DNA from: a virus
DNA length: 64,000 bases
IMG/VR virus record: IMGVR_UViG_3300047551_002099
Span: 15,811 to 79,810 of that record
Reading direction: 5' to 3' (one strand)
Part shown: one piece after another, positions 1 to 64,000 of the stretch
Layout: each line of letters begins with the position of its first letter
Position numbering within the stretch: the first letter of the stretch is position 1
The notes under the pieces: generated by a model
Seen by the model: the letters and a program-made list of their open reading frames with translations, nothing else
What the model was told of the DNA's origin: nothing
Databases searched by the model: none
Program-made: the position numbers and the translations under genes

Positions 1-1
1 A

Positions 2-193
2 CCCGGTGTTTACATGCGCGTCAGCCCCATGAGCGCACCCCCGGCACCTCCCGGACGGGTAATGCAAATGGGTGATGCCTTCTTACCCTTTGCTATCTAT
101 CCCCACTGGATTTGTCTGCTGGATGTTTGTGAGCCTGATGAACTCAAAACCAAGATCATCCTACAAGCTGACCTGAACTATGGAACGTTCTAG
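2..193 (+). CDS. 3' end of probable major capsid protein (truncated by window edge)
   Basis: Open frame from nt 2: PGVYMRVSPMSAPPAPPGRVMQMGDAFLPFAIYPHWICLLDV...QADLNYGTF*. Resembles the C-terminus of lambda gpE-type capsid proteins and lies at the start of a structural gene block. Confidence 0.55.
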   Translation, partial: PGVYMRVSPMSAPPAPPGRVMQMGDAFLPFAIYPHWICLLDVCEPDELKTKIILQADLNYGTF

Positions 194-320
194 ACCACCG
201 GTGTCTATACTTGTTCACTCCTCTGATAAGGTTATTGACTTGAAGAACGAGAAGATTAAGCAGGAACAACCGAATACGCTTCGCTTTCTTCAGTCAAACC
301 TTTCTTATGGAACTTTTTAA
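180..320 (+). CDS. 46-aa ORF ending in a duplicate of the capsid C-terminus (possible remnant)
   Basis: ATG at 180, TAA at 318-320. Ends FLQSNLSYGTF*, versus ILQADLNYGTF* for the upstream ORF. Confidence 0.35.
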   Translation: MERSRPPVSILVHSSDKVIDLKNEKIKQEQPNTLRFLQSNLSYGTF

Positions 321-351
321 CCATCATCTGATTAAGGACGGCAATAAATAA

Positions 352-1398
352 ATGGCTACAGTACCTTTAACTGGAACTCCTGGATTTCGTTTTTTATGGC
401 ACCTCTACCCGAGTGCCCGTAGTGGCGGTCTTAGCTACTACCCCTATTACAGCACCGTAGAGCAAGGTCTGGCTCCTAGCTGGACTCCTCCGGTTGCTTC
501 TGGTTTGACCACGGCTCCTACTTCCTATACGGTTGCAATTTCGGCTGGTCGTGCCTACCTGGACGGTGAAATCGCTGTCTTGACCGCTGGTCAAAACGTC
601 GTGGTTAACCCTGGTGATCCTCTGTTTGCTCCCCCGGTTAACGGCGTTAACGACTACCCTATTTACCTGAGCCCCACCCGGATTCTTCAACCCGTGGTTA
701 AAGGTGACACTCCTCCGACGACTTATCTGAACGGAGCTGCTATCACCGCTGGTGCCCAGTACGCTGAATGTATTGATTTCGGTGAGTACCTTGGAGCTAC
801 TGATTTCTATCAATATAACGGGACTACCTGGGCTAAATACGACCCCACCTTCGCAGCTCCGATGTTACCTGCTCAGGCTGGTAAGAACCGGATTTACGGT
901 GGTGGTATGGTTCCTTCTGTTGGAGCTAACAACCTAACGGTTCGGGCTCAAGAGAAACGAATCTACATCGAGAACAAGTACCCCCCGTACACCAACTCTA
1001 ACTCCAAAGCACTTCTCCGGGATGGCTGTTCCTTGGAGTTGGCTAATGTTTCTCTGTACTACTTCGTTCTTCCCCTCAGCATTAAAGTTGCCACAACGGC
1101 TAGCTCTGCTACCATTACGACTGACGCTGCTACGGCTGCCGTACTGGCTGATATGGTTGCTGCAGCTGGTAGTGTTGGCGCTCTTGCGGTCAAACTTACT
1201 GGACCTTCTGGGTTCTTCACCGGCGGTGGAGCTTCTTCTAACATTACTGCTATTAGTGGTACTAACATCACTACAGCTGCTACAGTAGTAGCTAACAACG
1301 CTGAAGTTACTCTGACCATCGAGCCCCAAACGGCTGGCCGTATCTACCTTCTAGCCCCTGCTAAATCTGCGTTGTTGGTAAACAGCATCCCCGTCTAG
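352..1398 (+). CDS. virion structural protein (head decoration/minor capsid candidate)
   Basis: 348 aa, Ala/Thr/Gly-rich, strongly biased codon use like the sheath gene, AAGGA upstream, directly follows the capsid gene. Confidence 0.5.
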   Translation: MATVPLTGTPGFRFLWHLYPSARSGGLSYYPYYSTVEQGLAPSWTPPVASGLTTAPTSYTVAISAGRAYLDGEIAVLTAGQNVVVNPGDPLFAPPVNGVNDYPIYLSPTRILQPVVKGDTPPTTYLNGAAITAGAQYAECIDFGEYLGATDFYQYNGTTWAKYDPTFAAPMLPAQAGKNRIYGGGMVPSVGANNLTVRAQEKRIYIENKYPPYTNSNSKALLRDGCSLELANVSLYYFVLPLSIKVATTASSATITTDAATAAVLADMVAAAGSVGALAVKLTGPSGFFTGGGASSNITAISGTNITTAATVVANNAEVTLTIEPQTAGRIYLLAPAKSALLVNSIPV

Positions 1399-1410
1399 AT
1401 TTAACTTCCA

Positions 1411-2013
1411 ATGCCTAAGCAAATCTTAGCTGTCGCGCCTGTCAATCTTAGAATTGCCGGGCGCGTTTATTCAATTGAAGCTGGCAAAACTCTACCTGTG
1501 TCTGACGACGAAGCCTCTATGATTTTTGCCAGTCCCAGCTCTAGCAAGTTTAAACTTGTAGGTGACTTTATGTCAGAAACTCCAATTAGCATTCATAACG
1601 CGGGTCTTCCTGCGTACACCCCACCTAAAACCGTAGCCCCAGACTTGGCCGCCCACAAAGATTGGGCGACGCCGTTTGTCCCTGGAACTGTTCTTGACCC
1701 AATCCTTTCCCCGGTAGCCCAACCGGTTCAAGCTGGTGAGGATTTTTTCGACGCGGTAATGGACACGGCGAGTGTTTCATTACCGCTGCCGGCCCAACAG
1801 GATACGGATTATCCTGAAGCTTCTATCGACGTTGCTCCAGAACGAACTTCAATTACTCCTGACACCCACTGGTCAAAAGTTAAGGTTCATCTTTCCTTAC
1901 TAGAGAAGGAAGAGCCAATCAACTACACGGCTGTCCAGGAAATCAAATTGATGTTCCCTAAATCTGTATCTATCCAAGCTCAGTGCGACCGTATTTTAGC
2001 CACCCAAGGATAA
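1411..2013 (+). CDS. hypothetical protein (head module)
   Basis: 200-aa ORF in tight operon. Confidence 0.6.
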   Translation: MPKQILAVAPVNLRIAGRVYSIEAGKTLPVSDDEASMIFASPSSSKFKLVGDFMSETPISIHNAGLPAYTPPKTVAPDLAAHKDWATPFVPGTVLDPILSPVAQPVQAGEDFFDAVMDTASVSLPLPAQQDTDYPEASIDVAPERTSITPDTHWSKVKVHLSLLEKEEPINYTAVQEIKLMFPKSVSIQAQCDRILATQG

Positions 2014-2023
2014 AGGACTGACC

Positions 2024-3793
2024 ATGGCGACCACCTTTAACTTTGAAGACCGCTTTTCCTACCCCCAACCCAACGGGATTAGCCCTGGTGTTGATGCTGA
2101 AACTGCCCAAACTTTGGCAGACGATGAAATCGAGCAGGAGTCCCCAGAGTTAAAGAGTATGGCAGCTATGGTTCGTCAATACTCGGTGCTACTAAAGCGA
2201 AAGCGCACCCTAGATATTTTTAATGTTATTACTCAGCAGACAGACCCACGCTGCGCGTTAATTCTTTCGGCAGCGCGCCGACGCAACACTAATCTTCCGC
2301 TTTTCAAAGGGATTAACGAAGTCCGGCAGGTCATGTTCAATGATGATGCTCGTAATCCTGACCCCAACCGTCCCTTAGACCAGACGTTGAACAACCGGTT
2401 GTTCAGTGACGGGGTTCGTAGGGCTAGTGCAGCGCTTGCAGCGTCTATTTTAATGGCAGAACTACCTGAAATTCAGCGGGAGTATGCTGCAAAAGTTGAA
2501 GAACAGGCAATTGCTGACTTAGACCGGATTATTGCTACATATGAAATTCAATCCCAGTTGCCCTCTACAGATAAAACATCTGAGCCGGCACCAATTGCTT
2601 TCTACTTTGAGCCGCTAGACTTTGAAATAGACCCGGCCTTGGAATTAGCCGTTGAGTGGTACTCCCCGTCTATTGTTAATAACTGGACAGCTGTACAGAC
2701 CTATACAGGTAAGACATCAACTTGGCATATTGTCAGCGACTTAGCTGACTCAATGAATATGTACACCAGCCAGGATGTCGATAAAGCATTGCTTGCTTCT
2801 GCTGACCTGTCTGGACCTTTACTAGGTTCTTCTTACTATCACACCTTATCTTTCTACCCCCGCAAGCCTATCAACGGGGTGCTGGGTTACTCTATTAACG
2901 TCAAGATTGAACTTCGACCGACTGGGTCCCCCCAAGAGCCCCCGATTGTGATGGGTGGGGCTACAGCTAACGAAGCAGAAGATATTTACGGGTTGTCCCC
3001 ATTTAAGTGGGGCCCTTACCCCAGTTCTATCGACACTTATCCTATCAACGGTAAGATTATCGTCCTGTACTTTGGTAAGTCGGCTGCCTTGACCCCACAG
3101 GAGCTAAACGATGCCTACATACCCACAGTACTTTACTTCCGTAATAAGATTCATTACACCGGGCAACCGACAGCTCTGCTTGACCCAGATGACCCGCTAA
3201 GCCCCCCAGACCCTGCTAGTATTATAGAACCGCTTCAGCAGGCAACTCTCCGTTTTCGAGTTCAGCCGTGGCATCCTAATATAGCCGCGATCGATAACCA
3301 ACCTGTTGAAGTCAGTGTTCCTTTTGAGCGGCTTTTAAGCGACGGCACAATAAGCCAAGTTGATCTAGATAACAGCCGGTATTCCCAAATCGCGGTTCAG
3401 CTACTATACGAAATGTCTTATATCGACTTGTCTACTAAAGCAACTGGGTGTATCGTTCGTAATGACCCTGTAGAGCAAGCACAGCCACTATCTGGACTAG
3501 AGTTAGTAGCGTGGGGGATTAGCAAGTCAGTATCTCACATTGTCTTGGACGTTTTAGAAATACCCCCGGATTTAGAAATGGCAACAGGTGATTTAACTGG
3601 CCCGAAAACCTCTTTTAGCTCCAATCCCCGCTCCCTGCGGGTGAAGGTTCAGAACGAGGCATTTGCAACAAACCCTCTTCTTGAAGCTGCCGCTACGCGG
3701 GAGCCTATTGGAGTTGTCCCCAAAGCAAATACCAAAGTATGGCGAGCCATCTTAGAGGAATCTAGCTCTGTAGAAGATTCCCGGTACTACTAA
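2024..3793 (+). CDS. putative head-tail connector/neck structural protein
   Basis: 589 aa, AAGGA RBS, lies between head genes and tail sheath. Function is inferred from position only. Confidence 0.4.
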   Translation: MATTFNFEDRFSYPQPNGISPGVDAETAQTLADDEIEQESPELKSMAAMVRQYSVLLKRKRTLDIFNVITQQTDPRCALILSAARRRNTNLPLFKGINEVRQVMFNDDARNPDPNRPLDQTLNNRLFSDGVRRASAALAASILMAELPEIQREYAAKVEEQAIADLDRIIATYEIQSQLPSTDKTSEPAPIAFYFEPLDFEIDPALELAVEWYSPSIVNNWTAVQTYTGKTSTWHIVSDLADSMNMYTSQDVDKALLASADLSGPLLGSSYYHTLSFYPRKPINGVLGYSINVKIELRPTGSPQEPPIVMGGATANEAEDIYGLSPFKWGPYPSSIDTYPINGKIIVLYFGKSAALTPQELNDAYIPTVLYFRNKIHYTGQPTALLDPDDPLSPPDPASIIEPLQQATLRFRVQPWHPNIAAIDNQPVEVSVPFERLLSDGTISQVDLDNSRYSQIAVQLLYEMSYIDLSTKATGCIVRNDPVEQAQPLSGLELVAWGISKSVSHIVLDVLEIPPDLEMATGDLTGPKTSFSSNPRSLRVKVQNEAFATNPLLEAAATREPIGVVPKANTKVWRAILEESSSVEDSRYY

Positions 3794-4656
3794 TGGATTT
3801 TATCTTTCCAACGGAACGACAGGCTGTCAGGGCCTTACTTAACGCTATTGCTAACCACCGTGACGTTAAGAACGCCCCTGTTTACTTTCCTGTTTTGGTT
3901 GGAGAACGTAACGCCCCACAAAAAGTCCCTGTCGTAAGTTTTAGAACCTTTGGTGGCACTGAGTACATTGAAGATGGGGTGACCTTAGCAGTCTATCCCG
4001 TGACTAGCGGTATGGGCCTGGGTAATGCGTTGACCTATCGGGATAACGTTTTAGGGAACGTTGTAGACCCTAACTATAACGTTAAAGCAAAGCTTAAACT
4101 CGTAGTGCAGTTATTTTACCGGGAAACAACCTATAACGCCCCGTTAAAGCTGTACTCTGACGCGTCTTCCTTAACTAAAGACATTGTTAAACTGTTGCCC
4201 TACGGTCGATTGATTAAGTTTAAAGAAGATGGCTTGGACTCAGCTCCTTTAGCTGACCAGTTACCCTTAGACCGGTTCGTGACTGAAAATACTATTGAAG
4301 TTAACGTCCTACCCGGCGAAGAAGTTCTTCGAGATTGGATGGCTATTCTAAGGGGCGTGATCCGGGACTTACCAGTGTTGTATCCCTTCGCTATGAGAAA
4401 TCCTAATATTACATTAGTGGAGTACCAAACAAGTAACTGGTTAAAGCCCGAAATTCAAAATCTAGTTTTTCACTCAGCCTACATGGTAGTCGAATACGAC
4501 TTGTTTGAACCGGCGCGGACTCCCGACTACCGCCTACCGTCTATTGGAGAGAACTTATTTGTTGAAAACGACCCTGTCGTACCGCCGGAAATCCCACCTG
4601 TTCCTTTGTACAGCCCGCCTTTAGCTGACCCACCTTCAACCATAGATGTTATATAG
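3793..4656 (+). CDS. putative tail completion/terminator protein
   Basis: 287 aa, TAATG translational coupling, immediately upstream of the sheath gene. Positional inference. Confidence 0.35.
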   Translation: MDFIFPTERQAVRALLNAIANHRDVKNAPVYFPVLVGERNAPQKVPVVSFRTFGGTEYIEDGVTLAVYPVTSGMGLGNALTYRDNVLGNVVDPNYNVKAKLKLVVQLFYRETTYNAPLKLYSDASSLTKDIVKLLPYGRLIKFKEDGLDSAPLADQLPLDRFVTENTIEVNVLPGEEVLRDWMAILRGVIRDLPVLYPFAMRNPNITLVEYQTSNWLKPEIQNLVFHSAYMVVEYDLFEPARTPDYRLPSIGENLFVENDPVVPPEIPPVPLYSPPLADPPSTIDVI

Positions 4657-4761
4657 TTTCTTTCTTTGTTGGAACTAATAGTCTATTTGTAAGGTAGTCA
4701 TTACGAATATTACGGTTGCCGTACAGAACAGGCTTTATGTGTTTGTAGTATAGGTAAAAAG

Positions 4762-7700
4762 ATGGTAGATTACTCATTTCCGAACATTTCCTTCAACTCT
4801 AAGGTTATTGGCCCCGCACCTGTTAACCCCGGCTGGCGCGATAAATATGCCATTATCGGTGAGTTTGACCGTGGCCCTGTTGTACCTGTTCAGTCTGCAG
4901 ACCGGTCTGTTTTAGCTTCCCTCTACGGGGAAGATACCAGCTCTGGTTCTATTGCACTGCAGCAGGCGATGCGCCAAGGTGCTACAAACGCTGTTGTAGC
5001 CCGTGTCGTACCCAATAGCCTTCCCTCCCAACTCTATTTTGAGATTGCTGGCGACAGCCTTTTTGTTCAACCCTCGACGGGTTACGAAAGCGCAATCGCC
5101 AACACCAACGTATTAGATACGTTTAATTACACCACCGGTTTCAAGTTCACTCTGGATTACATCGGTGAACCTAACTTTGTTAGAACTGCTTATGGCGACA
5201 TCAGCAGCCGTAACCGCCCCATCGACCACCCCACCTTCAACGGTCGGGCTCAGATGAACTACATGGTTACGCGTGTACAGTCTGCCGACGCTGCCCAACG
5301 AGTTGTTTACGAAGATAGCAACGAGGTTCTTGAAGTTACTCTTCACAACAGCAGCCGCGACGACTACCAACTCGTTACTTTCGAAGAAGGTAACAACGTT
5401 TACGTTGAGCAATACCTAAAGCCCGGCTTTACCCTGCGCTCTTCCACTAGCGCTCAACAAGAAGGTCTTGTGATCGCTTGTGAACCCTACGAATATAGTG
5501 AAGGGGTAAAAGCTGTTCTGGTTAAAGGTCACTACAGCCCGGCTAACGCTTACAGCGGCGCTGTTGTTACAACCAGCGGGCTTTACAACGTTACGGTTAC
5601 TGACTTTAAGAAAGGGTCTAACGTAAACAGCCCCACCCTATCTATCCTGGCTCAATCGGTTGCCCTGGTTGGTGGCAGCGCCTATGAAGTTAGCGCCGCT
5701 GTTAACAACGGTGGGAACATTGATGTCACCTTAGCAACTAATGTAACCGGCAGCGCTAAAGAAGACGCTCCTGTTTCCTTTGTTCCTAAGGTCACCACTG
5801 TCACCTACGACTCGGTTGATAAAGTTACCGATATTACCTTGACTGGTGTCTTGGCTAACACGGACATCGCTGTTGGCAGCAAGCTAACCTTTAGTGCTAA
5901 AGATGCTTCTTACACTGTTTCGGCTATCAGCACTGCCTGGTCTTCCGGCACTGTTACTGTCGAAGTAGAAGGTGACGTTCGCGCTGGTGTCAAAGTCAAA
6001 GACTACGCTTTGGTAACGACCGCTGATTCCAACGAACAGTTAGACACCTTTAAAGTTCACTTCCCGTCTGTCACGCAGTATATTCTGGGTTACAGTCTCC
6101 GCTCCTTTGACAACAGCGCGCTGCAGTCCCGGTCTACTAGCCGCTCCTATCTGACGATTGGGTCGTCTGCTACTAAACCAGTTCGCTACTTCGATGGTTT
6201 TGTGAACTACGCTGTTGATGCTTGCCTAGTCTTCCAAGAAGGTGACGGTGGTGTTTATCATAAGATTCCTTACCTGACCGGTCTGAAGAACCTACAAGAA
6301 GCCCAGCTTCTTGAGCGGGAGTACTTTGGGCTTGAGCTTTACTTTGGTCGTCCCAATGACCGTAAAGTTTACCTAGCTGAAACCACCATCTTTAACATTC
6401 CGCTTGTTAAGAGTGAAGCGGTAATCGGCGGTGAAAGCGGCAGTGAAACGGCTTACCCGAAAGGAACCCTGGCAACAACGATTCTTCGTGACCTTGAGTA
6501 TGCTATCTACGGTGACCCGGCCATGGCGTCCATGGTTAAGGACATCAAAGTAGATATTACGCTGCTGCCCTTTAAGTTCAGCGGGGAAGCTTCTTTTGTT
6601 GGCGTTAAATCCAACCGCCTGCGCTGGAACTTGGAACGTTATGTTGCCGGCCCTAAAGCGGTTTACTCTTCTAAGTCTGGGGCTGTACTGACCTTTGACG
6701 CGGTGCCTGATATTATCCTGGGCAAAGAAGACGACTACAGCGTCATTATCGACGGTGTTGCCTACCCCCTGACCGCTGCGTCTTCTACTACAGTTACTGT
6801 AGACGTTGATGATCTAAGCGTCCTGGATATTCTATCCACTGGTGACGAACTGGAGTTCCGCTCCCAAGTTCAGACCAAAGATATCCTAATCCGTCGTCAG
6901 CCTGAAGTTGACTTCGACACTCTAGACTACGGGCTAGACAAGTTCTATCCCTTCATCAACGGTCGGGATACGGCTTCCCACGCCTACGCTGATTTCTACG
7001 CACTGAATGGTAAATCCCTGATTCGCGTCGTTGCTTTAAACCCTGGTATTTACGGCAACAACATTAAAGTCAGCATCGTCCCCGATGAAGTTACCGTTAA
7101 TAGCGCTAAGTTCTACCTACAAGTAGAAGACACCAACCCTGGTGTGATTCTTGGTGGGCCTAAAACTGAACTGTGGTACCTAGACAACCGGGAAATTGAC
7201 CCTGAAACTGGCGCTTACCTGTCGGTTAAGCAGTCGAACCTAGTTCGCGCTTACTTCCTACCTGTAATCGAGCCGGTTAACGTTAGCGACTTAATCAACA
7301 CGATTGATGAGTCTCTGTTCCAAGGGCTGCCTCTGCGGATTGCACCACCTTTAGAAGTCCAAGATTCGGCTTATGCCTCTGGTATCACCCGTGTCACTTC
7401 CCAAGGGGGCTCTTTCATCCGTAATGTTACCCTCTCTGGTGGAACTGAGTTTGTTGACCCTGCCCCTGACGCGGCTATCCGCGCTCGCCGGGATGGTTAC
7501 CTAGCTGCTCTCCGCTCTCTGGAAAAAGAAGATGTTGCTTGGATTGCTATCGCTGGCATCTACTACGGCGACAACGACTACCAAGAAGTCTTTGACGAGC
7601 TAAAAGCGCAGTGTGAACGCGCCACCACCTTGAACGGCCTCCGTCGCGGTGTTGTGAGCCTGGCTCCTAATGTGTCTCCCCGTCAAGCCTCTGTCCTCCG

Positions 7701-8358
7701 TGACCGGATTAACAGCGACAAGATTGTTCAAATTGCTGGTTCTATCCAAGGGGTTAACCTGAACGGTCAGATTTACCAAACTCAAGGCGCTACTGGCATC
7801 TACGTTGGTCTCCGCTGCGCCCGTCCGCCCCATATCTCTACCGCTTCTACCTACAGTGGTGGTTACGCCGAAAACGTAAGTTTCAGCAACATCAAATCTT
7901 CTCCTGATGTGTTAGACGCCTACACCCGCGGCGGTACGGAAGTGCTCTTCTACGATTCCGGTCTGAAGCTCTTTAAGTTCTTGAACGGGATTACCACCAG
8001 CCGCGACCCCAACAAGAAGTATGTATGTGTGCTTGAAGTTTGGGACCAAATGAAGCACGACCTTTACAACTACTTGCAGTACGTCCGGTCTGAGCCCAAC
8101 ACTCGCGACCTTCAAAAACGGGTTGCCTCTTCTGTAGATGCTTATCTACAACAGAAGTACCGCGACGACTGGTTCATGCGGATTGCTCCTACGATCTGTG
8201 GGCCTGCTAATAACACCGAAGCCGATATGATTCGTGGCAAGCTGTTTATCACGGTACGGGCTACGCCTACGTTCCCTGCTGACTTCATTGTCGTTAACGA
8301 CATTATGGATCTCAGCGAGACCTTCAGCTTTGAAACGCAGCCTATTAGTTCTTTCTAG
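4762..8358 (+). CDS. contractile tail sheath protein
   Basis: N-terminal AIIGEFDRGP, central ALNPGIYGNNIKVSI, TLSGG, and C-terminal ICGPANNTEADMIRGKLFITVRATPTFPADFI, all typical of sheath proteins. Confidence 0.92.
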   Translation: MVDYSFPNISFNSKVIGPAPVNPGWRDKYAIIGEFDRGPVVPVQSADRSVLASLYGEDTSSGSIALQQAMRQGATNAVVARVVPNSLPSQLYFEIAGDSLFVQPSTGYESAIANTNVLDTFNYTTGFKFTLDYIGEPNFVRTAYGDISSRNRPIDHPTFNGRAQMNYMVTRVQSADAAQRVVYEDSNEVLEVTLHNSSRDDYQLVTFEEGNNVYVEQYLKPGFTLRSSTSAQQEGLVIACEPYEYSEGVKAVLVKGHYSPANAYSGAVVTTSGLYNVTVTDFKKGSNVNSPTLSILAQSVALVGGSAYEVSAAVNNGGNIDVTLATNVTGSAKEDAPVSFVPKVTTVTYDSVDKVTDITLTGVLANTDIAVGSKLTFSAKDASYTVSAISTAWSSGTVTVEVEGDVRAGVKVKDYALVTTADSNEQLDTFKVHFPSVTQYILGYSLRSFDNSALQSRSTSRSYLTIGSSATKPVRYFDGFVNYAVDACLVFQEGDGGVYHKIPYLTGLKNLQEAQLLEREYFGLELYFGRPNDRKVYLAETTIFNIPLVKSEAVIGGESGSETAYPKGTLATTILRDLEYAIYGDPAMASMVKDIKVDITLLPFKFSGEASFVGVKSNRLRWNLERYVAGPKAVYSSKSGAVLTFDAVPDIILGKEDDYSVIIDGVAYPLTAASSTTVTVDVDDLSVLDILSTGDELEFRSQVQTKDILIRRQPEVDFDTLDYGLDKFYPFINGRDTASHAYADFYALNGKSLIRVVALNPGIYGNNIKVSIVPDEVTVNSAKFYLQVEDTNPGVILGGPKTELWYLDNREIDPETGAYLSVKQSNLVRAYFLPVIEPVNVSDLINTIDESLFQGLPLRIAPPLEVQDSAYASGITRVTSQGGSFIRNVTLSGGTEFVDPAPDAAIRARRDGYLAALRSLEKEDVAWIAIAGIYYGDNDYQEVFDELKAQCERATTLNGLRRGVVSLAPNVSPRQASVLRDRINSDKIVQIAGSIQGVNLNGQIYQTQGATGIYVGLRCARPPHISTASTYSGGYAENVSFSNIKSSPDVLDAYTRGGTEVLFYDSGLKLFKFLNGITTSRDPNKKYVCVLEVWDQMKHDLYNYLQYVRSEPNTRDLQKRVASSVDAYLQQKYRDDWFMRIAPTICGPANNTEADMIRGKLFITVRATPTFPADFIVVNDIMDLSETFSFETQPISSF

Positions 8359-8366
8359 ATAGATTG

Positions 8367-8393
8367 AGCCCGGTTAGTTAAGCTAGCCGGGCT
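8367..8393 (+). terminator. stem-loop between sheath and tube genes (no U-tract; attenuator or RNA-stabilising hairpin)
   Basis: AGCCCGGTTAGT-TAA-GCTAGCCGGGCT inverted repeat with G-U pairs. Confidence 0.55.
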
Positions 8394-8427
8394 GGTCTGA
8401 TAACCACTGCACGTATGGAGTAAGATT

Positions 8428-9189
8428 ATGGAATTTATCACTAGAGCCGCGGTAAACAACGCGATTTTAGACCCTCTTCAAGGTTTTGACTGTGATGTCT
8501 ACGTTCAAGACCAAGCCACTGGTAAACAGCTTATTATCGGGCGCTTCACCAGTTTTCAGTTCACGGTTCGTAATGCCACTGAGCCCTACATGGAGTTCAA
8601 CCAACGAGTAGCCCGTTTACTTGACGGTGAGTTCCAGTTTGGTTGGGTGCTAGAGCGCGGTTTAATTGACACCCGCTTTCTAGAAGATACCTTTGGTATA
8701 ATGTCCTTGTCCCGTGAGCAGCGGATTTCCCGTAGCCCCCGCTTCCAGATTACGGTTGAACTGAACGCCCCTGAACTGGCCAATCCTATTGATGGTAAAG
8801 CAACAGAAGGCGCTCAAGAGTTAATGGGCGGTGAAATTGTTGTTAACAACCGTGTGACCCGCGCTGCCACTGGTAAATATCGTCTGGTTTATGCCAAGAC
8901 TGATTCTTTTACCTTCGGCGCTATGGCTGGTCGGAATGTAATCGCTACCCGCTGGGAAGGTCTCTGTGAAGGGATTTACTACAGCAATCAAGCCGATATC
9001 TGGCCTGGTCAAACCCTTGGTAAAGGCGTTAGTGTTAACAGCAACTCGCCGACGAGTAAGACTATTCTTACTGGCCGGTCGCTGTCTGATACGCCTGGTA
9101 GTGCCAAAGGCCCTGAGTGGGATATTTGGGGATCTCAACTGGGCGAAGCAGCCTTACCTGACGGTGGCTCCAACGGTATTCCCGAATAA
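8428..9189 (+). CDS. tail tube protein
   Basis: Follows the sheath gene, GGAG RBS, beta-rich 253 aa with tube-like segments (IGRFTSFQFTVRN...EPYMEFNQR...GWVLERGLID). Confidence 0.75.
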   Translation: MEFITRAAVNNAILDPLQGFDCDVYVQDQATGKQLIIGRFTSFQFTVRNATEPYMEFNQRVARLLDGEFQFGWVLERGLIDTRFLEDTFGIMSLSREQRISRSPRFQITVELNAPELANPIDGKATEGAQELMGGEIVVNNRVTRAATGKYRLVYAKTDSFTFGAMAGRNVIATRWEGLCEGIYYSNQADIWPGQTLGKGVSVNSNSPTSKTILTGRSLSDTPGSAKGPEWDIWGSQLGEAALPDGGSNGIPE

Positions 9190-9193
9190 GTAG

Positions 9194-9208
9194 CACGAAC
9201 CGTTCGTG
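9194..9208. repeat. 15-bp palindrome CACGAAC-N-GTTCGTG, copy 1
   Basis: cacgaaccgttcgtg just after the tube stop codon. Same motif (other orientation) at 29476 and 62111. Confidence 0.85.
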
Positions 9209-9235
9209 TTTAGTTAAGCTGTACAACCCTTTTGG

Positions 9236-9266
9236 AAAGCACTCTATACTAGTTATAGAGTGCTTT
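9236..9266 (+). terminator. intrinsic terminator-like hairpin after the tail tube gene
   Basis: Perfect 13-bp stem AAAGCACTCTATA-CTAGT-TATAGAGTGCTTT. Confidence 0.7.
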
Positions 9267-9280
9267 GAACTAATTTACTA

Positions 9281-12200
9281 ATGTCTGACTCAACTAACAC
9301 TCCGCCCGCGCCCACGAACAACCAACCCACCGAGCGCCAGCAAATAAAACTACAACCTAGGTTTCCGACAGATCCTTTGGTATTGGGGGCTGTCTGTCAT
9401 CAGCAGCAGCAAGCCCAGTACCCTGTTTTTGCGGTTACAGACTTAGACGACAATATTATTTTTGCTAACTTTACGGAGTGGAAGTTAACCAAGGCCCGCA
9501 CGAATATCAACCGCTACTGGCAGTCCAGCACTGCGTTCTTTCAATGTACGGTTGAGTTAACCGACTTAGCTAAACTAACGCCGCTATGGCCAGCTCCAGT
9601 GTTTCGCCACCAAACGACTATCCCGGCTACTAGCACTGCTTACACTCAAGGTTTGAGCTCAGAAGTTAAAGATGAACTTAAAAAACTTGTTGAGCGGTTT
9701 AAAAAAGAGTCACAGTCCTTTCAAAACCCTACGCAGGGACAAGAACTAATTGACAAATTAGTAAAAGAAGCAAGCGATGATGCTAAAACTGCTATCGCAG
9801 ATATTAATACAACTGACACCTCTGGTGGTTCCATTATCTATAAGCTTGAGCAGGCATTAGATAAAGCTGAAAACAGCGACCCCCAACAACAACAGCAACA
9901 ACTGGCAATTGACGCTGCGATAGCAGCGTTCCCGTTAGGCTCTTACGACGAAATCTGTATCTACGGAGGTTATCTAGACCGGCTTCGTCCCGTAGTATCT
10001 GAAGATATTAAAGCCAACCGACTGCTACGCAAAGGTGTCTGGTCGGTAGATACCATTACCGTCAGTGGCAGTACCCCAACGGGGATTATTATCACAGTGC
10101 AGTGCCGTGACCGACTGAAGTATTTAATGGATACTTTTGGTAGCTACAACACCGCCGAGTCCAATGAACTACTTGTTGACAAAAATGACAAGCCTGACAA
10201 CAACAACGCTATTAAACGCTCACAGGTAATCTTGACCCTAGCCCGTCGAGGGATTGGTGAATACAAACAGCAAGAGTCTATCGGGGGTCGGTTTATTAAT
10301 TCAGGGGTTATTTACGATATTTCTGACGCGGGTAATGAAAACACTCAGTCTGGCAATGTCTTGATGGACTTTGACCCTTACTATATGTACAACATCGACG
10401 GTGGCGCGTTGCTGGTGTCTAACGGAACGGTAACCCAATCTAATGGCCAAACAAGCGCGACTTCGACCAACGCAACTATTTACAACACCAATACTCCTGA
10501 AGGGAAAGCCCAATTAGAAACAGCTCTCGCAGAACTTAAAGCAAAAGCGCAAGCTCAAGCAGACAGCGAAAAAGACGACGCGGACGTTCAGGCAAAAAAT
10601 GCTGAAATCCAGGCTTTGACCCCTGACACTTTTATGGCTTACCTAGACGCAAACGGAGTCAAAAGTGGTACTAATATCGGAGACATAAACGTTAGCTCTG
10701 CGGGCAGCCTACGTGGCTCTACTGCCAACTCGCCCGTTGCTAAGGAAATGGTCTTTAATATCGTCAGTGGGCGGGTGCCTTATACCACAGCCGCTGACCA
10801 GTATTTTGGTCAGAACTTCATTGTTGCTGACCGTGTACCTCTAGACTACATACGGTTTCTGTCTCAACAGGAACCTTGGCCAACAGAAGTGTTTCAAGAC
10901 AGCCGTACCGGTGAGTTCTGGTACGCACCGCGGGGGTTAGACTTGACCGGGTTGTCTGATAAGTCCCGCTTCTTTCGGACTTACTACTTTAGAAACTGGC
11001 CCAATGATTTAGCTCAAACCACTGTAGCCCCCAGCAGTAATACTCAAGCCCAACAGGCCCAACAAAGTGAAAAGTTAAAAGAGCTGACAGAGGTTAGAGA
11101 CGCCCTAGCCCAAGCAATAAAGGATAACGCAGTTACCAATGCTTTAGACCAGTTTGAATCAAAATATGGGGCTAGACTTGACAAACTAGTCGGTTCTAAC
11201 TCTAATTACAACGAAGCTTTGGCTAAATTAGACCAACTTATTAAAAATGAGCAGCAGTCTAGTAATACTCCGGCTCCTGCAAGTTCCACGTCAACCCTTT
11301 CTGAGCGGGCTGATTTAGACATCAGGTCGGCAACGTTAGTGGATGTTTATAAAGACATAAGCAAGGCTCTACAAGAAAACCTAAATGAGTTAAGTGGTTT
11401 TTCTGGGTACATAAATAACACCGAAGAGGAAAGAGGCCCTTACATTCGTAACTTACGTAGCTTGTCTGTCGAAGCAGCAAATTACATGAATGTTTATAAA
11501 GAAGAAGATTACCGTATAGATATTGTTAAGTATAGAGAAGAGGTGGAAGGACGGGATGAAAAGGCAGTAATTGAAACAGCCGAGCGCTGGGCAGAAGAAT
11601 TAAATGTTGCAATAGCCGATGGGGAAAAAGCTAAACAAGAACTCCAGAAGCAGGAAGGGGTGGATGAGTTGAAAGCGGCTCAAGATAAAGTCATCCCAGA
11701 CTTTGGGATTGCGCACCCCCACCCTGCCCAAATGATTCATACCTTCCGGGAAGAAGTCTCTTCAGTGTCCGTCCGCACTAATATCATTGTTCAGTCCCAC
11801 TCGCCTAGTACACCGGATACCATTACCCAAATTCTACATCTGTCTGTAGAGCCTTGGTTTATGAAGACCCGTGCGTATCCCTGTTCTTTTTTCACGGTAA
11901 CGGACGACAGCGCCGGGACTATGAGCGGTGACAGTACTAAACGGGGCGCTCTCATTGCTTTAGCTTTATCCTACGCCCGGGTTATTGCTAAAGAACTACG
12001 GGTATCCGCTGCAACTGTTCTAGGCGACCCGTCCTTTGTCCCTGGGGAAGTTATTCAAGTGATTGGGTCACCGATGAACCCTTATGCGCTTGACCCTAAA
12101 AGTCCCTATTACTGGACGGAAGACCGAAGACAGATTGTAGATATGAACCGGCAGTACCAAGGATTAGCTAATGATTTAGCAGTGGTAGCCCGCTCAAATC

Positions 12201-12466
12201 CAGATACACCATACAGTCCACCAGAAGGCGTTGACGTTCTTACAAACCCTATCCCAGGTAAAAAGATAGTGATTTCTCCCAGCGGTACTGGACAGACTAC
12301 CAACAGTGATTTTGCGCAGGCAAAGGAAAACAGAAACCAAGGGGTTAACTATATTACCTTTAAGCGGGAGCCGCCTTCGATGTGGCGGGTGGAAGGTGTT
12401 GTTGACCGCTTTATGGACGGGGTGCCTGGATACTATACCGAGTTGGCTTTACTAAGTTGCTTTTAA
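9281..12466 (+). CDS. baseplate hub (gp27/gpD-like) with inserted coiled-coil segments
   Basis: ICIYGGY, VDTITVSG...ITVQCRDRLKYLMD, EVFQDSRTGEFWY, TVLGDPSFVPGEVIQV and WRVEGVVDRF...GYYTELAL match hub-protein patterns. Confidence 0.7.
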   Translation: MSDSTNTPPAPTNNQPTERQQIKLQPRFPTDPLVLGAVCHQQQQAQYPVFAVTDLDDNIIFANFTEWKLTKARTNINRYWQSSTAFFQCTVELTDLAKLTPLWPAPVFRHQTTIPATSTAYTQGLSSEVKDELKKLVERFKKESQSFQNPTQGQELIDKLVKEASDDAKTAIADINTTDTSGGSIIYKLEQALDKAENSDPQQQQQQLAIDAAIAAFPLGSYDEICIYGGYLDRLRPVVSEDIKANRLLRKGVWSVDTITVSGSTPTGIIITVQCRDRLKYLMDTFGSYNTAESNELLVDKNDKPDNNNAIKRSQVILTLARRGIGEYKQQESIGGRFINSGVIYDISDAGNENTQSGNVLMDFDPYYMYNIDGGALLVSNGTVTQSNGQTSATSTNATIYNTNTPEGKAQLETALAELKAKAQAQADSEKDDADVQAKNAEIQALTPDTFMAYLDANGVKSGTNIGDINVSSAGSLRGSTANSPVAKEMVFNIVSGRVPYTTAADQYFGQNFIVADRVPLDYIRFLSQQEPWPTEVFQDSRTGEFWYAPRGLDLTGLSDKSRFFRTYYFRNWPNDLAQTTVAPSSNTQAQQAQQSEKLKELTEVRDALAQAIKDNAVTNALDQFESKYGARLDKLVGSNSNYNEALAKLDQLIKNEQQSSNTPAPASSTSTLSERADLDIRSATLVDVYKDISKALQENLNELSGFSGYINNTEEERGPYIRNLRSLSVEAANYMNVYKEEDYRIDIVKYREEVEGRDEKAVIETAERWAEELNVAIADGEKAKQELQKQEGVDELKAAQDKVIPDFGIAHPHPAQMIHTFREEVSSVSVRTNIIVQSHSPSTPDTITQILHLSVEPWFMKTRAYPCSFFTVTDDSAGTMSGDSTKRGALIALALSYARVIAKELRVSAATVLGDPSFVPGEVIQVIGSPMNPYALDPKSPYYWTEDRRQIVDMNRQYQGLANDLAVVARSNPDTPYSPPEGVDVLTNPIPGKKIVISPSGTGQTTNSDFAQAKENRNQGVNYITFKREPPSMWRVEGVVDRFMDGVPGYYTELALLSCF

Positions 12467-12469
12467 CCC

Positions 12470-14356
12470 ATGCTAAACACAACTGATTCCTTTTACTTTT
12501 CAAATAAGCCAACTGACCAAGAGCGTTGGGTTACTAGTAATGACCAAAAGAACAACACTCAATATGAAGGGGTTGTTCAGGCTATCTCCCCGCTGGGTTA
12601 TCTAAACGGCAACTGTGTAGTTTATATTCCTAATCTGCGGATGTACGTTAAATGCCAAACGAACTTTGGCTACAACTCGCACTTTGTCGGTAACACTGTT
12701 GCGTACCGCCCTGGAGACTTCGTGCGGGTTAGTTTTGTTAATGGTAAAACAGAACGTCCGACGATTATAGGTAGCCTTAGCAACCACCGTTCTGAAGGTT
12801 ACATGCTTAAGGAAGGAAATCCTATCCCTCAGCATTGGACCGAAGACAACGAACTTAGTTATACCGTTACTCCTAACGCTTATATTCCTGAAGCTGCCCG
12901 CTGGGGTTACCGAGTGACCGGTCAAGTTTATGACTATCCGGGGCTTATCACCAAGAATAAAGACACTAACCTATTTACTGAAATCCCAGGCACGGCTATC
13001 TGGGACATGCATGGGGACTACCATATTTATCCCCTAGGTACCCTAAATATTGCCGCCACCAAACTGAACTTCAAGATTACCGCTCCACGGGTAGACCCAG
13101 CCTTATACCCACTGGAAACACTCCGAGCGCACATGATGTACTACGGGGACTACGAAGGTAAGAACACTCGCAAGTACATCAAGAACAACAGTAAGTTGTC
13201 CTACGACAAAATCCTGGACGTCACAATTGATTATGTCGCAGATAAAACGCTACAACCAGACTCTGAGGTTAAGCAAGCCTTAGCAGACGCGGCTAAAGAA
13301 GAAGTCAAGTCTATTCTTCATTTGGAAGCTTGTGTTGACCGCAACCGGAATATGGCTCAAAGTCTGTTTAGCAAGATTTTTGGGGCACTGGCTGGTGGTC
13401 TCCTGGGTGATATCGGTAATATTATTGATGTCGGCGATGAGCTGTTAAACCAGATTTTAAACGCTGGGCTCAGTTGGGCAATGCAGGAAGTTAATGGTAT
13501 CTTACCAGACTGGGCTCAGCTCAGTGTTCAGAATGGAGCCATCGGTATTGGGCCATTATCGATTGATCCAGTCACCGGGAACGTTGGGATTAACGGCGGT
13601 GTTTTTAACGCAATTGTTGGTAAACAACTAGACTCAGTTAACAAGGCTTTACCGAGCTGGCTACAAATTAGAATCAGCGGTAATATCTTTTCCTTTGGAG
13701 GTAAAAATATTCCTTTAGAAGACCTAATGCAAGACGGACTTTCCATTGGCATTGGGGACTTTGTTATTCGGAATGACAAGGGAAACATTACCATGTCTGT
13801 AGACGGCCTGGTTGTGGGAGACTTGACTCAAGCTGTTACAGCAATGGCAACTAACATCGGGATAGGTTTTATTAGCGGTGGTTTAGCTGAGCTTAACCAA
13901 AATCTACCTGATGAATTTCAAATAGGCGTTAGTATGGGGGCAGACGGCCTTCCGACGTTCAGCGTTGGCCCGCTTTCTATTACCCCCTTTGGTAATAACG
14001 CGGGCATTTCTCTAGACAAAGCTGCTTTAGGTCAGGCATTGGAAAGTCTACTGGGCGGCTTGTTAGAGCAATTCCTATCCCAGTTACCTCTACCCTTGCA
14101 ATGGATTGGACGAGTTCTTTGGAATGAAATTAACTTTGGAGCCTTATTTATGGACGCCCCGAAAGAACCTTACGGAAATGCTAATGAAGTTGAAGGAATT
14201 ATCCGTTCGGGTCGTTATACCTGTGTTAGTGGGCCAATTGACTTTATTAACGCTCCGGTCACAATATCCCCATTACCGCCACCGTCACAGTTTGAAGTGG
14301 ATACTAGCGGGGAAAATAACCTTCCTGTTCAGCAACCCGCCGCTGGAGGTCAATGA
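12470..14356 (+). CDS. baseplate spike-like protein, N-terminal gp5/VgrG OB-fold plus Gly-rich repeats
   Basis: EGVVQAI...VYIPNL...YRPGDFVRVSFVNGKTERPTIIGSL is an OB-fold signature of gp5/gpV. Follows the hub gene. Confidence 0.65.
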   Translation: MLNTTDSFYFSNKPTDQERWVTSNDQKNNTQYEGVVQAISPLGYLNGNCVVYIPNLRMYVKCQTNFGYNSHFVGNTVAYRPGDFVRVSFVNGKTERPTIIGSLSNHRSEGYMLKEGNPIPQHWTEDNELSYTVTPNAYIPEAARWGYRVTGQVYDYPGLITKNKDTNLFTEIPGTAIWDMHGDYHIYPLGTLNIAATKLNFKITAPRVDPALYPLETLRAHMMYYGDYEGKNTRKYIKNNSKLSYDKILDVTIDYVADKTLQPDSEVKQALADAAKEEVKSILHLEACVDRNRNMAQSLFSKIFGALAGGLLGDIGNIIDVGDELLNQILNAGLSWAMQEVNGILPDWAQLSVQNGAIGIGPLSIDPVTGNVGINGGVFNAIVGKQLDSVNKALPSWLQIRISGNIFSFGGKNIPLEDLMQDGLSIGIGDFVIRNDKGNITMSVDGLVVGDLTQAVTAMATNIGIGFISGGLAELNQNLPDEFQIGVSMGADGLPTFSVGPLSITPFGNNAGISLDKAALGQALESLLGGLLEQFLSQLPLPLQWIGRVLWNEINFGALFMDAPKEPYGNANEVEGIIRSGRYTCVSGPIDFINAPVTISPLPPPSQFEVDTSGENNLPVQQPAAGGQ

Positions 14357-14970
14357 TGCTAGACAAGAAACCGACCAGTAACCAGATACTAAAGCCAACC
14401 GGAACAATTCTAGAAGCTGCCGCTTCACCAGATGATCTGGAGTTCTACATTGGTAACCTGTTGACAATTTATGGGGTGCCTAACGCTATGAAGATTAGCT
14501 ACGTAGCTGGAGACTTTATTAAGACTTCGAGTTTCTATAGCTATCTAGACTTGGTAAAACTAACAACGAACTACGGGTTAGCCTTTTCCTTAACAGCGTT
14601 GCAGATTGGTTTGGGCGCCGCGGTTAGTCAAGAACTCAACAAGTTAGAACTTCTTTACCCCGCCGTTAACCGGGCTTTTGGTTTAGATGAACCTGACTTA
14701 AGCCTAATAAAGACTATTAACCCTTTTGGTATAGTAGAGGGCCTTGAGGAAGTCTTAAGTTGGTTTGGTTACGATAGTCTTGATGTTGGTACTGCTTTAG
14801 CAGACTTTGACTATTTTAACCAATGGTTGAAAGAGCAGGAGCCACGCTACAGCACTTTGTTGATAATACCTTTTGACGCCGCTAAGTATTTTAATGAACT
14901 TATAAAACTTAAAGCTGGTTTTGTTATTACTCCCGAACTTGTTTCTTATCTTAAAAAGGCTTATTACTAA
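14353..14970 (+). CDS. hypothetical protein (baseplate module)
   Basis: 205-aa ORF, ATGA overlap with the upstream gene. Confidence 0.6.
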   Translation: MMLDKKPTSNQILKPTGTILEAAASPDDLEFYIGNLLTIYGVPNAMKISYVAGDFIKTSSFYSYLDLVKLTTNYGLAFSLTALQIGLGAAVSQELNKLELLYPAVNRAFGLDEPDLSLIKTINPFGIVEGLEEVLSWFGYDSLDVGTALADFDYFNQWLKEQEPRYSTLLIIPFDAAKYFNELIKLKAGFVITPELVSYLKKAYY

Positions 14971-16067
14971 TGGACTTCACAACAATCCAAGAGCGCCCGC
15001 TTTACAGCATGGCTGGATTACCAGTGTCTCCCTTCGCGCAGCGGGTAGGTTATCGTAATCAGACCCGTTACAAGACCGACCGGAACCGAGTCGTGGCTAT
15101 CACGTTAGGGCAGCTTGAATTAAGCCGGCTGCAAGACCAATACCAACAAGGTTATAACAACGGTTTTAATGCAACTGTCGGGCAGTACCGAGATTTGATG
15201 ATAGCCAAAGCAATTGAGGCGTCTTTAGTTAACGTTCAGTTTACTGATATAGACTCTAACAAGTTAACCACTCACGCAGATAAGGTTTGGGGTTACTACA
15301 CTTATGACGAAATCTGGGACTATATCCAACCCGGAGAAGACATAGATTACCCTGCGCTGTGGGCTAGTCTAGGAACCCCTGCTTATTACTTTTACTATGC
15401 AAAGCCTGACCTGGCTGACGGTATTCTTAGCTGCTACGAGCGGTTAATCACTTTCTTCTGGGCTACGTTGGGTATGAGTGCCAAGCGAACACCCAAAGAC
15501 CGGCTCAACCGGCTTATCAATGCAACGGGGCTTAATGACGTCTTTCTAGAACGGCTGTCCTTACTCAACAAGAAAATTGATAAGATAAGCTTCCTGCGCC
15601 GTAATAACATCAGCAAATCAACAGGTCTTAAGGAAGACTTACTGCTCGGGCACTACAGTTCTGATTACTTTGCCGCTTTGCTAGAAGACGCCGACCCCGA
15701 TCTTAAAGACGAGTTTAGTTCTATAACCAAGGCTATTTACTCTATTGCTAAACCTTGTGGTCTTTACTACGTCGCTCAGTTCTTTACTGTAGAAGCCTAC
15801 ATTAGAATTGCCCGTCTACTGGAGTTGGATTCTTATACTGCCCAACTACCACTAAGCCAGTTTGTAGCGTCGCAAGAGTATAGTGCCAAGTCAATCCGGC
15901 TATCTATTGCGGATTGGTTGAGCACTGCTAACGACGCGCATCTAATACTTAATTGGTATACTAATAATGAAGATAAGTTCTTACGCTCTAACCTAATCTT
16001 TTGGCTGGCAGCGCTAGAAGATCAAAAGTTGTCTTACGCTTCAGAGTACCGGTTGACTGATTTTTAG
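14970..16067 (+). CDS. hypothetical protein (baseplate module)
   Basis: 365-aa ORF, TAATG coupling. Confidence 0.6.
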   Translation: MDFTTIQERPLYSMAGLPVSPFAQRVGYRNQTRYKTDRNRVVAITLGQLELSRLQDQYQQGYNNGFNATVGQYRDLMIAKAIEASLVNVQFTDIDSNKLTTHADKVWGYYTYDEIWDYIQPGEDIDYPALWASLGTPAYYFYYAKPDLADGILSCYERLITFFWATLGMSAKRTPKDRLNRLINATGLNDVFLERLSLLNKKIDKISFLRRNNISKSTGLKEDLLLGHYSSDYFAALLEDADPDLKDEFSSITKAIYSIAKPCGLYYVAQFFTVEAYIRIARLLELDSYTAQLPLSQFVASQEYSAKSIRLSIADWLSTANDAHLILNWYTNNEDKFLRSNLIFWLAALEDQKLSYASEYRLTDF

Positions 16068-16077
16068 AGTTTTTGGA

Positions 16078-18438
16078 ATGTCTAAGTTTATTAACTATGA
16101 TTTGAGCACGCTAGCACAGTCGTCTCCGACAACGCTAGGAAGCACCGTTGATACTACTCTTGTTTTAGAAACAAGCGCAGCGGCTATCCCAGGCAATCCG
16201 ATTACAGCAACACTCAAAGCTTACCCACCGCTGGCTACTGCAGAGGACATCAAGTTAGAAAGTATCACTGACCAAAGTACTTTTATAGCTAGTTCATTTA
16301 CAGAAATCACTCCCGGTGTTTACCAAGCGTCTATTACAGTAGAGAGCGGTAGCGGGGACCTAGAGTTTATCGCTAAAGACAATAAAGGAAATAGCAGCAA
16401 TGGCTCTGTTGTGAATACTATTAGCCCACCGTTATCTGCTAACAGCTCCAACCTGGACAAACAAACTCTCAGCGCTTTGAACCAAACTTCTGCTATGGCA
16501 GATACCGCAGAGCCTACTAGGGCTAAGTCTGGTACATATCAACAGGCTCTTAAGAAGCGGGGTAAGAGCGAGCCTACCAGCCGAAGCACTGAAACTCAGA
16601 AAGGGCGGGTGCCTGGGGCAGTGGAAACTGCGGTCGCAGGCTACCGCTCTCTATCCGAAACCTTAGCTGCCAACCACAAGTATGACGAGTTTAGTAAGTT
16701 AAGGTTATGGGCTAACTTAACCAAACCAAAGTCTTACCGTATTAAGCGACTCAACGACTATCGTAAGGCATTGGACGAATGTATGGAAAGGCTGGCAATT
16801 GTAATGCAGAACTACGACATTGTTGAAGTAGGAAGCGCCGCTAAAGACCATACCAACGCGGAAAACTCAAACGCCTTATCTTTCCGGTTCAATGCTGGTA
16901 CGTTCTTTGACGTTTACGCTCCAGCGTCAGTCTTTAACACGGAGTACTTAATTCAATACAGCTCCAGAGCAACTTTTCGGCAGACCGCATTAGACCAGCT
17001 CAGTAGTTTCTATACTTGGCACCGGGCGCAGAACAACATGGTTCACCAAGCGCGGGATTACTTCAACTACTCAACTCAACACTCCTTCCTGGGTGGCAAC
17101 ATTAATACCACTGTTTACCGTGACAAGAAAGAGCGCTACGAGTATTTGGTAACTCAGATCGGACAGGTACAGGGTGGGGCTAAAACAGAAGGAAAGCTTA
17201 GAACAGCATCTAAAAAGACAGCAGAGTTCAATGGACAAACCGCCCAACTACCTGATATGGGTGGAAGTGGAGCATCTGGAGGTGGGGGCTTTTCAGTAGA
17301 CGGGGTAAGTGGTACTGCTAGTGACACAACTTTACCAACCGGGTCTAGTGCTGCAGACGCTGCTGGTGCTCAAAAAGGGAGCGCTGCAGGCCCTGCTGAA
17401 GACGTTGAAAAAGAAAAGATTTCTAATTGGGATATTAGTGTCAAGAACGACTATAATTTGAAATCCGTTGTTGGGGGGATTATTCAAAAAGCCAAGGATT
17501 TATTCTACCAGCAAGCTAAAGCAATTGTGCTCCGCGCCGCCGAAAGCTTTTATGTAGATTCCGAAAAGCATGTCTGTATCGAGTCTGGGGGAGACCTTTA
17601 CTTAAAGGCGAAGGGTACTTTGTATATCAACGCGGGCGATATGGTTATTCGCACAGTAAATGGTAACATCCGTCGGCTGGTGGGCTACGCAGGCATTCAA
17701 GATTATATCGACCGCAACGGGATTAATATAGCCAAGAAGGATAACGGTGACCCCATTTTTGATACGGACGGTAACTTTGTTACTCAGCAAGGCAGTGAGT
17801 TTATCCCAGTTAGAATGCCGGCTCCTAAGATAGGCACAATAACAGAGTTTATCCGCCCAACTTCTTCTATCCACGTCCCCAGTCCGAAACTAATTGAAGG
17901 AGATAATAGTCTGTTCACCGATTTTCTAAAGGATGTTGGTCTTGAGCAGATTACTAGTTTAGGTGGCTTACTCGACACCAGCGGACTTACTGGTGCTTTA
18001 GGTGATGGCATTCTTAACACGTTTGGCTCTGGGGATATTGGTAACTTTATTAAGGACGTAGCCACCAGCGGCTTGGAGCAGATGCTAGACCAGGGTTTAG
18101 ATTTAATTCCTGGGGCTGGAGATGCTGTTGATGTCGCTAACGATGTAGCTGACCAACTTAACGCTTTTGTCGACGAACTTATAGAAGTCAAAACTAGCTC
18201 TGTAGAGGTTACAGGGTCAGACTTAAGCTATACCGTTACTTACAAACTCCCTGATGAGCCTGGCACCGCTTTGATTACCTACCCTACTGAGTTACTGGAC
18301 TACCCTAAAACGGCAGTTCCTAAACCAGCTAAAACCGGTAGTAACGACTTACGCAATATGCCTATCTTACCTAGTGCCCGTTTAGAACCCCTGTGGCAAA
18401 ACGGTGTTCCTTTTGAAGAACAAACTCCCACTGAATAA
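16078..18438 (+). CDS. structural protein with N-terminal Ig-like domain and gp5-like beta-helix repeats
   Basis: FTEITPGVYQASITV Ig-like motif, and roughly 8-residue periodic strands DISVKNDYNLKS...VCIESGGDLYLKAKGTLYINAGDMVI. Confidence 0.5.
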   Translation: MSKFINYDLSTLAQSSPTTLGSTVDTTLVLETSAAAIPGNPITATLKAYPPLATAEDIKLESITDQSTFIASSFTEITPGVYQASITVESGSGDLEFIAKDNKGNSSNGSVVNTISPPLSANSSNLDKQTLSALNQTSAMADTAEPTRAKSGTYQQALKKRGKSEPTSRSTETQKGRVPGAVETAVAGYRSLSETLAANHKYDEFSKLRLWANLTKPKSYRIKRLNDYRKALDECMERLAIVMQNYDIVEVGSAAKDHTNAENSNALSFRFNAGTFFDVYAPASVFNTEYLIQYSSRATFRQTALDQLSSFYTWHRAQNNMVHQARDYFNYSTQHSFLGGNINTTVYRDKKERYEYLVTQIGQVQGGAKTEGKLRTASKKTAEFNGQTAQLPDMGGSGASGGGGFSVDGVSGTASDTTLPTGSSAADAAGAQKGSAAGPAEDVEKEKISNWDISVKNDYNLKSVVGGIIQKAKDLFYQQAKAIVLRAAESFYVDSEKHVCIESGGDLYLKAKGTLYINAGDMVIRTVNGNIRRLVGYAGIQDYIDRNGINIAKKDNGDPIFDTDGNFVTQQGSEFIPVRMPAPKIGTITEFIRPTSSIHVPSPKLIEGDNSLFTDFLKDVGLEQITSLGGLLDTSGLTGALGDGILNTFGSGDIGNFIKDVATSGLEQMLDQGLDLIPGAGDAVDVANDVADQLNAFVDELIEVKTSSVEVTGSDLSYTVTYKLPDEPGTALITYPTELLDYPKTAVPKPAKTGSNDLRNMPILPSARLEPLWQNGVPFEEQTPTE

Positions 18439-18440
18439 TT

Positions 18441-18707
18441 ATGAAGCTTAACGACCAGCCGATTGCTAACCAACTTAAGGCTAATCAGATAAGTAAAGCG
18501 TTTACTGTGCTCAGACAAGACCGGAACAAGGTAACGCTGGTGCCAAAGGAAACCAACTCAGTACGTCTTTCCTTAGGAAATATTATCAGCTTTAACCAAG
18601 GTGTTGTTGGTATTGTTGTTGAAGTCAACAAGGACAACACAGTTTACACCGCGCTGCTTAGTTTAGACCACCCAGTCAAAGAAGGCACCAAAGTACAGTT
18701 AGCCTAG
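18441..18707 (+). CDS. small beta-barrel protein resembling the ATP synthase alpha N-terminal domain
   Basis: LGNIISFNQGVVGIVVEVNKDNTVYTALLSLDHPVKEGTKVQL parallels the AtpA N-terminal pattern GE-x-V-x-F-xxGxxGxxxxLxxDxVxxxxxGxxxxIxEGxxV. Confidence 0.4.
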   Translation: MKLNDQPIANQLKANQISKAFTVLRQDRNKVTLVPKETNSVRLSLGNIISFNQGVVGIVVEVNKDNTVYTALLSLDHPVKEGTKVQLA

Positions 18708-18737
18708 GCTGAAAGTAGGTTAGTTTCTGTTTATATC

Positions 18738-19253
18738 ATGGCAGCTCTTAAACACCGGTTAGACGTCTACGACAACGTTATTGGCTCTGATGTGAAGATA
18801 GCACCTCTAGGGGATTTAGCTTTAGACCCTTTAGACTCTGATTTAAGTGTCTTAAGTGGCTCTGAAGCGCTGGGAGCGGCGGTACGCCGACGGCTGTCTA
18901 CACCGCTTACTGGCTATGGTCGTATTGTTAAAACCGCTCGGGGCTACGAGTATGTAGACGCGGACTATGGTAGTACTCTATCTAACTTTTTATCTGCCCC
19001 GATTACAGACCTGGCGTTAGATGACGTTGTTGAAGTCGTCCAACAAGACGCAAGCAAAGACCCACGCTTAGCCCAAACAGCTGCAGCCATTACAGAGGTC
19101 AACCAAAACGGCTACGCCATCCAACTTTACTACCTACCTAAAACGGTAGACGAGTTAATCGCGCAAGGACTTACTGTTGGTAATTACGCTGAAAACACAG
19201 TCTTTAGTGCGCAAGTTGCCACTAACTATTCTTTACTGTTACCGCTTTATTAA
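18738..19253 (+). CDS. baseplate wedge gp25/gpW-like protein
   Basis: GDLAL...LSGSEALGAAVRRRLSTPLTGY...DYGSTLSNFL...KDPRL is a typical gp25 pattern. Confidence 0.8.
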   Translation: MAALKHRLDVYDNVIGSDVKIAPLGDLALDPLDSDLSVLSGSEALGAAVRRRLSTPLTGYGRIVKTARGYEYVDADYGSTLSNFLSAPITDLALDDVVEVVQQDASKDPRLAQTAAAITEVNQNGYAIQLYYLPKTVDELIAQGLTVGNYAENTVFSAQVATNYSLLLPLY

Positions 19254-19258
19254 GACCT

Positions 19259-20335
19259 ATGGCCTACGTACCTAAGACGATTGAAGAAGCGCAACAGCAG
19301 TATCTCCAGGCGCTAGCGGACGCTAATAGCGAAATTAAGATTGACAAGATTCAAGGGTCAGTTGCTTATACCTTTGCTCGGGGTTCCGCTGCAGTAGCAG
19401 TGCTCCAAGACCTAGAACTCAAAAGCCTAGCAGATTCAATCAACCTTTCGACAGCGGTAGGTAGCCAGCTTGACAGTTTCAGTTCTTTTGGTATCACTCG
19501 CTTACCCGCAGCCCGGGCGACTGGCACTGTTCTTTGTTTATCTAAGGAAGAACCAGCAGAACTCCAACCTAACACTTTGGTTACAGAGATTAAAAGCGGG
19601 CTTCAGTTCACTACGTTAAACACGACCCCTTTAACAATTAGTTATTTAGAAACTCCCGTTCGGGTTCAGGCTCTGTCAACTGGTGCTGCCTACAATCTCG
19701 GCGCTGGGAATATTCTTTACGCTGCCGGACTTCCTTACTTCCGCGCCGTTGTTGGTAATATCCACACGGAGAACAATGAATACCTTGGTAGTCTTAGCGG
19801 CGGTGTTTCTATAGAAGACGACAACGCCTTCAGAAATCGGATAGCTAGCTGGCTGCTGAGCCATACTACAGCTAGCCGCGCGGTGGTGATTAACCGGCTC
19901 TTATCTTTCCCTGGTGTCACCCGGGCTTATACCTACACTAAAGCCGGGGGTGTTTTAGAAGTCTGGGTGGACTCGCTTCAATCGCTTAACCAATCCCAGA
20001 AGACCGAGCTGATTAACTACCTCCGGCCTTATACCTCTGACGGTATTGTGATCGCGCTGTCCCAATTGGTTACTGTCCCAGCTAACTTGACTCTTGAGAT
20101 TATTCCTTTTACTGGCAGCAATATGGATGCCACCACCAGCCGCATCCGCCAGATTATCAGTTCCTACATTGCGACTTTAGAAGTTGGGCAGAGTTTATCC
20201 CTTACCACCATTGCTGAGCTGCTCCGACCACTTGCCGTTAGGGTTCGGGTTATTGAACCTAGGGTGGACATTAGAGCAGGTCTAGGAAAGATTCTAATCC
20301 CAGGCGAAATCATTGTTAAATACCCAATTGAGTAA
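19259..20335 (+). CDS. baseplate J-like protein
   Basis: STAVGSQLD...GITRLPAARATG, VQALSTGAAYN, SGGVSIEDDNAFRNRI, FPGVTRA. Confidence 0.9.
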   Translation: MAYVPKTIEEAQQQYLQALADANSEIKIDKIQGSVAYTFARGSAAVAVLQDLELKSLADSINLSTAVGSQLDSFSSFGITRLPAARATGTVLCLSKEEPAELQPNTLVTEIKSGLQFTTLNTTPLTISYLETPVRVQALSTGAAYNLGAGNILYAAGLPYFRAVVGNIHTENNEYLGSLSGGVSIEDDNAFRNRIASWLLSHTTASRAVVINRLLSFPGVTRAYTYTKAGGVLEVWVDSLQSLNQSQKTELINYLRPYTSDGIVIALSQLVTVPANLTLEIIPFTGSNMDATTSRIRQIISSYIATLEVGQSLSLTTIAELLRPLAVRVRVIEPRVDIRAGLGKILIPGEIIVKYPIE

Positions 20336-22911
20336 TGATAGACAACCGACAGATATTACAGCTTTCCCGTCTTGGCTACTACGAAGTGCTGCTGACCCAT
20401 GCTGGGCAGATGTCTGTACCGACAGAAGACTGTCTATTTTTGGACTGGGATTTAACTACCTTTGACCCTGACTTGCCCGCCCGTTCAGTTAGCTATTCGT
20501 TTGCCCGGCGGGAGAATCGCTGCATTAAGGTTGATTACAAACCTTTCCAAACTAACGTCCGGTTGTCCCACCCTGTTAAGTTATCGAGCAAAGCGCGTTT
20601 AAGTTCTACTGTAACCGTTAGTAACTACAACGTAATTACGAACACAGACCTCACTGAAGCAGAGCTCCGCATTGCTAACTATGAGCAGCCTGACGGGTTC
20701 AATTACTTCACACTTAATCGTGAAGTCTTTGTAGGTGACGGCGTCGCTGAGTACGTTTATAACGCTACGCAAACGGCAGACGACCTTCTAACGATTAAAA
20801 CGATTAATAAACTTCCTGTCAGTCAAGCCTACACCTATCTTTTAGACGGCCCTACCATTGATAACTACAACCAGAGGCAGACTTACCAGGCTTTATCCAA
20901 ACTTTATCAATCAGATACCCGTGACGGGCTAGTTCCAGGCAGTAGTATTGCCACTGACATGGGACATAAAAACCCAGCTAACGTTGCTTGGGCTTTGCTG
21001 TATGCCTGCTCAACCAGAGCCGACCTTTATGTTTTACTGATTCTGCGGGGATTAGTAGAAGAAGCATTCCGCCGGGGTTACTTAACTCGAATAGCCGAAG
21101 GGGACATCCAAATCAATCCGAACGCGTATTGGGGATTCGAGGATTCTTTTTTGCCTGGGGCATTACAGGATGACTCAATTCGGGACATTGGGGATAACGC
21201 GCTGTTGGGCTGGGCAGTCTGCTCAGCTATCCGGTATCTCCAAGACCGCCGGCCTTTAGATAGTAACTTGATAACTGGGAAGTACCGGGACTTTGATAAG
21301 GCTTTAACCCAATTTGCGTTGTCTTTAGGTTACCTCTGCGCTTACGCTATTTCCCCTATCGTTTGGTGGAGTTGTGCCCGCTTTGAGTCTGGGTCCTTTA
21401 ACTACGAAGCGGTCTCTTTAAAAGCTTCCTATTTAAGCGATATATTTCTAAACGAGCTGTTGCAGATTAAGTACGACACATTTATCCATACTCAAGCAGC
21501 GCGGCTCCACGAAGCGATTAGCTACGCCCCAGAAGAGACTAAAGACCCTTACTACAACTCTTTTATTGACTATTCACATAACAGCAGCCAAGTTTACCGG
21601 CTGTACTGGAGTTGGAAGTTTGATGATATTATCCTAGACATTGAATTATCTAAGTACATCCCTGACGCCACCTACCTAGACAGTTACGTCGGTTATCTCT
21701 ATATGGTAGAGGATTTGCCTTTACCTACTTGGTTAAATGACCTTGCTGACCAAAGAGCAGAAGTTTTGAATGCTACTGATATCACCGCTGCCAGAAGTTT
21801 AAATACTAAGAGCTTCTTACCACTCCTGCTGGGTATGTCGCTTTATAACGCTAAAAGCCCCACGAACTTTTATTACTACTGTCACGAAGCTACGGCCAAA
21901 GTCACCTATGTTCTTAACGAATTGAGACGGATGTGGCCGGTGGGGTATCAGTGGACTAACACAGAAGTTCTTAATACCGTGACCAGCGTTCTAGGGTCAA
22001 TGCTCTATGCTGAAGCCAGTCTTTATTATGATTACTACTTACTTTACTTCCTAATTAGAGACGGGCTGGCGTTGGATAAGGCGCAAGGCGACCAAGCCCG
22101 AAATTGGGTTAGTCTATTTATTCAATCTAAGTCTTTAACCTCAGACCAATTTATAACGACTTGGACCTATGAGTATCTAAACCGGGACATCAATCAACAT
22201 GATGACTTGCAGGCTTTCCTGCGCCAGCAGTTTGCTTATGAAAGCCTAACCATTACCCATCCAACGCCGGCGGATTACAGCACCTTAGACAACTTTGACT
22301 TAATTGAAGATGATTTCTTTAACTACACCTCCGAAAGTAATAACTACGAAGACGAAGTTTTCAGTGAAGCAGAGAACCGCAGCATTGTTTATAAACCGGG
22401 TTCTGCAGTTGACCTTTCCGCTGATTACGGTATTGACACCAATGAGCGTGTTAACGCCTACGGCGACTTCGTCCAACGGCGTGTGCCCGGCTTTCCCTAC
22501 CGTAACTGCTTAATTAGCTTTAATATCTTTAATTGCTCAGACTCGCTCCTGTTGAATACCGAGTACTACGACATGCCGGTAACGGAGCGATTAATGTACC
22601 GGCCCTATTTATCAATTTCTGACCCGGATGCGCCTGACTGTAGTCATGACTATTGGTATAATCCAGACCTTTATATCTTAGATGGGCCTGTCATGTTGAA
22701 AAGATTACATGATTACATCCCGAAGACAACGATTATCTTAAACGACCAACTAGTGCCACATCTAGATACAGTCCTCTATAACACAATGCCGGCGGGGGTG
22801 GGCTACAGGGTAGTAGCTAATAACTACTATATTGAAGTTAAGGACAAGATTGTCACTGATACTTGGTTCTTTGACGACTACGACCGCTTAGAGAATACCG
22901 TTTACACTTAG
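20335..22911 (+). CDS. baseplate wedge (gpI/DUF2313-like) with a central helical-toroid-like insert
   Basis: Follows J. Has LRRMWPVGYQW, LALDKAQG and terminal MPAGVGY wedge-like motifs, plus NVAWALLYA and GDNALLGWA repeats. Confidence 0.5.
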   Translation: MIDNRQILQLSRLGYYEVLLTHAGQMSVPTEDCLFLDWDLTTFDPDLPARSVSYSFARRENRCIKVDYKPFQTNVRLSHPVKLSSKARLSSTVTVSNYNVITNTDLTEAELRIANYEQPDGFNYFTLNREVFVGDGVAEYVYNATQTADDLLTIKTINKLPVSQAYTYLLDGPTIDNYNQRQTYQALSKLYQSDTRDGLVPGSSIATDMGHKNPANVAWALLYACSTRADLYVLLILRGLVEEAFRRGYLTRIAEGDIQINPNAYWGFEDSFLPGALQDDSIRDIGDNALLGWAVCSAIRYLQDRRPLDSNLITGKYRDFDKALTQFALSLGYLCAYAISPIVWWSCARFESGSFNYEAVSLKASYLSDIFLNELLQIKYDTFIHTQAARLHEAISYAPEETKDPYYNSFIDYSHNSSQVYRLYWSWKFDDIILDIELSKYIPDATYLDSYVGYLYMVEDLPLPTWLNDLADQRAEVLNATDITAARSLNTKSFLPLLLGMSLYNAKSPTNFYYYCHEATAKVTYVLNELRRMWPVGYQWTNTEVLNTVTSVLGSMLYAEASLYYDYYLLYFLIRDGLALDKAQGDQARNWVSLFIQSKSLTSDQFITTWTYEYLNRDINQHDDLQAFLRQQFAYESLTITHPTPADYSTLDNFDLIEDDFFNYTSESNNYEDEVFSEAENRSIVYKPGSAVDLSADYGIDTNERVNAYGDFVQRRVPGFPYRNCLISFNIFNCSDSLLLNTEYYDMPVTERLMYRPYLSISDPDAPDCSHDYWYNPDLYILDGPVMLKRLHDYIPKTTIILNDQLVPHLDTVLYNTMPAGVGYRVVANNYYIEVKDKIVTDTWFFDDYDRLENTVYT

Positions 22912-22917
22912 AACATC

Positions 22918-25900
22918 ATGGCTGTAGCAGACGATTATGAATCGCTGAGAATACCAGTATTAGAAGGTATTAATGATGACCCTCAAGAGCCTAACTATTT
23001 AGACAACGGTCGGGGGTGTAATGGTTCTTTCTTTGTGGACCGCTACAATGCACTAATCGATATTCTTAAAGGCATTCCTGAAGGTCCTCCGGGTCCTCAA
23101 GGAGTTCAAGGTAACCCAGGGCCTCAAGGTATTCAGGGAGTTCAAGGGCTTGTTGGGCCAGAAGGGCCCCAAGGAGAGCCGGGCCTAGCAGGTATTACTT
23201 GGCGCACAGGTGATGGAGTTCCCAGTGACTCCTTAGGAGTAAATAACGACTTATACCTAGACCTACTGACGGGAGACGTCTATAAGCGTATCAATGGAGT
23301 CTACTATACCGTCCTTAATCTTATTGGGCCGGCTGGCCCAGAAGGGCCCCAAGGCGACCCTGGCTTAGACGGTTTGGACGGGATTAACGGTGCTACTATC
23401 CGGGTAGGCGGCACCACCCCAGATAATACTTTAGGTAACAACGGGGATTACTATATTGTCTCTACGTCAGGCGACTTACACCTCAAAAGTGGTGGCGCGT
23501 ACTCTGTTGTAGCTAACTTAAAAGGCCCCCAAGGTATTCAAGGTATCCAAGGTATTCAAGGTATCCAAGGAGAGCCTGGAACTTCTATTACGGTCGTCGG
23601 AACGCTTGCTAACGTGGGAGACCTCCCAGTAAGCTCTACAGTAGGGAGTACCTACTTAGTAGGTGGTTCGGGAGGAGACCTCTACGTTTGGAGTGAAAAT
23701 AATACCTGGGTAAATCTAGGACCCTTCCAAGGCCCGGTTGGCCCCCAAGGTTTGAAAGGGGATACTGGCGACACTGGCCCTCAAGGTATACAAGGTATAC
23801 AAGGTATACAGGGTATACAAGGGCCTTCTGGGAACGTTTGGCGGAGCGGGCCTGTTAATCCCTCAAACGGAACTGGGGTAGATGACGATTACTACGTCAA
23901 TACTACCAGTGGGGATGTCTTTAAACGGGCTGCGGGTGCCTACGTTTTGCAGGGTAATATTAAAGGGCCGATCGGCGACCCTGGGCCTCAAGGTAACCCA
24001 GGCGATCAAGGGCCCCAAGGCCCCATCGGGGTAGCAGGGACTGTTTGGCGGAGTGCTGGGGCAGTTCCTAGTAATAGCCTTGGGGTAGACGGAGATTATT
24101 ACCTAAACACCGCCACCGGAGACGTACTCAGACGGACGTCTGGAGTTTATGTTCTACAAGGTAATATCAAAGGGCCGATTGGTGACCAAGGTATTCAAGG
24201 GCCTCAAGGTGACCCTGGCCCTCAAGGTAATACGGGTATTCAAGGGCCGACCGGGCCGGCTGGGGATAAAGCTGGTGTTAAATACTACTACTCATCTACC
24301 ACAACGGAAGGCGACCCTGGCAACGGGACGTTCCGCTTTAGCTCCACTATTCTAGGAGCGATTACCTACCTTTATATTGACAACGCGGATTTTAATAACA
24401 CTAACCAGACAGCTTGGTACAATGCCTGGGATGATTCTACCTCTACCATTAAGGGCCAGCTCTACGTTACAGGTAACACCGGCGGCAGCGCGGCGATGGC
24501 AGTGTTTAACATCACTGGGGATGTCATTATCGCCTCTGGCTACTACAAGGTGCCAGTTTTAAACGTTACTGGCACGCTACCCGCTAACGGGGAGGTATGC
24601 ACGATTACCTTTGTGCCGGCAGGCTATAAAGGTGACCAAGGCATCCAAGGTATTCAGGGAATCCAAGGAGAGACAGGCACTCAAGGGCCCCAAGGTAACC
24701 CAGGAGTTAACGGAGCTACCGGGCCAGCCGGCGCGACAGGAGATAAAGGTGGTATTAAATATGTCTACTCCACGACAACCACAGACGCTGACCCTGGCAG
24801 TGGAATATTCCGGCTGAACAACGCGACGGTGGGCAGTGTCACTTTTATCTATATAGATAACGTGGACTCCGGCGGGGTCTCCCGAACGAACTGGTATGAC
24901 ACCTGGGATGACTCAACTTCTACAACCAAAGGGCATCTCTACATCGCAGCTAACTCATCTAGTAACGCAACTCAACTGGTTTATAACGTTACTGCGGTTA
25001 CAGTAGCTACTGGGTACTACAAGATAGCGGTCAGTTACGTCAGCGGGGTTAACACCTTAGCAAATAATGATGCTTGTACCTTGACCTTTGTGCCTACTGG
25101 AACAAAAGGAGATACAGGCCCTCAAGGGACTCAAGGGATTGAAGGTCCAGCTGGCGCTGGTGGCCTCCGAGTTGGTCTACGTTATAACTTCTCAACCATC
25201 ACTAATGCCACCGGTATTGCGGCAGGAACGATTCGGTACAACAGCTCAACAGTAAGCTCTGTAACAGTATTGTTCATTGCTAATACCGACGTTATGGGGC
25301 TTACCCAGAACACTTGGTTAGCCGGGCTAGATGATTCGTCGAATACTAATAACCGGGGGCTCATCACCATCATGGGAGCTGACCCAACTAGCAACACTGC
25401 AACAGTCTTTAAAGTAACCGGGGTTGCTACTGTTTTCTCAACTTATACTTCTGTAGCGGTTACCTACGTTTCTGGCACCCGGCCTGCGGATGCACAAGCA
25501 TTAGCAGTTGAATTTAGTCCAGCAGGAGACCTTGGTCCTACTGGCCCCGATGGAGCTACCGGGCCAGCCGGGCCGGCAGGCCCCGCGGGGACTACTGGCG
25601 CCACTGGGGCTGATGGCGGCTGGCAGAGTGCCCAAACAGTAACGACCTTTACCGCAAGTGGTAACCTGACGGCTACCCACGTTGGGCACCTAGTCAGAAG
25701 CAACTCGGCTTCAAACATTACGTTAACCATTACTCAGTTCACTCCAACTACTGGGGTTCATATTGACTTAATGCGTTACGGCACCGGTGGGTTAACGATT
25801 GCTGCCGCGGCTGGAGTAACGATTCGGAGTGTAGCCAGCTATCGGGGTCTAAACTTCCAATACTCCTGTGCGTCTCTAGTCCACCTGGGAAGTAACGAAT

Positions 25901-25929
25901 GGCTATTGGCTGGAGACCTTAAAGCATAG
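22918..25929 (+). CDS. collagen-like tail fibre
   Basis: Multiple Gly-X-Y runs alternating with repeated globular modules. C-terminal [21 protein letters not shown] fibre-end motif. Confidence 0.85.
23530..23570 (+). repeat. 9-bp tandem repeat CAAGGTATy (QGI)n inside the fibre gene
   Basis: Four and a half units. A similar array (CAAGGTATA) lies at 23782-23820. Confidence 0.9.
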
Positions 25930-25932
25930 ACT

Positions 25933-26856
25933 ATGCCTTACACCATCGGGTTCCACAAGTTTAATCCTCCTTACTGGACGGCACAAGAAGTCTTCAATGA
26001 AGGCGGGTCTATCAGCCTGTGGTTATCTGGAAACACTGCTGATAATTATCAAGGAACGCTACCAACGACTATTACTAAAGACGGGGCGGGTTATGTTTCT
26101 GCTTGGTCTAGTAGTTGGGGCGCAGCAGTAACAAACGCTGGTGGGTCGTCTGTAAAACCATATGTTGTTGGGGGTAACCCTTATATAACTTTCCCTAACA
26201 ACACATTCCTAAACGTGGGGCAAGAGGTAGTCATTAACCCCTTGACGACGTCTAGCCCAGCGAACAACATCGCTGCCTTCTTTTTAGTAGTTAGCATAAA
26301 CGCGGCGTACTTTGGATATAACAAAAGCTGGTCGTTGCTTGCTTCTTATAATGGTTCTAACCCTAACTACTTCCATTCATTTGCGTATCTACAATCCGAC
26401 TCGACCGACCGGTTTTGGTTTGGTCAGCGAGCTCAAACAGCAACAGGCTCTGGGCAAAATATTCAGAGTCAGATGTACAGCTCTAATTTAATTTTTAATG
26501 ATAAATACACTCTTATTACTGGCTTCATTAATAATAACAGCTCAACCTTCCAAGCGTCGTCCTATTTCTATAACGCTGACGGTTACGGAAATCTAGTAAG
26601 TCAGACTACTAACATTACAGGAATACCCTCAGCTAACTACGGTAATCTGACCGCTACCACCTTAAATACCATTCCTGGTGGGGATGCGACTACTTTAGGG
26701 CTAACCAGCTACTTTAACTGTCACGAACTTTTACTAGCTGACCTAACCTACTCCTCTAATCTATTCACAAAGGTGGAGGGGTCTATGGCTTGGAAGTATG
26801 GGATTCCTCTACCTAACACTCACCCCTACTATAGCTCTGCTCCTTTACTTGTTTAA
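25933..26856 (+). CDS. LamG/concanavalin A-like fibre-associated protein (receptor-binding candidate)
   Basis: SLWLS...VSAW...PYITF near the N-terminus and KVEGSMAWKYGIPLPNTHPY C-terminus, characteristic of phage LamG-like virion proteins. Confidence 0.6.
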   Translation: MPYTIGFHKFNPPYWTAQEVFNEGGSISLWLSGNTADNYQGTLPTTITKDGAGYVSAWSSSWGAAVTNAGGSSVKPYVVGGNPYITFPNNTFLNVGQEVVINPLTTSSPANNIAAFFLVVSINAAYFGYNKSWSLLASYNGSNPNYFHSFAYLQSDSTDRFWFGQRAQTATGSGQNIQSQMYSSNLIFNDKYTLITGFINNNSSTFQASSYFYNADGYGNLVSQTTNITGIPSANYGNLTATTLNTIPGGDATTLGLTSYFNCHELLLADLTYSSNLFTKVEGSMAWKYGIPLPNTHPYYSSAPLLV

Positions 26857-26861
26857 TTATT

Positions 26862-27668
26862 ATGGCTGTATCTCCAATCGTTATACTAGGTGACCAATTT
26901 ACAGGTAGCGGCTCTGATGACACTACCCAAGGTTTTCGTAAGTACAACACACACGTTCATAGTGAAGCCCGGGTCACTGACTTTCTAGCCTACGACGTGG
27001 CAATGGCAGACCCAGTTTATCTATATAACGTTGACGACCAGCTTGTTTACAACACCATCACCCCGCCAGAGATTACCTATCTTTCTGCTACCCAACTTAG
27101 GTTAAGCACTACGGTTAATCAAACCTTAACAGACACGGTTCTTTATGTAAAAGCGCCGAAGGAAGAACCGGAAACCGCGGTTGTCATTCGGGGAGTCACG
27201 ATTGAAGCAGGGTCCAATATTATTGAATTCACTGGTGATTTATCCAGTGGGTTTATCGCGGACAGTCAACTCCAAGCGCTATCCGCCGACCAACTTAACC
27301 ATACATTTACGATACCGTCAGGGGTGGCTAACTATACCTACCCGTTGGTTTTCCCCTCTGCTAATAAAACTTGGGTACGCTCCCTAGCTATTGCGTCTCA
27401 CCACGGTAAAGGGATTTACCAACTTATAGCCAAGCGGGAAAACCAAGAACGGCTGTTGGTGGACATTGACATCCAAAACCCTGGTGTTATCCACAACGTA
27501 GACCTTACCGATGCTAGTGTTGACGGCTCAGTCTTTAGTTATCCTAATAACTTACTGCCCAGCCCGCTAGATGAATATAGCTACTTAAACTTTAAGGTTC
27601 TCCAAACAGAGCCGACTATAAACCATGTTGTAGTTAGTCTCTCTTTGGAAATTCAGAAGGTACTATAA
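26862..27668 (+). CDS. virion structural protein
   Basis: N-terminal GSGSDDTTQGFRKYN resembles the GxGDxxRxAFxKxN fibre-anchor motif. Confidence 0.45.
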   Translation: MAVSPIVILGDQFTGSGSDDTTQGFRKYNTHVHSEARVTDFLAYDVAMADPVYLYNVDDQLVYNTITPPEITYLSATQLRLSTTVNQTLTDTVLYVKAPKEEPETAVVIRGVTIEAGSNIIEFTGDLSSGFIADSQLQALSADQLNHTFTIPSGVANYTYPLVFPSANKTWVRSLAIASHHGKGIYQLIAKRENQERLLVDIDIQNPGVIHNVDLTDASVDGSVFSYPNNLLPSPLDEYSYLNFKVLQTEPTINHVVVSLSLEIQKVL

Positions 27669-27670
27669 CA

Positions 27671-29452
27671 ATGGCAGGGTTAGATAACTCCTTGGACTTC
27701 AGCAACTTTTTTGAAGAGTTAGCTGCTGAAGTCCGACAAGAATACTCAACTGACTGCGCTGCTACCAATATCATGGAGTTCCTTGAGAACGAAGTGGATA
27801 TTACCAGCTGGTTAGGGGAAGGGGGAAGTTTAACACCACAACAAAGAACCATTTTAAAGATTTACGATGGGCTTGAGTTAGACGATGACGAGCTGGCACT
27901 GGTAGAAGCTTGGAAAGCACTAGATAGGACAACCTACGACTTTGAGTTAGGGCCTAAGTCACGGCAAGCTTTTGTGATGGAGGCAGGGCGCAGCTCAGGA
28001 AAAAGTTTTTTAGGTAGTATTATCTTGGGTTACGAGTGGTATAAGCTTTGCATGATGCCTAACCCCCAAGCGTTTTTTGGAGTAGCTGCATCTACCCTTA
28101 TTTCTATCTATTGCTTAGCCCCGTCATCTACCCAAACCAAGAAAACCATCTTTGGGATTTCTAAGGCATTTCTAAACTATATCCCTAAGATTAAACGTCT
28201 AATTGATAACAAAAGTATCGTCGTTGGGGAAGAAGAAATTAAGTACCCTGAAAAGCTACTGTACATCTACGCCGGGAACAGCAAAGGGAGCACCCAGGTC
28301 GGTAGCCGTGTCATTCTAATGGTTATGGATGAGGTAGCTCGTTTTGAGTCTAAAGATGGGGACTCTAACGCCTTGGAACTATGGTCTAACGTAGGGGTGT
28401 CAGGTATCACCTTTGGGGAGTTTGCTCGACGGGTAGCTATCTCTTCAGCGTGGGAAGAAGGTGACGCTATTCAAAAGCTGTGGAATGCCTCTAAGTTAGA
28501 AGACTCTTGGATTGGTTTTCGTTTTCGTACTTGGGACGTTAACCCCAAAATGGATAGGGACAACCCTATCATCGCTTCGGAGTATAACTTAGACGCATCT
28601 AATGCAAAGCTTGAGTTTGAAGGTGACCGTTCAGCCAATGCCTATTCTTTCTTTGCTGAGCAAGAGGTTCACCGAGCCTTCAGAGGTCGAGTACGTTGTG
28701 ATATTCAAGTGATGCCATCGTTAGGTGACGGGCTGATCCGCTTGGAAGCAAAGTCCGTTGAGCAGTTCAGCGGGTTGACCTATATGCACTTAGACCCGGC
28801 GGTAGTGCGGGATGCTTATGCTATGTGTTTTGGCCACGGGGAAACCAACAGCGGTGGTCAAAAGATTGTAGTCATAGATGGACTCGCGGCTTGGGAGCCT
28901 AAACCAGGAGAAGTTGTTAGTTTATTAAACGTTTATGACATTATTTATAGTATTCATGGTCAGCGTCCAATACATAAAGTAACCACTGACCACGCGCAAC
29001 AAGCAGAGACAATTCAACGACTACGGATGAATGGGCTGAACGCCAGCAGTCTATTCTTTTCCAACCGGCTGCAAGTTGAGATTTACGATGCCACTCGTAA
29101 GCTGTTACATGAAGACCGACTGATTCTGCCTAAGGACTCCCCCTGGTCAAACTTGCTGCGCCACGAAATGATGACCATTCAGTACGACCGGCAGAAAAAT
29201 AAGATTTACCATAATCCCGATTCCAGTAAAGACGTTCTTGACTGCCTATGTTCTGTGGTTTGGCATATCGCTGGCAACCAAATAGGTAGCGCTAATTCTG
29301 TTGTTATTTCCAAACGGCAGACTCTATTTAACCAAGCAATGGATAAGTTCGGTCGGACAGTAGACGATGATGATTTTGTCACTAGCCGCCGGGAGGTCGT
29401 TAGAAGCGCCCGTACCGTAAAAAGCGGGCTGTTTGACGAGTACGATTTTTAG
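27671..29452 (+). CDS. terL: terminase large subunit
   Basis: LTPQQ adenine-binding motif, Walker A AGRSSGKS, Walker B ILMVMDE, coupling motif ISS, nuclease acidic residues HLDPA...DAYA and SKDVLD. Confidence 0.9.
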   Translation: MAGLDNSLDFSNFFEELAAEVRQEYSTDCAATNIMEFLENEVDITSWLGEGGSLTPQQRTILKIYDGLELDDDELALVEAWKALDRTTYDFELGPKSRQAFVMEAGRSSGKSFLGSIILGYEWYKLCMMPNPQAFFGVAASTLISIYCLAPSSTQTKKTIFGISKAFLNYIPKIKRLIDNKSIVVGEEEIKYPEKLLYIYAGNSKGSTQVGSRVILMVMDEVARFESKDGDSNALELWSNVGVSGITFGEFARRVAISSAWEEGDAIQKLWNASKLEDSWIGFRFRTWDVNPKMDRDNPIIASEYNLDASNAKLEFEGDRSANAYSFFAEQEVHRAFRGRVRCDIQVMPSLGDGLIRLEAKSVEQFSGLTYMHLDPAVVRDAYAMCFGHGETNSGGQKIVVIDGLAAWEPKPGEVVSLLNVYDIIYSIHGQRPIHKVTTDHAQQAETIQRLRMNGLNASSLFFSNRLQVEIYDATRKLLHEDRLILPKDSPWSNLLRHEMMTIQYDRQKNKIYHNPDSSKDVLDCLCSVVWHIAGNQIGSANSVVISKRQTLFNQAMDKFGRTVDDDDFVTSRREVVRSARTVKSGLFDEYDF

Positions 29453-29475
29453 TTTAGGTTGAGAGTAGTAAGCCA

Positions 29476-29490
29476 CACGAACGGTTCGTG
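29476..29490. repeat. 15-bp palindrome CACGAAC-N-GTTCGTG, copy 2
   Basis: cacgaacggttcgtg, 2 nt before the ATG at 29493. Confidence 0.85.
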
Positions 29491-29492
29491 CA

Positions 29493-30152
29493 ATGCCTGA
29501 GTCTAACCCCTACAGTCCGATTCTGCCACCACCCCAACCTAGTATCTGGCCCGCTACGTCCGAGGCTCAAATTCTGCAGACGGTAGAAACCCGGCTGACC
29601 TACACGCCTATTGTGGTTCAGTTCTTATCCCCAATTCTGAACGAAGACAGCTCCCCTTACACAGATAAACAAGGTAAGAAACGTTACGCTCTTCGGATTA
29701 GCTGTCCACCCAGCAACCGTCCCGGTGAGTGGCAGTACATCCCTGATAGTTATTACTATGAAATCCCTGACGATGGATTGCTACGGCTGCAGCTAGTCCC
29801 TTCTGACCGTTACTTGCCGATTGGACGTTATGTTGTAGAGTACTTCCGCATTGGTAAGAAGTTACCTGTCTTAACGCAGCGTTGGGTTGTTCCTAAACCC
29901 CCACCAATGGGAACCTATTCTTTCACTTATGAACTCCAACCTCCAATTCTTCCCGTAGATGTTTGGAAGGTTACCAGTGTTTCAGCAGGTTATGAATGGG
30001 TAAGTAACTACAACTCACTGACTTGGGGCACCCCGCCGGCGCTAGGTGATGTAGTTAACGTTCGCTACCAACGCGCGGTCACCCTTGATAAGTTAATTGA
30101 CTATAGTTTGAATAACACTAATATTAAAGAAACTGACCGAGTTCGATATTAA
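29493..30152 (+). CDS. hypothetical protein (probable virion or tail assembly protein)
   Basis: 219-aa ORF between terL and the giant gene. Confidence 0.6.
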   Translation: MPESNPYSPILPPPQPSIWPATSEAQILQTVETRLTYTPIVVQFLSPILNEDSSPYTDKQGKKRYALRISCPPSNRPGEWQYIPDSYYYEIPDDGLLRLQLVPSDRYLPIGRYVVEYFRIGKKLPVLTQRWVVPKPPPMGTYSFTYELQPPILPVDVWKVTSVSAGYEWVSNYNSLTWGTPPALGDVVNVRYQRAVTLDKLIDYSLNNTNIKETDRVRY

Positions 30153-30157
30153 ATAGA

Positions 30158-33100
30158 ATGATTCAGTACGAAACCAGCGTTGACGGTCGTCTTAAGTTTA
30201 CACTCAACGACCAATATAGGGAGATAGCCCGTCAAGAGTCTGGTGGGAATATGTCGCTGCGGGGCACAACCAATAGGGAACAGAGTCCCTATGGTGTGGT
30301 CGCTTATAAGCACGACACCCGTAAGTATAGTGATTTCGTACAGGGATTAGAAAATCTGGATGTAATTCAGTTTGCTGCACCGTTTAACAACGTCCAGAAA
30401 AGTTTGTCTTCCCAGCCGAATATAGCTACCAACATACTTGAAAGTGCTTACGAAAACATTGGGTTAGTTCAGCGGATGTTCCCATCGGAAGTTGGGATGT
30501 TAATGCGTACAGGGAAGCTCAAGTCGTTGTTGCACGACCAAACCTACTTTAAAAGTACGGTGCAGCAACCCATTGGTTTTTACGACCAGCAGGAAACCGT
30601 TATAAAGAACCAATACCAAGCGTCCCGACACCAGAATAAAGATGGGTCTAACCCGTTGATTATTGGACATGACCCTTTAGAGCTGCAGCACGCCAAAAGT
30701 ACGGAAGGGTTATATTCTAAAGAGCGTTATCAGCAGATTAAAGAAGAGTTTGCGGCTAAAGGTTTAAAAGAGCCTGTTCCTACTGGTAAAGCGCAATTCA
30801 CTGGCGCGATGTTTACAGACTTAGCTGTTGGTGGGCTGTCTTTGAGTGGTTCCGGTGGGGTTCTTGGTCAGTATGAAGACTACTCCATTGGGTTTGAAAA
30901 CCCAACAATTGTTGATTGGATTAGCGAATTTAGAAAGACTGGTCTTGAGAAGGAATATTTTGTACGTGAATCAGAAGCCGCCCGCGGGGTTAAGGTCACT
31001 GGTAACTTGTCTATTTATGAAGAGCGCAACAAGCAACTTCGAGACGTTGCCGAAATTCTTAAAATCGTAGACCCCAAAGGTGAAAAGGGTCTAGCCCAAA
31101 TAACCGTTGGTAGTCCTTCAATGGACTGGAACGAGTTTGCCAGAGACTCTAGTTCTAAGGATGCCCGTCAGAAACAAAGCGTAGGCACATTTATTAAGTT
31201 GCTGCAAGAAACCGCTAAGTACGGCTCCAAGAACGTTTTGATTATGGACCCCAGCCGGATTAACATCCCGGAGAATGAACAGCGCCGGCTAAAACGAAGT
31301 ACATACATCGGAAAGTCCATTCGGGGTAAAGCGCAGCATAGCAACACGATGGGTATTACAATGCGGCCCATCACAGGTTTAACCCCAGAGCAAACAAAAC
31401 TACTTGAAGCCAAAGGGCTGTTGGAGAAAGCGAAGACCGGCGTCCATACGTTGAACGTAGGTAACGCCCGACCAACAGGTAACTACTCCATTAACCAGGA
31501 GATAATTATTGACATGAACAAAGCGGACGCTGCTACCCGCGCGGGCGCAGCTTTCATTGAAGCAAACATAGCCGCTAGTCATGTCGCGTTCTTACCCCGC
31601 CGGGATATCGCTAAAGAAGGAATTGCAGGCTCGATGCTGCAGCAGTTCTATATGCCCACTTTTAAAGACTCTCAAAAGAGTGGTTTTACCCAAGAGGGCC
31701 TGTTACCGAACATGCCCTTATCTATGCCCCAGTCGTTCTTCCGATACTTCAAACCAGGGACTAGAACTCATATCTATAGCGACCGGTATCGAGCGCTAAC
31801 TGGAAAGTATGCTACAGGGCTCCAAGGGGATGTGCTACGGGAGTTAGACGCTAAGTTAAGCGACCCTGGGCCTGGAAATCAGATTAACTACTTCCTGCGG
31901 CAGCGTGACTTATACGAGCCAGGCAAAGGCATAATCGGGACAGCTGCTGCCACGGTTGGTCGGTTTATTGATACAGCTACTGGTTTTTATACCATGCAGG
32001 CCATCAAGGCGCGGGAGTCTGGTCAGTTAGGGGGTTCGTTAAGAGAGCTATACGAAAAACGCCAGTACGACCCTTACGACCAAACAGAAAACCGTGGGTT
32101 CTTTGAAAACTTATTGACTAAGACAGCTGGGACGTTATCTGCCACGACGACGGCTATGGCGGCTTACTTTGGGGTAACCCATGCTTACACCATGGCGCGG
32201 GCTCAGATCGAGCAGGTCGGTGTGGATTATGTACTGGAGTCTATTGCTAGAGGGCACACAGAAGGAGTCAAGAGTTTATTTATTACCCAATTACTAGACC
32301 CATCGCACCAGGAATTAATCCTAGGCGCTAGCACTATTTATAACGCCGATATTCCCCACCTGACGGTGCGTAATACCGGTACAGCTATGGAAGCTTACTT
32401 CAATTTAACTGTTAACCGAAGCTTACAAGCATTACAACATACACAATATGCAGGAATAATCACTGACGAGATGATTGAAGCTGTAGCTTCTAGTGACACC
32501 TTCGGTGACTTTGTCATAACTGATAGTAATGTCACTCGGCTCAACAGCCAAATTATGGGGGATTCTTTTGAAGCGGTTATGGACCCCACCAGCAATAAGC
32601 GGACGATGGCAGCAGTGGTGACTCGTAAGTTGAGTCAGAAACTGGCTGCTTTACCGGAGGGTGCGGTTATTAGCGAAAGTACTATCACGCCTTTGATTGA
32701 TGACATCTATAAAGAGATGGGTATCGACCGGCAGTCTGGTTTGATTGATTTGGGGCGGGGTACAGATAGCCTTGACATTAAACGGGGAACTCAACCCGCT
32801 GGCTTTAGTAATCTAGCTGGTGTGCGCCGAATGGACTCTAGCAACCTGCAGCACATGTTTCTGCCCTTGCTAGATGACATGGTCTTTGACAAGGGTGCTA
32901 AGAAATATCAATCAGCCAAACAGAACTTACTACGGCTGGCTCAGTCAACCCCTGCGTTGACTTATAAGAATACTGCCAATAACATCGCCGCGGCGTCCGA
33001 CCTTCGTATTTATAACTATGGTTATGAGCGGATGCGTCAGCTGGCGGAAGTCTTTGACGAGTTAGCAACCCACCTACCTGCTAATCCGCTGATGTGGATT

Positions 33101-36100
33101 AAACCCATCCGGGAAGTGTTTGCTGGGTCTCCAACCACTGGTGCAACGACTGAGCAGACAATCGAGCACGGAGCTATTACAACGACTCGAGCTTCTTTTA
33201 AAGATTTGATTGGCCCTGGCTTTACCGGCTTAATTAATATCCAAGGTGAAATCGTCCGGGAAGTTGGTCGTTCAATGAAGGTTGGATTGACGCAACAGCT
33301 GAAAGATAAGTTTGAGCTTCTTCAGACCAGCCGTGCGGTTGAGCGAAGTGAGGCCGATTTAGTTAAGCAGGTCGCCCGGCACGGAGACGTTGAAAGCTTT
33401 ATTAATACTATTTGGGGTAATGACGTTGGGGATTCTATGTTCCTAGGTCATGTTAACCGTCAAAGACGTTATAACCAACTGCTGCGAAACCAACGTAAGG
33501 ACTACGACGAACTACTTAACGCTGATACAGCTAACCCAGCCTTTAGCGGTCTCCGCAAAGCGCTTCTAGGAGTCGGTACGGTCATGATTGTTGACCGGCT
33601 GTTTGACGCGTATGTTCTCCGCCCGCAGGGTGTTGATTACTTTGATTCAGTCATGTCTGATGTTATTGGTAGTCGCAGTCCTAAAGCTGGAAGCGAAGAA
33701 GATGCTAAGTGGCAGTCGTTATATGACACAGAATACAGTAATGCGATACCGAGTATTATTAAGTATCCCGCGGCGGCGGCTGGTTTTTTTGTTGGTGGTC
33801 ATTTATTACCCAGCTACGAAGCCACCGATAGCTTGGTCTATGAAGCAGTTAGTAAAAAGTATGGAGTTGCCGCGGTTAACACGCTTATGTCAGAAGCTGC
33901 TGGCGCTGCGTCGGATGATGTAGCAGATGCGCTCAGACTTTCTCCGAAGGTTATTAGAAGTAAGTTCGGTACAGCAGGGGCTTTGCTGGGTGCATCGGCG
34001 GCGTTGATTGGCTCCCAGTTAGCAGTTAACTACCTATCCGCTATCAGTAAGCCAGTCATCCGGGGATTAGATAATCTTTTCGGCGGGCGGTGGCGTGAAG
34101 AAGAATCCGGTCTAGATGTTGACCCAGTTAAAGGAACTGCAGCGTCTGCCTTAGCAAATATCGTGCAGTATAGCGTCCAACGTCAGAGCGTTAACTATCA
34201 GAAAGGTTGGGGTGCCACAGCCGAAGATAAGACTGATGTTTATCTGTTAAACCTAGCGGCGCAAGGCTTGATGCAGTCGCGGTCAAAGCCAACGCAGATG
34301 TTCTACCCATTTGCAACGCAGATTGCATCACCATTCTTCCAGTTTGCGACGGTCGCAAAGGTTGACCCTGGAAAGAACATTATTCAACTTAACACGGGTT
34401 TCCAACTGTTCCCTTTGTTGGGAGCCGGCTTAATGCTACCGTCTCCAATTACGCCGAAGGTTCAATACACCGCTCCTTTAAGTAACCGAGCGATTGCTAA
34501 CTATCTGAAGAACTACCCAGAGGGTATTATTATGCCGGGCCAGCCCAGTACCATGGCCCAACATCAAGAGACCGAAGCTTTTGTCAATATGCAAGAGCTT
34601 AGTAAAACAGGCTCGATGCTTTTGGGTGGGGGTGTTAACCTATCCTTTGACGGCAAGCCTTTGGTATATATGGCGATGCTCGGCGCTGCTAGTGAGTTTG
34701 CTAAGAGCGGGGTAGACCGATTCTTAGCTTATAAAGCAGAAGAGCAGAAATGGTTATACGAAAAACGACAGCCCCTATACCGGGAATTACAGAATTACGA
34801 GACGTTATTTCACGCGGGCAGAGTTGGTCTGGATACCTTAGATAGAGTGTCCCGGGCTGCCTACTCTCTGTCAGTGATTATGCCTAACTACCTAGCTAAA
34901 GCGGGCTCAGCATTCTTAGGGGCGTCCGGTGGTACGATGCACCAGCTCGGCCCGTTTGCCCGGAAAGCCGCGCCCTTTGCTTTAGCATTTGGTCTGCTAG
35001 GTGCTTCTTTCCGTCTTAATGATAAGGCTATGGAGTCAGAGCTACCTAATTACAGTCGTCTGCAAACTATGTTTAAGCAGAAGCAGTACGAAGGGCTGAC
35101 CCATGAAATGATTAAAGCAGACGCTATTAATATCGGTCAGGTCTTCGTCGGAACTGGTTTATTAGGAACGACTATTCTATCGACGGGGGCCTTTGAGTCA
35201 GCGCGTAGTTTTGGTAACGCTTACAACATTGTTGAAGCAGGCGGGCCATCGACTTACATTCAGCGGCAGAAACACAAACTCTACAGCATGTGGTTGGAGC
35301 ACCTTCAAAATCAAGGCGAAGTGTTAATGCCTAGCTTAGAAGGACAAACAGTAACGTCGTTAAGTAAACGCTCTGTCGCAACAGCAGAACAAGCATTAGG
35401 GGTTTACGGAGAGATTAATCAAGCAGTGGGTAGAGCTGGGCAGATGCAGCGCCGGCACTTAATGAAAGCTGCTAGTCAAATAGACTTACCTTTAATCAGA
35501 ACTGCTCCGACCCGTTTGGCTATGGCTGCTCGCCGGGTAGCGCCGGTAATGGTAGGGGCATTAGCCGTCGCTCAGGTACTAGCGACAACAGAAGGTTTTA
35601 AAGATTCACCTTGGTTATCCTTACTGAAGAACTTTACCAGTACCGGTTCTAGCGAGTATTCCAGTGAGCAGCGGGCGATGCTGACTAAACTTGGCATCAA
35701 CCAACCCCGTTACCAGCCGAAAAACCTGGGAGACGCGTTTAACAACGTTAGGGATTATGTTGTTAGCTCAGCTTTGTTACCTTTTGGCGGGAATACTTTT
35801 GGGGTTTACCAAGACAATCCTAACCCCTTTAGTCCCATTATCGGGCCGTTGGGATTGTCCTTAGGTTCAGAAGATGAAGCGCGGGTTTATAGTCAATCTC
35901 AATCTGTAGCAGCTGATATTAGCGGCTCTTTATATTTAATGCCGGCGATGACTAATGAGTTGGCTAACGCCATGAACCTTGGCCCGCTGCTTAGCTACGC
36001 GAAGAAATTAGAGAAGCGACCCGGCGCGGCTAGCTTAGCTAAAGCTTTAATCCGGGGTGCTGGTTTACGAACAAAGGCTGCTAAGTTTAAAGGCGGACCC

Positions 36101-39100
36101 AGCCAAAGTGACATGCAAGCGGTGTCCAGCCCAGAGCTGCAAATGGCATTAACCAGACGTTATGACCGTCTGCGGAACTTGTCTTGGCAGACTTCCGGTG
36201 AGTTAATGATGGATGTAATCGGTGAGTTCCAGCGGTCAGGACGGATTATTAGTGATTACCGAGATGGACGAATTGACGGAACGCCTCTGAACAAAACGAC
36301 GGCAGCCGACACTATGATCTACGATACGTTAGGAAAAATGCGTATCGTTCCGATTGGGTCTGACGGGTCGTTCCGTCTACCGAAGAAGACAACAGAGCGG
36401 GACTTGCTGAAGTTTATCAGGACAATGACCGCGCAAGGAGCTGGCTTTGGTGAAGGTGTTCGTCTAGAAGCATCGGAAGACCCAGCGGATATCATGTACG
36501 GACGTAGTCAAGACCGGGGCGGTATTCCTGTTCTAAGTTACTTTGGTGGATTGTTCAACTACGCTTTCAATAGTTTTTACGATAAAGACACTGACCTTTT
36601 AACTCCTGATTCTAGTAATATTGTCGGCGCTACGTTAATGGCTGGTTCCGCGCTAGTGTTGGGCGCATCGTTTATTGGAACTTCAGTTTCAACCGTGATT
36701 CAATTGGCTGGGTCTTTAGCCGCGTTGTCAGAGTACGGCACTATTAGCGATGCTAAGACTAGCGTTAGAGACTTACGGATGTCCGTGGTCAAGAAGCTTA
36801 AACAAAGCTCCTTTGCGTTGAGCAGTGGGGGAGGGCCAGCTATCATTCGCCCGCGGGCACATGGGTATAGCCGGGTGTTAACTCCAGCCCATGATATTGC
36901 TGAAGAAACGCTTGAGCAAATTAACCTTAAGTTTACGGGTAATACAGCGTTCAATAGATACACCAGTGGTAACGCGCTGGAAACAATCGTCACTGAAGAG
37001 TTTGGTAATGTCTCCCGTAAGTTAGCCAACCAGTACTCTACTGTAGAGTCCCTAAGCGACTTTATTGTTCAAGAAGTAGACGTTCTGAACGCCCAACTGG
37101 GCGACCAACTTAACGTCGTTGTGGGTGGTGAATCGAAGAGCATCGCTAGCATCTTCACTCCAGGCAGTGAAGCAATCCAAGGAATTGACTCAAAAGCCTT
37201 GACAGAAATAAACCAGATTTTGGTTAGCGGTAAACATAAACAAACTCAGGCCCTGGAAATCGAACGTGTGTTATTAAACTCGTTCCACCGTAACTTGGGT
37301 TTAATTACCGCTGAAGGACAGTTTGTTAACGATGGTAAGCTTCCTGCGCACCAGCAGAGTGCTAAGACTCAGTACGCAAAAGAAGCAGCTAAACAAGCGG
37401 TTGAGCAACAAGCTGCTGCTTTGACTGGCGAAGTAACCCCGACTTATGACCCGTCGATAGGCTTCCTACGCTCGAAGATTCAAGAAAAAGGTTATAGCGG
37501 TTTGATAGCGGAAGGAACCGGCGGGGCTTTACGGGCAGCCGGTGAGTTAATCAACCTTAAAGCGTATTACGAAGTTCTATCCTATACAGCAGCAATGGGA
37601 ACGACTGACCAGTTTGAGCGGCGCCGGGCGAGTCAAGCGGCGGCACAAAACACCGTTCAAGCCTTTGGTTTGATTATCCCCATGCAGTATGCGTTAGGTG
37701 CTGTCCGAAGACATCCGGCTATTGCAATGACTGTTGCCTTAGGCGCAGCGGTTGCCGGTGGGGTTGCGTTACAGAACAAAGGGTTCCGCCGCTTCTTGGA
37801 AAAAACTACTCGCCCGGTTTTCTCTTTCTTAGATACTTACGCTTATAAACCAGCGGTACAAGGTTTAGCTGGTATGTACGAAGGGCTTGCTAAGTTTACT
37901 CCGCTACCCCAACTACTTCGTCCAGTTACGGCTATATTTGACCCTATCTTCAGCGGTATGCGGCGGGCTGTGCAAGACGACCCGGCGCTAAGTATGCTGG
38001 CTAACTTCTTTGTACCAGAAGGGGTAGAAGACTTTTACCGCCGTAACGCGCTTTTAAAGACTCGGATGACGCCTTGGGGTGACTCCTACGAGATGTACTC
38101 TAAGGCAGAGGTAGGCCAGTACCGAGCAGCGCGGTTAACAGCTAAGCGTAGACGGGCTCGTACCGCTCAAGCTGGAATTGATGAAGACTTACTCCATCCG
38201 TTTTTAATGGGGCGGTCGGCGGATGTCCAATCCATTTCGTTGTTTGAAGAGCGGTACCTAGGCGGCGACGGGCGGATTATGGAGCAATTCCAAACGGAGC
38301 GCTTAACCAGCAATTTAATGATGATGGCTATCCGCCGCCGTCAGGGCCTGGTTGACCAACATGTTGGAGGTAGTTACATGCGTCAGCCTTACTATAAAGA
38401 GAATGTTCACCATCACTTCGCTACGGTTGCTGCTTTAGGAACATACAGCTACGCCCAGACGGGTGACGTCTTCTCCGCACCGGTTAACCAGGCAACGCGT
38501 GGACTAGAAAAATTGTATAACCTACATGCTGAAATAATGAATCGGTTAGGCCCAGAGGCCGGGCCTATTATTAAACGCACGCTAGCCGGGGCTGCCCTTG
38601 GTTACTTAGCCGGGGCCCAGTTTAGTCATTTTGGTGAGACGGAAGATGAACGCCGGCGTAACGCTGCCATCGGTGGACTTGCTGGTAGCGCTATTGGTGG
38701 CAGTACCACGTTATTCCTAGGCCCCCACTTTGCCGCGCGAACGGAGTATATACTAAGCCGACTAGGGCGTAATCCTTTCTTTAGAGGTATTGCTGGAAAA
38801 GCTGTGGCTTTTGGTAGTGCGGTCGGTAACGTAGCTAAAGCAACCTTCAAAGGTTTAGGGGCTTTTGCTAACAAATCTTTCCCTTACGCTAGTTTCTGGG
38901 GGTTATCTACAGCTGCGACTTACAGCAATTATGACGCTGCTGTAAATTGGGTGGATGGCGAAGACCCCGCGAAGAAACATCCTTTATATAATCCTTGGGT
39001 TAAGTTAGGTATCTCGACTGGGGTTGGAGCGGTGGTAACTTTAGCTGGTTACGGCGCTGCTGGAAGTCAGTTTACTTCAGGGGCCTTAGCGGCTGGTATT

Positions 39101-42100
39101 GGTAAATCAGCAGCCGCTTTGGGCACAGCCGGAGGGTACGGAGCTAACTGGTTGTTGTCTTCGTTCTTAATCAACTTTATGTTGAGCAACCCTTATACTG
39201 GGGCGGCCCCCAGAGCGTTGGCTAAAACGATTTATGACCGTTTTGGTTTAGGTAGAGATGAAGACTTTGGGAACTTCTATAACACCGGTGTTCTAACTTC
39301 AGCCGCGGTAGTTGGTAGTGTAACTCCTTGGCTATCCCAGAAAACCCACGAAGATTATATAACTAGACTGCAAAGACAGCTGGGTTATACAGACGTTGAC
39401 GCTGACGGTCGGGCTCAAAGAGCAGTTGCTGAATTGGATGAACTAAAACGAGTACTTGCTGCGGTAGAAGGAACCAGCGGTGCTGTGGTTGCAGCCAGCC
39501 CAGAAAGTAAACTACAGCAGTTAGGTATAGCTCCACTGGTTGGCCCTTATAACCACGAATACGTTGATGAGGTAATTCAACAAGGTATTGCTGAGAAGCG
39601 TGGTCGGATGTCTTTAGTGGAATCGCTTATCGATGCTCAAGTCCAGCGGGGCTTCTTACATAACACTTTGCGTAGCACTAAAGGTATTCTTAAAGCAACA
39701 GGGCATATCGGAACGTTGGGTTTTGGTTACGTTCTGAAAGGTTTAGCAAAGACTCGTAGGAACTTGGGTCTTGGATTTACAATAATGGGCGCCGGTACAG
39801 CTGGTGGCTATCTATTCAGCCAGCTTACTGCTAATGATACTGATAGCGGGGCTCAATTAGAAACAACAGTTAGTACTTTAGGTGGGACTTATATTGCAGC
39901 AGGATTATACGGAGCCTTTGGTCGCCACCCAGACCAAGTAGACGTGGCAGGAACTCAAGTTATTCAGAGGTTAACCAACTGGTATACTCAGAAGTTCGGC
40001 GCAGGGCCTGATGCACCAAGATACCAACCGTTTAGAGCGGCATGGCGAAGCTTACCTAGAAAGTTCCGTCGCAATACGAGGTATAACTTTAATCGTGGGT
40101 GGACTTGGCTCAAAGAGCGATTCAGAGACCCCCGGAGCAGCGAAGCTTTCCCTGATGGGTTTACCTTTGGTCGGTCTAACTTTGGACAGCAGTTTATGCA
40201 ACTCAAGGATAAGGCCCTGCCCGTTGCTGCGTTTTCGATTGACGTGCTTAACCTCTACACCAGCACAAGCCAGATTAATAACCTAAAATATGCTCGCTCC
40301 CAAGCCGATTTTATGAAGGCCTATAGCAGCTACAGCTCGGTGGTTGCTACGACAACGTTTACATCGTTAATGTCACTCTTTGCACGGAACGCGTCGTTTA
40401 GTTCGTTTGCGATGTCAACTTTACAGATGTCCCAAATAAGCTACGCCGCTGGTATGCGTCGTTCGGATTACGAGTACGCTAATGCGGTGGACGACCCCAC
40501 AGCATTCCAAGCAGATAAGCAGAAAGACTTTCTTATGGCCGGGGGAGTCGCCGGATTGTCTTTAGTATCCGCTGCAACTAGTTACGCTAGAGCCGGTAAT
40601 CAACTACCTTTCCAGAGTAGAATTGCGGCGACGTTGGGTAGACGGGTACCGTTTGTTTTACAAGGGGGAAGCAAGTTTGCTGCAATTGCTGACTTTGCCG
40701 CGCTACCAGTGGCTCAGACAGCTGTGACCGGTTACGAAATCCAGCGGATTGCTAGCGACCGCAATCAGAAGTTTGGTTATAGTACGAACGTCGCAACAGA
40801 CGCCGCACGAAATCAAGTTGACCTTTGGGCAGCGTTTCTGTTTTCTGTGAGCGCAATGGCTTTGTCTCGTCGACCAACTACTAACTCGGGGTTATGGTTT
40901 GGTAAGGTCATTCCTGGTCTTACCACTGGGGGTGTCGCCTTAGCTAAAGACGCCTTTGTACCCAGGCTTCAATACAAACTTACGGAACGATTCAGAGAAG
41001 CGGGGATTACCAATACCTATGCTCAAAACGTAATTACGCGTAAAGCAGCCAAGAGCGCCAGTGATAACTACTGGCTGACGCTAGGGTTAAGCACTGCTGC
41101 CGCAGGTGCAATCTTTGTTCTAAGCAGAGGCCGGGCTAGCAAGCCAATGCTACTTTCGTTGCCGGCTGTAACAACAAGCGGTGTTGCATTGTATAACTAC
41201 GAAAGCACCTTAAGTTCAGAAATAGAAAAGCGTAAAGCTGCTGGTTTGGGTGGGCTTACTAAAGACGATATGGTTGCCTATCGGGAATGGCAACAATCCG
41301 GTGCTATTATCCCTGAAGCGTGGAAAGACAGTAATCAGTATCGTAACTGGATGATCCACCGTAAAGACCAACAGCGCCGTTGGGATAACTTTTCAGCAAA
41401 CTTCTTCAAATCGAACCGGTCGTTCGAGGGTCTGGGTACACAGCGGATTCAGAATGATTGGATGATTTCAAAAGATGTGTTGCGGGCTAACGCTGAAAAA
41501 ATGCACTCCAAAGCCTTAGGTAAGTATGAGTCTAACCCTTGGGCTACTGGTAGCGCTGTTGCCGGTGGTGGGGTGTTACTTGGGATGATGCTCCGCGCCC
41601 AACCCCATAGAATGGATGGTTTGGCTGTTGGGGAGAGCTTCTTAGATAAGAAGCATATTGGAAAGTTAGCTAAGTTCGGTATAGGGGAGTTAATACTACC
41701 AGCGGTAGCAGTAGCACGTAAACTTTCTACGGATGCTGAAATTAGAAAATTAGCGACTCGGTCGCTGTCACCAGATGTCGATGGGGAGATTCAATTCGCC
41801 CGGGCGTCAGCGGATATTTCTAGAATGCGGGACGTTGTTTGGCAGGAAACCTTACTGGCACAGATGCCCCTTGGCGGCCAGAGCTTGTTAGGGCGGGTAA
41901 CCCGACACGCTGTTGCACATGGTATTGGCAAGGTTATCTTTGACTTTAATCTCAACCCAATGCTCTTGGACTTAGAGCAGAAGGAAATGTTGAAGTACGT
42001 TAGAGAGTCAAGAGATAAAAATCTACTAACAACAGAAAGAATGCAGCGGGCATTGAAGGCTCAAGCAAACACTAATGCTGGCACTATCCCGGCGTTGGGC

Positions 42101-45100
42101 CTAACAGCACTACAAATGATCGCTACAGGACGAACCAACCCGATGCTACTGATAACTGGGTTTAAAGATTCTGTGCTCACCTACGTTGGTGTTAAAACAG
42201 CTTTACAGTCTGCCATTGGTAAGAAGCGCGCGGTGAATGTTTTACTCAACAAAGGCAATACTGTTACAGGTGCTGTACCTGATCCGACAGGAGCGTCTAA
42301 CATTCGCGCTGCTGGTGTTAGTAAAGAAGACGAAGAAAGTAATATCGTCAGTGACTACTTTACTAACCAGTTTATGCTGACTACAGCCCTGCCCAGACTG
42401 GTGCCGACGTTGGTTGGAGCAGGGTTGTCGATGTGGCTTAACCGGCGGGCTTGGAAACATATGAAGGGTGCTACAGCAAAAGAGGCTCCTAAAGTTGAAG
42501 TTGTAGAACCTACTCAGTTACCCGTAGAGCCTGAAATTGTAACGCCTAAACCCCCGGGTGGAACAGCTAGCAAAACGATAACTACGACTGTACATGGTGA
42601 GCCTGGTGTCACTGTTGGGCCTAGTGAACCATTAAAACCCGTTAGTACTGAAGCAGTAGTCGAGCCTGTGAAACCGGTTCAACCTACGCCTCCAGCGCCC
42701 ACCGCCAGTCCTAAACCACCGCAAATAACACCTACGGTTGAGCCAGTCGTTTCTGCTGAGCCGCCGCCGGTCGCTAGCAGACAGGTTATTAGTAAAGTAA
42801 ATCCTGACGTAATTACGTCTTCGGGTGAATCTGGTTCGGTTGGCTTGGAAGAGCAAACACAAAATCTTTTGAACCAATTGAGGCAACAAGACTCTAACCC
42901 TACTGGAATTAATAAATCTAAAGCTGCTCTTAACACAATTAATAACACACCGGTAGAGACAAGACAAACTGTGGCTCAAGTGACTATACAACGAAGCGTC
43001 CACAGCACCGAAATGGATTCTTTCATATTAGACACGCCTGACCAAACTAAAATAGAAAAGCTTGTCAATCAAATGCGGCAAGTGCAGACGGCGTTTAATT
43101 CCCTTTCTGGACAGCTAGAACCAGTTATAAGACAAAAGACTGGAAAAGATGCTGCTCAAGGAGTCATAGATGTTTGGCAAAAACGAATTGACCAGCTCGT
43201 TGAAAAAATTAGCGCTAGCACTACCAATTATGACGCGCTTACTACATATTCCCGCTTCTTAATTGAACTAGAAGGGTCGTTCTTTATGGAAGGCAACGAC
43301 CATTTTTCACCTTTACATCAAGGTAAAATTGGTGGGCCTGTCAGTGGTTTTGGTCAGGCGAATCTAGCTTTACTTCAATCCGCCTTAAAGGCTCCGTTTG
43401 TTCAATCTCAACAACTTGCTTTTGACTTATACGGCTTATCCCCAACGCAAGACTTTACCCCCGGCATGCCTATGCCAAATGATACTATGGGGCTATGGGT
43501 ATTTGGTTATGTGGAAGGTTCTGGAGTTGATGGGTCAGGCAAACGTGATGGGGGCGTTCGTTGGAATAGCGAAGCTGGAACGAGCAGTAATTTTGTTACC
43601 TTATTAAATAGAGGGTATCATATCAACTTGTATCCAATTATTCCCGCCGAAGTTGTGACGACTAAGCCAATATCAGCACCTGATATTAAGCCCGCTCGGC
43701 CAGGGCAAAGTCGTAGGCTAAAGCGTAATTATATCTCTCCGCGAGGAGTCAAGATTAATAAATATAGAGACCCTGACTCTTTTAGACAGCAACAAGCTTC
43801 AGAGGCACAATCTTTAAGCTCGGAGAAATTACAGGCCAATCGTTTAAACAGCGCATCGAGTGGTAGTGTTAATGCTAACTCTATTAATAAGACCTATTTA
43901 GAAACATATAAAGAGTCAAAACGGCAGGCCCTTTCAACTGCTAAAACATTTGTTTCTACTTTAAGCAACAACGAGCTTACTGATTTCATTGAAGATATGA
44001 AGTCTTCAGTTGAAGAACTTCGGTCTAAGGGACTTAGCAACCTCAGCTCTGACGAAGTAAACACCTATGGTCTATATAGCGGTAATCTTCAGGCTGCTCA
44101 ACTAGACCAGCGACGACGTCAACAATTGAAGCCAAAGTCTCAAGCTGTTGAAATATTTAAGCATATTAGAAATAGTGTTACACAGGATGCTTTTAATTAT
44201 GTAATCACTCTAAACGACAGTGATTTGGATTCTTTTATTGACGAGACTCAAGCTAAAGTGTCTCAGCTGCAGCAAAAAGGCTTTAATGCCTTTACGTTAG
44301 AAGAAGCAGCAGACTACGGTATGGAGGTTGGTAGGTTGCGTGTGGCTAAAGCTGCAAAAACTCATAGGTCTTTGGAAGACAATACTAGTTCTACTAAGTC
44401 AAGCAGTAAGCAAGTTATTAACAAAGTAACTAATCCTGAACCAACGCCTGCCCCTACTGTAACCACGCCGCCAGCCCCTGAGCCTATAGGGCCTGGTAAA
44501 ATTGAAACTGTTGCTTCAGCACCGGAGATTACACCTAAGCCTTTAGAACAACCTACTCCGCCAATGTTGATGGATATGGTCTACGGCAAGGCTAAAGAAA
44601 GCGTCACGGGCGTCATCAGCAAAGCTAAGGAGATTGGGCAACCCTTCGTGTCTAAAGTGGGTCAAGTCGCCCGGGGTACCGCCAACCAGGCTTGGGACGG
44701 CTGGACTATTTTCGACCGCTTAGAAGGTGTAGACGCCCGCTTTGGTAACCAAGGTATCGGCGGTGGTGCCGGTTTTTGGACTCGCTTTGGTCAAAGCGCT
44801 AAGTATGAACTCAGCGGTAGAGGGATTGTTGAAGGTGGTTTCGGGATTGGTCGGAACGCTCAAACTGGCAAGGTTGGTATCCAAGGCAAAGGCGGCGCGA
44901 TGGCAGTGGCTGGGATGGGGCTACAACTAGCCGACGACATCTTAACCTTAGACTGGAGCCGCAAGAACTTTGCGAAGTCGTTAGGTACGGTAGCGAAGAA
45001 CCAAGCGACGTCCTTGGCGGCTGGGGTGGCCTTCGGGTTGGCTACTGCTGGTCTGGGGGCCTTAGCGCTGTCTTCTGTCCCGGCGTTAGCGGCTTTAGGA

Positions 45101-48100
45101 GTTGTCGGTAGCGCTGCATTAATGGGTTACGGAATCTACTCGCTAGCTGACCAAGGCTTCAAGGTTGGGGGTAAAGCCTGGGAGAAATTCGTCCTGAAGC
45201 GGAAGCGGACGGTAGAAGAACAGAAAGCCTATGAGCAACAAAGCCAAGTGTTATCAATGGGCTTTGGCGTTGGGACTTTTGTCTATGCTGGCTACAACCA
45301 AATTAAGAGTCTTCAGGGGGCTCGTCAAGCGGCTAGCGTAGTCAACCAAGCACCGGTCGTTCCGACTGTTCCCGTTCGCCAGGCAGTAGATGTAATAGAT
45401 GATGTCGCTCCGAGAGCCCCCGTCAGCCCGGCTAGAAGTGGGGCAGTGCTAAAGACCGCTGTACCGGCTGCGGTAGCCACCCCTAAACCGAATATGCTTG
45501 GAGCCACTGGCAAGAGCTTTGCGCGTAATCTAAACCCTCGAAGCTTAGTTAAGAACCCTCTAGCTTGGCTGACTGTCGCAGAAGCCGGTATAGGGGCGGT
45601 AGATGATATGTACGTTAAGAAGAAGTCTTGGCAAAAGACGTTAGTCAACCGGGGCGGACAGCTAGCCTTCGGTTTGTTAGCTTCTGCGGCAGTAGGGACA
45701 GCAATGGGGGCTCTGGTCGCCCTCGGTGTAATTACAATGCCGGCATGGTTAACTACCGCGTTAGTTATCGGTGGGTTAGCCGCAACAGCTTGGGCAGTCG
45801 CTCCTCAGGTGGCTAGTATCTACGGCAAGGTTAAAGAAGACTTCTCGAGTCAGCTAGAGGATAGTAAGACTATCGCTAGCAGAATGGACCTTAATTCTAG
45901 AGAGCAAGCTTCGGCTCGTATCTCTAGTAGCGTAGCGCTCCGGTCGGATGCGACGACCTCTATTAAAGTAAACGCCCGCGCTAGCAGAGATTTTGTTGGG
46001 TACGGCGATCGCCGAGGTGCTAATAAAGAGTTAGACTTACTTGGCTCGCCAGTAGCTGAATTTTCCCCTATTCCACACGTTCCGCTGCCCTCCTCACAGC
46101 AAGTTATTAATCAGGTTAATAAACCTAATAGAACTACACCTGCTGTAGTCCCAATTAAACCACGCAGCCAGCAAAATATAACTTTTATACATAAAGAGTC
46201 TATCTCTGACTCTGACGTACAAGGTTATCTTGTCGGCAAAACGGTAACTAGGGATTTCGATAATATTACTTATGACAACTCCGGATTTAATACTGCTTTG
46301 TACGAGGGCGCTCGCTACAGAAAAGGTTCTATTTCTGGTGCCGTTTATTTAGGTCCATTAGGAGTCAACAGTAGTAATGCTAAAGGAGAGGGTTTTGCTA
46401 GGTATTACGATAAAGATTCTAAGTATCAGTTTGAGGTTGATACTAAAACCAATAAGATATTTAAGATATTCCCTTCTGGCTCGAAGAAAACATTATCTTT
46501 ACCTACTGGGGTGGAGTTTATACAGACTACGGAACCTGGTGTTACTAATACAAGAAGAATTATAGAAGAGATAAATAATAGCAACCGGCGTGTTGTCGGC
46601 ATTATCGGACATGGATTTTTAACGACAGGCTATTCAACCTACCGGCAGAAGGATGGTTCTTATAAAGAGGCTCGTATTGGTAAAGAGGAAGCTTTACGTA
46701 TGAGTGGTGTTTACGTTGACGCTAAAGGTGTGACAAATATAGTTCACGGGTTAACAGAAGAGAAGCTGGCTCAGCTTAAAAGAGATAAAGTCAAGTCGGT
46801 AAGTTTATTCGGTATAAAGCCTGTAGAGAGCGGTAAACATAGGTATAACCGAGCGTTCCTGGTAACTAGTAAAAAAGGTGAAGTCCAATACGTTTACTTA
46901 CCGCAAGAAGTTAGACACGAAGATACCCGGAAATACATTAAAAAACAAGTTCCTAACTACAAGGATATTGTTCAGTTTGATGGTGATACCTTTGCTGGCT
47001 ATAGTTTAACTGATCCTAAGACAGGTAAGGCAGTACCAGAATCTAGGGGTAAAGTTCCTTATATGTGGGCTCAACCTATATTTCTTACAGTTCCAGATTC
47101 TTCTGTCCGTAAGAAAGATAGTTCTTCTAAGGACAACTCTTTAATAAGAGAAGCCGCTGCTAATAGAATAGGAGAGCTTAAGTCAGAGATGACGGAAGAA
47201 AAGCTAATACAAAAAGGTTACACAGGCACTAAATTAGAGGCGGTTAAAGTGCTTCAGGGGTTGGATTCAGACCTCGCCGCGGGTATTGCTTATCTTTACG
47301 GTGACGTGGCTAGAGTCAATAAAGCTGATTTACTTAACCCAGATATTCTAAATGAGGCTTTAGGTAAGCCGTTAGCCTCTATGTTTTCTAGGGGGGCACA
47401 AAAAGTCTGGACGAGTGGAAAAGAATGGCTTTCCGGTGTAGGTCAATCTCTAACTAACTCTTTAACAAGGGCACCTATTATCGGAGACCTATTCTTTACA
47501 CCCGCTGCTAAAGCTGGAGAAATCCCTTACGACTTAATGAGCCAGCGCCAACGTCAAGAGGCAGTTGACAAGGAAGTCAAGCGGCGTTCTGCTGGCAGTC
47601 AATATAACCTGAAAGCTATCCAAGGTAAAGAACAGAAAGTTGCTAAGCAGATAGAACGCCCGCGGGCTTGGTGGCGGTCGGAGGACGAAGAAGTACCGTG
47701 GTGGCAGAAACTCTTTAATTTAGCCGCCGGGGCTGTCAGTGTGACTATCAGTGGTATCGGTAGTCTTTTAAAAAGAACTTGGAACTTCCTTTACAAAACT
47801 GGGGCTTCTATCAGTCAAGGTCTTTCCCAAGCTTTGGGAGGGGTTGCCGGTGAGGTAATGGGCCCTGCTGGGATGATAATGCCAGTTATGAGTGCTTACC
47901 AACCTAACCTTACGCCTGAGTTTAGAGAAGCCATTAACAAGACAGCGGCAAATATCGGCATACCGGCTGAGTGGTTAATTGGTATTATGGCTTTTGAAAC
48001 TGATGGTACGTTTAATCCAGCTGAGCCCAACAAGATGGGTAGTGGCGCGACCGGACTAATTCAGTTTACGCCTGCAACGGCACGTAATATGTTCGGTAAA

Positions 48101-51100
48101 TCGACAGCGGAGATGGCTAAGATGAGCCAAATTGAGCAGTTAAAGTATGTAGAAAAGTACTTTAAAGCTCAAGTCGGTAAGAAAAAGTTAACCACGTTTA
48201 CAGACGCTTATATGGCAGTCTTATGGCCAGCTGCTATTGGTAAAGGCGATAACTACACTTTGTTTAAAAGGGGGACTGACGCTTATACGCAGAATGCCCC
48301 GCTAGATATAAATAAAGACGGTCGGGTAACGGCGGGTGAAGCGTCGGCTAAAGCTAAGGCGTGGCTACCTGGAGCCCAACGAACTTCTTACGCTATCGTA
48401 GGTGGAGCCTTTGGTTTAGGCCCAAACCGCGTAACTGAAACTTATATAACGGAAAAGCGCGGAGTTTCAGATCAATGGGGTGGCCCTCGTGGTGGGCGTA
48501 AACACGCTGGTCAAGATTTCAATGTGCAAAAGAATACTCCTTCACAAACATATTTAGGTGGGATTATCACTCGGGTTGCTTATCAAGCCGGTGCGGATTT
48601 GTACAATAATTACATTGATATTTACAACCCTCAATTAGGTGTTGTAGAGCGTATTGCCGAGTTCGGTAACCGACGCTTTACAGAAAAGGATATTGGTAAA
48701 TACATTCCTCCAGGAACGGTAGTCGGTATTGGTAGCACCAGTGGGCCTAGTGTCGTACACCGGGAAATCCGCACTGACCTCAACGCTCAAAAACAAGGCG
48801 GCTTTGGGTATAAGGGCACCGTTGACTACCTTAAATATTTAGAAGAGCGTGGGATTATACGAGTTGAGCAAATTAAAGGAAGCCCAGCTAAAAAAGTTAT
48901 TCCGCTAGCTAGCCCTATTGTTCTACAAAGCTCGTCAGGTCAAACTCAATCGCAGCAGGTTATTAACCAAGTTCAAGGGCCTTCTACTCAATCCGTGTCC
49001 TCTCCACAAGTTCGTAAGCAGTTAGTCTCTAGCTTGAAGACTAGCTCCTTTACGCCGTTGTTGAATTTAATGTTTAAGGGAGAAGGTGGCATCGAGTCGA
49101 TTAATGTAATTAGACGCAATGGAGACCGTACCAGCAACTACTCGTCTACTTTCCAACAACAGTTTGGTAAGAGTGCGGCTGACACAACGTTGGGTGAAAT
49201 TAGAGCGCGGCAGAGACAACGTGGTACGGTTACTAAAACTTTAAAAGATGGTCGGAAGGTTAGCTACGACGAAATCGGTGCGGTCGGCTTCCCACAACTT
49301 ATTGGGGCTACCCTTAACGATGCTATGTACGCGTTGGGCTTCTCGGAGACTCGGAAGTTTAACCAGCAAACTCAAGAGCAGTTGTTTAAGTACTTAGTAA
49401 TCATAAAGCGGGCTAACTTGGGCGCTTATCTATTAGGGCTGGAAGGGTCTTCCTTAAAAGAAGCTCGTCAGGACTTGGCTCGGGAAATAGCTTCGGTACC
49501 GTTGGTTTACCCTGAAGCTCCGTTGGCCCAGTTGCAATCCAGTCGGATTAGTAATATTAAAGACGAGTGGAAAGCTAATCAACAACGGCAAGCAGGTCAA
49601 AGTCTATACCATGGTATTTCTGGAAACGTGGCAAGGGTCTCCGGCGCTGAGGCAGATAAAGCTATTGAGCAGACCCGTCAGCTAATCGCTAAGGACCCAG
49701 CCCTCAAAGCGTTCTTACAGAAGCAGTATCAAGAACAACAACGGTTACTCGCTCAGCAGTCTGCTTATCAGCAACAGCAGTCTCAACGTAACGTTAGCTA
49801 CGTTCCAGGCGTTGGGGCGGGTAGGTCTAAAATCGTTACTAACCCGGCTAGTGGTGTTGTGACTTTTAGAAATGACCCTGACAGCCGTGAGTTTGTAACG
49901 GGTAGTGATATCCAAATTGGAGGTATCCGTAACGGCGTGCCAATTTGGAACCCCATCCAAGGATTGACCCAGGTTAAGCCTAATAGCTTCCAAGGTAGAG
50001 GCAGAGGTAGAGGTGGAGACGGTTGGGGCAACGTAACCCGGTACAGGATTGACTTAGGTAACAACCGGGTCGTAGAAATGTTAGTTGGGCACGGAGACAG
50101 GCCCTTTGAAAATTACATGGGTCAAGGTGGTCTTGTACCATTCGCCTTACTTGGTTACCAAGGGAATACAGGGCACGCAACAGGACCCCACGCTACTACT
50201 TCTTATAAACCGGTTAAAGGAACTAACGCGACTGCGGCTGACGCAAGATTAGTTGAACGCATGGTTCAGAATGCGTGGACCAGTAAAGGATCTTGGGTAC
50301 GTGTCAACGGAGAGTGGCGTTTGGTTAAGCTGAACCAGGCTCAGCAGATGGGATTACTTAATGGTACTCAACCTTCGGTTCAACCAAGTCAAACGGTTAA
50401 ACCCCAACCAGTTAGTCAGCCTGCTCGTAGCCAACAGCAACTCAAGCAGTCTTACCAACCTGCTGGCGACTTTAAACAAGTTAAAGCCACCTACTACGAT
50501 CCTGGTTTTCACGGCAAACGGACAGCCTTCGGAACTATCTACAACCAAAACGAGATGACTGTCGCCGTACCCCGCGACCGCCACAATCGCCCTATCATTC
50601 CGTTTGGTACTATTTTAGAGGTCGTTAACCCAGCTAACGGTAGACGAGTTTACGTCAAAGTTACTGATACCGGCTCGTTTGGTAGTATGGGCCGTGGTCT
50701 TGACTTGAGTTTAGCAGCAGCCCAAGCTTTAGGAACTATTCAAGCAGGAGTTGCTAATGTCCGTTATCGTGTTGTCAAGTCAGCTCCTTCTACAAAACCC
50801 CAACAGAAACAACAGAAGGGTCCAGTCTTAAATTTACCCACGATTAAACCTGCTGATTATATACCGTTAGTTCCTACAGCGCCTCCGCCGCCGTCGCCCT
50901 CACAACCGAAGAAAAAGAAATTTAACTTGCTTGATCCAAGTACTTGGTTACGAAGTGAAACTCCAACTGACCAAGCTATTTCTGCTTCAGTAATGCCTTC
51001 TAAAATGCCTTCTAATGTTCGTCAACTAAGGTCGGCTATTCCAACAGCGCCGGTAATGCTTGCACAAAATAAATCAACCTTTATTGATGACATTATTCAA

Positions 51101-53758
51101 ATAAATAATAAATACGTTCCTAAGGGAAACGTCGATAAAGACTCTATAGAAACACTAGAAGAGCAATACAACAAATTGTTCGGTGTCAATGTTGACGTTA
51201 GGGATAATAACGAAGAAGCAGTAGCCGGAACAGCGGCTTACTTCAGCAAAAAGAAAAATGAACCCTATATTTGGGTGTCGCCTACCTTAAAACAAGACCC
51301 TGACTTACTGAAGGTTATTTTACCTCATGAATACCTACATGCTACACAAGATGAGCATAAAGCAAAATCTAGTAAGATTACTAATGATAAAGACTACGCC
51401 AGTTATTTAATTAAAAATCTTAAGATTGCTGAGTCCCTTGAAAATCTAACTGCTGAGGAACGTTCACGTGTTTTACATGGGTCTATACTTTCTAGTGCTG
51501 TTTATTTAGCTAATGCAGTAAAAGCAACAAGCACTACAGACTTGCTTAATGTAATGGAGAGTATTGCTAAAGATAGAGAAAATAATAAGACGGAATTTGG
51601 TAGCAGGGGTTTAGCCTACAGCATACTTAGCGAATTGGCAGCTTACGGTCTACAAGAGTCTATTGCAAAGGCAAGTGGAAGCAAGACCCGCTTAACAGCT
51701 GAAAAGCCAGATGCAGATATGGCTTCTTATACCAGGCTTCTGTTCCGTATCATGAAAACTTACGGAGTAGATATAGAAAAAGACCTGCTTAAAGTCCCTA
51801 ATTCTAATAAGGTCAGTTCTAATCAAGGTGTGTTAATCGCTTCTGCCAGGGTGTCAGATATGGGTATGCCTATTATTGTGGCTGACTCAAGATTGAAACC
51901 TAAACAGAAGCCGGTTCCTGTATCTTTCCTACGTCAAGTTACTGGGGCTACTCTAGAGTCTCTTATCTATTCAGGTAAGGGTATTAATCAAAGCTCAATG
52001 AAGGTGCTTGAGCAGCGACTTAATAAACTGTTTAATACGCCCGGGCTCAAACTTCAATATGAATTCCGAGACGGTGGTGCTGGTTCTTACAGCTCTTATT
52101 ACAATCGAATTCGGGTTAACGCAAAGTATAACAACTCTGGAGATATCCCTTATATGGTTGATACCATAGTCCATGAATATACACATGCCCGCAACGACAG
52201 ACTGTCTAAACAGTATAGTGGTATCCAAAATCCTAAAGAGTATGCAGAAGCAATTAATAAAGCTTACAACATTAAAGCTCAGATGGATCAGCTTTCGGAT
52301 GCTGAAAGAAAGTCAATCTTTAATAGTGCCATTCTTTCGACTATTAGTTCGATTGAGCAAAGATTCGATGAAGTAGGCGCTAAAGAAGCTACTTCTTTTA
52401 TACAACTATTGGAAAGACCAGATTTAGCTAAAAACGATAAGGAACTCGCCAAGTTTTTAAATGAGTCTACTCGGTTTGTCTTTGAGCGTTTCTTAGACGA
52501 GATATCCGGGGCTGTGATGGGTGGTCAAGCTGCCAAGATTGTAGGTGGCAACATTGAAAAGTATGATCTTACTAAAGAAGAAGGACAATTTGCAGCGGTA
52601 CTAAATAAAGTTTTCAACGCCTACGGGTTTTCGTTGGCAGATAATGTTTATGGCGGTCCTGCCGGTGGAACTGCGGAACGAGGTATGCTACGCCGGATTG
52701 CCGAAAATATTCCTATTCTTGACCTGTTCTTTCCCCCTCCGGCTGTAGGGGCCACGGTTTCCCCGGTTAATGCCCGCAGACGGCTTAGTAAAGCTCAACG
52801 TGCAGCTGAAAGGAACAAGAACAATAAGGATAATGTAGTCTATAAAGAGCAAAGATTACCTTTATGGAACCCTAACGACATCTATACTGATTCGTCGGCG
52901 GTGCCTGACCCAACTTCTATCTATAACCGCTTACCTAAACCAAAGGCCCCTGCAACGGCCAGTAACGTCTGGGGAATGCCTGGACACCGCCCAGCCCCGA
53001 CGGGTAACTATCATGATTATGGTAAACGACCGCCTCAAAATCCAAACCCTGTATGGGGAGGCCCGGGTAGTCGTCCTGAACAGACAGGCAACTACCAAGA
53101 TTGGGAACGGATACCCCAACGCGACCGGCCTACGCCACCGGTACCTACAGTACCCGGACACCGCCCAGAGCCGTGGGATATTCTTCCTCCATTAGGGAAT
53201 ATCCCCGGCGCTGTGCATCCGTTGGATAAAGGTAGAAAGCAGAAAGATGACTTTAGCATTCTTTGGCAGAAACGTAAGCTTCCAGTACCGGCTCGCCCTA
53301 AACAATATCCTGAATCAATTAAAGACCAAATTAAGGTTGCTATTCCAGGTTTGATTGTTGCAACTGTTAGTGGTGGGGCTGTAGTAAAAGGGGGGTTAGA
53401 CGATGACTTAATCAGGTTTGCTCAAGAAGCTGAAGCGGCTGTGAATAGCGCGGCAGCAGCGGCTATCCAGTTGGTTCAACAGGCTCAAGAAGATAAGGCT
53501 AACGCTGTGTTATCTTTTGAGCACCCGATTACTGCCGCTGCTGTTCGCCCTATCTATCAAGTAGGTCAAGAGTTACGAACTAAGAAGCGGCAGTTAATGG
53601 CGGTGCCTGATAATCAAGACAACGCTATTTATATTAGCCAGCAGGTAACTGTCCATGCTATCCAAGCTCAGTTAGCTAACCGGGATGTCAAGGTGCCTGT
53701 TATTCCCCAAGATGAAGCAGCTTCCCAATCCCGAATACCTAATACTAGGGCCGACTAA
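30158..53758 (+). CDS. giant 7866-aa tape-measure/DNA-delivery-like protein with multiple peptidoglycan hydrolase domains
   Basis: Uninterrupted 23.6-kb ORF with a long Ala/Gly-rich body and many hydrophobic helices. SLT-like IMAFETDG...GATGLIQF (~47920-48360), M23-like HAGQD...HRE (~48460-48860), lysozyme-like KGEGG...GAVGFPQL (~49040-49700), second M23-like GH...QGNTGHATGPH (~49880-50290), RlpA/DPBB ATYY...VTDTG...LDLS (~50474-50776), HEYLH (51326) and HEYTH (52172). Confidence 0.8.
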   Translation: MIQYETSVDGRLKFTLNDQYREIARQESGGNMSLRGTTNREQSPYGVVAYKHDTRKYSDFVQGLENLDVIQFAAPFNNVQKSLSSQPNIATNILESAYENIGLVQRMFPSEVGMLMRTGKLKSLLHDQTYFKSTVQQPIGFYDQQETVIKNQYQASRHQNKDGSNPLIIGHDPLELQHAKSTEGLYSKERYQQIKEEFAAKGLKEPVPTGKAQFTGAMFTDLAVGGLSLSGSGGVLGQYEDYSIGFENPTIVDWISEFRKTGLEKEYFVRESEAARGVKVTGNLSIYEERNKQLRDVAEILKIVDPKGEKGLAQITVGSPSMDWNEFARDSSSKDARQKQSVGTFIKLLQETAKYGSKNVLIMDPSRINIPENEQRRLKRSTYIGKSIRGKAQHSNTMGITMRPITGLTPEQTKLLEAKGLLEKAKTGVHTLNVGNARPTGNYSINQEIIIDMNKADAATRAGAAFIEANIAASHVAFLPRRDIAKEGIAGSMLQQFYMPTFKDSQKSGFTQEGLLPNMPLSMPQSFFRYFKPGTRTHIYSDRYRALTGKYATGLQGDVLRELDAKLSDPGPGNQINYFLRQRDLYEPGKGIIGTAAATVGRFIDTATGFYTMQAIKARESGQLGGSLRELYEKRQYDPYDQTENRGFFENLLTKTAGTLSATTTAMAAYFGVTHAYTMARAQIEQVGVDYVLESIARGHTEGVKSLFITQLLDPSHQELILGASTIYNADIPHLTVRNTGTAMEAYFNLTVNRSLQALQHTQYAGIITDEMIEAVASSDTFGDFVITDSNVTRLNSQIMGDSFEAVMDPTSNKRTMAAVVTRKLSQKLAALPEGAVISESTITPLIDDIYKEMGIDRQSGLIDLGRGTDSLDIKRGTQPAGFSNLAGVRRMDSSNLQHMFLPLLDDMVFDKGAKKYQSAKQNLLRLAQSTPALTYKNTANNIAAASDLRIYNYGYERMRQLAEVFDELATHLPANPLMWIKPIREVFAGSPTTGATTEQTIEHGAITTTRASFKDLIGPGFTGLINIQGEIVREVGRSMKVGLTQQLKDKFELLQTSRAVERSEADLVKQVARHGDVESFINTIWGNDVGDSMFLGHVNRQRRYNQLLRNQRKDYDELLNADTANPAFSGLRKALLGVGTVMIVDRLFDAYVLRPQGVDYFDSVMSDVIGSRSPKAGSEEDAKWQSLYDTEYSNAIPSIIKYPAAAAGFFVGGHLLPSYEATDSLVYEAVSKKYGVAAVNTLMSEAAGAASDDVADALRLSPKVIRSKFGTAGALLGASAALIGSQLAVNYLSAISKPVIRGLDNLFGGRWREEESGLDVDPVKGTAASALANIVQYSVQRQSVNYQKGWGATAEDKTDVYLLNLAAQGLMQSRSKPTQMFYPFATQIASPFFQFATVAKVDPGKNIIQLNTGFQLFPLLGAGLMLPSPITPKVQYTAPLSNRAIANYLKNYPEGIIMPGQPSTMAQHQETEAFVNMQELSKTGSMLLGGGVNLSFDGKPLVYMAMLGAASEFAKSGVDRFLAYKAEEQKWLYEKRQPLYRELQNYETLFHAGRVGLDTLDRVSRAAYSLSVIMPNYLAKAGSAFLGASGGTMHQLGPFARKAAPFALAFGLLGASFRLNDKAMESELPNYSRLQTMFKQKQYEGLTHEMIKADAINIGQVFVGTGLLGTTILSTGAFESARSFGNAYNIVEAGGPSTYIQRQKHKLYSMWLEHLQNQGEVLMPSLEGQTVTSLSKRSVATAEQALGVYGEINQAVGRAGQMQRRHLMKAASQIDLPLIRTAPTRLAMAARRVAPVMVGALAVAQVLATTEGFKDSPWLSLLKNFTSTGSSEYSSEQRAMLTKLGINQPRYQPKNLGDAFNNVRDYVVSSALLPFGGNTFGVYQDNPNPFSPIIGPLGLSLGSEDEARVYSQSQSVAADISGSLYLMPAMTNELANAMNLGPLLSYAKKLEKRPGAASLAKALIRGAGLRTKAAKFKGGPSQSDMQAVSSPELQMALTRRYDRLRNLSWQTSGELMMDVIGEFQRSGRIISDYRDGRIDGTPLNKTTAADTMIYDTLGKMRIVPIGSDGSFRLPKKTTERDLLKFIRTMTAQGAGFGEGVRLEASEDPADIMYGRSQDRGGIPVLSYFGGLFNYAFNSFYDKDTDLLTPDSSNIVGATLMAGSALVLGASFIGTSVSTVIQLAGSLAALSEYGTISDAKTSVRDLRMSVVKKLKQSSFALSSGGGPAIIRPRAHGYSRVLTPAHDIAEETLEQINLKFTGNTAFNRYTSGNALETIVTEEFGNVSRKLANQYSTVESLSDFIVQEVDVLNAQLGDQLNVVVGGESKSIASIFTPGSEAIQGIDSKALTEINQILVSGKHKQTQALEIERVLLNSFHRNLGLITAEGQFVNDGKLPAHQQSAKTQYAKEAAKQAVEQQAAALTGEVTPTYDPSIGFLRSKIQEKGYSGLIAEGTGGALRAAGELINLKAYYEVLSYTAAMGTTDQFERRRASQAAAQNTVQAFGLIIPMQYALGAVRRHPAIAMTVALGAAVAGGVALQNKGFRRFLEKTTRPVFSFLDTYAYKPAVQGLAGMYEGLAKFTPLPQLLRPVTAIFDPIFSGMRRAVQDDPALSMLANFFVPEGVEDFYRRNALLKTRMTPWGDSYEMYSKAEVGQYRAARLTAKRRRARTAQAGIDEDLLHPFLMGRSADVQSISLFEERYLGGDGRIMEQFQTERLTSNLMMMAIRRRQGLVDQHVGGSYMRQPYYKENVHHHFATVAALGTYSYAQTGDVFSAPVNQATRGLEKLYNLHAEIMNRLGPEAGPIIKRTLAGAALGYLAGAQFSHFGETEDERRRNAAIGGLAGSAIGGSTTLFLGPHFAARTEYILSRLGRNPFFRGIAGKAVAFGSAVGNVAKATFKGLGAFANKSFPYASFWGLSTAATYSNYDAAVNWVDGEDPAKKHPLYNPWVKLGISTGVGAVVTLAGYGAAGSQFTSGALAAGIGKSAAALGTAGGYGANWLLSSFLINFMLSNPYTGAAPRALAKTIYDRFGLGRDEDFGNFYNTGVLTSAAVVGSVTPWLSQKTHEDYITRLQRQLGYTDVDADGRAQRAVAELDELKRVLAAVEGTSGAVVAASPESKLQQLGIAPLVGPYNHEYVDEVIQQGIAEKRGRMSLVESLIDAQVQRGFLHNTLRSTKGILKATGHIGTLGFGYVLKGLAKTRRNLGLGFTIMGAGTAGGYLFSQLTANDTDSGAQLETTVSTLGGTYIAAGLYGAFGRHPDQVDVAGTQVIQRLTNWYTQKFGAGPDAPRYQPFRAAWRSLPRKFRRNTRYNFNRGWTWLKERFRDPRSSEAFPDGFTFGRSNFGQQFMQLKDKALPVAAFSIDVLNLYTSTSQINNLKYARSQADFMKAYSSYSSVVATTTFTSLMSLFARNASFSSFAMSTLQMSQISYAAGMRRSDYEYANAVDDPTAFQADKQKDFLMAGGVAGLSLVSAATSYARAGNQLPFQSRIAATLGRRVPFVLQGGSKFAAIADFAALPVAQTAVTGYEIQRIASDRNQKFGYSTNVATDAARNQVDLWAAFLFSVSAMALSRRPTTNSGLWFGKVIPGLTTGGVALAKDAFVPRLQYKLTERFREAGITNTYAQNVITRKAAKSASDNYWLTLGLSTAAAGAIFVLSRGRASKPMLLSLPAVTTSGVALYNYESTLSSEIEKRKAAGLGGLTKDDMVAYREWQQSGAIIPEAWKDSNQYRNWMIHRKDQQRRWDNFSANFFKSNRSFEGLGTQRIQNDWMISKDVLRANAEKMHSKALGKYESNPWATGSAVAGGGVLLGMMLRAQPHRMDGLAVGESFLDKKHIGKLAKFGIGELILPAVAVARKLSTDAEIRKLATRSLSPDVDGEIQFARASADISRMRDVVWQETLLAQMPLGGQSLLGRVTRHAVAHGIGKVIFDFNLNPMLLDLEQKEMLKYVRESRDKNLLTTERMQRALKAQANTNAGTIPALGLTALQMIATGRTNPMLLITGFKDSVLTYVGVKTALQSAIGKKRAVNVLLNKGNTVTGAVPDPTGASNIRAAGVSKEDEESNIVSDYFTNQFMLTTALPRLVPTLVGAGLSMWLNRRAWKHMKGATAKEAPKVEVVEPTQLPVEPEIVTPKPPGGTASKTITTTVHGEPGVTVGPSEPLKPVSTEAVVEPVKPVQPTPPAPTASPKPPQITPTVEPVVSAEPPPVASRQVISKVNPDVITSSGESGSVGLEEQTQNLLNQLRQQDSNPTGINKSKAALNTINNTPVETRQTVAQVTIQRSVHSTEMDSFILDTPDQTKIEKLVNQMRQVQTAFNSLSGQLEPVIRQKTGKDAAQGVIDVWQKRIDQLVEKISASTTNYDALTTYSRFLIELEGSFFMEGNDHFSPLHQGKIGGPVSGFGQANLALLQSALKAPFVQSQQLAFDLYGLSPTQDFTPGMPMPNDTMGLWVFGYVEGSGVDGSGKRDGGVRWNSEAGTSSNFVTLLNRGYHINLYPIIPAEVVTTKPISAPDIKPARPGQSRRLKRNYISPRGVKINKYRDPDSFRQQQASEAQSLSSEKLQANRLNSASSGSVNANSINKTYLETYKESKRQALSTAKTFVSTLSNNELTDFIEDMKSSVEELRSKGLSNLSSDEVNTYGLYSGNLQAAQLDQRRRQQLKPKSQAVEIFKHIRNSVTQDAFNYVITLNDSDLDSFIDETQAKVSQLQQKGFNAFTLEEAADYGMEVGRLRVAKAAKTHRSLEDNTSSTKSSSKQVINKVTNPEPTPAPTVTTPPAPEPIGPGKIETVASAPEITPKPLEQPTPPMLMDMVYGKAKESVTGVISKAKEIGQPFVSKVGQVARGTANQAWDGWTIFDRLEGVDARFGNQGIGGGAGFWTRFGQSAKYELSGRGIVEGGFGIGRNAQTGKVGIQGKGGAMAVAGMGLQLADDILTLDWSRKNFAKSLGTVAKNQATSLAAGVAFGLATAGLGALALSSVPALAALGVVGSAALMGYGIYSLADQGFKVGGKAWEKFVLKRKRTVEEQKAYEQQSQVLSMGFGVGTFVYAGYNQIKSLQGARQAASVVNQAPVVPTVPVRQAVDVIDDVAPRAPVSPARSGAVLKTAVPAAVATPKPNMLGATGKSFARNLNPRSLVKNPLAWLTVAEAGIGAVDDMYVKKKSWQKTLVNRGGQLAFGLLASAAVGTAMGALVALGVITMPAWLTTALVIGGLAATAWAVAPQVASIYGKVKEDFSSQLEDSKTIASRMDLNSREQASARISSSVALRSDATTSIKVNARASRDFVGYGDRRGANKELDLLGSPVAEFSPIPHVPLPSSQQVINQVNKPNRTTPAVVPIKPRSQQNITFIHKESISDSDVQGYLVGKTVTRDFDNITYDNSGFNTALYEGARYRKGSISGAVYLGPLGVNSSNAKGEGFARYYDKDSKYQFEVDTKTNKIFKIFPSGSKKTLSLPTGVEFIQTTEPGVTNTRRIIEEINNSNRRVVGIIGHGFLTTGYSTYRQKDGSYKEARIGKEEALRMSGVYVDAKGVTNIVHGLTEEKLAQLKRDKVKSVSLFGIKPVESGKHRYNRAFLVTSKKGEVQYVYLPQEVRHEDTRKYIKKQVPNYKDIVQFDGDTFAGYSLTDPKTGKAVPESRGKVPYMWAQPIFLTVPDSSVRKKDSSSKDNSLIREAAANRIGELKSEMTEEKLIQKGYTGTKLEAVKVLQGLDSDLAAGIAYLYGDVARVNKADLLNPDILNEALGKPLASMFSRGAQKVWTSGKEWLSGVGQSLTNSLTRAPIIGDLFFTPAAKAGEIPYDLMSQRQRQEAVDKEVKRRSAGSQYNLKAIQGKEQKVAKQIERPRAWWRSEDEEVPWWQKLFNLAAGAVSVTISGIGSLLKRTWNFLYKTGASISQGLSQALGGVAGEVMGPAGMIMPVMSAYQPNLTPEFREAINKTAANIGIPAEWLIGIMAFETDGTFNPAEPNKMGSGATGLIQFTPATARNMFGKSTAEMAKMSQIEQLKYVEKYFKAQVGKKKLTTFTDAYMAVLWPAAIGKGDNYTLFKRGTDAYTQNAPLDINKDGRVTAGEASAKAKAWLPGAQRTSYAIVGGAFGLGPNRVTETYITEKRGVSDQWGGPRGGRKHAGQDFNVQKNTPSQTYLGGIITRVAYQAGADLYNNYIDIYNPQLGVVERIAEFGNRRFTEKDIGKYIPPGTVVGIGSTSGPSVVHREIRTDLNAQKQGGFGYKGTVDYLKYLEERGIIRVEQIKGSPAKKVIPLASPIVLQSSSGQTQSQQVINQVQGPSTQSVSSPQVRKQLVSSLKTSSFTPLLNLMFKGEGGIESINVIRRNGDRTSNYSSTFQQQFGKSAADTTLGEIRARQRQRGTVTKTLKDGRKVSYDEIGAVGFPQLIGATLNDAMYALGFSETRKFNQQTQEQLFKYLVIIKRANLGAYLLGLEGSSLKEARQDLAREIASVPLVYPEAPLAQLQSSRISNIKDEWKANQQRQAGQSLYHGISGNVARVSGAEADKAIEQTRQLIAKDPALKAFLQKQYQEQQRLLAQQSAYQQQQSQRNVSYVPGVGAGRSKIVTNPASGVVTFRNDPDSREFVTGSDIQIGGIRNGVPIWNPIQGLTQVKPNSFQGRGRGRGGDGWGNVTRYRIDLGNNRVVEMLVGHGDRPFENYMGQGGLVPFALLGYQGNTGHATGPHATTSYKPVKGTNATAADARLVERMVQNAWTSKGSWVRVNGEWRLVKLNQAQQMGLLNGTQPSVQPSQTVKPQPVSQPARSQQQLKQSYQPAGDFKQVKATYYDPGFHGKRTAFGTIYNQNEMTVAVPRDRHNRPIIPFGTILEVVNPANGRRVYVKVTDTGSFGSMGRGLDLSLAAAQALGTIQAGVANVRYRVVKSAPSTKPQQKQQKGPVLNLPTIKPADYIPLVPTAPPPPSPSQPKKKKFNLLDPSTWLRSETPTDQAISASVMPSKMPSNVRQLRSAIPTAPVMLAQNKSTFIDDIIQINNKYVPKGNVDKDSIETLEEQYNKLFGVNVDVRDNNEEAVAGTAAYFSKKKNEPYIWVSPTLKQDPDLLKVILPHEYLHATQDEHKAKSSKITNDKDYASYLIKNLKIAESLENLTAEERSRVLHGSILSSAVYLANAVKATSTTDLLNVMESIAKDRENNKTEFGSRGLAYSILSELAAYGLQESIAKASGSKTRLTAEKPDADMASYTRLLFRIMKTYGVDIEKDLLKVPNSNKVSSNQGVLIASARVSDMGMPIIVADSRLKPKQKPVPVSFLRQVTGATLESLIYSGKGINQSSMKVLEQRLNKLFNTPGLKLQYEFRDGGAGSYSSYYNRIRVNAKYNNSGDIPYMVDTIVHEYTHARNDRLSKQYSGIQNPKEYAEAINKAYNIKAQMDQLSDAERKSIFNSAILSTISSIEQRFDEVGAKEATSFIQLLERPDLAKNDKELAKFLNESTRFVFERFLDEISGAVMGGQAAKIVGGNIEKYDLTKEEGQFAAVLNKVFNAYGFSLADNVYGGPAGGTAERGMLRRIAENIPILDLFFPPPAVGATVSPVNARRRLSKAQRAAERNKNNKDNVVYKEQRLPLWNPNDIYTDSSAVPDPTSIYNRLPKPKAPATASNVWGMPGHRPAPTGNYHDYGKRPPQNPNPVWGGPGSRPEQTGNYQDWERIPQRDRPTPPVPTVPGHRPEPWDILPPLGNIPGAVHPLDKGRKQKDDFSILWQKRKLPVPARPKQYPESIKDQIKVAIPGLIVATVSGGAVVKGGLDDDLIRFAQEAEAAVNSAAAAAIQLVQQAQEDKANAVLSFEHPITAAAVRPIYQVGQELRTKKRQLMAVPDNQDNAIYISQQVTVHAIQAQLANRDVKVPVIPQDEAASQSRIPNTRAD

Positions 53759-54224
53759 CTTTATCTTTAGTTTTAGGCTTCTTTTTACTACTTTCAATAT
53801 GCTTAGTCGCTTGACTAGATATACCTAACTGCTCAGGAGTTAAATTACCTCTAGTTAGGGCGTCGGCGATGTTATGCTCCCGGGGAATCCACTGCATACT
53901 CCAACTCTCGAAGCAGCTAAGTAGGTCTTTTGCGTAGGTGAGGGCAATATATAAATGAGCTTGTTTGGTGTTCCAATCACCATTAGAGCACTTAACTACT
54001 AGGTCGCTATCGCCATAGATTTCGATATGCTGAACGCCCATTTGAATAGCTTTGGTTAGTCCTAGGATTAACCCACCGAACTCAGCGCTGTTGTTGGTGC
54101 CTGTGCCCATGAACTGGGAGTATTCGTGTTTTGTATCGTCTGGGGTGATTAAGACAGCGCCAGCGGTGCAATGGCCCGGGTTACTCGGTGCTGCGCTGCC
54201 ATCAAAGAATAGAATTGCTTTCAT
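53745..54224 (-). CDS. rnhA: ribonuclease HI
   Basis: FFDGS, TNNSAEF, GDSDLVV and WIPREHNIADAL carry the D-E-D-D catalytic set. Confidence 0.92.
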   Translation of the reverse strand: MKAILFFDGSAAPSNPGHCTAGAVLITPDDTKHEYSQFMGTGTNNSAEFGGLILGLTKAIQMGVQHIEIYGDSDLVVKCSNGDWNTKQAHLYIALTYAKDLLSCFESWSMQWIPREHNIADALTRGNLTPEQLGISSQATKHIESSKKKPKTKDKVSRP

Positions 54225-54236
54225 AAGCCTCCGAAG

Positions 54237-54278
54237 AAAAAAAATAAAGCCTGCTATCCTATTATATCAAGCAGGCTT
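54237..54278 (-). terminator. intrinsic terminator after the SH3 gene, with an extended -10 (TGATATAAT) inside the hairpin
   Basis: Minus strand AAGCCTGCT-TGATATAATAGGAT-AGCAGGCTT followed by TATTTTTTTT. TGnTATAAT at 54269-54261 points at rnhA. Confidence 0.7.
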
Positions 54279-54286
54279 GGTGTTAC

Positions 54287-54580
54287 TTAATCAGCGCTAA
54301 CGCAGATATAGTCGTCACGTACCCAACCGGTGCGACCACCATAGGTCTGCACAGCAGTCCAATACATGCCGTTGACGGGTACGCTACGGACTGGGGTGAT
54401 AATATTTCCGGCATATAGCTTAGCTAGGCTACGAGCGCTTGTGGAAGGCGCTGAGCGGAGATGTACAAAGCTGCCTGGGTCATTAACACAGATATAAGCA
54501 GTTGGCCGAGCGTAGACACCGGGTACTGGAACGTAGCCTGGTCCGACTTGAGCTTGCGTCAGGAGTAAGAGTTCTAACAT
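54287..54580 (-). CDS. SH3b-domain protein with short hydrophobic leader
   Basis: VHLRSAPSTSARSLAKLYAG...WTAVQTYGGRTGWVRDDYI is a bacterial SH3 consensus. Confidence 0.85.
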   Translation of the reverse strand: MLELLLLTQAQVGPGYVPVPGVYARPTAYICVNDPGSFVHLRSAPSTSARSLAKLYAGNIITPVRSVPVNGMYWTAVQTYGGRTGWVRDDYICVSAD

Positions 54581-55128
54581 TAGATACTGACCTCTAATAA
54601 TTGAATGTTGTAGCGACTGATGAGCTTATACAGCAGGTCGCGGTCAGCCACAGTAGTTGTGGCAATACAGCCTGCGGTGCCGTCTTCTTTGCGGTTCTTT
54701 TCAAAGGATGGGTCAACATGGAAGCCTAATGCAGAACGACCGGTGTTGAACAGCGGGGTAATGTCTAGAAACTTACCGCCGACTTCGTGTTCACTACTGG
54801 TGCGGGCGTAACGATTAACTCGATAGCGACCGTTAGGTGGCGGGGCTTCTGTTCCAGCGACGTGGCGGTTTTTAGATTGGGTATGAGCGCGCCCAGCTAC
54901 GGTTTCAAACTCCGCCATTACTACTCCGCTGACAATAACGGTCAGCTTATAGATGGGATTGCCGAACTTGTTTACTGTCCCGCTAGGGGTTAGCACCAGC
55001 TTAGTAACGGCTTCTTTTGTTGGAGCAGCACTAATCGGTGGTGGGATAACCTCTATGGGTTGAGAAGGAGTTGGAGTAGCCCCGCAGGCTCCCAGACTTA
55101 TTAACGCGAGTAATAGAATTGCTTTCAT
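54580..55128 (-). CDS. lipoprotein with L,D-transpeptidase (YkuD/Tlde1-like) catalytic motif
   Basis: Lipobox LGAC, PPPNGRYRV, and the H-x14-GC motif GFHVD...GTAGCI. Confidence 0.7.
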   Translation of the reverse strand: MKAILLLALISLGACGATPTPSQPIEVIPPPISAAPTKEAVTKLVLTPSGTVNKFGNPIYKLTVIVSGVVMAEFETVAGRAHTQSKNRHVAGTEAPPPNGRYRVNRYARTSSEHEVGGKFLDITPLFNTGRSALGFHVDPSFEKNRKEDGTAGCIATTTVADRDLLYKLISRYNIQLLEVSI

Positions 55129-55154
55129 TTTTGAACTTGATGTGGTTAACTAAG

Positions 55155-56288
55155 TTAAGCTGTTTGTAGAATGTTGTCGAACTTAACTGGGATTTCATCG
55201 GCGCGCCAGTCATCTGCGGTTAACGCTTTAATTCCCTTGGCTAAACCTTCAGCAGCTTCGACAGACTCAAATAGAATTGCGTCGTCGATGTCTTGACTGA
55301 AACTTAGCTTTAACGACTTGTCTAAAGCTGACTTGAGAACTTTAGCGTTAAGGTACCAAGTTTTACTCTGACGGTCGCAGAGGATTGTATGCCCGGTACG
55401 GTTTACCTCGAAACTAGTTCCGTCAGCGCTAGCATACTGAGATAAGAAGTCCTTAAGTTGCTCAGCTTCGTTGTAGGGCATCAAAAACCGTTTCTGCCAA
55501 TCGTCATCAAACACGATGCCGTTGTCTGCCATAGACATCCAGCTCCAAGATTGGTTCTGCACCCGAGCTACCGTGAATTGAGATTGATTAAACGCTTTGG
55601 TCTGGAGTTCAATTGGTGCGCTTCCTACCTGTGTAGCGTTTAGCTTGGAACTATCTTCGATTAGTCCAAAGTCGTATCCTAACCGGGTGGCTAACGCTTT
55701 AACGCCGCTACGCATCTGGTTATCGGTTAAGTTTACAGACCCCCGCCGCCGCTTAGACAGTTCTAACTGAACAATTAAGTTCCACTCTTCACAGGTATAG
55801 TGTGGGTTCTTTTTCGGCGCTTTGTTTACAGTTCCAGTACTTAAACACAGAGTAATGCCGTAGAGACCTGTAGTTGTATAGTATTTGATCGGGCGCGACT
55901 CACCCTTTGAGCTAACCCAGATGGACTCAGCCAGGAAATCGTAGGCTTTACTTAGATCTTCTGGTAGGTACCCGTAGCCATTTTCTGTGGTTCCGGTGAT
56001 ATAGTCTTTGTACCGCTGGCAGACGGAGTTCACTCGCACTTGCAAAAGAGTGCTTACTTTTTTATCAGTTGATAGACGCAGGCCTAATAAGTCTAACCAC
56101 TCTGTCTTAGTGAAAGGTCCTTGCCCAGCAATAGTGGAGAGAGGGTTAATTTCTAAGTTTTTGACGGTGGTATAGGTTAACCGCAGCTGCTCTGGAGTCA
56201 TTTCATCCAAAGTAATTCCCTTTCTTCCGCTGGAGGGAATCCATTTAATCTGTCCGGTTAGTTCTTTTAATTTTTCGATAGATAACAC
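55155..56288 (-). CDS. hypothetical protein with internally duplicated domains
   Basis: GGAGG RBS upstream. Repeats IKWIPSSG...TKTEWLDLL and IWVSSKG...TCEEWNLIV. Confidence 0.65.
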   Translation of the reverse strand: MLSIEKLKELTGQIKWIPSSGRKGITLDEMTPEQLRLTYTTVKNLEINPLSTIAGQGPFTKTEWLDLLGLRLSTDKKVSTLLQVRVNSVCQRYKDYITGTTENGYGYLPEDLSKAYDFLAESIWVSSKGESRPIKYYTTTGLYGITLCLSTGTVNKAPKKNPHYTCEEWNLIVQLELSKRRRGSVNLTDNQMRSGVKALATRLGYDFGLIEDSSKLNATQVGSAPIELQTKAFNQSQFTVARVQNQSWSWMSMADNGIVFDDDWQKRFLMPYNEAEQLKDFLSQYASADGTSFEVNRTGHTILCDRQSKTWYLNAKVLKSALDKSLKLSFSQDIDDAILFESVEAAEGLAKGIKALTADDWRADEIPVKFDNILQTA

Positions 56289-56359
56289 AGTAACCTCCTA
56301 TGAGTATAGGTAACTAAATCTGGACTAATTTTGTATTGCACTTATTTTTTGTTTAACAG

Positions 56360-56399
56360 AAAAAGACGCTAGAGGTTTGTGGTAACCTCTAAGGTCTTT
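56360..56399 (-). terminator. intrinsic terminator closing the Ubl operon
   Basis: Minus strand AAAGACCTTAGAGGTT-ACCACA-AACCTCTAGCGTCTTTTT. Confidence 0.7.
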
Positions 56400-56408
56400 C
56401 GTTTGTGT

Positions 56409-57116
56409 CTACAGAAACCGACCTTCAGTCGCCAAGGTTAATTGGGCGCCGCTATAGTTGAGCCTAAATGGCAACGGCTTGTTTTCTAGTAGCGCGTAGA
56501 CAACTTCATTAGTCATCAATGCACTGGCGAAGTTGGCGTTGATTAATTGAGGGCTGGACACGGCTTCGTAGCCACAACTACCACGGGGCTGGTCGCTAGG
56601 ACGTTCGTAGTTAGTAGCTACGTCGAAGGGGTGAACCGGACGTAGTTTACCTTCCACGCGGGAGTACCAGAGGCAGGTAGCAGTATGGAAGTCGTTACCT
56701 GGTAGGACGCAGGCGAAGTCCAACATTGGGTCGAGGTCGTCTAGGTCTTTGATAACTTCGTTGCGGGCGGACTCAGAGTCAACGGCTAATACTACCAGCG
56801 CCGCGCCGGGTTCGTCACAGTGAGTAATATATTCCTCCAGCTGGGTACGAAACTTGTACCGCCGCACGAAGTCTGGTACCGCACTGATATTACAGACAGA
56901 CTCTAACCGCTTAGCAGCGGCGGCAGCTTTGTTCATACCTACGAAGGCAGGGTCGAATAATTGCCTTACGCTATTAGACGATTCATACTCATCGCCGTCG
57001 TACACACAGACGTTCTTGGTGCCTTCCTTGTGATAAGCTAACAGCCGGACTAAAGGCTCTAATAGAATCGAACCGGTTCCACCGGCGCCAATGACGTGGG
57101 CACTAGAAAATTTCAT
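56409..57116 (-). CDS. E1-like ThiF-family adenylating enzyme
   Basis: VIGAGGTGS nucleotide-binding loop, DGDEYESSNSVRQ, GMNKA, AVDSESAR, candidate catalytic Cys in RGSCG, then QLINAN. Confidence 0.9.
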   Translation of the reverse strand: MKFSSAHVIGAGGTGSILLEPLVRLLAYHKEGTKNVCVYDGDEYESSNSVRQLFDPAFVGMNKAAAAAKRLESVCNISAVPDFVRRYKFRTQLEEYITHCDEPGAALVVLAVDSESARNEVIKDLDDLDPMLDFACVLPGNDFHTATCLWYSRVEGKLRPVHPFDVATNYERPSDQPRGSCGYEAVSSPQLINANFASALMTNEVVYALLENKPLPFRLNYSGAQLTLATEGRFL

Positions 57117-58047
57117 TCTTGGCTCCTAAGATTTCAAATTTGGATTTAGTGGATAAGGTTTTTGAGTAAAGCACCAAGTCGCGGCAGGTCGTTAAGTACC
57201 CACTGGGAGTTTTCTTTACCCAGCCAACCACGTAGGTTTTATCGTGTTTAGGCCGGTAGTGGTGGCTTAAAGGGACTGTCTCGAACAGCTTCCCGCGGTC
57301 GGTAATTACCATTGCTTGAGGTCTTTTGGTAGCGACTTTCAAGGCTAAATCAGAAGACCGAAAGGAAGTAGCTTCTTCTAGACTAAGGTGCGGCGGGGTG
57401 GGACTGGTTCGCTGGGCATACTCTTCATGGTCGTAGCTACTAAGTAGAAGTTCCGTGCTGCGGTCGTTTGTCCCCTGGGCCAGGTCTTGGTTAAAGTTGC
57501 TGGTGAAGAACGTATTGAACGCTTCCAGATGGTCGCGCGGCTGTTCTGCTCTACCCCAACAAATCTCACCGTTATGGTAAACGTTAGCTAACCGGTAGGG
57601 CACGTAGGTGCCGTCTTTGGTAACCGCAAATAGTTTCCAGCTCCCATGGTATATAGATATCAAAGACTTCGGAACGTGGATAGTCTTTGTGCCGTATAAG
57701 TGCTCTTCAACTGTGCATCCCAACCTGCATTTGTTGTCAAATACGCGGAGTGTGCCACCATCGCAAAGCTCGCACTCATCCATGAAGGCTCTCCTATATG
57801 TCTGCAGTTCGAAGAATTTGTAATCGGCCCGCTCGAAGGCAGTTGTCTTGATAAACAACTTAGTAATGTCATCTATAGGTTTGTAATAGAAACAACCTTT
57901 GCAGGTCTCTTCAAACGAGTCTTGGCGGTTATAGCGGATGTCAATGCTGAAGGGGTCAAACAAGCAGGAGATTTTTATCCTGTTGCTTTTGTTGATACTA
58001 AAAATGGCCCCCGCCGCGATGGACGGGAACCGAAGCACTTTGAACAT
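57103..58047 (-). CDS. prokaryotic E2-like protein (Prok-E2 family D/PRTRC protein B type), paralogue 2
   Basis: PYRLANVYHNGEICWG...FNTFFTSNFNQDL. Cys-rich N-terminus (CKGC, CELC, CRLGC). Confidence 0.75.
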   Translation of the reverse strand: MFKVLRFPSIAAGAIFSINKSNRIKISCLFDPFSIDIRYNRQDSFEETCKGCFYYKPIDDITKLFIKTTAFERADYKFFELQTYRRAFMDECELCDGGTLRVFDNKCRLGCTVEEHLYGTKTIHVPKSLISIYHGSWKLFAVTKDGTYVPYRLANVYHNGEICWGRAEQPRDHLEAFNTFFTSNFNQDLAQGTNDRSTELLLSSYDHEEYAQRTSPTPPHLSLEEATSFRSSDLALKVATKRPQAMVITDRGKLFETVPLSHHYRPKHDKTYVVGWVKKTPSGYLTTCRDLVLYSKTLSTKSKFEILGAKNEIF

Positions 58048-58048
58048 A

Positions 58049-59251
58049 TCAGTATAGGCAGGTGTTGATGATGTCTTCAGCTACAGGCATATAGACGTTC
58101 AAGTCTAGCTTCTGTGCTAACAGTGCAGCTAGCAACTCTTGACCGCGGGGACAAGCCATTAGAGCGTCGGCGTAGATATCCAAGTTGGTTAGAATATCTT
58201 TCAGTGTTTCCTTCTCTTCACCGTTCAGGTCAACGGTTCGCTGGTCACGGAAGTTCTTGAACTCAACTTCGTGCTTGAGTTCATGCTTAATATCCTTCTC
58301 GTAATCGCGGAACTTATTAGCCTGGTTGGTGTAGGTATAGTTCCCGTACCAGCCGTTGGAGTAGCCGGTGGTATAGTAGGTGTCGTCCCAATCGTCCCAT
58401 TCGTCAAGCCCATAGAGCTGGTCGCGGGGCATGAGGTTGGTGTTCGCTGAAGCGGGGGGTGATTTGTACTTAGTAACCCAGGAGTTAGCGCGATAAGCGT
58501 AAGCAGTAGCCCTGGTAACGTAGGTGCTGGCTAACGGAGAAATCTCTACTACCTTGCTGTCGTAAACAGTCATCACCTTACATTTGTCGTTCGAGCCGAC
58601 GGTGGCTACGCCATCCAGGTTTAACAACAAGTCAGGCTGGAAGATATACCGCTTTTTGTTTAAGACGATGGAGCAGCAGATGTCGAACGAATGCGGGGTA
58701 ATCACCCCGATGGTGCAGTGCATCCCCGGTACGCCCAGTTCGCCTTGGTCATCCCGCCCACTCCAAAAGGCGCTCATTGAGTTATGAGAATGCATGGACC
58801 CGGAATGACAGTAGCCTTCCGGTGGAAATACCGTGTATTCTTCCCCGGTAAATAAGTCGCAGCTGTGGGTCGTAACGGCGTCTACAGTGACGCTGGTCAC
58901 CGACTGCATAGGCACGACGACTTTCCACTGACTGGGGTCGTCTACCCCGCGCAGTAGGCACACTTGCACTTCGGTGCTGCCAACGACGTAGGCGGAGCCA
59001 TTGGTCGACATGTAGCTACGGAAGAAGGTGACAATGCCTTGGAGTAAGTGGAAGGGCAGGCGGTCGAACTGTTCTTTTAGCCACATGTAATCGACTTCGG
59101 CGGGCTTGTCGACGCCTTTCGGGTCTTTGATAGGTACGTAGTATTCGCCCCAGTAGCTACTCTTCTGAAGTTTGAAGCAGCCGTCCTTAGTCCGAATGAA
59201 CGGGGCTTTCTCTGTTTCTTTCACCGGCGCGGTGGTTAATGTTTGAGTCAT
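58049..59251 (-). CDS. JAB/MPN+ metallopeptidase (deubiquitinase-like)
   Basis: TEVQV glutamate, VPMQSVTSVTV, and MHSHNSMSAFWSGRDD (H-x-H-x7-S-x2-D). Confidence 0.9.
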   Translation of the reverse strand: MTQTLTTAPVKETEKAPFIRTKDGCFKLQKSSYWGEYYVPIKDPKGVDKPAEVDYMWLKEQFDRLPFHLLQGIVTFFRSYMSTNGSAYVVGSTEVQVCLLRGVDDPSQWKVVVPMQSVTSVTVDAVTTHSCDLFTGEEYTVFPPEGYCHSGSMHSHNSMSAFWSGRDDQGELGVPGMHCTIGVITPHSFDICCSIVLNKKRYIFQPDLLLNLDGVATVGSNDKCKVMTVYDSKVVEISPLASTYVTRATAYAYRANSWVTKYKSPPASANTNLMPRDQLYGLDEWDDWDDTYYTTGYSNGWYGNYTYTNQANKFRDYEKDIKHELKHEVEFKNFRDQRTVDLNGEEKETLKDILTNLDIYADALMACPRGQELLAALLAQKLDLNVYMPVAEDIINTCLY

Positions 59252-59267
59252 AATTTAGTAGGCTCCG

Positions 59268-60830
59268 TTAGAAGGTTGCTAGTTGCTCTTGCTGATCTTG
59301 CTGTTGCCGCTCTTTCATCAACTGTTTTAGTTCAGCCATGGTGAAATACCCCAGTCCGCATACCGAGTTGATTTCATTAGTCTCTAGACCAGTCTCTTCT
59401 TGAATTAGTTGGCAGTACATCAAGGCCTGCTCTAAGATGAAGTGCTGTCTTTCTCTTGACGACCATTTATCAGATACTCCAGAGTCTACAGTTGGAACCT
59501 CAGCGGCTTCTAGTTTTTTCTGTAGCCGTTCCTGAAGTGAACAGGGCTTTACTTCGGCTTTGAGCTTGTTGAGGTCGATAACCTTTAGGTCACTCAACTT
59601 ACCGCCAGCTAAGAAACGAACCAGTGCTTTCCCTGTTGAGTTATTCACTTTGTACACAAACGCCAGGCTGAAGCTAACGTAGTTTGTGTAGGAAAGCCTA
59701 ATAGAAGAGTCATAGACTGGATACGGTCGGAACTTTAAGGTCATTTCACTTCTTAAAGAGACGGTTACTGGTAACGAAGGAGACTGGCACATCAATAGCC
59801 CAATTACGTCGTTGTCGGCGTAGTAAGAGTCGTATGCTCCGTCGTAAAGAGTAAAGTCTTTTTCCAGGTGGTCTAGAAAGCTTTCGTTGCTGGTGAATCG
59901 GTAGTAGTGTTCGACCTTGGGGTAGCGGTCATCATCACTTGGGTTATACACCACAGACGGGGTTCCTTCTTCATCGTCTTCGTCTTCGTACTCCCGGGTT
60001 TCGGAGTCGTAAGGCGAGTAAGAATCGTTGTATTCATGAGGAACCAAGTCGTAGTTGAAGGCGCTACTGAAGTAAGTTGCGTAGGCACCGCGAGGGTCGT
60101 AAGGACGCCCCTGTTCACCCCAGCAGATGTCTCCGTCACCGTATACGTTACCCAATAAGTAAGGCACCCCAATAGCGTTGACAGTCTTTACTTCTTGGCC
60201 GTTGAGGGTCTTTACTTTGTCTAAAACGTGTCGTAAGGCAAAGACCTTAAAGTACCCACACCCGACTTCTTCAGCGTCGATACGTCTTAAATCCATGTTG
60301 CTCTGCCATAGTAAATTAGGCACTTTTAGATTCACAGCGGCAGAGAAGGTCTCCCCAGCCCGACACGGCTGGCCATCTTTCAGACGTTGCTCTTCTTCTA
60401 CACCGAGCAGGTAGCTATTTGACAGGCCCGGGCAAGCGTTAGGCAACTTACGGTAGTATTCTTTGTAATAGGGGGTTAAGTCCATCCAACCCAACATTGC
60501 CTTGATTTGATCCTCTTTTGAGCGGTTGAGCAGGTAGGTTCTGCGGGAGTAGGAGTGTCCAGTTATGCTGCGAAGGGTTCTGTTAAAGAACACTTCATCA
60601 TTGGTTAGTTTCTTTGTTAAATGGGTTTTGATGGAGTCTGATGCTTTGCTACGAGCGTTCTGGCTGCATTGTCTACAGCGGTTTGCACTGATGTCGCAGA
60701 CGAGTTCGTCGTCTAGCAGAATTTCTTTTTCTTCTGCTTCAGTGATGTTATAAACTGCCAGTGAGCTGTTACTCGATAGCACGTTAACATAGACTGTCTT
60801 AGTGCCTTTCGGGAAGTAGAATACTTTCAT
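59268..60830 (-). CDS. prokaryotic E2-like protein (Prok-E2 family D type), paralogue 1
   Basis: PYLLGNVYGDGDICWG...AYATYFSSAFNYDL. N-terminal CRQC and further Cys residues. Confidence 0.72.
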   Translation of the reverse strand: MKVFYFPKGTKTVYVNVLSSNSSLAVYNITEAEEKEILLDDELVCDISANRCRQCSQNARSKASDSIKTHLTKKLTNDEVFFNRTLRSITGHSYSRRTYLLNRSKEDQIKAMLGWMDLTPYYKEYYRKLPNACPGLSNSYLLGVEEEQRLKDGQPCRAGETFSAAVNLKVPNLLWQSNMDLRRIDAEEVGCGYFKVFALRHVLDKVKTLNGQEVKTVNAIGVPYLLGNVYGDGDICWGEQGRPYDPRGAYATYFSSAFNYDLVPHEYNDSYSPYDSETREYEDEDDEEGTPSVVYNPSDDDRYPKVEHYYRFTSNESFLDHLEKDFTLYDGAYDSYYADNDVIGLLMCQSPSLPVTVSLRSEMTLKFRPYPVYDSSIRLSYTNYVSFSLAFVYKVNNSTGKALVRFLAGGKLSDLKVIDLNKLKAEVKPCSLQERLQKKLEAAEVPTVDSGVSDKWSSRERQHFILEQALMYCQLIQEETGLETNEINSVCGLGYFTMAELKQLMKERQQQDQQEQLATF

Positions 60831-60846
60831 AGTTTAGAAAGGAAGT

Positions 60847-60883
60847 AAAAAAAGAGAAGACCCCGCGTTAGCAGGGCCATCTC
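60847..60883 (-). terminator. intrinsic terminator between the Ubl gene and the enzyme genes
   Basis: Minus strand GAGATGGCCCTGC-TAAC-GCGGGGTCTTCTC-TTTTTTT. Confidence 0.8.
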
Positions 60884-60901
60884 TAGTTGCAATTCTTTTA
60901 C

Positions 60902-61246
60902 TTACGCGCCTTTGGTGTCCGCGCTGGCAGAGGCGGTGACTAGTTCACCCGCTTTAGGGATGTAGTCTTTGGAGACGTAGGTGGTCTGAATTTTGAAGTT
61001 CAGCCGGCTGACGTCACTTACGCCGATGGAACCGCGGTACTCCTGGACGATTTGCTGCAGGGTTTTGGTGCCGTCCACAGTAGCTACGAACTCTTCGGTT
61101 CCGTAGCGAATGACGATTTGGGACTCAGGGTTGAACTGCTCTTCAGTAAACTCACCTTCGTCGAAATCGGGCTCGAAGTCCGCGAAGAGTTCTTCTTCGG
61201 TAGCTTCGGTGGAGTTAACGGGAGCGTTGGTTTCGTAATCAGACAT
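60902..61246 (-). CDS. ubiquitin-like (beta-grasp) protein with acidic N-terminal extension
   Basis: GAGGA RBS. C-terminal ~70 aa IVIRYG...TLQQIV...DYIPKAGELVT ending DTKGA, like prokaryotic Ubls ending in (T)KG. First gene of an E1/E2/JAB operon. Confidence 0.75.
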   Translation of the reverse strand: MSDYETNAPVNSTEATEEELFADFEPDFDEGEFTEEQFNPESQIVIRYGTEEFVATVDGTKTLQQIVQEYRGSIGVSDVSRLNFKIQTTYVSKDYIPKAGELVTASASADTKGA

Positions 61247-61421
61247 GGGAAATCCTCAATGTTGGTAATGGTTATTAAAACTTGACTCTCTCTTCTAATT
61301 AAGAAGTGCCTATAGCAAAGCCGGCTAAGGAGCCACTAATAGACTTAGGTCATAAGGTTTATTTCTTTGTTTCTTCTTGCCTTCCCTCTTCTATTTTCAC
61401 GCCCATCTACTTAAACTCCGG

Positions 61422-61682
61422 TTAAAACTCTAAGACATAACAGGTTACGGGACCCGCGTTAAACAGAATGTGCCATTTAATATTAGACCGCATCTCTTCT
61501 ATGTCCCACAGATAGCTTAAGTCTAACATAAGAGACTTATCTTCGACATACTTTTCACCGTCGTGCCAGTAGCATCTAAGGGTGCTATAAAGAGCCGGGC
61601 CGCCTTCTACTATGTCTAGGACTTCGTTAAATGTTAAGTAAGCGTATTCCTGCTCTTTGGCTAGAGCTGCAGTTGACGTCAT
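61422..61682 (-). CDS. hypothetical protein
   Basis: 86-aa ORF overlapping the upstream stop (ATGA). Confidence 0.55.
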   Translation of the reverse strand: MTSTAALAKEQEYAYLTFNEVLDIVEGGPALYSTLRCYWHDGEKYVEDKSLMLDLSYLWDIEEMRSNIKWHILFNAGPVTCYVLEF

Positions 61683-61927
61683 TGACTGTGAAACTCCTGA
61701 TACTTCATTAACCCATCGACGGCGCCGTTAACACCTATCTTGCCGGTGGGGGTGATGTAGATAGCGATTAGCTTATCTAACCGCTCAATAAACTCGATAG
61801 CTTTTTGAGCTGGCCCTGTGTTAAGTCCAATTAAGTAAAGCAGCTGTGTCTTTGTCTGCTCACTCTTTGCTTTTTTCTTTAACACGTTGAAGGTTTCTAA
61901 GTCAGTCATGATTCTTCTAGGTCTCAA
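61679..61927 (-). CDS. hypothetical protein (true start may be the ATG at 61909)
   Basis: 82-aa ORF coupled to the next gene. Confidence 0.55.
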   Translation of the reverse strand: MRPRRIMTDLETFNVLKKKAKSEQTKTQLLYLIGLNTGPAQKAIEFIERLDKLIAIYITPTGKIGVNGAVDGLMKYQEFHSQ

Positions 61928-62103
61928 GTAAACGGTATATTTCGCTACATTTATAATAGGTATTCCTCAATGGTAGGTGGGCATGAATATTAAGATAGAC
62001 AGCCGCTTGAGAAAGCAGAACAGTCAATCTATCCGCCGCAGAAATCAGACTCGGGTTCGTCTGCGGCTACGTGTACGGCAATGCTTTGGCGTTGCGTAAC
62101 ACA

Positions 62104-62132
62104 ACAACAGCACGAACGGTTCGTGCTGTTGT
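62104..62132. repeat. 29-bp perfect palindrome containing CACGAAC-N-GTTCGTG, copy 3
   Basis: acaacagcacgaac-g-gttcgtgctgttgt. Confidence 0.9.
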
Positions 62133-62136
62133 GGGT

Positions 62137-62295
62137 TTAGGCAGAGACTGCCCTAACTTTTGTGTCTACGCTTAGCCCCAGCTTCTTCCGGTTCGCGCTA
62201 TATGTTTGAAGCGCTTCTTCTTCGTCTTGGGCTTGGACGAACATTAAAGTGGTCGGTGAGTCAACTTGGGCGTCGATGATTTTAAAGAAGGGCAT
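62137..62295 (-). CDS. small hypothetical protein (52 aa, below ORF-track cutoff)
   Basis: MPFFKIIDAQVDSPTTLMFVQAQDEEEALQTYSANRKKLGLSVDTKVRAVSA*. Confidence 0.5.
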   Translation of the reverse strand: MPFFKIIDAQVDSPTTLMFVQAQDEEEALQTYSANRKKLGLSVDTKVRAVSA

Positions 62296-62345
62296 AGTTT
62301 AAACAGCTAAGTGCGTCACCTTAGTACTATGGCACATTTCTTAAG

Positions 62346-62378
62346 AAAAAGTGAAGGGGGTGCATAGTATGCGCCCCC
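62346..62378 (-). terminator. terminator of the tmRNA/tRNA transcript
   Basis: Minus strand GGGGGCGCATA-C-TATGCACCCCC followed by TTCACTTTTT. Confidence 0.65.
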
Positions 62379-62537
62379 GGTGACCTAGTTGGGTAACAAG
62401 GTTAGGTCAGACCCCGTCATTCATACCGCAACAGCGGTACGTTTGAAAGCAACCACTTGGTTGGCATTTGTTGTTTGCTCATCCGAGCAGGCTTCATCGT
62501 AGTGCCATCCTTTACCAATCGAAACCGTTGCATCCCC
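62379..62537 (-). ncRNA. ssrA: tmRNA coding piece (permuted, two-piece type); tag ANQVVAFKRTAVAV*
   Basis: Starts GGGGATGCAACGGTTTCGA, has GAAGCCTGCTCGGATGAGC, and AAACAACAAAT precedes the GCC resume codon. Tag ORF 62465-62421 resembles cyanobacterial ANNIVxFxRxAxAA tags. Downstream pseudoknot TGACCTA/TAGGTCA with GGGT/ACCC. Confidence 0.92.
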
Positions 62538-62538
62538 G

Positions 62539-62573
62539 TGGTACAAGGTACAGGAGTCGAACCTGTCTAAGCG
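62539..62573 (-). pseudogene. 3' half of split tRNA-Ile2(CAU)
   Basis: CGC-TTAG-ACAGG-TTCGACT-CCTGT-ACCTTGT-ACCA. ACCTTGT pairs with the GCAGGGT start at 63304. Confidence 0.8.
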
Positions 62574-62577
62574 GGCG

Positions 62578-62665
62578 TGGGCAAAGCGGGAATCGAACCC
62601 GCGACCTCTGTTAGAGGCTGCCGGCTTATGAGGCCGGTCCTAGAAACCAACGCTAGTCTTTGCCC
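62578..62665 (-). tRNA. atypical tRNA with CAU anticodon and long variable arm
   Basis: GGGCAAA/TTTGCCC-A acceptor, CTAG/CTAG D-stem, CCGGC-CTCATAA-GCCGG anticodon arm, GCCTCT-AAC-AGAGGT variable arm, GCGGG-TTCGATT-CCCGC T-arm. No encoded CCA. Confidence 0.85.
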
Positions 62666-62717
62666 TGGAGACCCGAACCTAGATGTATAATAGAAGTATT
62701 TTAGCTTACTATTTATC

Positions 62718-63272
62718 ATGCAAGAACGAGAAAGGTATTTGAACGGCTATAAACTGGTGCATGCTCCTGACAATTTTTCTATTATGGATAGTGAAAATTG
62801 GTCGGGATGGGTGTATGAGCATAGATACGTAATGGAGCAACATTTAGGTAGAGCTCTGACCTCAGAAGAGGTTGTGCACCACTTGGACGGTAATAAGGAT
62901 AATAACCATATCACTAACTTGATAGTGCTCTCTAAGATAGACCACGGTAAGTTACATCGTTGGATGGATAGTAAGATAATCGTGGATAAACCAGAAACTC
63001 AACCTATTATCGTTGAGTGTGCCCACTGCAAAGCTAAATTTAAAAGACTTAATAAAGACTCTAAATATTGCTCTAATGAGTGTGCTCATTATGCCTCAAG
63101 GAAAGTCGTTAGACCTACTGCGGAGCAGTTAGCCAAATTAATCTGGCAATATCCTATGACTCAGCTTGGAGCTATGCACGGTGTTAGTGATAAGGCTGTT
63201 AAAAAGTGGTGTAAAGCCTACGGTATAACCGAGTTTCCTCCTAAAGGTTACTTTTTACGAAAGCTTGCATGA
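62718..63272 (+). CDS. HNH homing endonuclease (inserted antisense in tRNA-Ile2)
   Basis: VYEHRYVMEQHLGR...VVHHLDGNKDNNHITNL, followed by CxxC...CxxxC and an HTH-like tail. TATAAT at 62686. Stop codon lies on the tRNA anticodon loop. Confidence 0.92.
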   Translation: MQERERYLNGYKLVHAPDNFSIMDSENWSGWVYEHRYVMEQHLGRALTSEEVVHHLDGNKDNNHITNLIVLSKIDHGKLHRWMDSKIIVDKPETQPIIVECAHCKAKFKRLNKDSKYCSNECAHYASRKVVRPTAEQLAKLIWQYPMTQLGAMHGVSDKAVKKWCKAYGITEFPPKGYFLRKLA

Positions 63273-63304
63273 GTTCGCTGCCTTAACCGCTCGGCCAACC
63301 CTGC
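63269..63304 (-). pseudogene. 5' half of split tRNA-Ile2(CAU)
   Basis: GCAGGGTTGGCCGAGCGGTTAAGGCAGCGAACTCAT ends exactly at the CAT anticodon and closely resembles the cyanobacterial tRNA-Ile(CAU) 5' half. Confidence 0.85.
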
Positions 63305-63308
63305 AAGG

Positions 63309-63379
63309 CACCTCCTGAAGGAATCGAACCCTCGTATTCGGTTTTGGAGACCGACGTTCTGCCACTGAACTAAGGAGAT
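63309..63379 (-). tRNA. trnW: tRNA-Trp(CCA)
   Basis: ATCTCCT/AGGAGGT-G acceptor, GTTC/GAAC D-stem, TCGGT-CTCCAAA-ACCGA, GAGGG-TTCGATT-CCTTC. Confidence 0.95.
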
Positions 63380-63380
63380 T

Positions 63381-63410
63381 TGGTGGAGATGGGGAGAGTC
63401 GAACACTCCA
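63381..63410 (-). ncRNA. ssrA: tmRNA acceptor piece, 3' segment (T-loop, acceptor 3' strand, CCA)
   Basis: GTTCGACT-CTCCC-CATCTCC-ACCA. CATCTCC pairs with GGGGATG at 62537-62531, giving the AlaRS G3:U70 pair and A73. Confidence 0.88.
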
Positions 63411-63416
63411 TAGAGT

Positions 63417-63445
63417 TTGACTCTTATACAAGTATAAGCTATCAT
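63417..63445 (+). promoter_or_regulatory. sigma70-type promoter for the second HNH gene
   Basis: TTGACT-N17-TATCAT, 6 nt upstream of ATG 63452 (near-leaderless mRNA). Confidence 0.65.
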
Positions 63446-63451
63446 ATACTT

Positions 63452-63934
63452 ATGAAAAAAGCAAAAGCTGACAAAACCCCAAGAACTTGCTTCACCTGTA
63501 AAGCTGATTTTGTCCCTTCTAGCAACCACAAAAATTGTCCTGTATGCCGTTCTTTAGCAAGAAAGCATTTTTGTGACTGCGGCAAGGAGATATGGGAAAA
63601 GTCTACTAGGTGTTTACGATGCCATAATCTCAATAAAACAGGTAAGTCATTGGGTGTTACTTACCACAAGAGAGGTTATGTCATGCGGAGGGTTCATAAG
63701 GAATATGTTTTTGAACATATTCTTGTTATGGAGCGCCATCTCGGTCGTAAGCTACTAGAAGGTGAAAATGTGCACCACATTAATGGTGTTAAAGACGACA
63801 ACCGTATCGAGAATCTTGAGCTGTGGACTCGACCCCAACCGGCTGGAGTTCGCGCCAAAGATATTCTTAAATGGGCTAGACAAGTTATTGAAACCTATGA
63901 GCCTATAGAACATCTGCTTTCAAGTTCTGAGTAG
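63452..63934 (+). CDS. HNH homing endonuclease with Zn-finger N-terminus (inserted antisense in tmRNA)
   Basis: CxxC repeats, then YVFEHILVMERHLGR...NVHHINGVKDDNRIENL. ATG at 63452 is preferred over the ORF-track start. Confidence 0.92.
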   Translation: MKKAKADKTPRTCFTCKADFVPSSNHKNCPVCRSLARKHFCDCGKEIWEKSTRCLRCHNLNKTGKSLGVTYHKRGYVMRRVHKEYVFEHILVMERHLGRKLLEGENVHHINGVKDDNRIENLELWTRPQPAGVRAKDILKWARQVIETYEPIEHLLSSSE

Positions 63935-63939
63935 CGTTG

Positions 63940-63971
63940 CCGTCTTGGCAACCAGCCGCTACGACTATCCC
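63940..63971 (-). ncRNA. ssrA: tmRNA acceptor piece, 5' segment (helix-2 3' strand plus GAC); true 5' end uncertain
   Basis: TCGTAG pairs with CTACGA and TTGCCAA pairs with TTGGTAA of the coding piece, followed by the conserved GAC and the first GG of the T-stem. Confidence 0.75.
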
Positions 63972-64000
63972 AGTTTAAAGACGTATGGAAGGTCTATTGT

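Follow-up and report, generated by a model that had tools for sequence, protein, structure and literature searches.

We found that the window analysed here, a 64,000-nucleotide stretch of viral DNA, encodes a 7866-aa protein, P0001, in which a conserved helical body with about eight membrane-like segments is joined, on its C-terminal side, to modules that differ from one relative to another (Table 1). Our tentative preference is to regard P0001 as a part of the virion, equivalent to the tape measure but not a simple ruler, that leaves through the tail and breaches the host envelope. According to this model, P0001 would occupy the lumen of the tail, its conserved C-terminal end positioned at the hub, and at infection it would be expelled through the tail to open the host envelope for DNA. 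The hydrophobic segments, about eight in number, of the helical and cysteine-free body would insert into membranes, where they would build or line a passage, and peptidoglycan would be cut by the C-terminal enzymes, namely the lytic transglycosylase, the RlpA-type DPBB domain, and perhaps peptidases of M23-like and zincin-like type. Nearly as likely is the alternative that P0001 is an ejection protein packaged in the capsid. The initial annotation, which had described a tape-measure-like body joined to a cell-wall toolkit and had proposed a processed polyprotein or an ejected conduit, was partly confirmed in its observations and partly supported in its interpretation.

Table 1. Features of P0001 and neighboring genes, with nucleotide positions in the window
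Feature	Residues	Position	Strand	Remark
Tube, then hub-like 1061-aa, then spike-like 628-aa protein		8428..14356	+	No tape measure between
Large terminase (terL)		27671..29452	+	33% identity to Ma-LMM01 terL; anchors conserved gene order
219-aa ORF		29493..30152	+	Stop 5 bases before start of giant
Giant ORF P0001, 7866 aa, no cysteine		30158..53758	+	Single ATG-to-stop frame
N-terminal region	1-450	30158..31507	+	Conserved in closest relatives only
Family-defining core	450-1500	31505..34657	+	Found in 36/36 representatives
Remaining conserved body	1500-4100	34655..42457	+	Hydrophobic segments and glycine-zipper match
Variable Pro/Ser/Thr-rich stretch	4100-4800	42455..44557	+	Poor conservation even in close relatives
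Gly/Ala-rich hydrophobic module	4800-5230	44555..45847	+	Membrane-like segments 4953-4971, 5186-5204
Insert unique to P0001	5230-5700	45845..47257	+	No family or structure match
Predicted lytic transglycosylase domain	5916-6071	47903..48370	+	PDB 9udh, E 1.3e-28
First M23-like segment	6107-6204	48476..48769	+	HAGQD (HxxxD) kept; HxH replaced by H-R-E
Conserved module, earlier called lysozyme-like	6285-6520	49010..49717	+	Sole match is a PHROG of unknown function
Second, degenerate M23-like segment	~6560-6690	49835..50227	+	Profile match covers just 6662-6688
Predicted DPBB / RlpA-type domain	6775-6870	50480..50767	+	PF03330 above cut-off
Two paralogous HExxH modules, SprT-like	6950-7530	51005..52747	+	HEYLH 7057, HEYTH 7339
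C-terminal end	7700-7866	53255..53755	+	Hydrophobic segment 7725-7743

The giant gene and its neighborhood

The single giant ORF reported earlier is real: its frame is unbroken from ATG to stop, two sequencing runs on a single freshwater sample gave Logan contigs that span the region 33900-53850 in one piece and with zero indels, and a second contig of 92 kb in the protein database carries the same 7866-aa protein. Cysteine is absent from all 7866 residues, against 0.81% in the 26 other ORFs of the window, and the whole family of P0001 contains 13 cysteines in about 170,000 residues. This near-absence of cysteine fits a protein that travels unfolded through a narrow channel or works outside the cytoplasm.

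As had been noted, the giant gene follows terL. The 219-aa ORF lies in between, and the giant gene forms the end of the plus-strand structural block. A small ORF occupies the same position in phage Ma-LMM01 and in a Microcoleus phage, My-WqHQDG, and the similarity of the 219-aa ORF to these positional counterparts is borderline only (E 0.02-0.08). A frameshifted chaperone pair upstream of the giant was considered and rejected, no overlapping frame being found. The late structural position, downstream of terL and a small ORF as in Ma-LMM01 and My-WqHQDG, favors an ejected tape measure; against this reading, the giant lies outside the usual interval from tube and chaperone genes to the baseplate genes. 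The same position bears on the view that P0001 is not a virion protein but a factor for lysis or envelope remodelling produced in infected cells. In favor of this view, P0001 carries wall hydrolase domains and hydrophobic segments; against it, the gene ends the structural and packaging block in the same orientation, and known endolysins and holins resemble P0001 neither in size nor in lack of cysteine. We consider a non-virion role very improbable.

The tube gene (8428-9189) directly precedes the hub-like gene, and no ORF separates the two, in agreement with the earlier statement that a tape measure gene is missing at this place. The nearest named ESM Atlas clusters of the 1061-aa protein were GpP/gp44 baseplate hubs, and the 628-aa protein bears a spike-type OB-fold motif. 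Neither protein gave a lytic domain in Pfam or PHROGs, which counts for the ejected tape-measure reading of P0001. Ma-LMM01 gp108, tried as a homologue of the hub-like protein, showed no significant similarity. The tape-measure families PF10145 and PF20155 had no match in this contig or in a 96%-complete relative (216 kb), in which the other long ORFs checked were a repeat fibre (by eye), an Ig-rich tail protein, and a helicase. Since no known tape-measure family was found and the tube stands directly before the hub-like and spike-like genes, the giant itself is a good candidate for an ejected tape-measure equivalent.

A family of giant proteins nearly free of cysteine

P0001 belongs to a rare and undescribed family, for which 1.84 billion proteins yielded 36 cluster representatives. 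Almost all of these are 3000-7900 aa long (2882 to 7866 aa for the complete-looking members), and the GenBank members of the family carry only the annotation 'hypothetical'. The only GenBank phages with this family are Microcystis myophages of the Ma-LMM01 type and one Microcoleus phage, and judging from these relatives the host of the P0001 phage is probably a cyanobacterium. Both gp120 of Ma-LMM01 (YP_851134; 2898 aa) and WOL31340 of Microcoleus phage My-WqHQDG (4151 aa) lack cysteine and are encoded after terL and a small ORF, as is P0001; they are much shorter than P0001, strongly diverged from it, and labelled as hypothetical proteins. They were linked to the family through member P0036 (E 1e-137 and 1e-59, respectively), and BLASTP of the two against P0001 gave weak collinear similarity to residues 532-673 and 949-980. 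Since Ma-LMM01 is a cultured phage and has a gene of this family, the virion location, copy number, and processing of such proteins are directly testable.

Neither a DNA search with the toolkit region nor tblastn of aa 1-2900 gave a match among GenBank phages. IMG/VR scans with the first 1200 aa of P0001, and with P0023 and P0007, gave no match, and those with terL and with the core alignment yielded a single related contig; the wide core alignment, owing to its divergence, was unsuitable as a search query.

At the N-terminus, most of the family members, the more distant ones, carry a tandem-HKD PLD-like domain, represented in P0036, P0023, P0032, and P0014 by matches to PF13091 of 49-62 bits with two HxK...GSxN motifs. 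A degenerate form of this domain in the N-terminus of P0001 was not supported, given no Pfam match and an E-value of 0.14 with the profile of the intact members.

The helical body

The body of P0001 was expected from the initial annotation to be rich in Ala and Gly, and it contains about 10% Ala and 9% Gly, rising in some stretches to 14-15% and 14%, respectively. The many hydrophobic segments claimed were also detected, as eight of them exceed a Kyte-Doolittle value of 1.5 in 19-residue windows, including one in the core (1136-1154) and three in the following body (1787-1805, 2155-2173, and 2520-2538). A scan of seven family members gave 7-12 such segments per protein, their positions were similar among the three closest members, and the contrast with another cysteine-free giant of this phage (see below), which has only one, supports the ejected tape-measure reading. 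A glycine-zipper match (PF05433) was found at aa 2808-2849. Within the Gly/Ala-rich module, identity to the two sister proteins is 92-93% over aa 4801-4950 and 83% and 93% over aa 4951-5100, against about 50% in the neighboring sequence.

A mostly helical structure was recovered for aa 450-1500, the sole segment of the body modelled by AlphaFold2 (pLDDT 63.9, pTM 0.54), and to this extent the earlier description is correct. The model consists of folded-back helices of 10-50 residues and one small sheet, with no single long coiled coil. The designation of the body as tape-measure-like was not upheld by family or fold searches. Neither the Pfam nor the PHROG tape-measure families matched the body, and a PDB sequence search with aa 1-5000, the HExxH region, and the unique insert gave nothing under E 0.05. 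For aa 1-2040, the best ESM Atlas score was 0.83, with no named family. The core model found no real match in the PDB by Foldseek (best E 0.13), and its best VIA-align hit (Z 7.2) covered one helical hairpin only. This lack of a family, PHROG, or fold match speaks against a tape measure. In its favor, the nearest BFVD models of the core were mostly tape measures, none of them significant (best E 0.009, TM about 0.07).

The C-terminal end is kept in five family members despite differing adjacent enzyme modules. Its conservation beside variable modules is in line with the proposed contact at the hub, and in solved tails the C-terminus of the tape measure docks on the spike or hub (PMC10966104).

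The doubt raised earlier that P0001 could be a simple ruler is supported: relatives 47-57% identical to it differ in length by about 1000 aa through the presence or absence of whole enzyme modules. If the whole length set the tail length, such close relatives, differing only in enzyme modules, would have tails differing by about 150 nm, and at the usual scaling of 1.5 A per residue the 7866 aa would give a contractile tail of about 1.2 micrometres. The folded-back helices of the core model, in place of one long coiled coil, also argue against a classical ruler. Even though no other tape-measure candidate was found, the body is helical in the core model, and tape measures of about 5000 aa reportedly occur in very long-tailed Thermus phages, we regard a role of the whole chain as ruler as quite unlikely. 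The implied tail of about 1.2 micrometres, the length difference of about 1000 aa between close relatives, and the range of 2882-7866 aa across the complete-looking family members count against the tape-measure reading as well.

The tape measures of T5 (Pb2) and mycobacteriophages are said to be long helical proteins with hydrophobic segments and with peptidoglycan hydrolase domains towards the C-terminus, and to be expelled before DNA. P0001 differs from them in being six to ten times longer, in lacking a sequence or fold match, in having its gene outside the tube-to-baseplate interval, and in having no fewer than two confirmed lytic domains as well as several candidate ones, with a PLD-like N-terminus in most relatives.

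The C-terminal enzyme modules

Of the peptidoglycan-cutting set that was proposed to follow the helical body, the predicted lytic transglycosylase and RlpA-type DPBB domains were recovered firmly by sequence comparison; a lysozyme-like fold and canonical M23 motifs were not. For the SLT-like domain, the glutamate motif AFET (aa 5945-5948) aligned to AFET in the lytic transglycosidase 9udh. The same domain also matched phrog_196 (E 9e-36), and the Pfam SLT and PF18013 models gave 16.6 and 17 bits, under their cut-offs. The RlpA/DPBB assignment likewise stood, with 45.8-49.1 bits to PF03330 against a cut-off of 28.8 and an E-value of 5.7e-11 to PA4485 (4avr). A full RlpA was rejected (TIGR00413, 74.6 bits, cut-off 82.15), the DPBB domain itself being present.

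The two M23-like domains were recovered weakly, as profile matches lacking the canonical motifs and any match to PF01551, even when each segment was scanned alone. The first matched M23 of phage A4 gp28 at an i-E of 0.042 and scored 13.7 bits with the profile of the canonical M23 domain of the sister proteins. The second, which reads GNTGHATGPHATT, gave 7.8 bits to the same sister profile; it is without the histidine of HxxxD, and its HxH is replaced by H-A-T. The wider module around it is 94% identical to relative P0003.

A lysozyme-like fold at aa 6285-6520 was not recovered by Pfam, by PDB sequence search, or by a profile test against the transglycosylase domain, the last of which gave no support to a diverged copy of that domain. 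The module is common to P0001 and four other family members. No shorter relatives of aa 6285-6745 came up in a word-based search, and the AlphaFold2 model of aa 6085-6760 had a pLDDT of 30.6.

Both HExxH motifs claimed for the distal part are present, and their putative SprT-like nature was recovered weakly: the piece with both modules gave 28.7 bits to PF10263, above the cut-off of 25.6, and the modules scored singly gave 15.7 and 16.8 bits, below it. These zincin-like modules could act in processing, as could the head maturation protease encoded by the phage, if P0001 were a polyprotein and either the prohead protease or its own HExxH modules cleaved it into separate enzymes and structural pieces. 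Pro-rich linkers between modules and the motif SQQVINQV, located at two module borders and also in relative P0003, would suit such cleavage, but the repeated SQQVINQV linker may merely mark sites of module exchange, and one open frame of 3000-7900 aa is kept across the 36 representatives, suggesting that the single chain matters. Processing of this kind, which is compatible with any of the other readings, is in our estimation unlikely.

Comparison with other cyanophage wall enzymes

The lytic pair of P0001 resembles that of A4 gp28 (PDB 9K2V), a helical cyanopodophage ejection protein in which a lytic transglycosylase of the same type occurs together with an M23-like domain (63 bits, E 9e-17). 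A4 gp28 is a 1058-aa protein of a short-tailed phage, is packaged in the capsid, and has M23 before the transglycosylase, whereas in P0001 the transglycosylase comes first; the two proteins are alike in their lytic modules only. The match of this pair to an ejection protein favors ejection of P0001, but its closest solved relative sits in the capsid pre-ejectosome (PMC12002296), and this weighs against a tape measure.

With almost the same likelihood as the tape-measure reading, P0001 may be a cargo protein of the T7 gp16 or A4 gp28 type, in which case a separate, unrecognised tape measure would exist. P0001 would then be stored folded in the head, unfold through the tail, and afterwards digest the wall and form a channel. 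Besides the resemblance to A4 gp28, the encoded head maturation protease fits a capsid location, as does the gene order: the giant gene adjoins terL, and shortly before the start of the window a second cysteine-free giant is encoded next to the portal, on the opposite side of the structural block. A tube lumen of about 4 nm would accommodate the many folded enzyme domains, and the PLD-like N-terminal domain of most relatives, less readily than a capsid, and with a genome of 216 kb in a relative the head should have room for protein cargo. On the other hand, the searches for a tape measure elsewhere in the contig and in the 96%-complete relative were negative, the likeness to ejection proteins ends at the lytic modules with no PDB sequence match for the body, and contractile-tailed phages need wall enzymes at the tail tip before the head contents leave.

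The DPBB domain of P0001 also matched gp15, the baseplate hub of Anabaena myophage A-1(L) (PDB 8KEA; E 1.2e-5). This hub carries lysozyme, endoglucanase (DPBB-type), and peptidase domains against the cyanobacterial wall, and its DPBB-type domain lysed Anabaena cells (PMC10966104). In A-1(L) the wall enzymes are thus placed on the hub, whereas in the P0001 phage the predicted enzymes are on the giant, and the hub-like and spike-like proteins showed no lytic domain in Pfam or PHROGs.

Wider meaning and the second giant

The passage of contractile-tailed phages through the thick cyanobacterial wall is poorly understood. Wall enzymes appear here to have moved from the baseplate to one enormous, putatively ejected chain, the modules of which are exchanged between relatives. 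As a speculation that we hold to be rather doubtful, the cyanomyophages with this family may have replaced the tape measure with a single-chain, cysteine-free megaprotein that combines ruler substitute, membrane conduit, and a cassette of interchangeable wall enzymes. It would act alongside the second giant, encoded next to the portal and injected as an enzymatic cargo, and the near-total exclusion of cysteine may be a signature of phage proteins passing the tail. If missing cysteine truly marks ejected proteins, it would offer an inexpensive way to recognise them from sequence in further phages.

The family context, the missing cysteine, and the second cysteine-free giant are points that the initial annotation did not contain. 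Paralogy between P0001 and the upstream giant was rejected, as BLASTP, phmmer, and the family profile gave no similarity. The upstream giant has one hydrophobic segment only and carries an intact PLD motif together with a DYDGD motif.

Identification and genomic context of the giant gene

The giant protein P0001 is encoded by a single ORF that starts with ATG, 5 bases behind the stop of a 219-aa ORF. The source is a 79.8-kb IMG/VR virus contig of 64% CheckV completeness, of which the window covers bases 15811–79810. Positions 33900–53850 were spanned unbroken by Logan contigs of two runs on a single freshwater metagenome sample, free of indels and differing by no more than two bases. Identical fragments were found in a run from a different study, and the same protein is recorded in the protein database on another contig, 92 kb long. 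Since further contigs carry the gene, the reading frame is genuine and not an accident of assembly, and the single 7866-aa ORF of the initial annotation is upheld.

On the contig, genes for a Mu-type portal, head protease and major capsid protein are followed by those for a 1198-aa sheath, the tube, a 1061-aa hub-like protein, a 628-aa spike-like protein, and gp25-like and gp6-like baseplate proteins. A collagen-like fibre gene, terL, the 219-aa ORF and P0001 come next, confirming the location after terL noted initially; the genes beyond, beginning with RNase H, are oppositely oriented. For the 1061-aa protein, the nearest named ESM Atlas clusters were GpP/gp44 baseplate hubs (score 0.95; all 10 family-bearing matches agreed), and manual reading of the 628-aa sequence indicated a spike-type OB-fold motif. 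The former also carries long Gln-rich and coiled-coil inserts, and the C-terminal half of the latter is Gly-rich.

Coordinates of the features described (window:, positions in the window; L011, stretch containing contig bases upstream of the window; G001:C1, 216-kb contig of the related phage carrying P0003)
Feature	Position	Strand	Remarks
P0001 ORF	window:30158-53758	+	7866 aa, ATG start
Conserved Gly/Ala-rich hydrophobic stretch	window:44555-45460		P0001 aa 4801-5100; identity to P0002, P0003
P0001 residues 6601-6750	window:49958-50407		94% identical to P0003
Linker SQQVINQV, first copy	window:46097-46117		P0001 aa 5314
Linker SQQVINQV, second copy	window:48953-48973		P0001 aa 6266
Hub-like and spike-like genes	window:9281-14356		directly after tube gene
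tRNA-Met (CAT)	window:62577-62665	minus	near window end
tRNA-Trp (CCA)	window:63307-63379	minus	near window end
Upstream giant	L011:2-9217	minus	before window, divergent from portal, cut by contig end
Homologue of upstream giant	G001:C1:126233-141571		5112 aa, 0 Cys
Third giant, helicase/AAA	G001:C1:103066-115785	minus	4239 aa, AAA and PIF1-like helicase domains
Repeat ORF of relative	G001:C1:39986-44581		1531 aa

Distribution of the family

Word-based search identified three giant relatives: P0002 (6860 aa, 56–57% identical to P0001), P0003 (6943 aa, 47–51%; from a 216.5-kb IMG/VR contig of 96% estimated completeness) and P0004 (5029 aa, 34–35%). A profile built on P0001 residues 500–1500 and scored against 1.84 billion representatives yielded 36 proteins, of which 33 scored below E 1e-10; almost all of the 36 are 3000–7900 aa long. 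Through one family representative, P0036, gp120 of Microcystis phage Ma-LMM01 and the giant of Microcoleus phage My-WqHQDG were linked to the family (E 1e-137 and 1e-59). In these phages, whose TerL proteins are 33% and 31% identical to that of the contig, the giant gene (2898 and 4151 aa) likewise lies behind terL, from which one or two small ORFs separate it. Among 50,697 GenBank phage records, the family was found only in Ma-LMM01-type Microcystis myophages and the Microcoleus phage, always annotated as 'hypothetical protein', and no discussion of the giant gene was found in the accessible papers on these phages.

Depletion of cysteine

Cysteine is absent from P0001, P0002 and P0003, and the 36 family representatives contain only 13 in a total of about 170,000 residues. 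The 26 other ORFs of the window contain 96 in 11,884 residues (0.81%), a rate at which about 64 would be expected in P0001. The upstream giant (more than 3072 aa) also lacks cysteine; it has no detectable similarity to the P0001 type, and no RNA polymerase match was found in Pfam or PDB for this second giant. Its 5112-aa homologue carries a canonical HSK...D...GSAN motif and a second HxK (PLD-like; Pfam 22.6 bits, under the cut-off), a DYDGD motif at aa 3816 and one hydrophobic segment only. The third giant of the relative has a normal content of 57 cysteines.

Architecture of the body

Residues 450–1500 are common to every family member and 1500–2800 to a subset, and the sequence past about residue 4100 is variable throughout. 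Most of the more distant members open with a tandem-HKD PLD-like domain (PF13091, 49–62 bits, cut-off 27), undetectable in P0001 and the five members nearest to it. For the core, AlphaFold2 modelling from a 19-row alignment (pLDDT 63.9, pTM 0.54) gave helices of 10–50 residues folded back on each other and one three-stranded sheet; the mostly helical body proposed initially thus holds for the core. No match to this model was found among solved or predicted folds; its closest viral counterparts were mostly tape measures with insignificant scores. As also proposed, hydrophobic segments are many: eight in P0001 exceed a threshold typical of membrane helices, and all seven members scanned have 7–12, alike in position in the three closest.

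The identity of residues 4801–4950 to each of P0002 and P0003 is 92–93%, and that of residues 4951–5100 is 83% and 93%, respectively, in surroundings where it is only about 50%. Residues 6601–6750 likewise stand out from surroundings about 50% identical to P0003. Such stretches would reflect either very strong constraint or recent module exchange between phages. The SQQVINQV linker at two module borders recurs in P0003 (aa 5935), and both P0002 and P0003 carry the variant SQQIITRT; the motif could mark either a cleavage site or a module-exchange junction. The last ~150 residues are kept in five members despite differing neighbouring enzymes.

Enzyme modules

A lytic transglycosylase (LT) domain is firmly predicted from matches to 9udh (E 1.3e-28, AFET motif aligned) and phrog_196 'baseplate hub' (E 9e-36). 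Equally firm is the prediction of a DPBB domain (PF03330, 49 bits), with further matches to PA4485 and to the myophage A-1(L) hub, the DPBB-type domain of which lysed Anabaena cells (PMC10966104). The SLT-like and RlpA/DPBB domains of the initial annotation were thereby recovered. Its two M23-like domains were weakly recovered: a profile of the sister giants' canonical M23 modules matched both segments (13.7 and 7.8 bits), but neither matched Pfam and the catalytic motifs are altered in both. The two HExxH modules are paralogous and reach the SprT-like cut-off only jointly. Module 6285–6520, formerly called lysozyme-like, is kept in five members and resembles nothing known; a lysozyme-like fold was not recovered for it. 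In the compared set, the LT domain, the first M23-like segment, an insert at 5230–5700 and the HExxH pair occur only in P0001; sister proteins have canonical M23 and VanY instead.

Possible role in the virion

Gene position, lack of cysteine, hydrophobic segments and wall-cutting domains together suggest that P0001 is a virion protein that would exit through the tail and act in the host envelope. Phages are already known to eject proteins that carry wall hydrolases; what is new is the giant family itself, its size and near-total absence of cysteine, the helical core without a match, the exchange of enzyme modules and, apparently, the transfer of wall enzymes from the baseplate onto the P0001 chain.

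We tentatively place P0001 in the tail lumen, as the equivalent of a tape measure. As noted initially, no tape measure gene lies between tube and hub, and neither position nor PF10145/PF20155 gave another candidate on this contig or in the near-complete relative, where the other long ORFs checked were a repeat fibre, an Ig-rich tail protein and a helicase. This absence of a rival argues for the tail lumen, as do the hub-like and spike-like proteins, in which no lytic domain was found, and the C-terminal location of the enzymes and conserved end of P0001; in solved tails the tape-measure C-terminus docks at the tip (PMC10966104). Nearly as probable is that P0001 is capsid cargo: its gene adjoins terL, the portal is flanked by the other giant devoid of cysteine, and numerous folded domains suit a capsid better. 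The nearest solved lytic pair also favours the capsid: the LT domain and the first of the M23-like segments each align, in separate stretches, with cyanopodophage A4 gp28, an ejection protein located in the capsid pre-ejectosome (PMC12002296).

For P0001 in the tail lumen, our own volume estimate, made without a tool and assuming a 4-nm lumen, 1.21 cubic angstroms per dalton and ordinary packing, gave a tail of roughly 400–540 nm for three copies, a long but possible structure. A strict ruler would demand a tail of about 1.2 micrometres; the module-sized steps in length among close relatives contradict it and bear out earlier doubt over a simple ruler. The relative's 1531-aa ORF, with repeats of the type LPxGSxNLYYT..RVD.R.GQ.S.NALSDVN, probably encodes a fibre.

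Follow-up and report, generated by a model that had tools for sequence, protein, structure and literature searches.

The viral DNA analysed here (the window: 64,000 nt, positions 15,811–79,810 of IMG/VR record IMGVR_UViG_3300047551_002099) carries at positions 56409–61246 a five-gene operon that we read, with a probability of about 0.7, as a self-contained, E3-less cascade for the conjugation of a ubiquitin-like protein (Ubl). The carrier is a large freshwater myovirus, probably of cyanobacteria (a cyanophage). Our reading rests on the set of genes present, on their intact catalytic motifs, on support for the folds, on conservation under purifying selection and on the pattern of C-terminal tails in the Ubl family; the chemical steps of the cascade and its targets we infer.

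Operon layout, conservation and viral context

The five genes lie co-oriented on the minus strand in the order Ubl–E2a–JAB–E2b–E1. Gaps of 71 nt, 16 nt and 1 nt separate Ubl from E2a, E2a from JAB and JAB from E2b, respectively, and the genes for E2b and E1 overlap by 14 nt. This is the arrangement given in a preliminary description of the DNA, in which the last four genes were said to be nearly contiguous. The closing terminator reported there was recovered by consensus scan and fold energy as an intrinsic-terminator-like hairpin with a T-run (56359–56392, minus strand), its hairpin at 56392–56369 following directly on the E1 stop codon (−19 kcal/mol, z = −5.4). By the same means a second, GC-rich hairpin with a U-run was located between the genes for Ubl and E2a (60849–60878, minus strand; −25 kcal/mol, z = −5.6), a terminator-like or attenuator-like element. 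A related contig, L014, has an equivalent hairpin and U-run at the same place but with a different sequence, so that the position is conserved and the sequence is not.

Genes for a tail sheath, a tail fibre and the large terminase subunit TerL on the contig indicate its viral nature, in line with the earlier claim that a phage carries the operon outside its structural module. The structural block of the window ends next to the operon. Collinearity with a ≈93%-identical relative (run X3) breaks off at the borders of the cassette, 56402 and 61271. A metatranscriptome contig of 100% identity spans the 5′ part of the Ubl gene and the region upstream of it; this is a weak hint in favour of the reading, and contaminating DNA could be the source of the contig.

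Contigs L002 and L014 carry the same five genes in an unchanged order. Two further large phages, G002 and G003 (the latter 96% complete according to CheckV), have a JAB–E2–E1 core and an unlinked Ubl gene that adjoins a sigma-factor gene 8–17 kb away from the enzymes. Outside close relatives the cassette has no conserved neighbours. The ratio dN/dS ranges from 0.06 to 0.21 across all five genes, with values of 0.056 for E1, 0.10 for Ubl and, highest of the five, 0.21 for E2a, which indicates purifying selection. Identity to the L014 proteins amounts to 77% for Ubl and for E1, 63% for JAB, 41% for E2b and 33% for E2a.

The modifier and its predicted enzymes

All sequence motifs named in the preliminary description were found in the five proteins, and its assignment of a Ubl, two E2s of the Prok-E2_D type, a JAB peptidase and a ThiF-type E1 of PRTRC-like character agrees with the profile searches. 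The E1 (235 aa; 56409–57116, minus strand) passes the Pfam ThiF model (PF00899) with 55 bits at a cut-off of 28.1. It is a minimal adenylating enzyme of the ThiF type that lacks a rhodanese domain, a fused E2 and a fused JAB. Its glycine motif reads GAGGTGS, in which G10, G12 and G13 are invariant. Invariance extends to two PRTRC ThiF proteins for GxGGTGS, D40, N48, R51, Q52, K63, D113, R118 and C181, in line with the candidate catalytic cysteine noted earlier. The residues expected of an E1 adenylation domain, among them an Arg finger and a Mg-binding Asp, are thus intact.

E2b (314 aa; 57103–58047, minus strand) scores 27.6 bits against Pfam Prok-E2_D (PF14460), above the gathering score of 25, and the same model is matched by 38 of the 45 members of the E2b family. 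Its UBC-like core comprises approximately residues 113–215, with Asn155 and Cys163, and is followed by a beta-rich C-terminal domain. N155, C163 and G165 are invariant throughout the family. An insert contains four cysteine residues (C49, C52, C95 and C107) that do not vary in the close subfamily and form a probable zinc site. The AF2 model of E2b (pLDDT 90.5) was compared with 48,161 chains by VIA-align, and all of the top 15 rows are UBC-fold proteins (Z 4.0–4.9), namely 14 E2 enzymes and Fts, which we take to be an E2 variant. In the 13 best-fitting E2 rows 111–120 residues are aligned at an rmsd of 3.2–4.1. A Foldseek search with the model gave no matches. The check on a UBC fold proposed beforehand thus ended with UBC-fold enzymes ranking first, and the model supports a UBC fold for the E2b core, with the cysteine eight residues after an HPN-type asparagine, at structural Z values that are low (<5).

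In E2a (520 aa; 59268–60830, minus strand) a cysteine-rich N-terminal region precedes a UBC-like core (Asn228, Cys236), and an acidic linker then leads to a long C-terminal region. The protein has matches to the E2-family profile (E = 2e-25 to 7e-28) but not to the Pfam Prok-E2_D model itself. Over the 48-aa active-site core E2a and E2b are 48% identical, and both contain NVYxxGxICWG...FxSxFNxDL. Residues N228, C236, W237, G238, N259, D261 and L262 are kept in the full-length E2a orthologues P0015 and P0024, and the Asn-x7-Cys spacing is invariant in these orthologues and in all 45 members of the E2b family.

The gene between the two E2 genes codes for a probable JAB/MPN+ metallopeptidase (400 aa; 58049–59251, minus strand) with a JAB-N-like region, a JAB domain (H154-S-H156, S164, D167) and a lineage-specific C-terminal extension of ≈185 aa. 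The score against Pfam Prok-JAB is 14.8 bits and lies under the gathering score of 25; the zinc-site motif HxH-x7-S-x2-D is exact, and HSH..M.AF.S..D shows no variation among the aligned sequences, two PRTRC_A proteins included. Contig L004 carries a JAB homologue of 42% identity.

The Ubl is encoded as a presumed precursor of 114 aa (60902–61246, minus strand; an open reading frame ending in ...SADTKG-A). Residues 1–41 form an acidic tail with 15 Asp/Glu and not a single Lys/Arg, after which a beta-grasp-like core of ≈72 aa follows. All 17 sequences of the family have S..D[TS]KG, beyond which the chain continues for 0, 1, 3, 4, 5, 10 or 11 residues, two members terminating exactly at the glycine. 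At the sequence level this pattern is the signature of a modifier that is trimmed to a C-terminal glycine. The AF2 model of the window Ubl is poor (pLDDT 45) and unusable for a fold call, and the beta-grasp assignment therefore rests on a model of the homologue P0065 and on non-significant matches. P0065 is 54% identical; its ESM Atlas model is modest (pLDDT 0.57) and has Ub-RnfH, ThiS/MoaD, ubiquitin/Rad60-SLD and TmoB clusters as neighbours (TM 0.55–0.63), so that the search for a beta-grasp fold demanded in advance did find beta-grasp neighbours. Polyubiquitin matches the Ubl weakly and in register (E = 0.62, non-significant), and one Ubl homologue matches Pfam ThiS (E = 0.043). The Ubl profile also gave a non-significant match to a capsid protein (E = 0.053). 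Judged by the homologue model, the protein looks like a beta-grasp modifier whose C-terminal glycine can be exposed by trimming.

Proposed reaction sequence and role

The cascade would start with the Ubl precursor, from which JAB presumably removes whatever follows Gly113. E1 could then adenylate Gly113 at the expense of ATP, with a thioester on Cys181 as the probable next state, and the Ubl would be handed to the catalytic cysteine of either E2 (Cys236 of E2a or Cys163 of E2b). The asparagine eight residues before this cysteine may stand in for that of the canonical HPN motif. We assume that the large non-catalytic domains of each E2 determine its own set of targets, on which a lysine receives the Ubl, a modification that JAB may also undo. 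The terminator-like hairpin that follows the Ubl gene would permit synthesis of the modifier in excess over the enzymes.

The roles put forward in the preliminary description (tagging of host proteins, of the phage's own proteins or of those of rivals, or jamming of host defence) are purely conjectural. Our best guess is the tagging of non-self proteins, of the host or of a rival phage, during infection, because the E2s evolve far faster than Ubl and E1. The fast change of the E2s could instead reflect relaxed constraint on their non-catalytic domains. A diversity-generating retroelement acts on PRTRC protein B, the E2, as a hotspot of diversification in one prophage of the Bacteroides type (bioRxiv 10.64898/2026.10.01.756045). 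In its most specific form, which we advance tentatively as one possibility, the non-self reading describes an offensive viral Ubl system in which two rapidly diversifying, E3-independent E2s would place a Ubl with an acidic tail on defence proteins of the host or on proteins of rival phages during infection.

The same chemistry could act on proteins of the phage itself. These might be parts of the virion or regulators, for example the sigma factor whose gene adjoins Ubl in G002 and G003, and the modification would then serve the control of assembly or a pre-emptive block of those lysines that a Bil-type host defence would target. In Bil defence the protein that becomes tagged belongs to the phage tail, so that occupancy of lysines could matter. 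The position of the operon at the end of the structural block would fit such targets as well. Targets of this kind, however, tend to co-evolve slowly, and no part of the cassette evolves faster than the E2s; moreover, conserved neighbours are lacking past close relatives, and the only virion-like signal is the non-significant capsid match of the Ubl profile. We therefore regard self-targets as rather unlikely.

A second alternative dispenses with tagged proteins altogether: E1 would thiocarboxylate the Ubl at Gly113, as in ThiS/ThiF, MoaD/MoeB, CysO/Mec+ and QbsE/QbsD, for the synthesis of a cofactor or thio-metabolite, and JAB would merely trim the carrier or free the product. Trimming past the C-terminal glycine by a JAB protein is known for sulfur carriers, for example QbsD/QbsE. 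The E1 has the size of ThiF and MoeB and weak matches to both families, and the ThiS match of one Ubl homologue as well as the ThiS-containing clusters among the structural neighbours point in the same direction. Two E2-like proteins under purifying selection with an invariant Asn-x7-Cys would, however, be useless to a sulfur relay. The E1 scores 63 bits against PRTRC but 27 bits against ThiF/MoeB and has no rhodanese domain, and neither a sulfurtransferase nor a biosynthetic gene was found in the cassette. A sulfur carrier is thus improbable. Similarly improbable is an accessory function by which the phage genome would be maintained or segregated, with no host or rival factor being tagged: PRTRC is named after its ParB partner, certain genome papers class it as a ParB/ThiF 'partitioning cassette', among them one on a B. 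gladioli prophage (PMC13366799), and ParB adjoins the canonical PRTRC of viral contig L007, but ParB_N (PF02195) was not found in four related phage records (G000–G003, two of them 96% complete) although control genomes were positive, the helical PRTRC proteins were absent from the window in an NCBIfam search, and E1, E2, JAB and Ubl imply protein conjugation whichever process is served.

Relation to known systems

Activity has been demonstrated for three families of bacterial Ubl conjugation, type II CBASS, Bil and Bub, of which CBASS and Bil defend against phage (PMC11601596, PMC11601603). PRTRC (ParB-Related, ThiF-Related Cassette; NCBIfam TIGR03734–03738 and related models), which is operon type 6d of Iyer, Burroughs and Aravind 2006 (PMC1779556), represents a fourth large class that has been known by sequence since 2006 and resides mostly on mobile elements including phages. 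In the literature searched we found neither biochemistry for nor any test of this class. The lineage described here offers a clean, ParB-free version that invites experiments, with a modifier for which a clear processing rule emerges, two E2s resembling specificity modules and, in the hairpin past the Ubl gene, a feature predicted to set the stoichiometry.

The best named match of E1, E2b and JAB is in each case a PRTRC model. Shared features are a small Ubl with a conserved C-terminal glycine (PRTRC_C of L007 ends in ...GTKG, the window Ubl in ...DTKG-A), a Prok-E2_D E2 with a conserved cysteine, a JAB-type protein with a JAB-N-like region, and a short ThiF E1 that stands alone and has the same invariant cysteine. 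The scores nevertheless stay far from the curated cut-offs: E1 reaches 63.4 bits on PRTRC_ThiF (TIGR03736; residues 6–129; cut-off 144.75), on which the canonical ThiF of L007 scores 171.6 bits, E2b 17.3 bits on PRTRC protein B (TIGR03737; cut-off 131.45), to which E2a has no match, and JAB 17.9 bits on PRTRC_A (TIGR03735; cut-off 101.8) within the HSH..S..D segment only. The window Ubl does not match PRTRC protein C (TIGR03738) at E ≤ 0.1, and a comparison of the Ubl family with one PRTRC_C sequence by hhalign was negative, the C-terminal TKG being all that the two have in common. PRTRC has the order C-x-x-B-A-ThiF, whereas the present operon is arranged Ubl-E2a-JAB-E2b-E1 and differs further in its two E2 paralogues (314 and 520 aa) with added cysteine-rich and C-terminal domains, in the 41-residue acidic tail and the predicted trimmed C-terminus of the Ubl and in the ≈185-aa extension of JAB. 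By profile comparison it is a two-E2 branch distantly related to PRTRC, and by the curated NCBIfam cut-offs it is no member.

The operon had been put forward as a candidate for an undescribed system, a claim that we do not uphold. Prophage PRTRC cassettes have already been published (PMC13366799; bioRxiv 10.64898/2026.10.01.756045), a canonical PRTRC with adjoining ParB is present on the IMG/VR viral contig L007, and the cultured Vibrio phages D69, D181 and D148 (OZ195729 and relatives), large and of lytic type, carry adjoining Prok-E2_D-like, Prok-JAB (35.5 bits) and ThiF-like genes that are annotated just as hypothetical proteins. A phage-borne cassette of the PRTRC type is thus no first, and the class is known from phages and plasmids. 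The Vibrio phage cluster differs in an E1 that is ≈29% identical to the window E1, in a single E2 of 229 aa and in the canonical order E2-JAB-E1; a Ubl was not identified in it.

Type II CBASS Cap2/Cap3 (PMC10097602; bioRxiv 10.1101/2022.03.31.486616) has E1 adenylation chemistry and a JAB peptidase, as is predicted for the operon, and the window E1 matches the E1 part of the PADLOC E1–E2 models with up to 30.5 bits, over residues 8–101 only. Cap2, however, is an E2–E1 fusion that conjugates the CD-NTase without a Ubl, and both CD-NTase and effector are absent here. Bub (type 6E / DUF6527, PMC11601596) likewise combines E1, E2 and Ubl in a bacterial pathway that has a peptidase of its own, but its E1 and E2 lack the catalytic cysteine and work via oxyesters, and its protease is of the Ser-His type; the present E1 and both E2s have an invariant cysteine and the predicted peptidase is a JAB metalloenzyme. 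DUF6527 was not matched by the cassette proteins in Pfam scans.

Bil (BilABCD, PMC10557695) also has separate genes for Ubl, E2, a JAB-type deubiquitinase and E1, does without an E3 and employs protein conjugation within the conflict of phage and host, which is predicted here as well. Its multidomain E1, its CEHH protein and its type of E2, which belongs to another family, have no counterpart in the present operon. With the PADLOC BilA–D models the sole match was that of E1 to BilD (10.4 bits, E = 0.047), the other four proteins giving none. Bil is host-encoded and directed against phage. The offensive reading, if true, would make the viral operon a mirror of host defence of the Bil/ISG15 type and would provide a first function for the 6d/PRTRC class. 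If phages use such kits on proteins of host or rival, the known direction of bacterial Ubl warfare would be reversed and the presence of these cassettes on mobile DNA explained.

Layout and genome setting of the operon

The five minus-strand genes at 56409-61246 form an operon that is real, intact and conserved in phage, and their products probably constitute a ubiquitin-like conjugation cascade (we put this at roughly 0.7). The gene for the ubiquitin-like modifier (Ubl; 60902-61246, 114 aa, ending DTKGA) is followed by those for a first E2-like protein (E2a; 59268-60830, 520 aa), a JAB peptidase (58049-59251, 400 aa), a second E2-like protein (E2b; 57103-58047, 314 aa) and an E1 (56409-57116, 235 aa). 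A spacer of 71 nt separates Ubl from E2a. The other four genes are tightly spaced: 16 nt lie between E2a and JAB and 1 nt between JAB and E2b, and E2b and E1 overlap by 14 nt, in agreement with the co-oriented, nearly abutting or overlapping genes of the preliminary description. The operon-closing terminator that it had named is represented by a terminator-like hairpin and T-run immediately 3' of the E1 stop (56392-56369, minus strand; fold z = -5.4).

Another hairpin with a U-run lies 3' of the Ubl gene (z = -5.6) and is found, with a different sequence, at the equivalent position of the 104-kb metagenome contig JACCDR012184855.1. This recurrence in spite of a changed sequence suggests a partial terminator that may let the modifier outnumber the enzymes. 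A 568-nt freshwater metatranscriptome contig, 100% identical, covers 60957-61501, that is the 5' part of the Ubl gene and its upstream region; as RNA libraries may contain DNA, it amounts to no more than a hint of transcription. The enzyme genes had no cover in one RNA-library run, which is no evidence of silence since this comparison comprised contigs only.

The source contig (79.8 kb, 64% complete according to CheckV) also carries tail-sheath, tail-fibre and large-terminase genes. The closest cultured relatives of its TerL are those of the Microcystis phages Ma-LMM01 and MaMV-DC (33% identity). On the basis of this kinship and the origin of the DNA from a freshwater metagenome, the host is probably a cyanobacterium. 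Downstream of the terminase and structural genes, a single unbroken ORF of 7866 aa occupies 30158-53758 (plus strand). Past the 3' end of the operon (53745-55128, also minus strand), a candidate YkuD-like L,D-transpeptidase scores 19.4 bits, under the cut-off, and a protein with a bacterial SH3 domain scores 38.7 bits; a 159-aa ORF in this stretch resembles RNase H on visual inspection. HNH-type motifs occur in two ORFs of 184 aa each, at 62718-63272 and 63380-63934 (plus strand).

Properties of the five proteins

The E1 scores 55 bits against Pfam ThiF and passes this model. Its best NCBIfam match is PRTRC_ThiF (63.4 bits), followed by ThiF and MoeB, neither of them above about 27 bits. Alignment to two canonical PRTRC ThiF proteins and three homologues from phages shows no variation in the nucleotide loop, in D40, N48, R51, Q52, K63, D113 and R118, or in a single cysteine, C181, which supports the ThiF/E1 protein with a candidate catalytic cysteine claimed before. 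The JAB motif had been described as intact, and HxH-x7-S-x2-D is indeed exact and stays unchanged in an alignment with two PRTRC_A proteins. The JAB scores are below threshold (Pfam 14.8 bits, NCBIfam 17.9 bits), and the JAB alignment as a sequence-profile query against the PDB gave nothing significant, the sole JAMM match being AMSH-LP at E of about 0.8. In a 190-kb relative (IMGVR_UViG_3300035681_000001, locus L005, 4696-7442) the JAB gene is split inside the HSH...S..D motif, right after HSHNTM; residues 17-159 and 161-267 of the window JAB match two ORFs about 1.1 kb apart, and the gap contains a LAGLIDADG endonuclease ORF. The interruption has the appearance of an inserted intron-type or homing element.

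E2b passes Pfam Prok-E2_D with 27.6 bits (gathering score 25). It has few relatives: phmmer, run exhaustively over 1.84 billion representatives, returned only 54 at E <= 0.001, and 38 of the 45 that were aligned match Prok-E2_D themselves. Asn155, Cys163 and Gly165 are invariant in this 45-sequence alignment, and the Asn-x7-Cys spacing is the one known from canonical E2 enzymes (active site HPN...Cys). Cysteines 49, 52, 95 and 107 are invariant within the close subfamily and are probably zinc ligands. With the 45 sequences as input, AF2 gave a confident model of E2b (pLDDT 90.5, pTM 0.82). Foldseek found no match to it in the PDB at E <= 0.001, and the E2 family as a sequence-profile query against the PDB gave nothing significant. 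When the model was compared exhaustively with 48,161 chains by VIA-align, UBC-fold proteins filled all 15 top rows, 14 of them E2 enzymes (among others UbcH10, UBE2D2, E2S, UBC9, UBC12 and Ubc13); the remaining one is Fts, which we take to be an E2 variant. The Z scores are low in absolute terms (4.0-4.9; 111-120 residues aligned at an rmsd of 3.2-4.1 in the 13 best-fitting E2 rows), and the weight of this evidence for a UBC fold therefore lies in the ranking.

E2a is a true paralogue of E2b, judged by 48% identity across the active-site core and by E values of 2e-25 to 7e-28 against the E2-family profile; its full-length orthologues (511-527 aa) keep Asn228, Cys236, WG and FNxDL. Narrow patterns from the E2 alignment, scanned against genome contigs, matched no cellular relative, which is a weak negative.

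The Ubl family is small as well, with 15 clusters among 5.8 billion in sequence searches. All 17 aligned sequences share an invariant S-x-x-x-D-[TS]-K-G near the C-terminus. Two of them stop at the glycine; in the rest it is followed by a single residue (A, N, C or Y) or by 3, 4, 5, 10 or 11 residues of unrelated sequence. Such variation matches a modifier of which the glycine would be the functional end and the trailing residues would be cut off. Trypsin would cleave the window protein after Lys112, so that a modified lysine would keep a single Gly (+57.02 Da), a mass shift equal to that of carbamidomethylation. Residues 1-41 contain 15 Asp/Glu and no Lys/Arg; this strongly acidic stretch is less conserved, with a few aromatic and acidic positions retained. 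An AF2 model of the Ubl from a four-sequence alignment (pLDDT 45) was too poor for a meaningful Foldseek search. The homologue P0065 (54% identity) has a model in the ESM Atlas, and its structural neighbours at TM 0.55-0.63 are Ub-RnfH, MoaD/ThiS, ubiquitin/Rad60-SLD, TmoB and BAG-type clusters; a six-sequence Ubl profile has polyubiquitin as its top PDB match, in register from residue 1 (E = 0.62). The beta-grasp fold proposed for the 114-aa protein is thus supported but not proven. A link to the virion was dismissed: in the PDB, the 17-sequence profile comes closest to the N-terminal end of a major capsid protein (7kmx_A), at a non-significant E of 0.053. Comparison of the Ubl family with a single PRTRC_C sequence by hhalign revealed no similarity.

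Conservation and borders of the cassette

The survey of operon conservation found the five-gene order in two other contigs and a JAB-E2-E1 core in two more phages. All five genes are present in window order in a 216-kb, 96%-complete IMG/VR phage, with identities of 96% for Ubl, 85% for E2a and 94-97% for JAB, E2b and E1, and in JACCDR012184855.1, to which identity is very uneven (Ubl 77%, E1 77%, JAB 63%, E2b 41%, E2a 33%). The dN/dS values between the window and a close relative are 0.10 (Ubl), 0.21 (E2a), 0.11 (JAB), 0.19 (E2b) and 0.06 (E1); all five genes are therefore maintained, the E2 genes changing fastest. JAB-E2-E1 is also retained, with one E2 each, in two large phages that are less closely related (125 kb and 190 kb); their Ubl gene lies 8-17 kb away, adjoining a sigma-factor gene. 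By eye, the translated genes next to the unlinked Ubl of these two relatives (L009, 1855-3309; L010, 1869-3293) are sigma-70-like, and a large insertion in their conserved region 2 is possibly an intein. An HNH endonuclease gene stands directly upstream of the JAB-E2-E1 core in L004 (5365-5775) and L005 (4272-4658), loci of the two distant relatives.

A relative of about 93% identity, on a 34-kb contig of sequencing run X3 in another study's assembly, is collinear with the window exactly over 56402-61271, and the flanks 56350-56402 and 61271-61912 are swapped for 367 and 723 unrelated nucleotides. With both flanks replaced, the borders of the cassette are therefore placed there. The small-share 'subsurface' and 'soil' runs contain a relative of about 93% identity and give no basis for a habitat. 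Genes g86, g82 and g377 were rejected as a sixth component; they accompany the cassette in close relatives only. There were no matches for any of the five proteins in PHROGs, for the operon by blastn in 50,697 phage records, or in an IMG/VR scan with P0002 as query.

Relation to PRTRC and other known systems

The characterised families of the 2024 Corbett-lab papers are CBASS, Bil and Bub (PMC11601596, PMC11601603). A search with defence-system models ruled out Bil and CBASS, and Bub is ruled out since its E1 and E2 lack the cysteine (PMC11601596) that is invariant in the window proteins. The closest named family for E1, E2b and JAB is PRTRC (ParB-Related, ThiF-Related Cassette), which is the operon type 6d described by Iyer et al. 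in 2006 (PMC1779556). In that type, a small Ubl that has a C-terminal Gly is combined with a JAB bearing a JAB-N region, a stand-alone E1 and an E2-like protein in which a Cys is conserved. The literature searched contained no experiments on a 6d/PRTRC system.

Carriage of such cassettes by phages is already known. A B. gladioli prophage carries PRTRC A, B, C, E, F, ThiF and ParB, interpreted as a partition cassette (PMC13366799), and in a prophage of a 2026 preprint a diversity-generating retroelement diversifies PRTRC protein B and a receptor-binding protein (bioRxiv 10.64898/2026.10.01.756045). The latter fits the E2s as the variable and probably target-selecting parts. Among the possible roles, the tagging of non-self proteins is weakly preferred to self-modification, sulfur transfer and partition. 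The cultured Vibrio phages D69, D181 and D148 contain an unannotated Prok-E2_D, Prok-JAB and ThiF-like cluster. In D69 (OZ195729.1, locus L016, 4985-5951) the ThiF-like match (locus 5001-5417) has its start upstream of the 251-aa CDS in the record, and it overlaps a very short CDS on the opposite strand; the E1-like gene has probably been annotated too short.

The preliminary description's view of an undescribed system consequently stands only in part: the PRTRC type is known and its phage carriage published, and what remains is a diverged branch with two E2s and without ParB. A canonical PRTRC cassette on the viral contig L007 has the order ParB - C - x - x - B - A - ThiF and a Ubl ending ...GTKG. 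In contrast, the window proteins score far under the curated cut-offs, the helical PRTRC proteins are missing, the gene order differs, two enlarged E2s are present and the Ubl bears an acidic extension. No ParB domain was found in any of four related phage records. The PRTRC relationship, combined with low scores, missing ParB and differing layout, argues at the sequence level for a PRTRC/6d-like cascade on a separate, diverged branch.

Follow-up and report, generated by a model that had tools for sequence, protein, structure and literature searches.

A phage-borne cassette with a putative capped ubiquitin-like modifier, a conserved acidic tail and a terminator-like hairpin

Described ubiquitin-like systems and the phage cassette

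The bacterial ubiquitin-like systems that have been characterised so far are anti-phage host defences (Bil and CBASS Cap2/Cap3). In Type II BilABCD the genes are ordered Ubl, E2, JAB, E1. The ubiquitin-like protein (Ubl) is a single beta-grasp domain whose conserved Gly is the penultimate residue, and it is pre-processed by a JAB-family DUB from the same operon. Some BilA proteins have extra N-terminal regions, and some Type I BilA homologues carry overhangs of 2-9 aa. The Type II BilA of Ensifer aridi ends in Gly97-Ala98. BilC cuts after Gly97; left in place, Ala98 would keep ATP from binding in E1 (Chambers et al., bioRxiv 10.1101/2023.09.26.559546). In phages, tail protein I of Lambda/T1 is a Ubl with a conserved C-terminal Gly and is predicted to be released by the adjacent JAB of tail protein K (Iyer et al. 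2006, PMC1779556). The eukaryotic precursors of ubiquitin, SUMO and NEDD8 have an extension past the reactive Gly as well, and this is cut off by a deconjugating protease (DUBs/ULPs). SUMO also has a flexible N-terminal extension.

Judged from its sequence, the cassette described here would use the same chemistry as the bacterial defences, on large phages. The window, i.e., the whole stretch of 64,000 nucleotides that was analysed, comes from a large tailed phage and carries a tail sheath gene at 4762-8358. The IMG/VR record to which it belongs, a fragment, measures 79.8 kb; a near-identical relative extends over 216 kb. A five-gene block on the minus strand spans 61246 to 56409. It is headed by the Ubl gene (60902-61246, 114 aa), which we recognised from its ORF, 12 homologues, a beta-grasp model and fold matches. 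The genes that follow encode a large E2-like protein (E2L, 59268-60830, 520 aa), a JAB/JAMM peptidase (58049-59251, 400 aa), a small E2 (E2S, 57103-58047, 314 aa) and a minimal E1 of the ThiF fold (56409-57116, 235 aa), all on the minus strand. The E1 has one ThiF domain (Pfam ThiF, 8.6e-15). E2S matches Pfam Prok-E2_D (PF14460) at 27.6 bits, above the gathering cut-off of 25, and the E2L orthologue of a related locus, L005, does so at 33.2 bits. The E2L of the window has no direct Prok-E2_D match, yet it aligns with the invariant Cys-Trp-Gly core. In both E2L and E2S the invariant Cys sits in an N-V-Y..G.I-C-W-G core, and the two paralogues also have in common an N-terminal CxxC...CxG...C module, which is probably Zn-binding. 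The large E2 of another locus, L006 (9443-10990), ends in a poly-Asp/Glu tail of about 40 residues, and the E2L of the window has an acidic insert.

The JAB peptidase is the candidate enzyme for trimming and deconjugation. Its matches to Prok-JAB (14.8 bits, cut-off 25; 21 bits for the L006 orthologue) and PRTRC_A are weak, though none of the residues of its E...HxHx7Sx2D site (E94, H154, H156, S164 and D167) varies among 13 sequences. Thus, the protein appears to be very divergent but to have an intact active site. The order Ubl-E2L-JAB-(E2S)-E1 is kept in five loci, namely the window, the near-identical L001, L005 (77% Ubl identity), L003 (54%) and L006 (about 30%). E2S is found only in the window, L001 and L005, and is missing from L003 and L006. 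Since the flanking genes differ between loci, the cassette consists of these four to five genes. The comparison of cassette and hairpin covers these five loci and stops short of the distant branch of Ubl relatives (P0009, P0012-P0017). A metagenome scan with the E1 alignment returned only L005, and a profile search of genome contigs with JAB returned nothing.

By analogy, the cassette would work like Type II Bil, with a capped Ubl, priming by JAB, and an E2 and E1. However, it is not Type II Bil, because the PADLOC Bil models fail to match (no match for the Ubl, the E2s or JAB, and only E 0.047 for BilD) and because its E1 has one domain, whereas BilD has two, an inactive and an active adenylation domain. 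In addition, the E2s of BilABCD are of the CEHH family and those here are Prok-E2_D proteins, the cassette often has a second E2, and it is phage-borne rather than part of a bacterial defence island. Compared with the eukaryotic Ubls, there is a Lys and a single Gly here in place of Gly-Gly, a JAMM metalloprotease in place of a Cys protease, and no sequence similarity. The best-scoring named families for E1 are those of PRTRC (NCBIfam TIGR03735-03738), which is likewise found on mobile elements. All of these NCBIfam scores are far below the cut-offs (63.4 against 144.8 bits for E1 with PRTRC_ThiF, 17.9 against 101.8 for JAB with PRTRC_A and 17.3 against 131.5 for E2S with PRTRC_B), the ParB-related gene of PRTRC is absent here, and the Ubl matches no PRTRC model. 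The I-K pair of Lambda/T1 has no E1 or E2 and lies inside the tail-assembly cluster, whereas here there is a full E1/E2 cascade outside the structural block and on the other strand.

We propose that the Ubl is the modifier of a phage-borne conjugation cassette made up of the Ubl, the large E2, JAB, an optional small E2 and the minimal E1. It would be made as an inactive precursor, in which Ala114 blocks Gly113 until JAB cuts after the Gly. Gly113 would then be the residue that is adenylated by E1, and JAB would probably remove the tag from conjugates as well. Since attachment would take place via the C-terminus, the N-terminal tail of 40 residues would be exposed on every conjugate. This tail would be what sets the tags of this family apart and is most likely a docking motif. 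A leaky terminator behind the Ubl gene would pass only part of the transcripts into the enzyme genes, and such partial read-through would provide the consumed tag in excess over its catalysts. As a whole, this explanation (a capped-precursor Ubl, JAB priming, a docking tail, a leaky terminator and a conjugation cassette) seems to us fairly probable. What is new in it is the acidic-tailed Ubl family, its carriage by phages and the conserved, probable attenuator. Our literature searches turned up no description of phage-borne Ubl-E1-E2-JAB cassettes, which is no proof that none exists. Together, the cap and the attenuator suggest how such a cassette may be checked and stoichiometrically balanced.

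The hairpin behind the Ubl gene

The preliminary description covered 60847-61246, which corresponds to the Ubl gene together with a terminator-like hairpin, and it placed a strong intrinsic terminator directly after the gene. Folding, shuffling and conservation agree with this placement. Between the Ubl and E2L genes there is an intrinsic-terminator-like hairpin with a U-run (60845-60884, minus strand), which is likely an attenuator. Its inner stem spans 60878-60859 and its extended stem 60884-60853, and the U-run, of seven U, reaches to about 60845. The 71-nt spacer folds with a dG of -25 kcal/mol; shuffled versions average -11.4 (z = -5.6), and none of 200 folds as well. Among the 32 window genes that were scanned alike, this is the strongest element of hairpin and U-run behind a gene. 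Its position is also conserved. A hairpin with a U-run is found directly 3' of the Ubl gene in four independent lineages (the window, L003, L005 and L006), even though the stems are unrelated in sequence (perfect pairing over 8, 9 and 15 bp; z between -2.1 and -8.1).

In the four lineages the U-run ends 16, 13, 15 and 0 nt 5' of the next start codon. This leaves no room for a separate promoter, so the enzyme transcripts must read through the hairpin. Since read-through is needed for E2L, JAB and E1, a leaky terminator, i.e., an attenuator, is the simplest reading. The same short distance also means that in all loci the structure overlaps the translation-initiation region of E2L, for which no Shine-Dalgarno-like sequence is seen in the window or in L005. 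This is what gives the main rival its appeal, namely that the hairpin is an RNA-stability or processing element, or tunes the translation of E2L, so that any differential output of the Ubl would be post-transcriptional. We consider it unlikely, because a GC-rich stem with 7-8 U immediately behind it is the canonical form of an intrinsic terminator, and because the U-run has an upstream A-run as its pairing partner, a feature of strong terminators. Thus, we favor the attenuator.

Two further hairpins are found in the block. One of them, from the hairpin scan, is terminator-like and lies at the end of the operon (56369-56392, minus strand). The other is strong (58006-58031, minus strand; 10 pairs, 7 of them GC, with a short U-run) and lies just inside the 5' end of E2S, after the JAB stop codon, where it could be a second attenuation point.

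The Ubl sequence is present in an RNA library. A 568-nt metatranscriptome contig from another study covers 60957-61501 with zero mismatches; it includes 255 nt upstream of the Ubl gene and all of the gene except its last 55 nt. In the RNA run X7 no contig lies on 54000-60956, where the enzyme genes are, which says nothing about expression since these are assembled contigs. Data of this kind give neither levels, ends nor strand.

The Ubl protein: tail, cap and domain

The Ubl gene is real, given that its relatives are 28-96% identical and that most of them begin with M-S-D. A Shine-Dalgarno-like GAGGA lies 6 nt 5' of its ATG (61253-61257, minus strand), and GAGGA or GGAGA precedes the Ubl gene in L005 and L003 too. 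The family is small. When 1.84 billion representatives were searched exhaustively with a profile, only nine credible small relatives emerged, and a word-indexed search gave one more. Four long matches (P0006-8 and P0010) were rejected as spurious, since they are repeat proteins, e.g., cytochrome c and Ig-like repeats. Metagenome scans with an alignment of a Ubl subgroup and a viral scan with P0016 returned nothing. The family alignment (A5) has 13 members, and all loci come from a few metagenomes. Sequence searches of Pfam, PADLOC, NCBIfam, PHROGs and the PDB gave nothing meaningful for the Ubl, and these five databases hold no sequence-level link to any characterised Ubl. At the level of sequence, the protein is outside every named Ubl family, and the tag is new to all five resources.

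The first 40 residues (61127-61246, minus strand) form an acidic, lysine-free tail, as seen from its composition and its conservation in the 13 members. The preliminary description was right that this region is very acidic with spaced Phe. It has 14 Asp/Glu, no Lys or Arg, six aromatics and a net charge of about -14.5, while the remaining 74 residues are near neutral. A tail of this kind is present in every member (8-18 D/E, K/R absent, 2-7 aromatics) and is therefore a family trait. Its low pLDDT (45-63, AlphaFold) indicates that it is probably disordered, and the tail alone has no match in the PDB. The N-terminal additions described for BilA/BubA are N/G-rich, coiled-coil or DUF1508, and no acidic tail is described among them; the tail here is acidic and aromatic.

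Two motifs recur in the tail, L-F-x-D-[FY]-E-x-[DN]-F and, just ahead of the first strand, F-x-E-E-x-F-[ND]-P. With their conserved aromatic positions, the tails look more like a specific docking or binding motif than a generic polyanion. It could also be that the tail is the payload. The E1/E2 cascade would then graft a polyanionic peptide on chosen proteins of the host, of a rival phage or of the phage itself and switch them off or re-route them, with the tail as a mimic of DNA or of the SSB-tail type, while the cap, JAB and attenuator would hold a large stock of inert tag in readiness. We regard this as quite improbable. The preliminary description had likewise proposed a polyanionic or nucleic-acid-mimic tag, for which the analyses gave no support. 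The conserved tail offers a handle on what the phage would gain from protein tagging.

At the other end of the protein, the translation of the minus-strand ORF (61246-60902) reads ...SADTKGA, with the stop codon at 60904-60902. It therefore ends in K-G-A, one residue past the Gly, as had been described. Gly113 is encoded by 60910-60908 and the cap residue Ala114 by 60905-60907, a position that is variable in relatives. Lys112 and the presumed reactive Gly113 close a flexible C-terminal stretch, A-S-A-D-T-K-G (60908-60925, minus strand), for which the evidence is the alignment and a low pLDDT, found in the AlphaFold model at residues 110-112.

The earlier proposal that the terminal residue masks this Gly finds support in the family alignment. 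All 13 members have the Lys that precedes the Gly, and the Gly itself is kept in 11 of them and replaced by Ala in two. In the 11 members with Gly, the ends that follow are A, A, N, C, Y, Y, N, none, N, KENV and N; that is, 0-4 unconserved residues lie beyond K-G, and one member ends exactly at the Gly. In three relatives of 77-82% identity, TASASADTKG is identical and the last residue alone varies. This corresponds to the Type II Bil pattern, in which a conserved Gly is followed by up to nine unconserved residues, and by sequence the variable residues after K-G have the signature of a trimmed precursor, with a residue that would be discarded. The alignment thus supports the Gly, not the last residue, as the conserved reactive position, although the K-A ends of L006 and of P0014 (K-A-V-V) indicate that the Gly is not absolute. 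Together with the intact JAB gene nearby, the match with Type II BilA/BilC argues for masking. By analogy, that pair would be the exact published precedent for the cap, and the cap itself is already known biology.

If there were no cap, E1 would activate the last residue whatever it is, here Ala, and JAB would only deconjugate. A bacterial E1 domain, Cap2, does adenylate a substrate that ends in ...RFA, and the L006 Ubl has nothing beyond its K-A. However, the Asn, Cys, Tyr and four-residue KENV ends of the relatives are incompatible with one small activated residue and make direct activation of the terminal Ala unlikely. The conserved part is the Lys-Gly ahead of the variable end, one member stops at that Gly, and in BilA an Ala after the Gly sterically blocks ATP. 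We therefore give this reading little credence.

It is even more doubtful that the cap is real but is removed by a carboxypeptidase of the host or of the phage other than the JAB of the cassette. A single residue would be within reach of a general carboxypeptidase, and the pairing of JAB with the Ubl is itself inferred. Nevertheless, the caps in the family reach four residues, JAB is strictly co-inherited with its catalytic site apparently intact, and BilC offers a precedent. A complex prediction of JAB and Ubl with Zn gives the pairing weak backing. Its score was 0.44, while the best control reached 0.00; the runs agreed in at least 46% of contacts, and the partner pLDDT was at least 68. In the calibration, 58 of 80 solved complexes passed this mark, as did two of 110 mismatched pairs, and scores of 0.60 or lower among the passes came from only seven of the 80 solved complexes and from both of the mismatched pairs. 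Our prediction differed from this calibration in that it used its own alignments and a riding Zn. Moreover, the BilA-BilC complex has been solved, so the pass may reflect likeness to it.

Cleavage by JAB after Gly113 would have a practical consequence for finding the targets. Because Lys112 precedes Gly113, trypsin would leave only a single-Gly remnant (+57 Da) on the target proteins. This remnant has the same mass as an iodoacetamide adduct, and a different protease or alkylating agent is therefore needed to map targets.

The domain between tail and cap (residues 41-107, 60926-61126, minus strand) is predicted by AlphaFold, with agreement from Foldseek and VIA, to be a beta-grasp with the order strand-strand-helix-strand-strand-strand. 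Modelling with three sequences was uninformative (pLDDT 46); with 13 sequences the beta-grasp has a pLDDT of about 75-88, and about 85 across residues 41-107. The best Foldseek matches of the model in the PDB are SUMO, ubiquitin and bacterial BilA, the last being 8tyx_A with E 1.1e-3 and a TMt of 0.68. VIA-align gives Z of 8-10.6 to ubiquitin-like folds, among which is a second BilABCD structure, 8tyz_B. In the ESM Atlas, look-alikes score no more than 0.85 and serve as leads only. At the level of the predicted fold, the protein thus holds as ubiquitin-like, and the preliminary description had named it correctly as a Ubl. Its gene heads an E2-JAB-(E2)-E1 cassette.

Beta-grasp carriers of the ThiS/MoaD type also pair with ThiF-type E1s and at times with JAB peptidases (Iyer et al. 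2006, PMC1779556). Yet the least credible alternative of all is that the Ubl is such a sulfur carrier, or an adaptor that is not conjugated: the minimal 235-aa ThiF-type E1 and the ThiS and TmoB clusters among the weak Atlas look-alikes would fit it, but an invariant Cys is found in the one or two E2-family proteins that the cassette always includes, there are no sulfur-metabolism genes nearby, and the best folds are not ThiS or MoaD.

Other phage cassettes and the surrounding region

Phage cassettes with Ubl-type proteins seem to be widespread and diverse. A scan of IMG/VR with the JAB profile gave 20 further phage contigs (L010-L029; 4.5-166 kb, most of them 85-166 kb), whose JABs are more distant. 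An E1-like gene follows JAB in at least 15 of them, and about 15 have small ORFs that end in KG, KGC, RGG-NQ, KGG-K or SRG, for example L014 2420-2668, L028 1841-2080, L012 4160-4684 and L020 3431-3688. These small ORFs suggest that capped or Gly-ended tags are a recurrent phage theme. In a profile comparison, the Ubl family was unrelated to the 'RAQxKG(C)' proteins of about 80 aa from other phage JAB-E1 loci. A megablast search of isolated phages returned no match.

Immediately before the minus-strand block of the window there is a single ORF of 7866 aa (30158-53758, plus strand). On the 5' side of the Ubl gene, the stretch 61271-61912 is replaced by 723 unrelated letters in a relative of about 93% identity (DNA contigs of runs X3 and X6). 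This swap places the boundary of the cassette just upstream of the Ubl gene, and the small ORFs 61422-61682 and 61679-61927 outside the cassette. In the region 61800-64000, ARAGORN finds only tRNA-Met(CAT) at 62577-62665 and tRNA-Trp(CCA) at 63307-63379, with no tmRNA. There are also two insertions with HNH genes (62574-63269 and 63404-63940), and DNA contigs of the relatives (about 93%, runs X3 and X6) join straight across both. One join omits 694 nt, with AATT between the two sides, and the other omits 535 nt, with TC between them. Thus, the RNA genes that are split here are continuous in the relatives, and both HNH genes are mobile insertions of recent origin.

Follow-up and report, generated by a model that had tools for sequence, protein, structure and literature searches.

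It is established that permuted tmRNA is matured by tRNA processing enzymes (PMC11915505). Phages also carry two-piece tmRNA genes: 18,146 phage genomes yielded 53 such calls, mostly in aquatic phages (PMC9004378). In GCA-2688965__sp002688965.2, the intervening sequence of a permuted tmRNA gene bears a tRNA-Ala, which was termed a ‘unique feature’ and is the one published precedent for a nested tRNA (PMC11915505). The tmRNA T-loop is also a site of group I introns, described in 883 sequences, 36 of which have homing endonuclease genes; LAGLIDADG endonucleases are present in the founding set (PMC11915505).

Here, we analysed a 64,000-nt stretch of DNA, hereafter the window (positions 15,811 to 79,810 of IMG/VR virus record IMGVR_UViG_3300047551_002099), from an uncultured, freshwater, cyanophage-like virus whose terminase is closest to those of Microcystis and Microcoleus phages. 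We conclude with good confidence that one locus in it is a phage-borne, picocyanobacterial-type two-piece tmRNA gene with nested tRNAs that has been invaded by HNH genes and most probably disabled. The record is a 79.8-kb linear contig with an estimated completeness of 64%, and the tmRNA locus sits at its very end, with 34 nt between the upstream side of the gene and the contig end; the promoter and further context lie beyond the contig. A single relative was found in IMG/VR, the 216-kb, 96%-complete viral contig L003, in which an intact tmRNA gene is located amid phage ORFs. Among 50,697 phage records there was no DNA match, near or distant, apart from tRNA-Trp look-alikes, and a scan of JGI metagenomes with the 5′ coding motif likewise gave no match.

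A first-pass annotation had proposed that the window tmRNA gene is circularly permuted, and the positions of its pairing ends bear this out. On the minus strand, 843 nt separate the acceptor 3′ end CATCTCC-ACCA, whose last base is 63381, from its partner 5′ end GGGGATG (G1 at 62537), and the acceptor piece comes first. GGGGAUG and CAUCUCC pair at 7/7 positions to form P1, G3-U70 included, and are followed by the discriminator A73 and CCA. The acceptor end is not a chance match, because 63381 is the sole site in the 79.8-kb contig at which a GTTCGA T-loop, the CATCTCC strand and ACCA occur together. The coding piece (62344..62537, minus strand) aligns along its length with both RF01851 and RF04321, in agreement with the proposed picocyanobacterial type, and matches L003 at 159/159 nt. 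It contains, in order, GGGGAUG, GGUUUCGA, the P2 strands, the PK1 region, the tag ORF, downstream helices, a terminal hairpin and a T run. The Rfam alignment places the tag ORF at 62465-62421 on the minus strand, stop codon (62423-62421) included, with the resume codon GCC and the tag ANQVVAFKRTAVAV. The terminal hairpin (62378-62356) and the T run after it put the 3′ end of the gene at the terminator, about 62344 on the minus strand, and not at 62379 as first annotated.

The acceptor piece is real as well, but only its last ~28 nt abut 63381; the rest (63966-63940) lies past a second HNH gene. The distal segment, part A (63940..63966, minus strand), is 100% identical to L003 3306-3280 and consists of P2b GUCGUAG (63965-63959), P2a UUGCCAA (63951-63945), GAC and the two G residues at the start of the T-stem. 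These P2 strands are 535 nt away from the segment that bears the acceptor end, and they pair with the coding piece as UUGCCAA/UUGGUAA and GUCGUAG/CUACGAU, at -20.6 kcal/mol by cofolding. When the 40-80 nt directly upstream of 63381 were cofolded with the coding piece, P1 formed and P2 did not. The proximal segment, part B (63381..63409, minus strand; 63404-63381 identical to L003), holds the T-arm remnant GGAG-UGUUCGACU-CUCC, the acceptor strand CAUCUCC and A73-CCA. A GT duplication gives its T-loop 9 nt versus the usual 7, the T-stem is left with 4/5 pairs, and the hairpin is predicted at -5.0 kcal/mol versus -7.8 kcal/mol in L003. A canonical T-arm within a continuous acceptor piece is absent from the window, as the stem is cut by 535 nt.

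The intact form of this gene is found in L003, where ARAGORN calls a permuted tmRNA (tmRNA*) with the same tag, encoded by sequence identical to that of the window, and RF04321 scores 86.8 bits against a cut-off of 47. The two pieces fold with P1, a canonical T-arm (GGGAG-UUCGACU-CUCCC), P2a and P2b. The intervening segment of 153 nt is made of tRNA-Trp and a 76-nt tRNA(CAU); only 1, 4 and 1 nt are left as spacers. The mature tmRNA parts of the window and L003 are identical at 244/244 nt, whereas the flanks are 85-90% identical, a comparison that indicates, at the level of sequence, that the RNA was under constraint before the invasion.

As L003 has a true two-piece tmRNA gene with nested tRNA-Trp and tRNA(CAU), RNase P and 3′ trimming would be the natural route to its products, a route we infer from the maturation of permuted tmRNA (PMC11915505). 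The intact transcript would read, in order, acceptor piece, 1 nt, tRNA-Trp, 4 nt, tRNA(CAU), 1 nt, coding piece and terminator. RNase P would then cut three times, once at the 5′ end of each tRNA and once at the tmRNA G1, and trimming of 1-4-nt trailers would leave four stable RNAs with hardly any spacer wasted. The tmRNA pieces are predicted to be held together by P1 (7 bp, one of them G3-U70) and by P2a/P2b (7 + 7 bp), and would use the SmpB and AlaRS of the host; no smpB was found in either the window record or the L003 record. A promoter scan gave no site upstream of the L003 tmRNA gene. The earlier suggestion that tRNA processing releases all of these RNAs from one precursor thus fits the intact L003 gene; it is not supported for the window copy, in which the acceptor piece is cut by the HNH insertion.

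The 843-nt intervening segment of the window had been read as a tRNA operon. The features described within it are present, but the segment is better divided into the 153-nt two-tRNA spacer and a 694-nt HNH cassette. Single nucleotides do separate the tmRNA ends from tRNA sequence, as had been claimed, with 63380 (after ACCA) and 62538 (before G1) each adjoining a tRNA. tRNA-Trp(CCA) (63309..63379, minus strand) was called by ARAGORN, scores 63.3 bits with the Rfam tRNA model and matches L003 at 70/71 nt. The nested tRNA(CAU), annotated at first as tRNA-Ile2 but a candidate for either Met or Ile2, is in two halves on the minus strand: the 5′ half (63269..63304; 33/36 nt identical to L003 3177-3142) ends in CTCAT at the anticodon, and the 3′ half (62539..62574; 34/36 nt identical to L003 3137-3102) comprises the variable loop, T-arm, acceptor strand and ACCA. 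The halves together differ from L003 at 5/72 positions. The 5′ half has changes at positions 27-28 that the 3′ half does not compensate, and two pairs of the anticodon stem are disrupted. Between the halves, as delimited by blastn break points against L003, the 694 nt of insert 1 (62575..63268) stand in place of the AAUU that belongs to the anticodon loop and stem. The insert carries an 88-nt tRNA(CAU) with a long variable arm (62665-62578, minus strand; 39.5 bits) and HNH gene 1 (62718-63272, plus strand), an antisense ORF whose stop codon falls within the tRNA(CAU) 5′ half and whose product matches Pfam HNH_3 (9.6e-11) and a PHROG HNH endonuclease. Insert 1 appears to have split the nested tRNA(CAU) after its anticodon while bringing in a different, long-arm tRNA(CAU). 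Both tRNA-Trp and this cassette-borne tRNA(CAU) are intact in the window genome, and the latter may be a replacement for the split one.

Insert 2 (63405..63939, 535 nt), delimited in the same way, replaces GA of the T-stem strand GGGAG. It contains HNH gene 2 (63452-63934, plus strand), which is antisense to the RNA genes and matches Pfam HNH_3 (3.6e-12) and a PHROG HNH endonuclease, together with a promoter-like site on the plus strand (TTGACT-17-TATCAT, 63417-63445); our scan of the window found 4 such sites versus 2.9 expected by chance. The antisense HNH_3 ORFs nearly fill their inserts (483/535 nt in insert 2 and about 550/694 nt in insert 1). The inserts are polymorphic: L003 and runs X4 and X7 lack both at the exact break points, and the insert-free joints, of the T-stem and of the tRNA with AATT, are present in DNA contigs of X4 and X7. 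Conversely, the insert-bearing junctions at 63940 and 62574 recur in contigs from an independent freshwater RNA library. This read-run evidence consists of contigs, which are silent on RNA ends, strand and expression level, and parts that they do not cover are uninformative. Homologues of HNH gene 2 follow tmRNA genes at a distance of 10-43 nt or lie within tRNA clusters, and the best homologue of HNH gene 1 adjoins tRNA-Met(CAT). We suggest that insertion at the DNA level brought in two free-standing, antisense HNH homing-endonuclease genes, insert 2 having probably split the acceptor piece within its T-stem together with the 2-nt GT duplication in the T-loop. That duplication, and the 7% divergence of the split tRNA halves versus 0% for the tmRNA parts, are indirect hints of homing. 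In L003-type DNA, the predicted candidate cleavage sites of HNH 2 and HNH 1 would be in or near GGGAGTTCGA and near CTCATAATTCC.

The expectation that standard gene finders would miss such a gene was correct. Neither ARAGORN nor Rfam makes a tmRNA call in the window, and ARAGORN, whether given the window or the whole contig, returned two tRNAs and no tmRNA. RF04321 scores 41.4 bits (cut-off 47) and RF01851 42.7 bits (cut-off 70), with each alignment taking its T-arm from the long-arm tRNA. Joining the pieces in silico, which the annotation had put forward as a check, did not recover a tmRNA with ARAGORN; this outcome and the sub-threshold Rfam scores with the wrong T-arm go against the first reading for this copy. 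No call was obtained when the annotated acceptor end was fused to the coding piece through a 0-40-nt spacer or in a one-piece form, nor when insert 2, the two inserts together or the entire spacer was deleted at several junctions. The rejoined tRNA(CAU) halves drew only an undetermined ARAGORN call, and ARAGORN in intron mode reported no intron-containing tRNA.

From insert 2 in the T-stem and the GT duplication in the T-loop, we therefore consider the window tmRNA copy likely to be disabled. The window allele might instead still give a working rescue RNA, either as a three-piece tmRNA, in which P1 and P2 would join the coding piece to part A and to a part B that had been cleaved off or transcribed on its own, or as a molecule with a 535-nt arm at the variable-region position. 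Insert 2 does sit between P2 and the T-stem, where tRNAs have their variable region. P2 pairing between part A and the coding piece still amounts to 14 bp (-20.6 kcal/mol), and P1 and the 4-bp GGAG/CUCC hairpin are preserved in part B, so that a three-part assembly is physically conceivable. The insert-bearing variant is viable, because it is present in two freshwater studies. A weak promoter-like site on the minus strand (63458-63431, 9/12) lies just upstream of part B, but such matches are within chance expectation (4 vs 2.9). All tmRNA parts show zero divergence from L003, yet an insertion that happened recently would account for the absence of decay just as well, as a recent tolerated insertion and a recent knock-out look alike. 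Against a working copy stand the 9-nt T-loop in place of 7, the stem with 4/5 pairs, the lack of any processing signal beside part A or at the start of part B, and the rejection of every reconstruction by ARAGORN. We therefore regard continued function as unlikely.

Restoration at the RNA level, with both inserts acting as self-splicing introns, is a reading that has already been largely refuted, and we give it very little credence. The sites do resemble those of known group I introns, which occur in the tmRNA T-arm (PMC11915505) and, in cyanobacteria, in tRNA anticodon loops. Insert 1 lies in such a loop right after a U, but G, not U, precedes insert 2. No group I (RF00028 Intron_gpI) or group II match was found even at E<=10, and the antisense ORFs fill the inserts, leaving no space for a ribozyme core. 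Neither GGGAG-UUCGACU nor the anticodon stem can be regained by any single excision, stem positions 27-28 are incompatible between the tRNA(CAU) halves, and the insert-free form exists as a DNA allele. A contig from the RNA library also crosses 63940 unjoined, a weak point as the library may hold DNA. An artefactual origin, as an assembly chimera or as the attachment-site remnant of a host tmRNA gene left by a prophage, is scarcely credible. It would suit a locus at the extreme end of a linear, 64%-complete contig, and tmRNA genes are common integration sites (PMC4383910). However, the same gene lies inside the 216-kb, 96%-complete viral contig L003 among phage ORFs, two of the four insert junctions were found in the library of an independent study, and the locus has both pieces together with a complete tag ORF. 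The tag and sequence are also far from about 109 picocyanobacterial tmRNAs, with 74-78% identity over 93 nt and no match in the acceptor. Invasion of a phage tmRNA gene by HNH genes at the DNA level thus remains our preferred explanation.

The intact form is highly economical, as the spacer of a permuted tmRNA, which is normally wasted, consists wholly of two tRNAs, and the RNase P cuts that free the nested tRNAs would also create both tmRNA ends. A nested tRNA-Tyr or tRNA-Asn, one in each locus, was found in nine further viral loci (9/118 loci scanned); nesting of tRNAs in permuted tmRNA is therefore not unique. Its presence in the family formed by L003 and the window and in nine other viral loci suggests that it is a recurrent phage solution. 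The invaded allele is in turn a natural experiment, with homing genes inside a tmRNA T-arm and a nested tRNA in the absence of introns. Because intact and invaded alleles coexist in nature, the cost of tmRNA loss to the phage, the targets of the nucleases and how well the tRNA-like domain withstands interruption can be tested. Should the HNH-bearing allele work, the tRNA-like domain would tolerate a break or a large insertion at the variable-region position, and homing genes would be able to colonise a stable RNA without an intron. A practical warning also follows, as invaded genes of this kind escape standard finders.

The gene resembles the picocyanobacterial two-piece tmRNA (RF01851; merged into RF04321, PMC11915505) in that its acceptor piece precedes its coding piece and in its G3-U70, A73 and GGUUUCGA. 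The GAAGCCUGCUCGG motif of the phage coding piece is common to the tmRNA genes of Prochlorococcus, Synechococcus and Cyanobium, and the tag type AN..V.F.R....A. and the terminal hairpin at the gene end are likewise picocyanobacterial. Unlike those genes, it is phage-borne, has 74-78% identity to them over its first 93 nt, encodes its CCA and has a tag ending in AV, whereas the host tag ends in VAA. tRNA genes make up the phage intervening segment, and none of the 109 host genes, which are 309-402 nt long, has any in its own. With OM43 phage Melnitz and the pelagimyophages (PMC9004378), the virus shares a permuted tmRNA in a large aquatic phage that lacks its own smpB. Their tmRNAs are of alphaproteobacterial type, with a riboswitch in Melnitz (PMC9004378), whereas the window gene is cyanobacterial, with tRNAs nested and homing genes inserted.

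As in GCA-2688965__sp002688965.2, a complete tRNA gene lies within the excised segment of a permuted tmRNA; here, however, two tRNAs (Trp and CAU) with 1-4-nt spacers constitute the whole segment, and the gene belongs to a phage. As with the T-loop group I introns, an element with a homing endonuclease gene interrupts the T-arm region of a tmRNA, but the window element has no ribozyme, carries an antisense HNH ORF, occupies the T-stem and leaves a T-loop that excision could not restore. T4-like phages carry free-standing homing endonucleases, among them SegB in the T4 tRNA cluster and the Mob HNH genes. The window HNH genes are like these in their presence or absence between close relatives and in their association with tRNA and tmRNA regions, genes that their homologues abut. 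They are unlike them in that, with a homing role that is predicted, they lie inside RNA genes rather than between them.

The locus is a real permuted phage tmRNA gene with two nested tRNAs that has been invaded by two homing genes, and the invaded tmRNA has probably been inactivated. It lies at the extreme end of a linear IMG/VR contig of 79,810 bp (64% estimated completeness), of which the window is bases 15811-79810. The nearest large terminases are those of Microcystis phages (Ma-LMM01, MaMV type) and a Microcoleus phage, at 33% identity, and the runs holding the viral DNA are freshwater metagenomes; its description as an uncultured, cyanophage-like freshwater virus therefore fits best. The genes neighbouring the locus and all of the RNA genes described here are on the minus strand, and the plus strand carries both HNH genes.

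Read along the minus strand, a GTTCGA T-loop, a CATCTCC strand and an ACCA end (63381) are followed after 1 nt by tRNA-Trp(CCA) (63379-63309; Rfam, 63.3 bits) and, 4 nt later, by the 5′ half of a tRNA, which breaks off at the anticodon CAT (63304-63269). Next come an HNH_3 gene on the opposite strand (HNH 1; 62718-63272), a CAT-anticodon tRNA of 88 nt whose variable arm is long (62665-62578; 39.5 bits), the tRNA 3′ half with its ACCA end (62574-62539), a 1-nt spacer and the tmRNA 5′ end, GGGGATG, at 62537. GGGGATG and CATCTCC pair at 7 of 7 positions, G3-U70 included, and a strand pairing with GGGGATG that falls after a T-loop and before ACCA occurs at only one site in the whole contig. The permuted order, the nested tRNAs and the 1-nt spacers at the tmRNA ends, as described in the first-pass annotation, are thus all present, and the arrangement stands and is not due to chance. 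Joining the pieces in silico, as had been proposed, did not yield a tmRNA: ARAGORN made no call on 40-90 nt upstream of 63381 plus the coding piece in permuted or standard order, and cofolding of these sequences gave the acceptor stem only, with no P2 helix.

From 62537 onward, there is good alignment to Rfam's cyanobacterial model and to its merged permuted model, covering GGUUUCGA, GAAGCCUGCUCGG, the tag frame ANQVVAFKRTAVAV (62465-62421, minus strand; stop codon 62423-62421), the helices that follow, and a terminal hairpin plus T run. The window scores fall below the cut-offs (cyanobacterial model, 42.7 vs 70; merged model RF04321, 41.4 vs 47) because both models fill the acceptor position with the T-arm from the long-arm tRNA. 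The phage tag ends in AV; the picocyanobacterial tags retrieved all have VAA at their end.

One related contig, L003 (216,563 bp, 96% estimated completeness), came out of a motif scan of IMG/VR, and in it the gene is intact. ARAGORN identifies this gene as a permuted tmRNA of 454 nt whose tag is exactly that of the window, and RF04321 scores 86.8 bits against its cut-off of 47. Its 153-nt intervening segment is made up of tRNA-Trp and an unbroken 76-nt tRNA(CAU), the spacers being 1, 4 and 1 nt long; these tRNAs score 65.8 and 54.4 bits on the whole record and are two of its only three tRNA genes. The two tmRNA pieces fold as a textbook tRNA-like domain with P1, a T-arm (GGGAG-UUCGACU-CUCCC), P2a (UUGCCAA with UUGGUAA) and P2b (GUCGUAG with CUACGAU). 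The sole difference in the coding piece is in the terminal hairpin (window 62356-62378, L003 2922-2941), where the window has a loop region 3 nt longer and a C-A mismatch in place of a U-G pair. Since tRNA processing enzymes cleave permuted tmRNA precursors (PMC11915505), RNase P would be expected to cut the intact precursor at the 5′ ends of tRNA-Trp, tRNA(CAU) and tmRNA G1, leaving trailers of 1 nt beyond the encoded CCA of the acceptor piece, 4 nt on tRNA-Trp and 1 nt on tRNA(CAU), such that a single transcript ending at the terminator would yield all four RNAs. No smpB was found in either viral record, so SmpB must come from the host.

Comparison of the window with L003 by blastn gave three collinear blocks (64000-63940 = 3340-3280; 63404-63269 = 3277-3142; 62574-62164 = 3137-2730) with exact break points: 535 nt (63939-63405) stand in place of the T-stem GA of L003, and 694 nt (63268-62575) in place of its AAUU after the tRNA(CAU) anticodon. 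Of the 843 nt first reported for the intervening segment, 694 nt are the cassette; the rest is the two-tRNA spacer of 153 nt with 4 of its nt removed. Owing to the 535-nt replacement, the acceptor piece is in two minus-strand parts: part A (63966-63940), with both P2 strands, and part B (63409-63381), with a damaged T-arm, the acceptor strand and CCA. The T-loop of part B is 9 nt, from a GT duplication. An independent freshwater RNA library contains contigs that match the window exactly and run through junctions 63940 and 62574 unjoined; these confirm the assembly and have no bearing on transcription, as DNA may be present in the library. The last three bases of the 694-nt insert (CGC, 62575-62577), followed by a recipient-type CCG, complement altered positions 27-29 of the tRNA 5′ half (GCG, 63276-63278), and this may be a remnant, left where recombination joined the sequences, of the anticodon stem of a donor allele, or it may be chance.

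Both inserts carry genes for HNH_3 proteins, and these genes behave like free-standing homing endonuclease genes. A promoter scan found a near-consensus promoter-like site 6 bases ahead of the ATG of HNH 2, the gene in the 535-nt insert. In IMG/VR, the genes most similar to HNH 2 are found either within tRNA clusters or 10-43 nt downstream of one-piece tmRNA genes; two on unrelated viral contigs (L125 1070-1953 and L130 1115-1977; 46-51% identity) start 10-43 nt past the tmRNA 3′ end, suggesting a family of nucleases with homing sites beside the T-arm and acceptor end of the tmRNA. For HNH 1, the best-matching homologue adjoins a tRNA-Met(CAT). The cassette tRNA (62578-62665, minus strand) has a CAU anticodon, a long variable arm and G8/A9 in place of U8, and the combination of class II architecture with this anticodon is unusual. 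No tRNA of this type is among the three tRNA matches in the L003 record; four further large viral contigs (L231, L239, L273 and L283) carry long-arm CAU tRNAs, which are 86-88 nt long and share the anticodon arm CCGGC-CUCAUAA-GCCGG with the cassette tRNA.

If the inserts were introns, splicing could restore the RNAs, a reading we rejected as very improbable. The antisense HNH ORFs occupy nearly all of both inserts, the base preceding the 535-nt insert is G, and group I and group II intron models gave no match at the locus even at E<=10. Neither the T-loop nor the anticodon stem is regained by any single excision, the tRNA 5′ half has lost its pairing with the 3′ half at positions 27-28, and ARAGORN rejects every reconstruction. 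Furthermore, contigs from two DNA runs of another study carry insert-free joints, precisely AATT and GA; presence or absence of the inserts is therefore a DNA polymorphism. The same subsurface and soil runs (X4 and X7) hold a more divergent relative, in which the region upstream of part A is joined to the coding piece near 62496 (joint 62496 to 63965) with about 100 unmatched letters between the two sides, and which may have a differently built tmRNA 5′ region.

The mature tmRNA parts and immediate upstream flank are identical to L003 (244/244 nt); identity is 85% in the downstream spacer, 90% in nearby protein-coding DNA, 70/71 nt in tRNA-Trp and 67/72 nt in the split tRNA halves. The tmRNA was strongly constrained until invasion, with no decay so far, and loss of function is therefore not provable by sequence alone. 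The damaged T-arm and the distance now lying between parts A and B make a working tRNA-like domain unlikely. We consider it likely that the window copy is disabled; a tolerated insertion or a three-piece form is unlikely, and splicing very unlikely.

Two-piece tmRNAs are documented in aquatic phages (53 ARAGORN calls in 18,146 phage genomes; PMC9004378), and a 2025 tmRNA database holds 11,946 permuted sequences and 79 phage sequences (PMC11915505). That database describes a tRNA-Ala inside the intervening sequence of a single permuted gene, termed a unique feature, places introns in the T-loop in every case and lists 1152 bp as the longest gene (PMC11915505). No nested tRNA is present in any of about 109 permuted genes retrieved from picocyanobacteria; these genes are 309-402 nt long and encode the tag ANNIVRFSRQAAPVAA or ANKIVSFSRQTAPVAA. 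Over its first 93 nt, the phage gene shares only 74-78% identity with them. A biased motif scan of IMG/VR, with the T-loop set 16-26 nt ahead of the tmRNA 5′ end, gave 118 loci (L296-L413), 9 of which are permuted with one nested tRNA-Tyr or tRNA-Asn. Another 85 of the 118 are permuted without a nested tRNA and, with the T-loop so near the 5′ end, have almost no intervening segment. Permuted phage tmRNA is thus already known, and the variant here is the presence of two nested tRNAs together with two homing-gene invasions.
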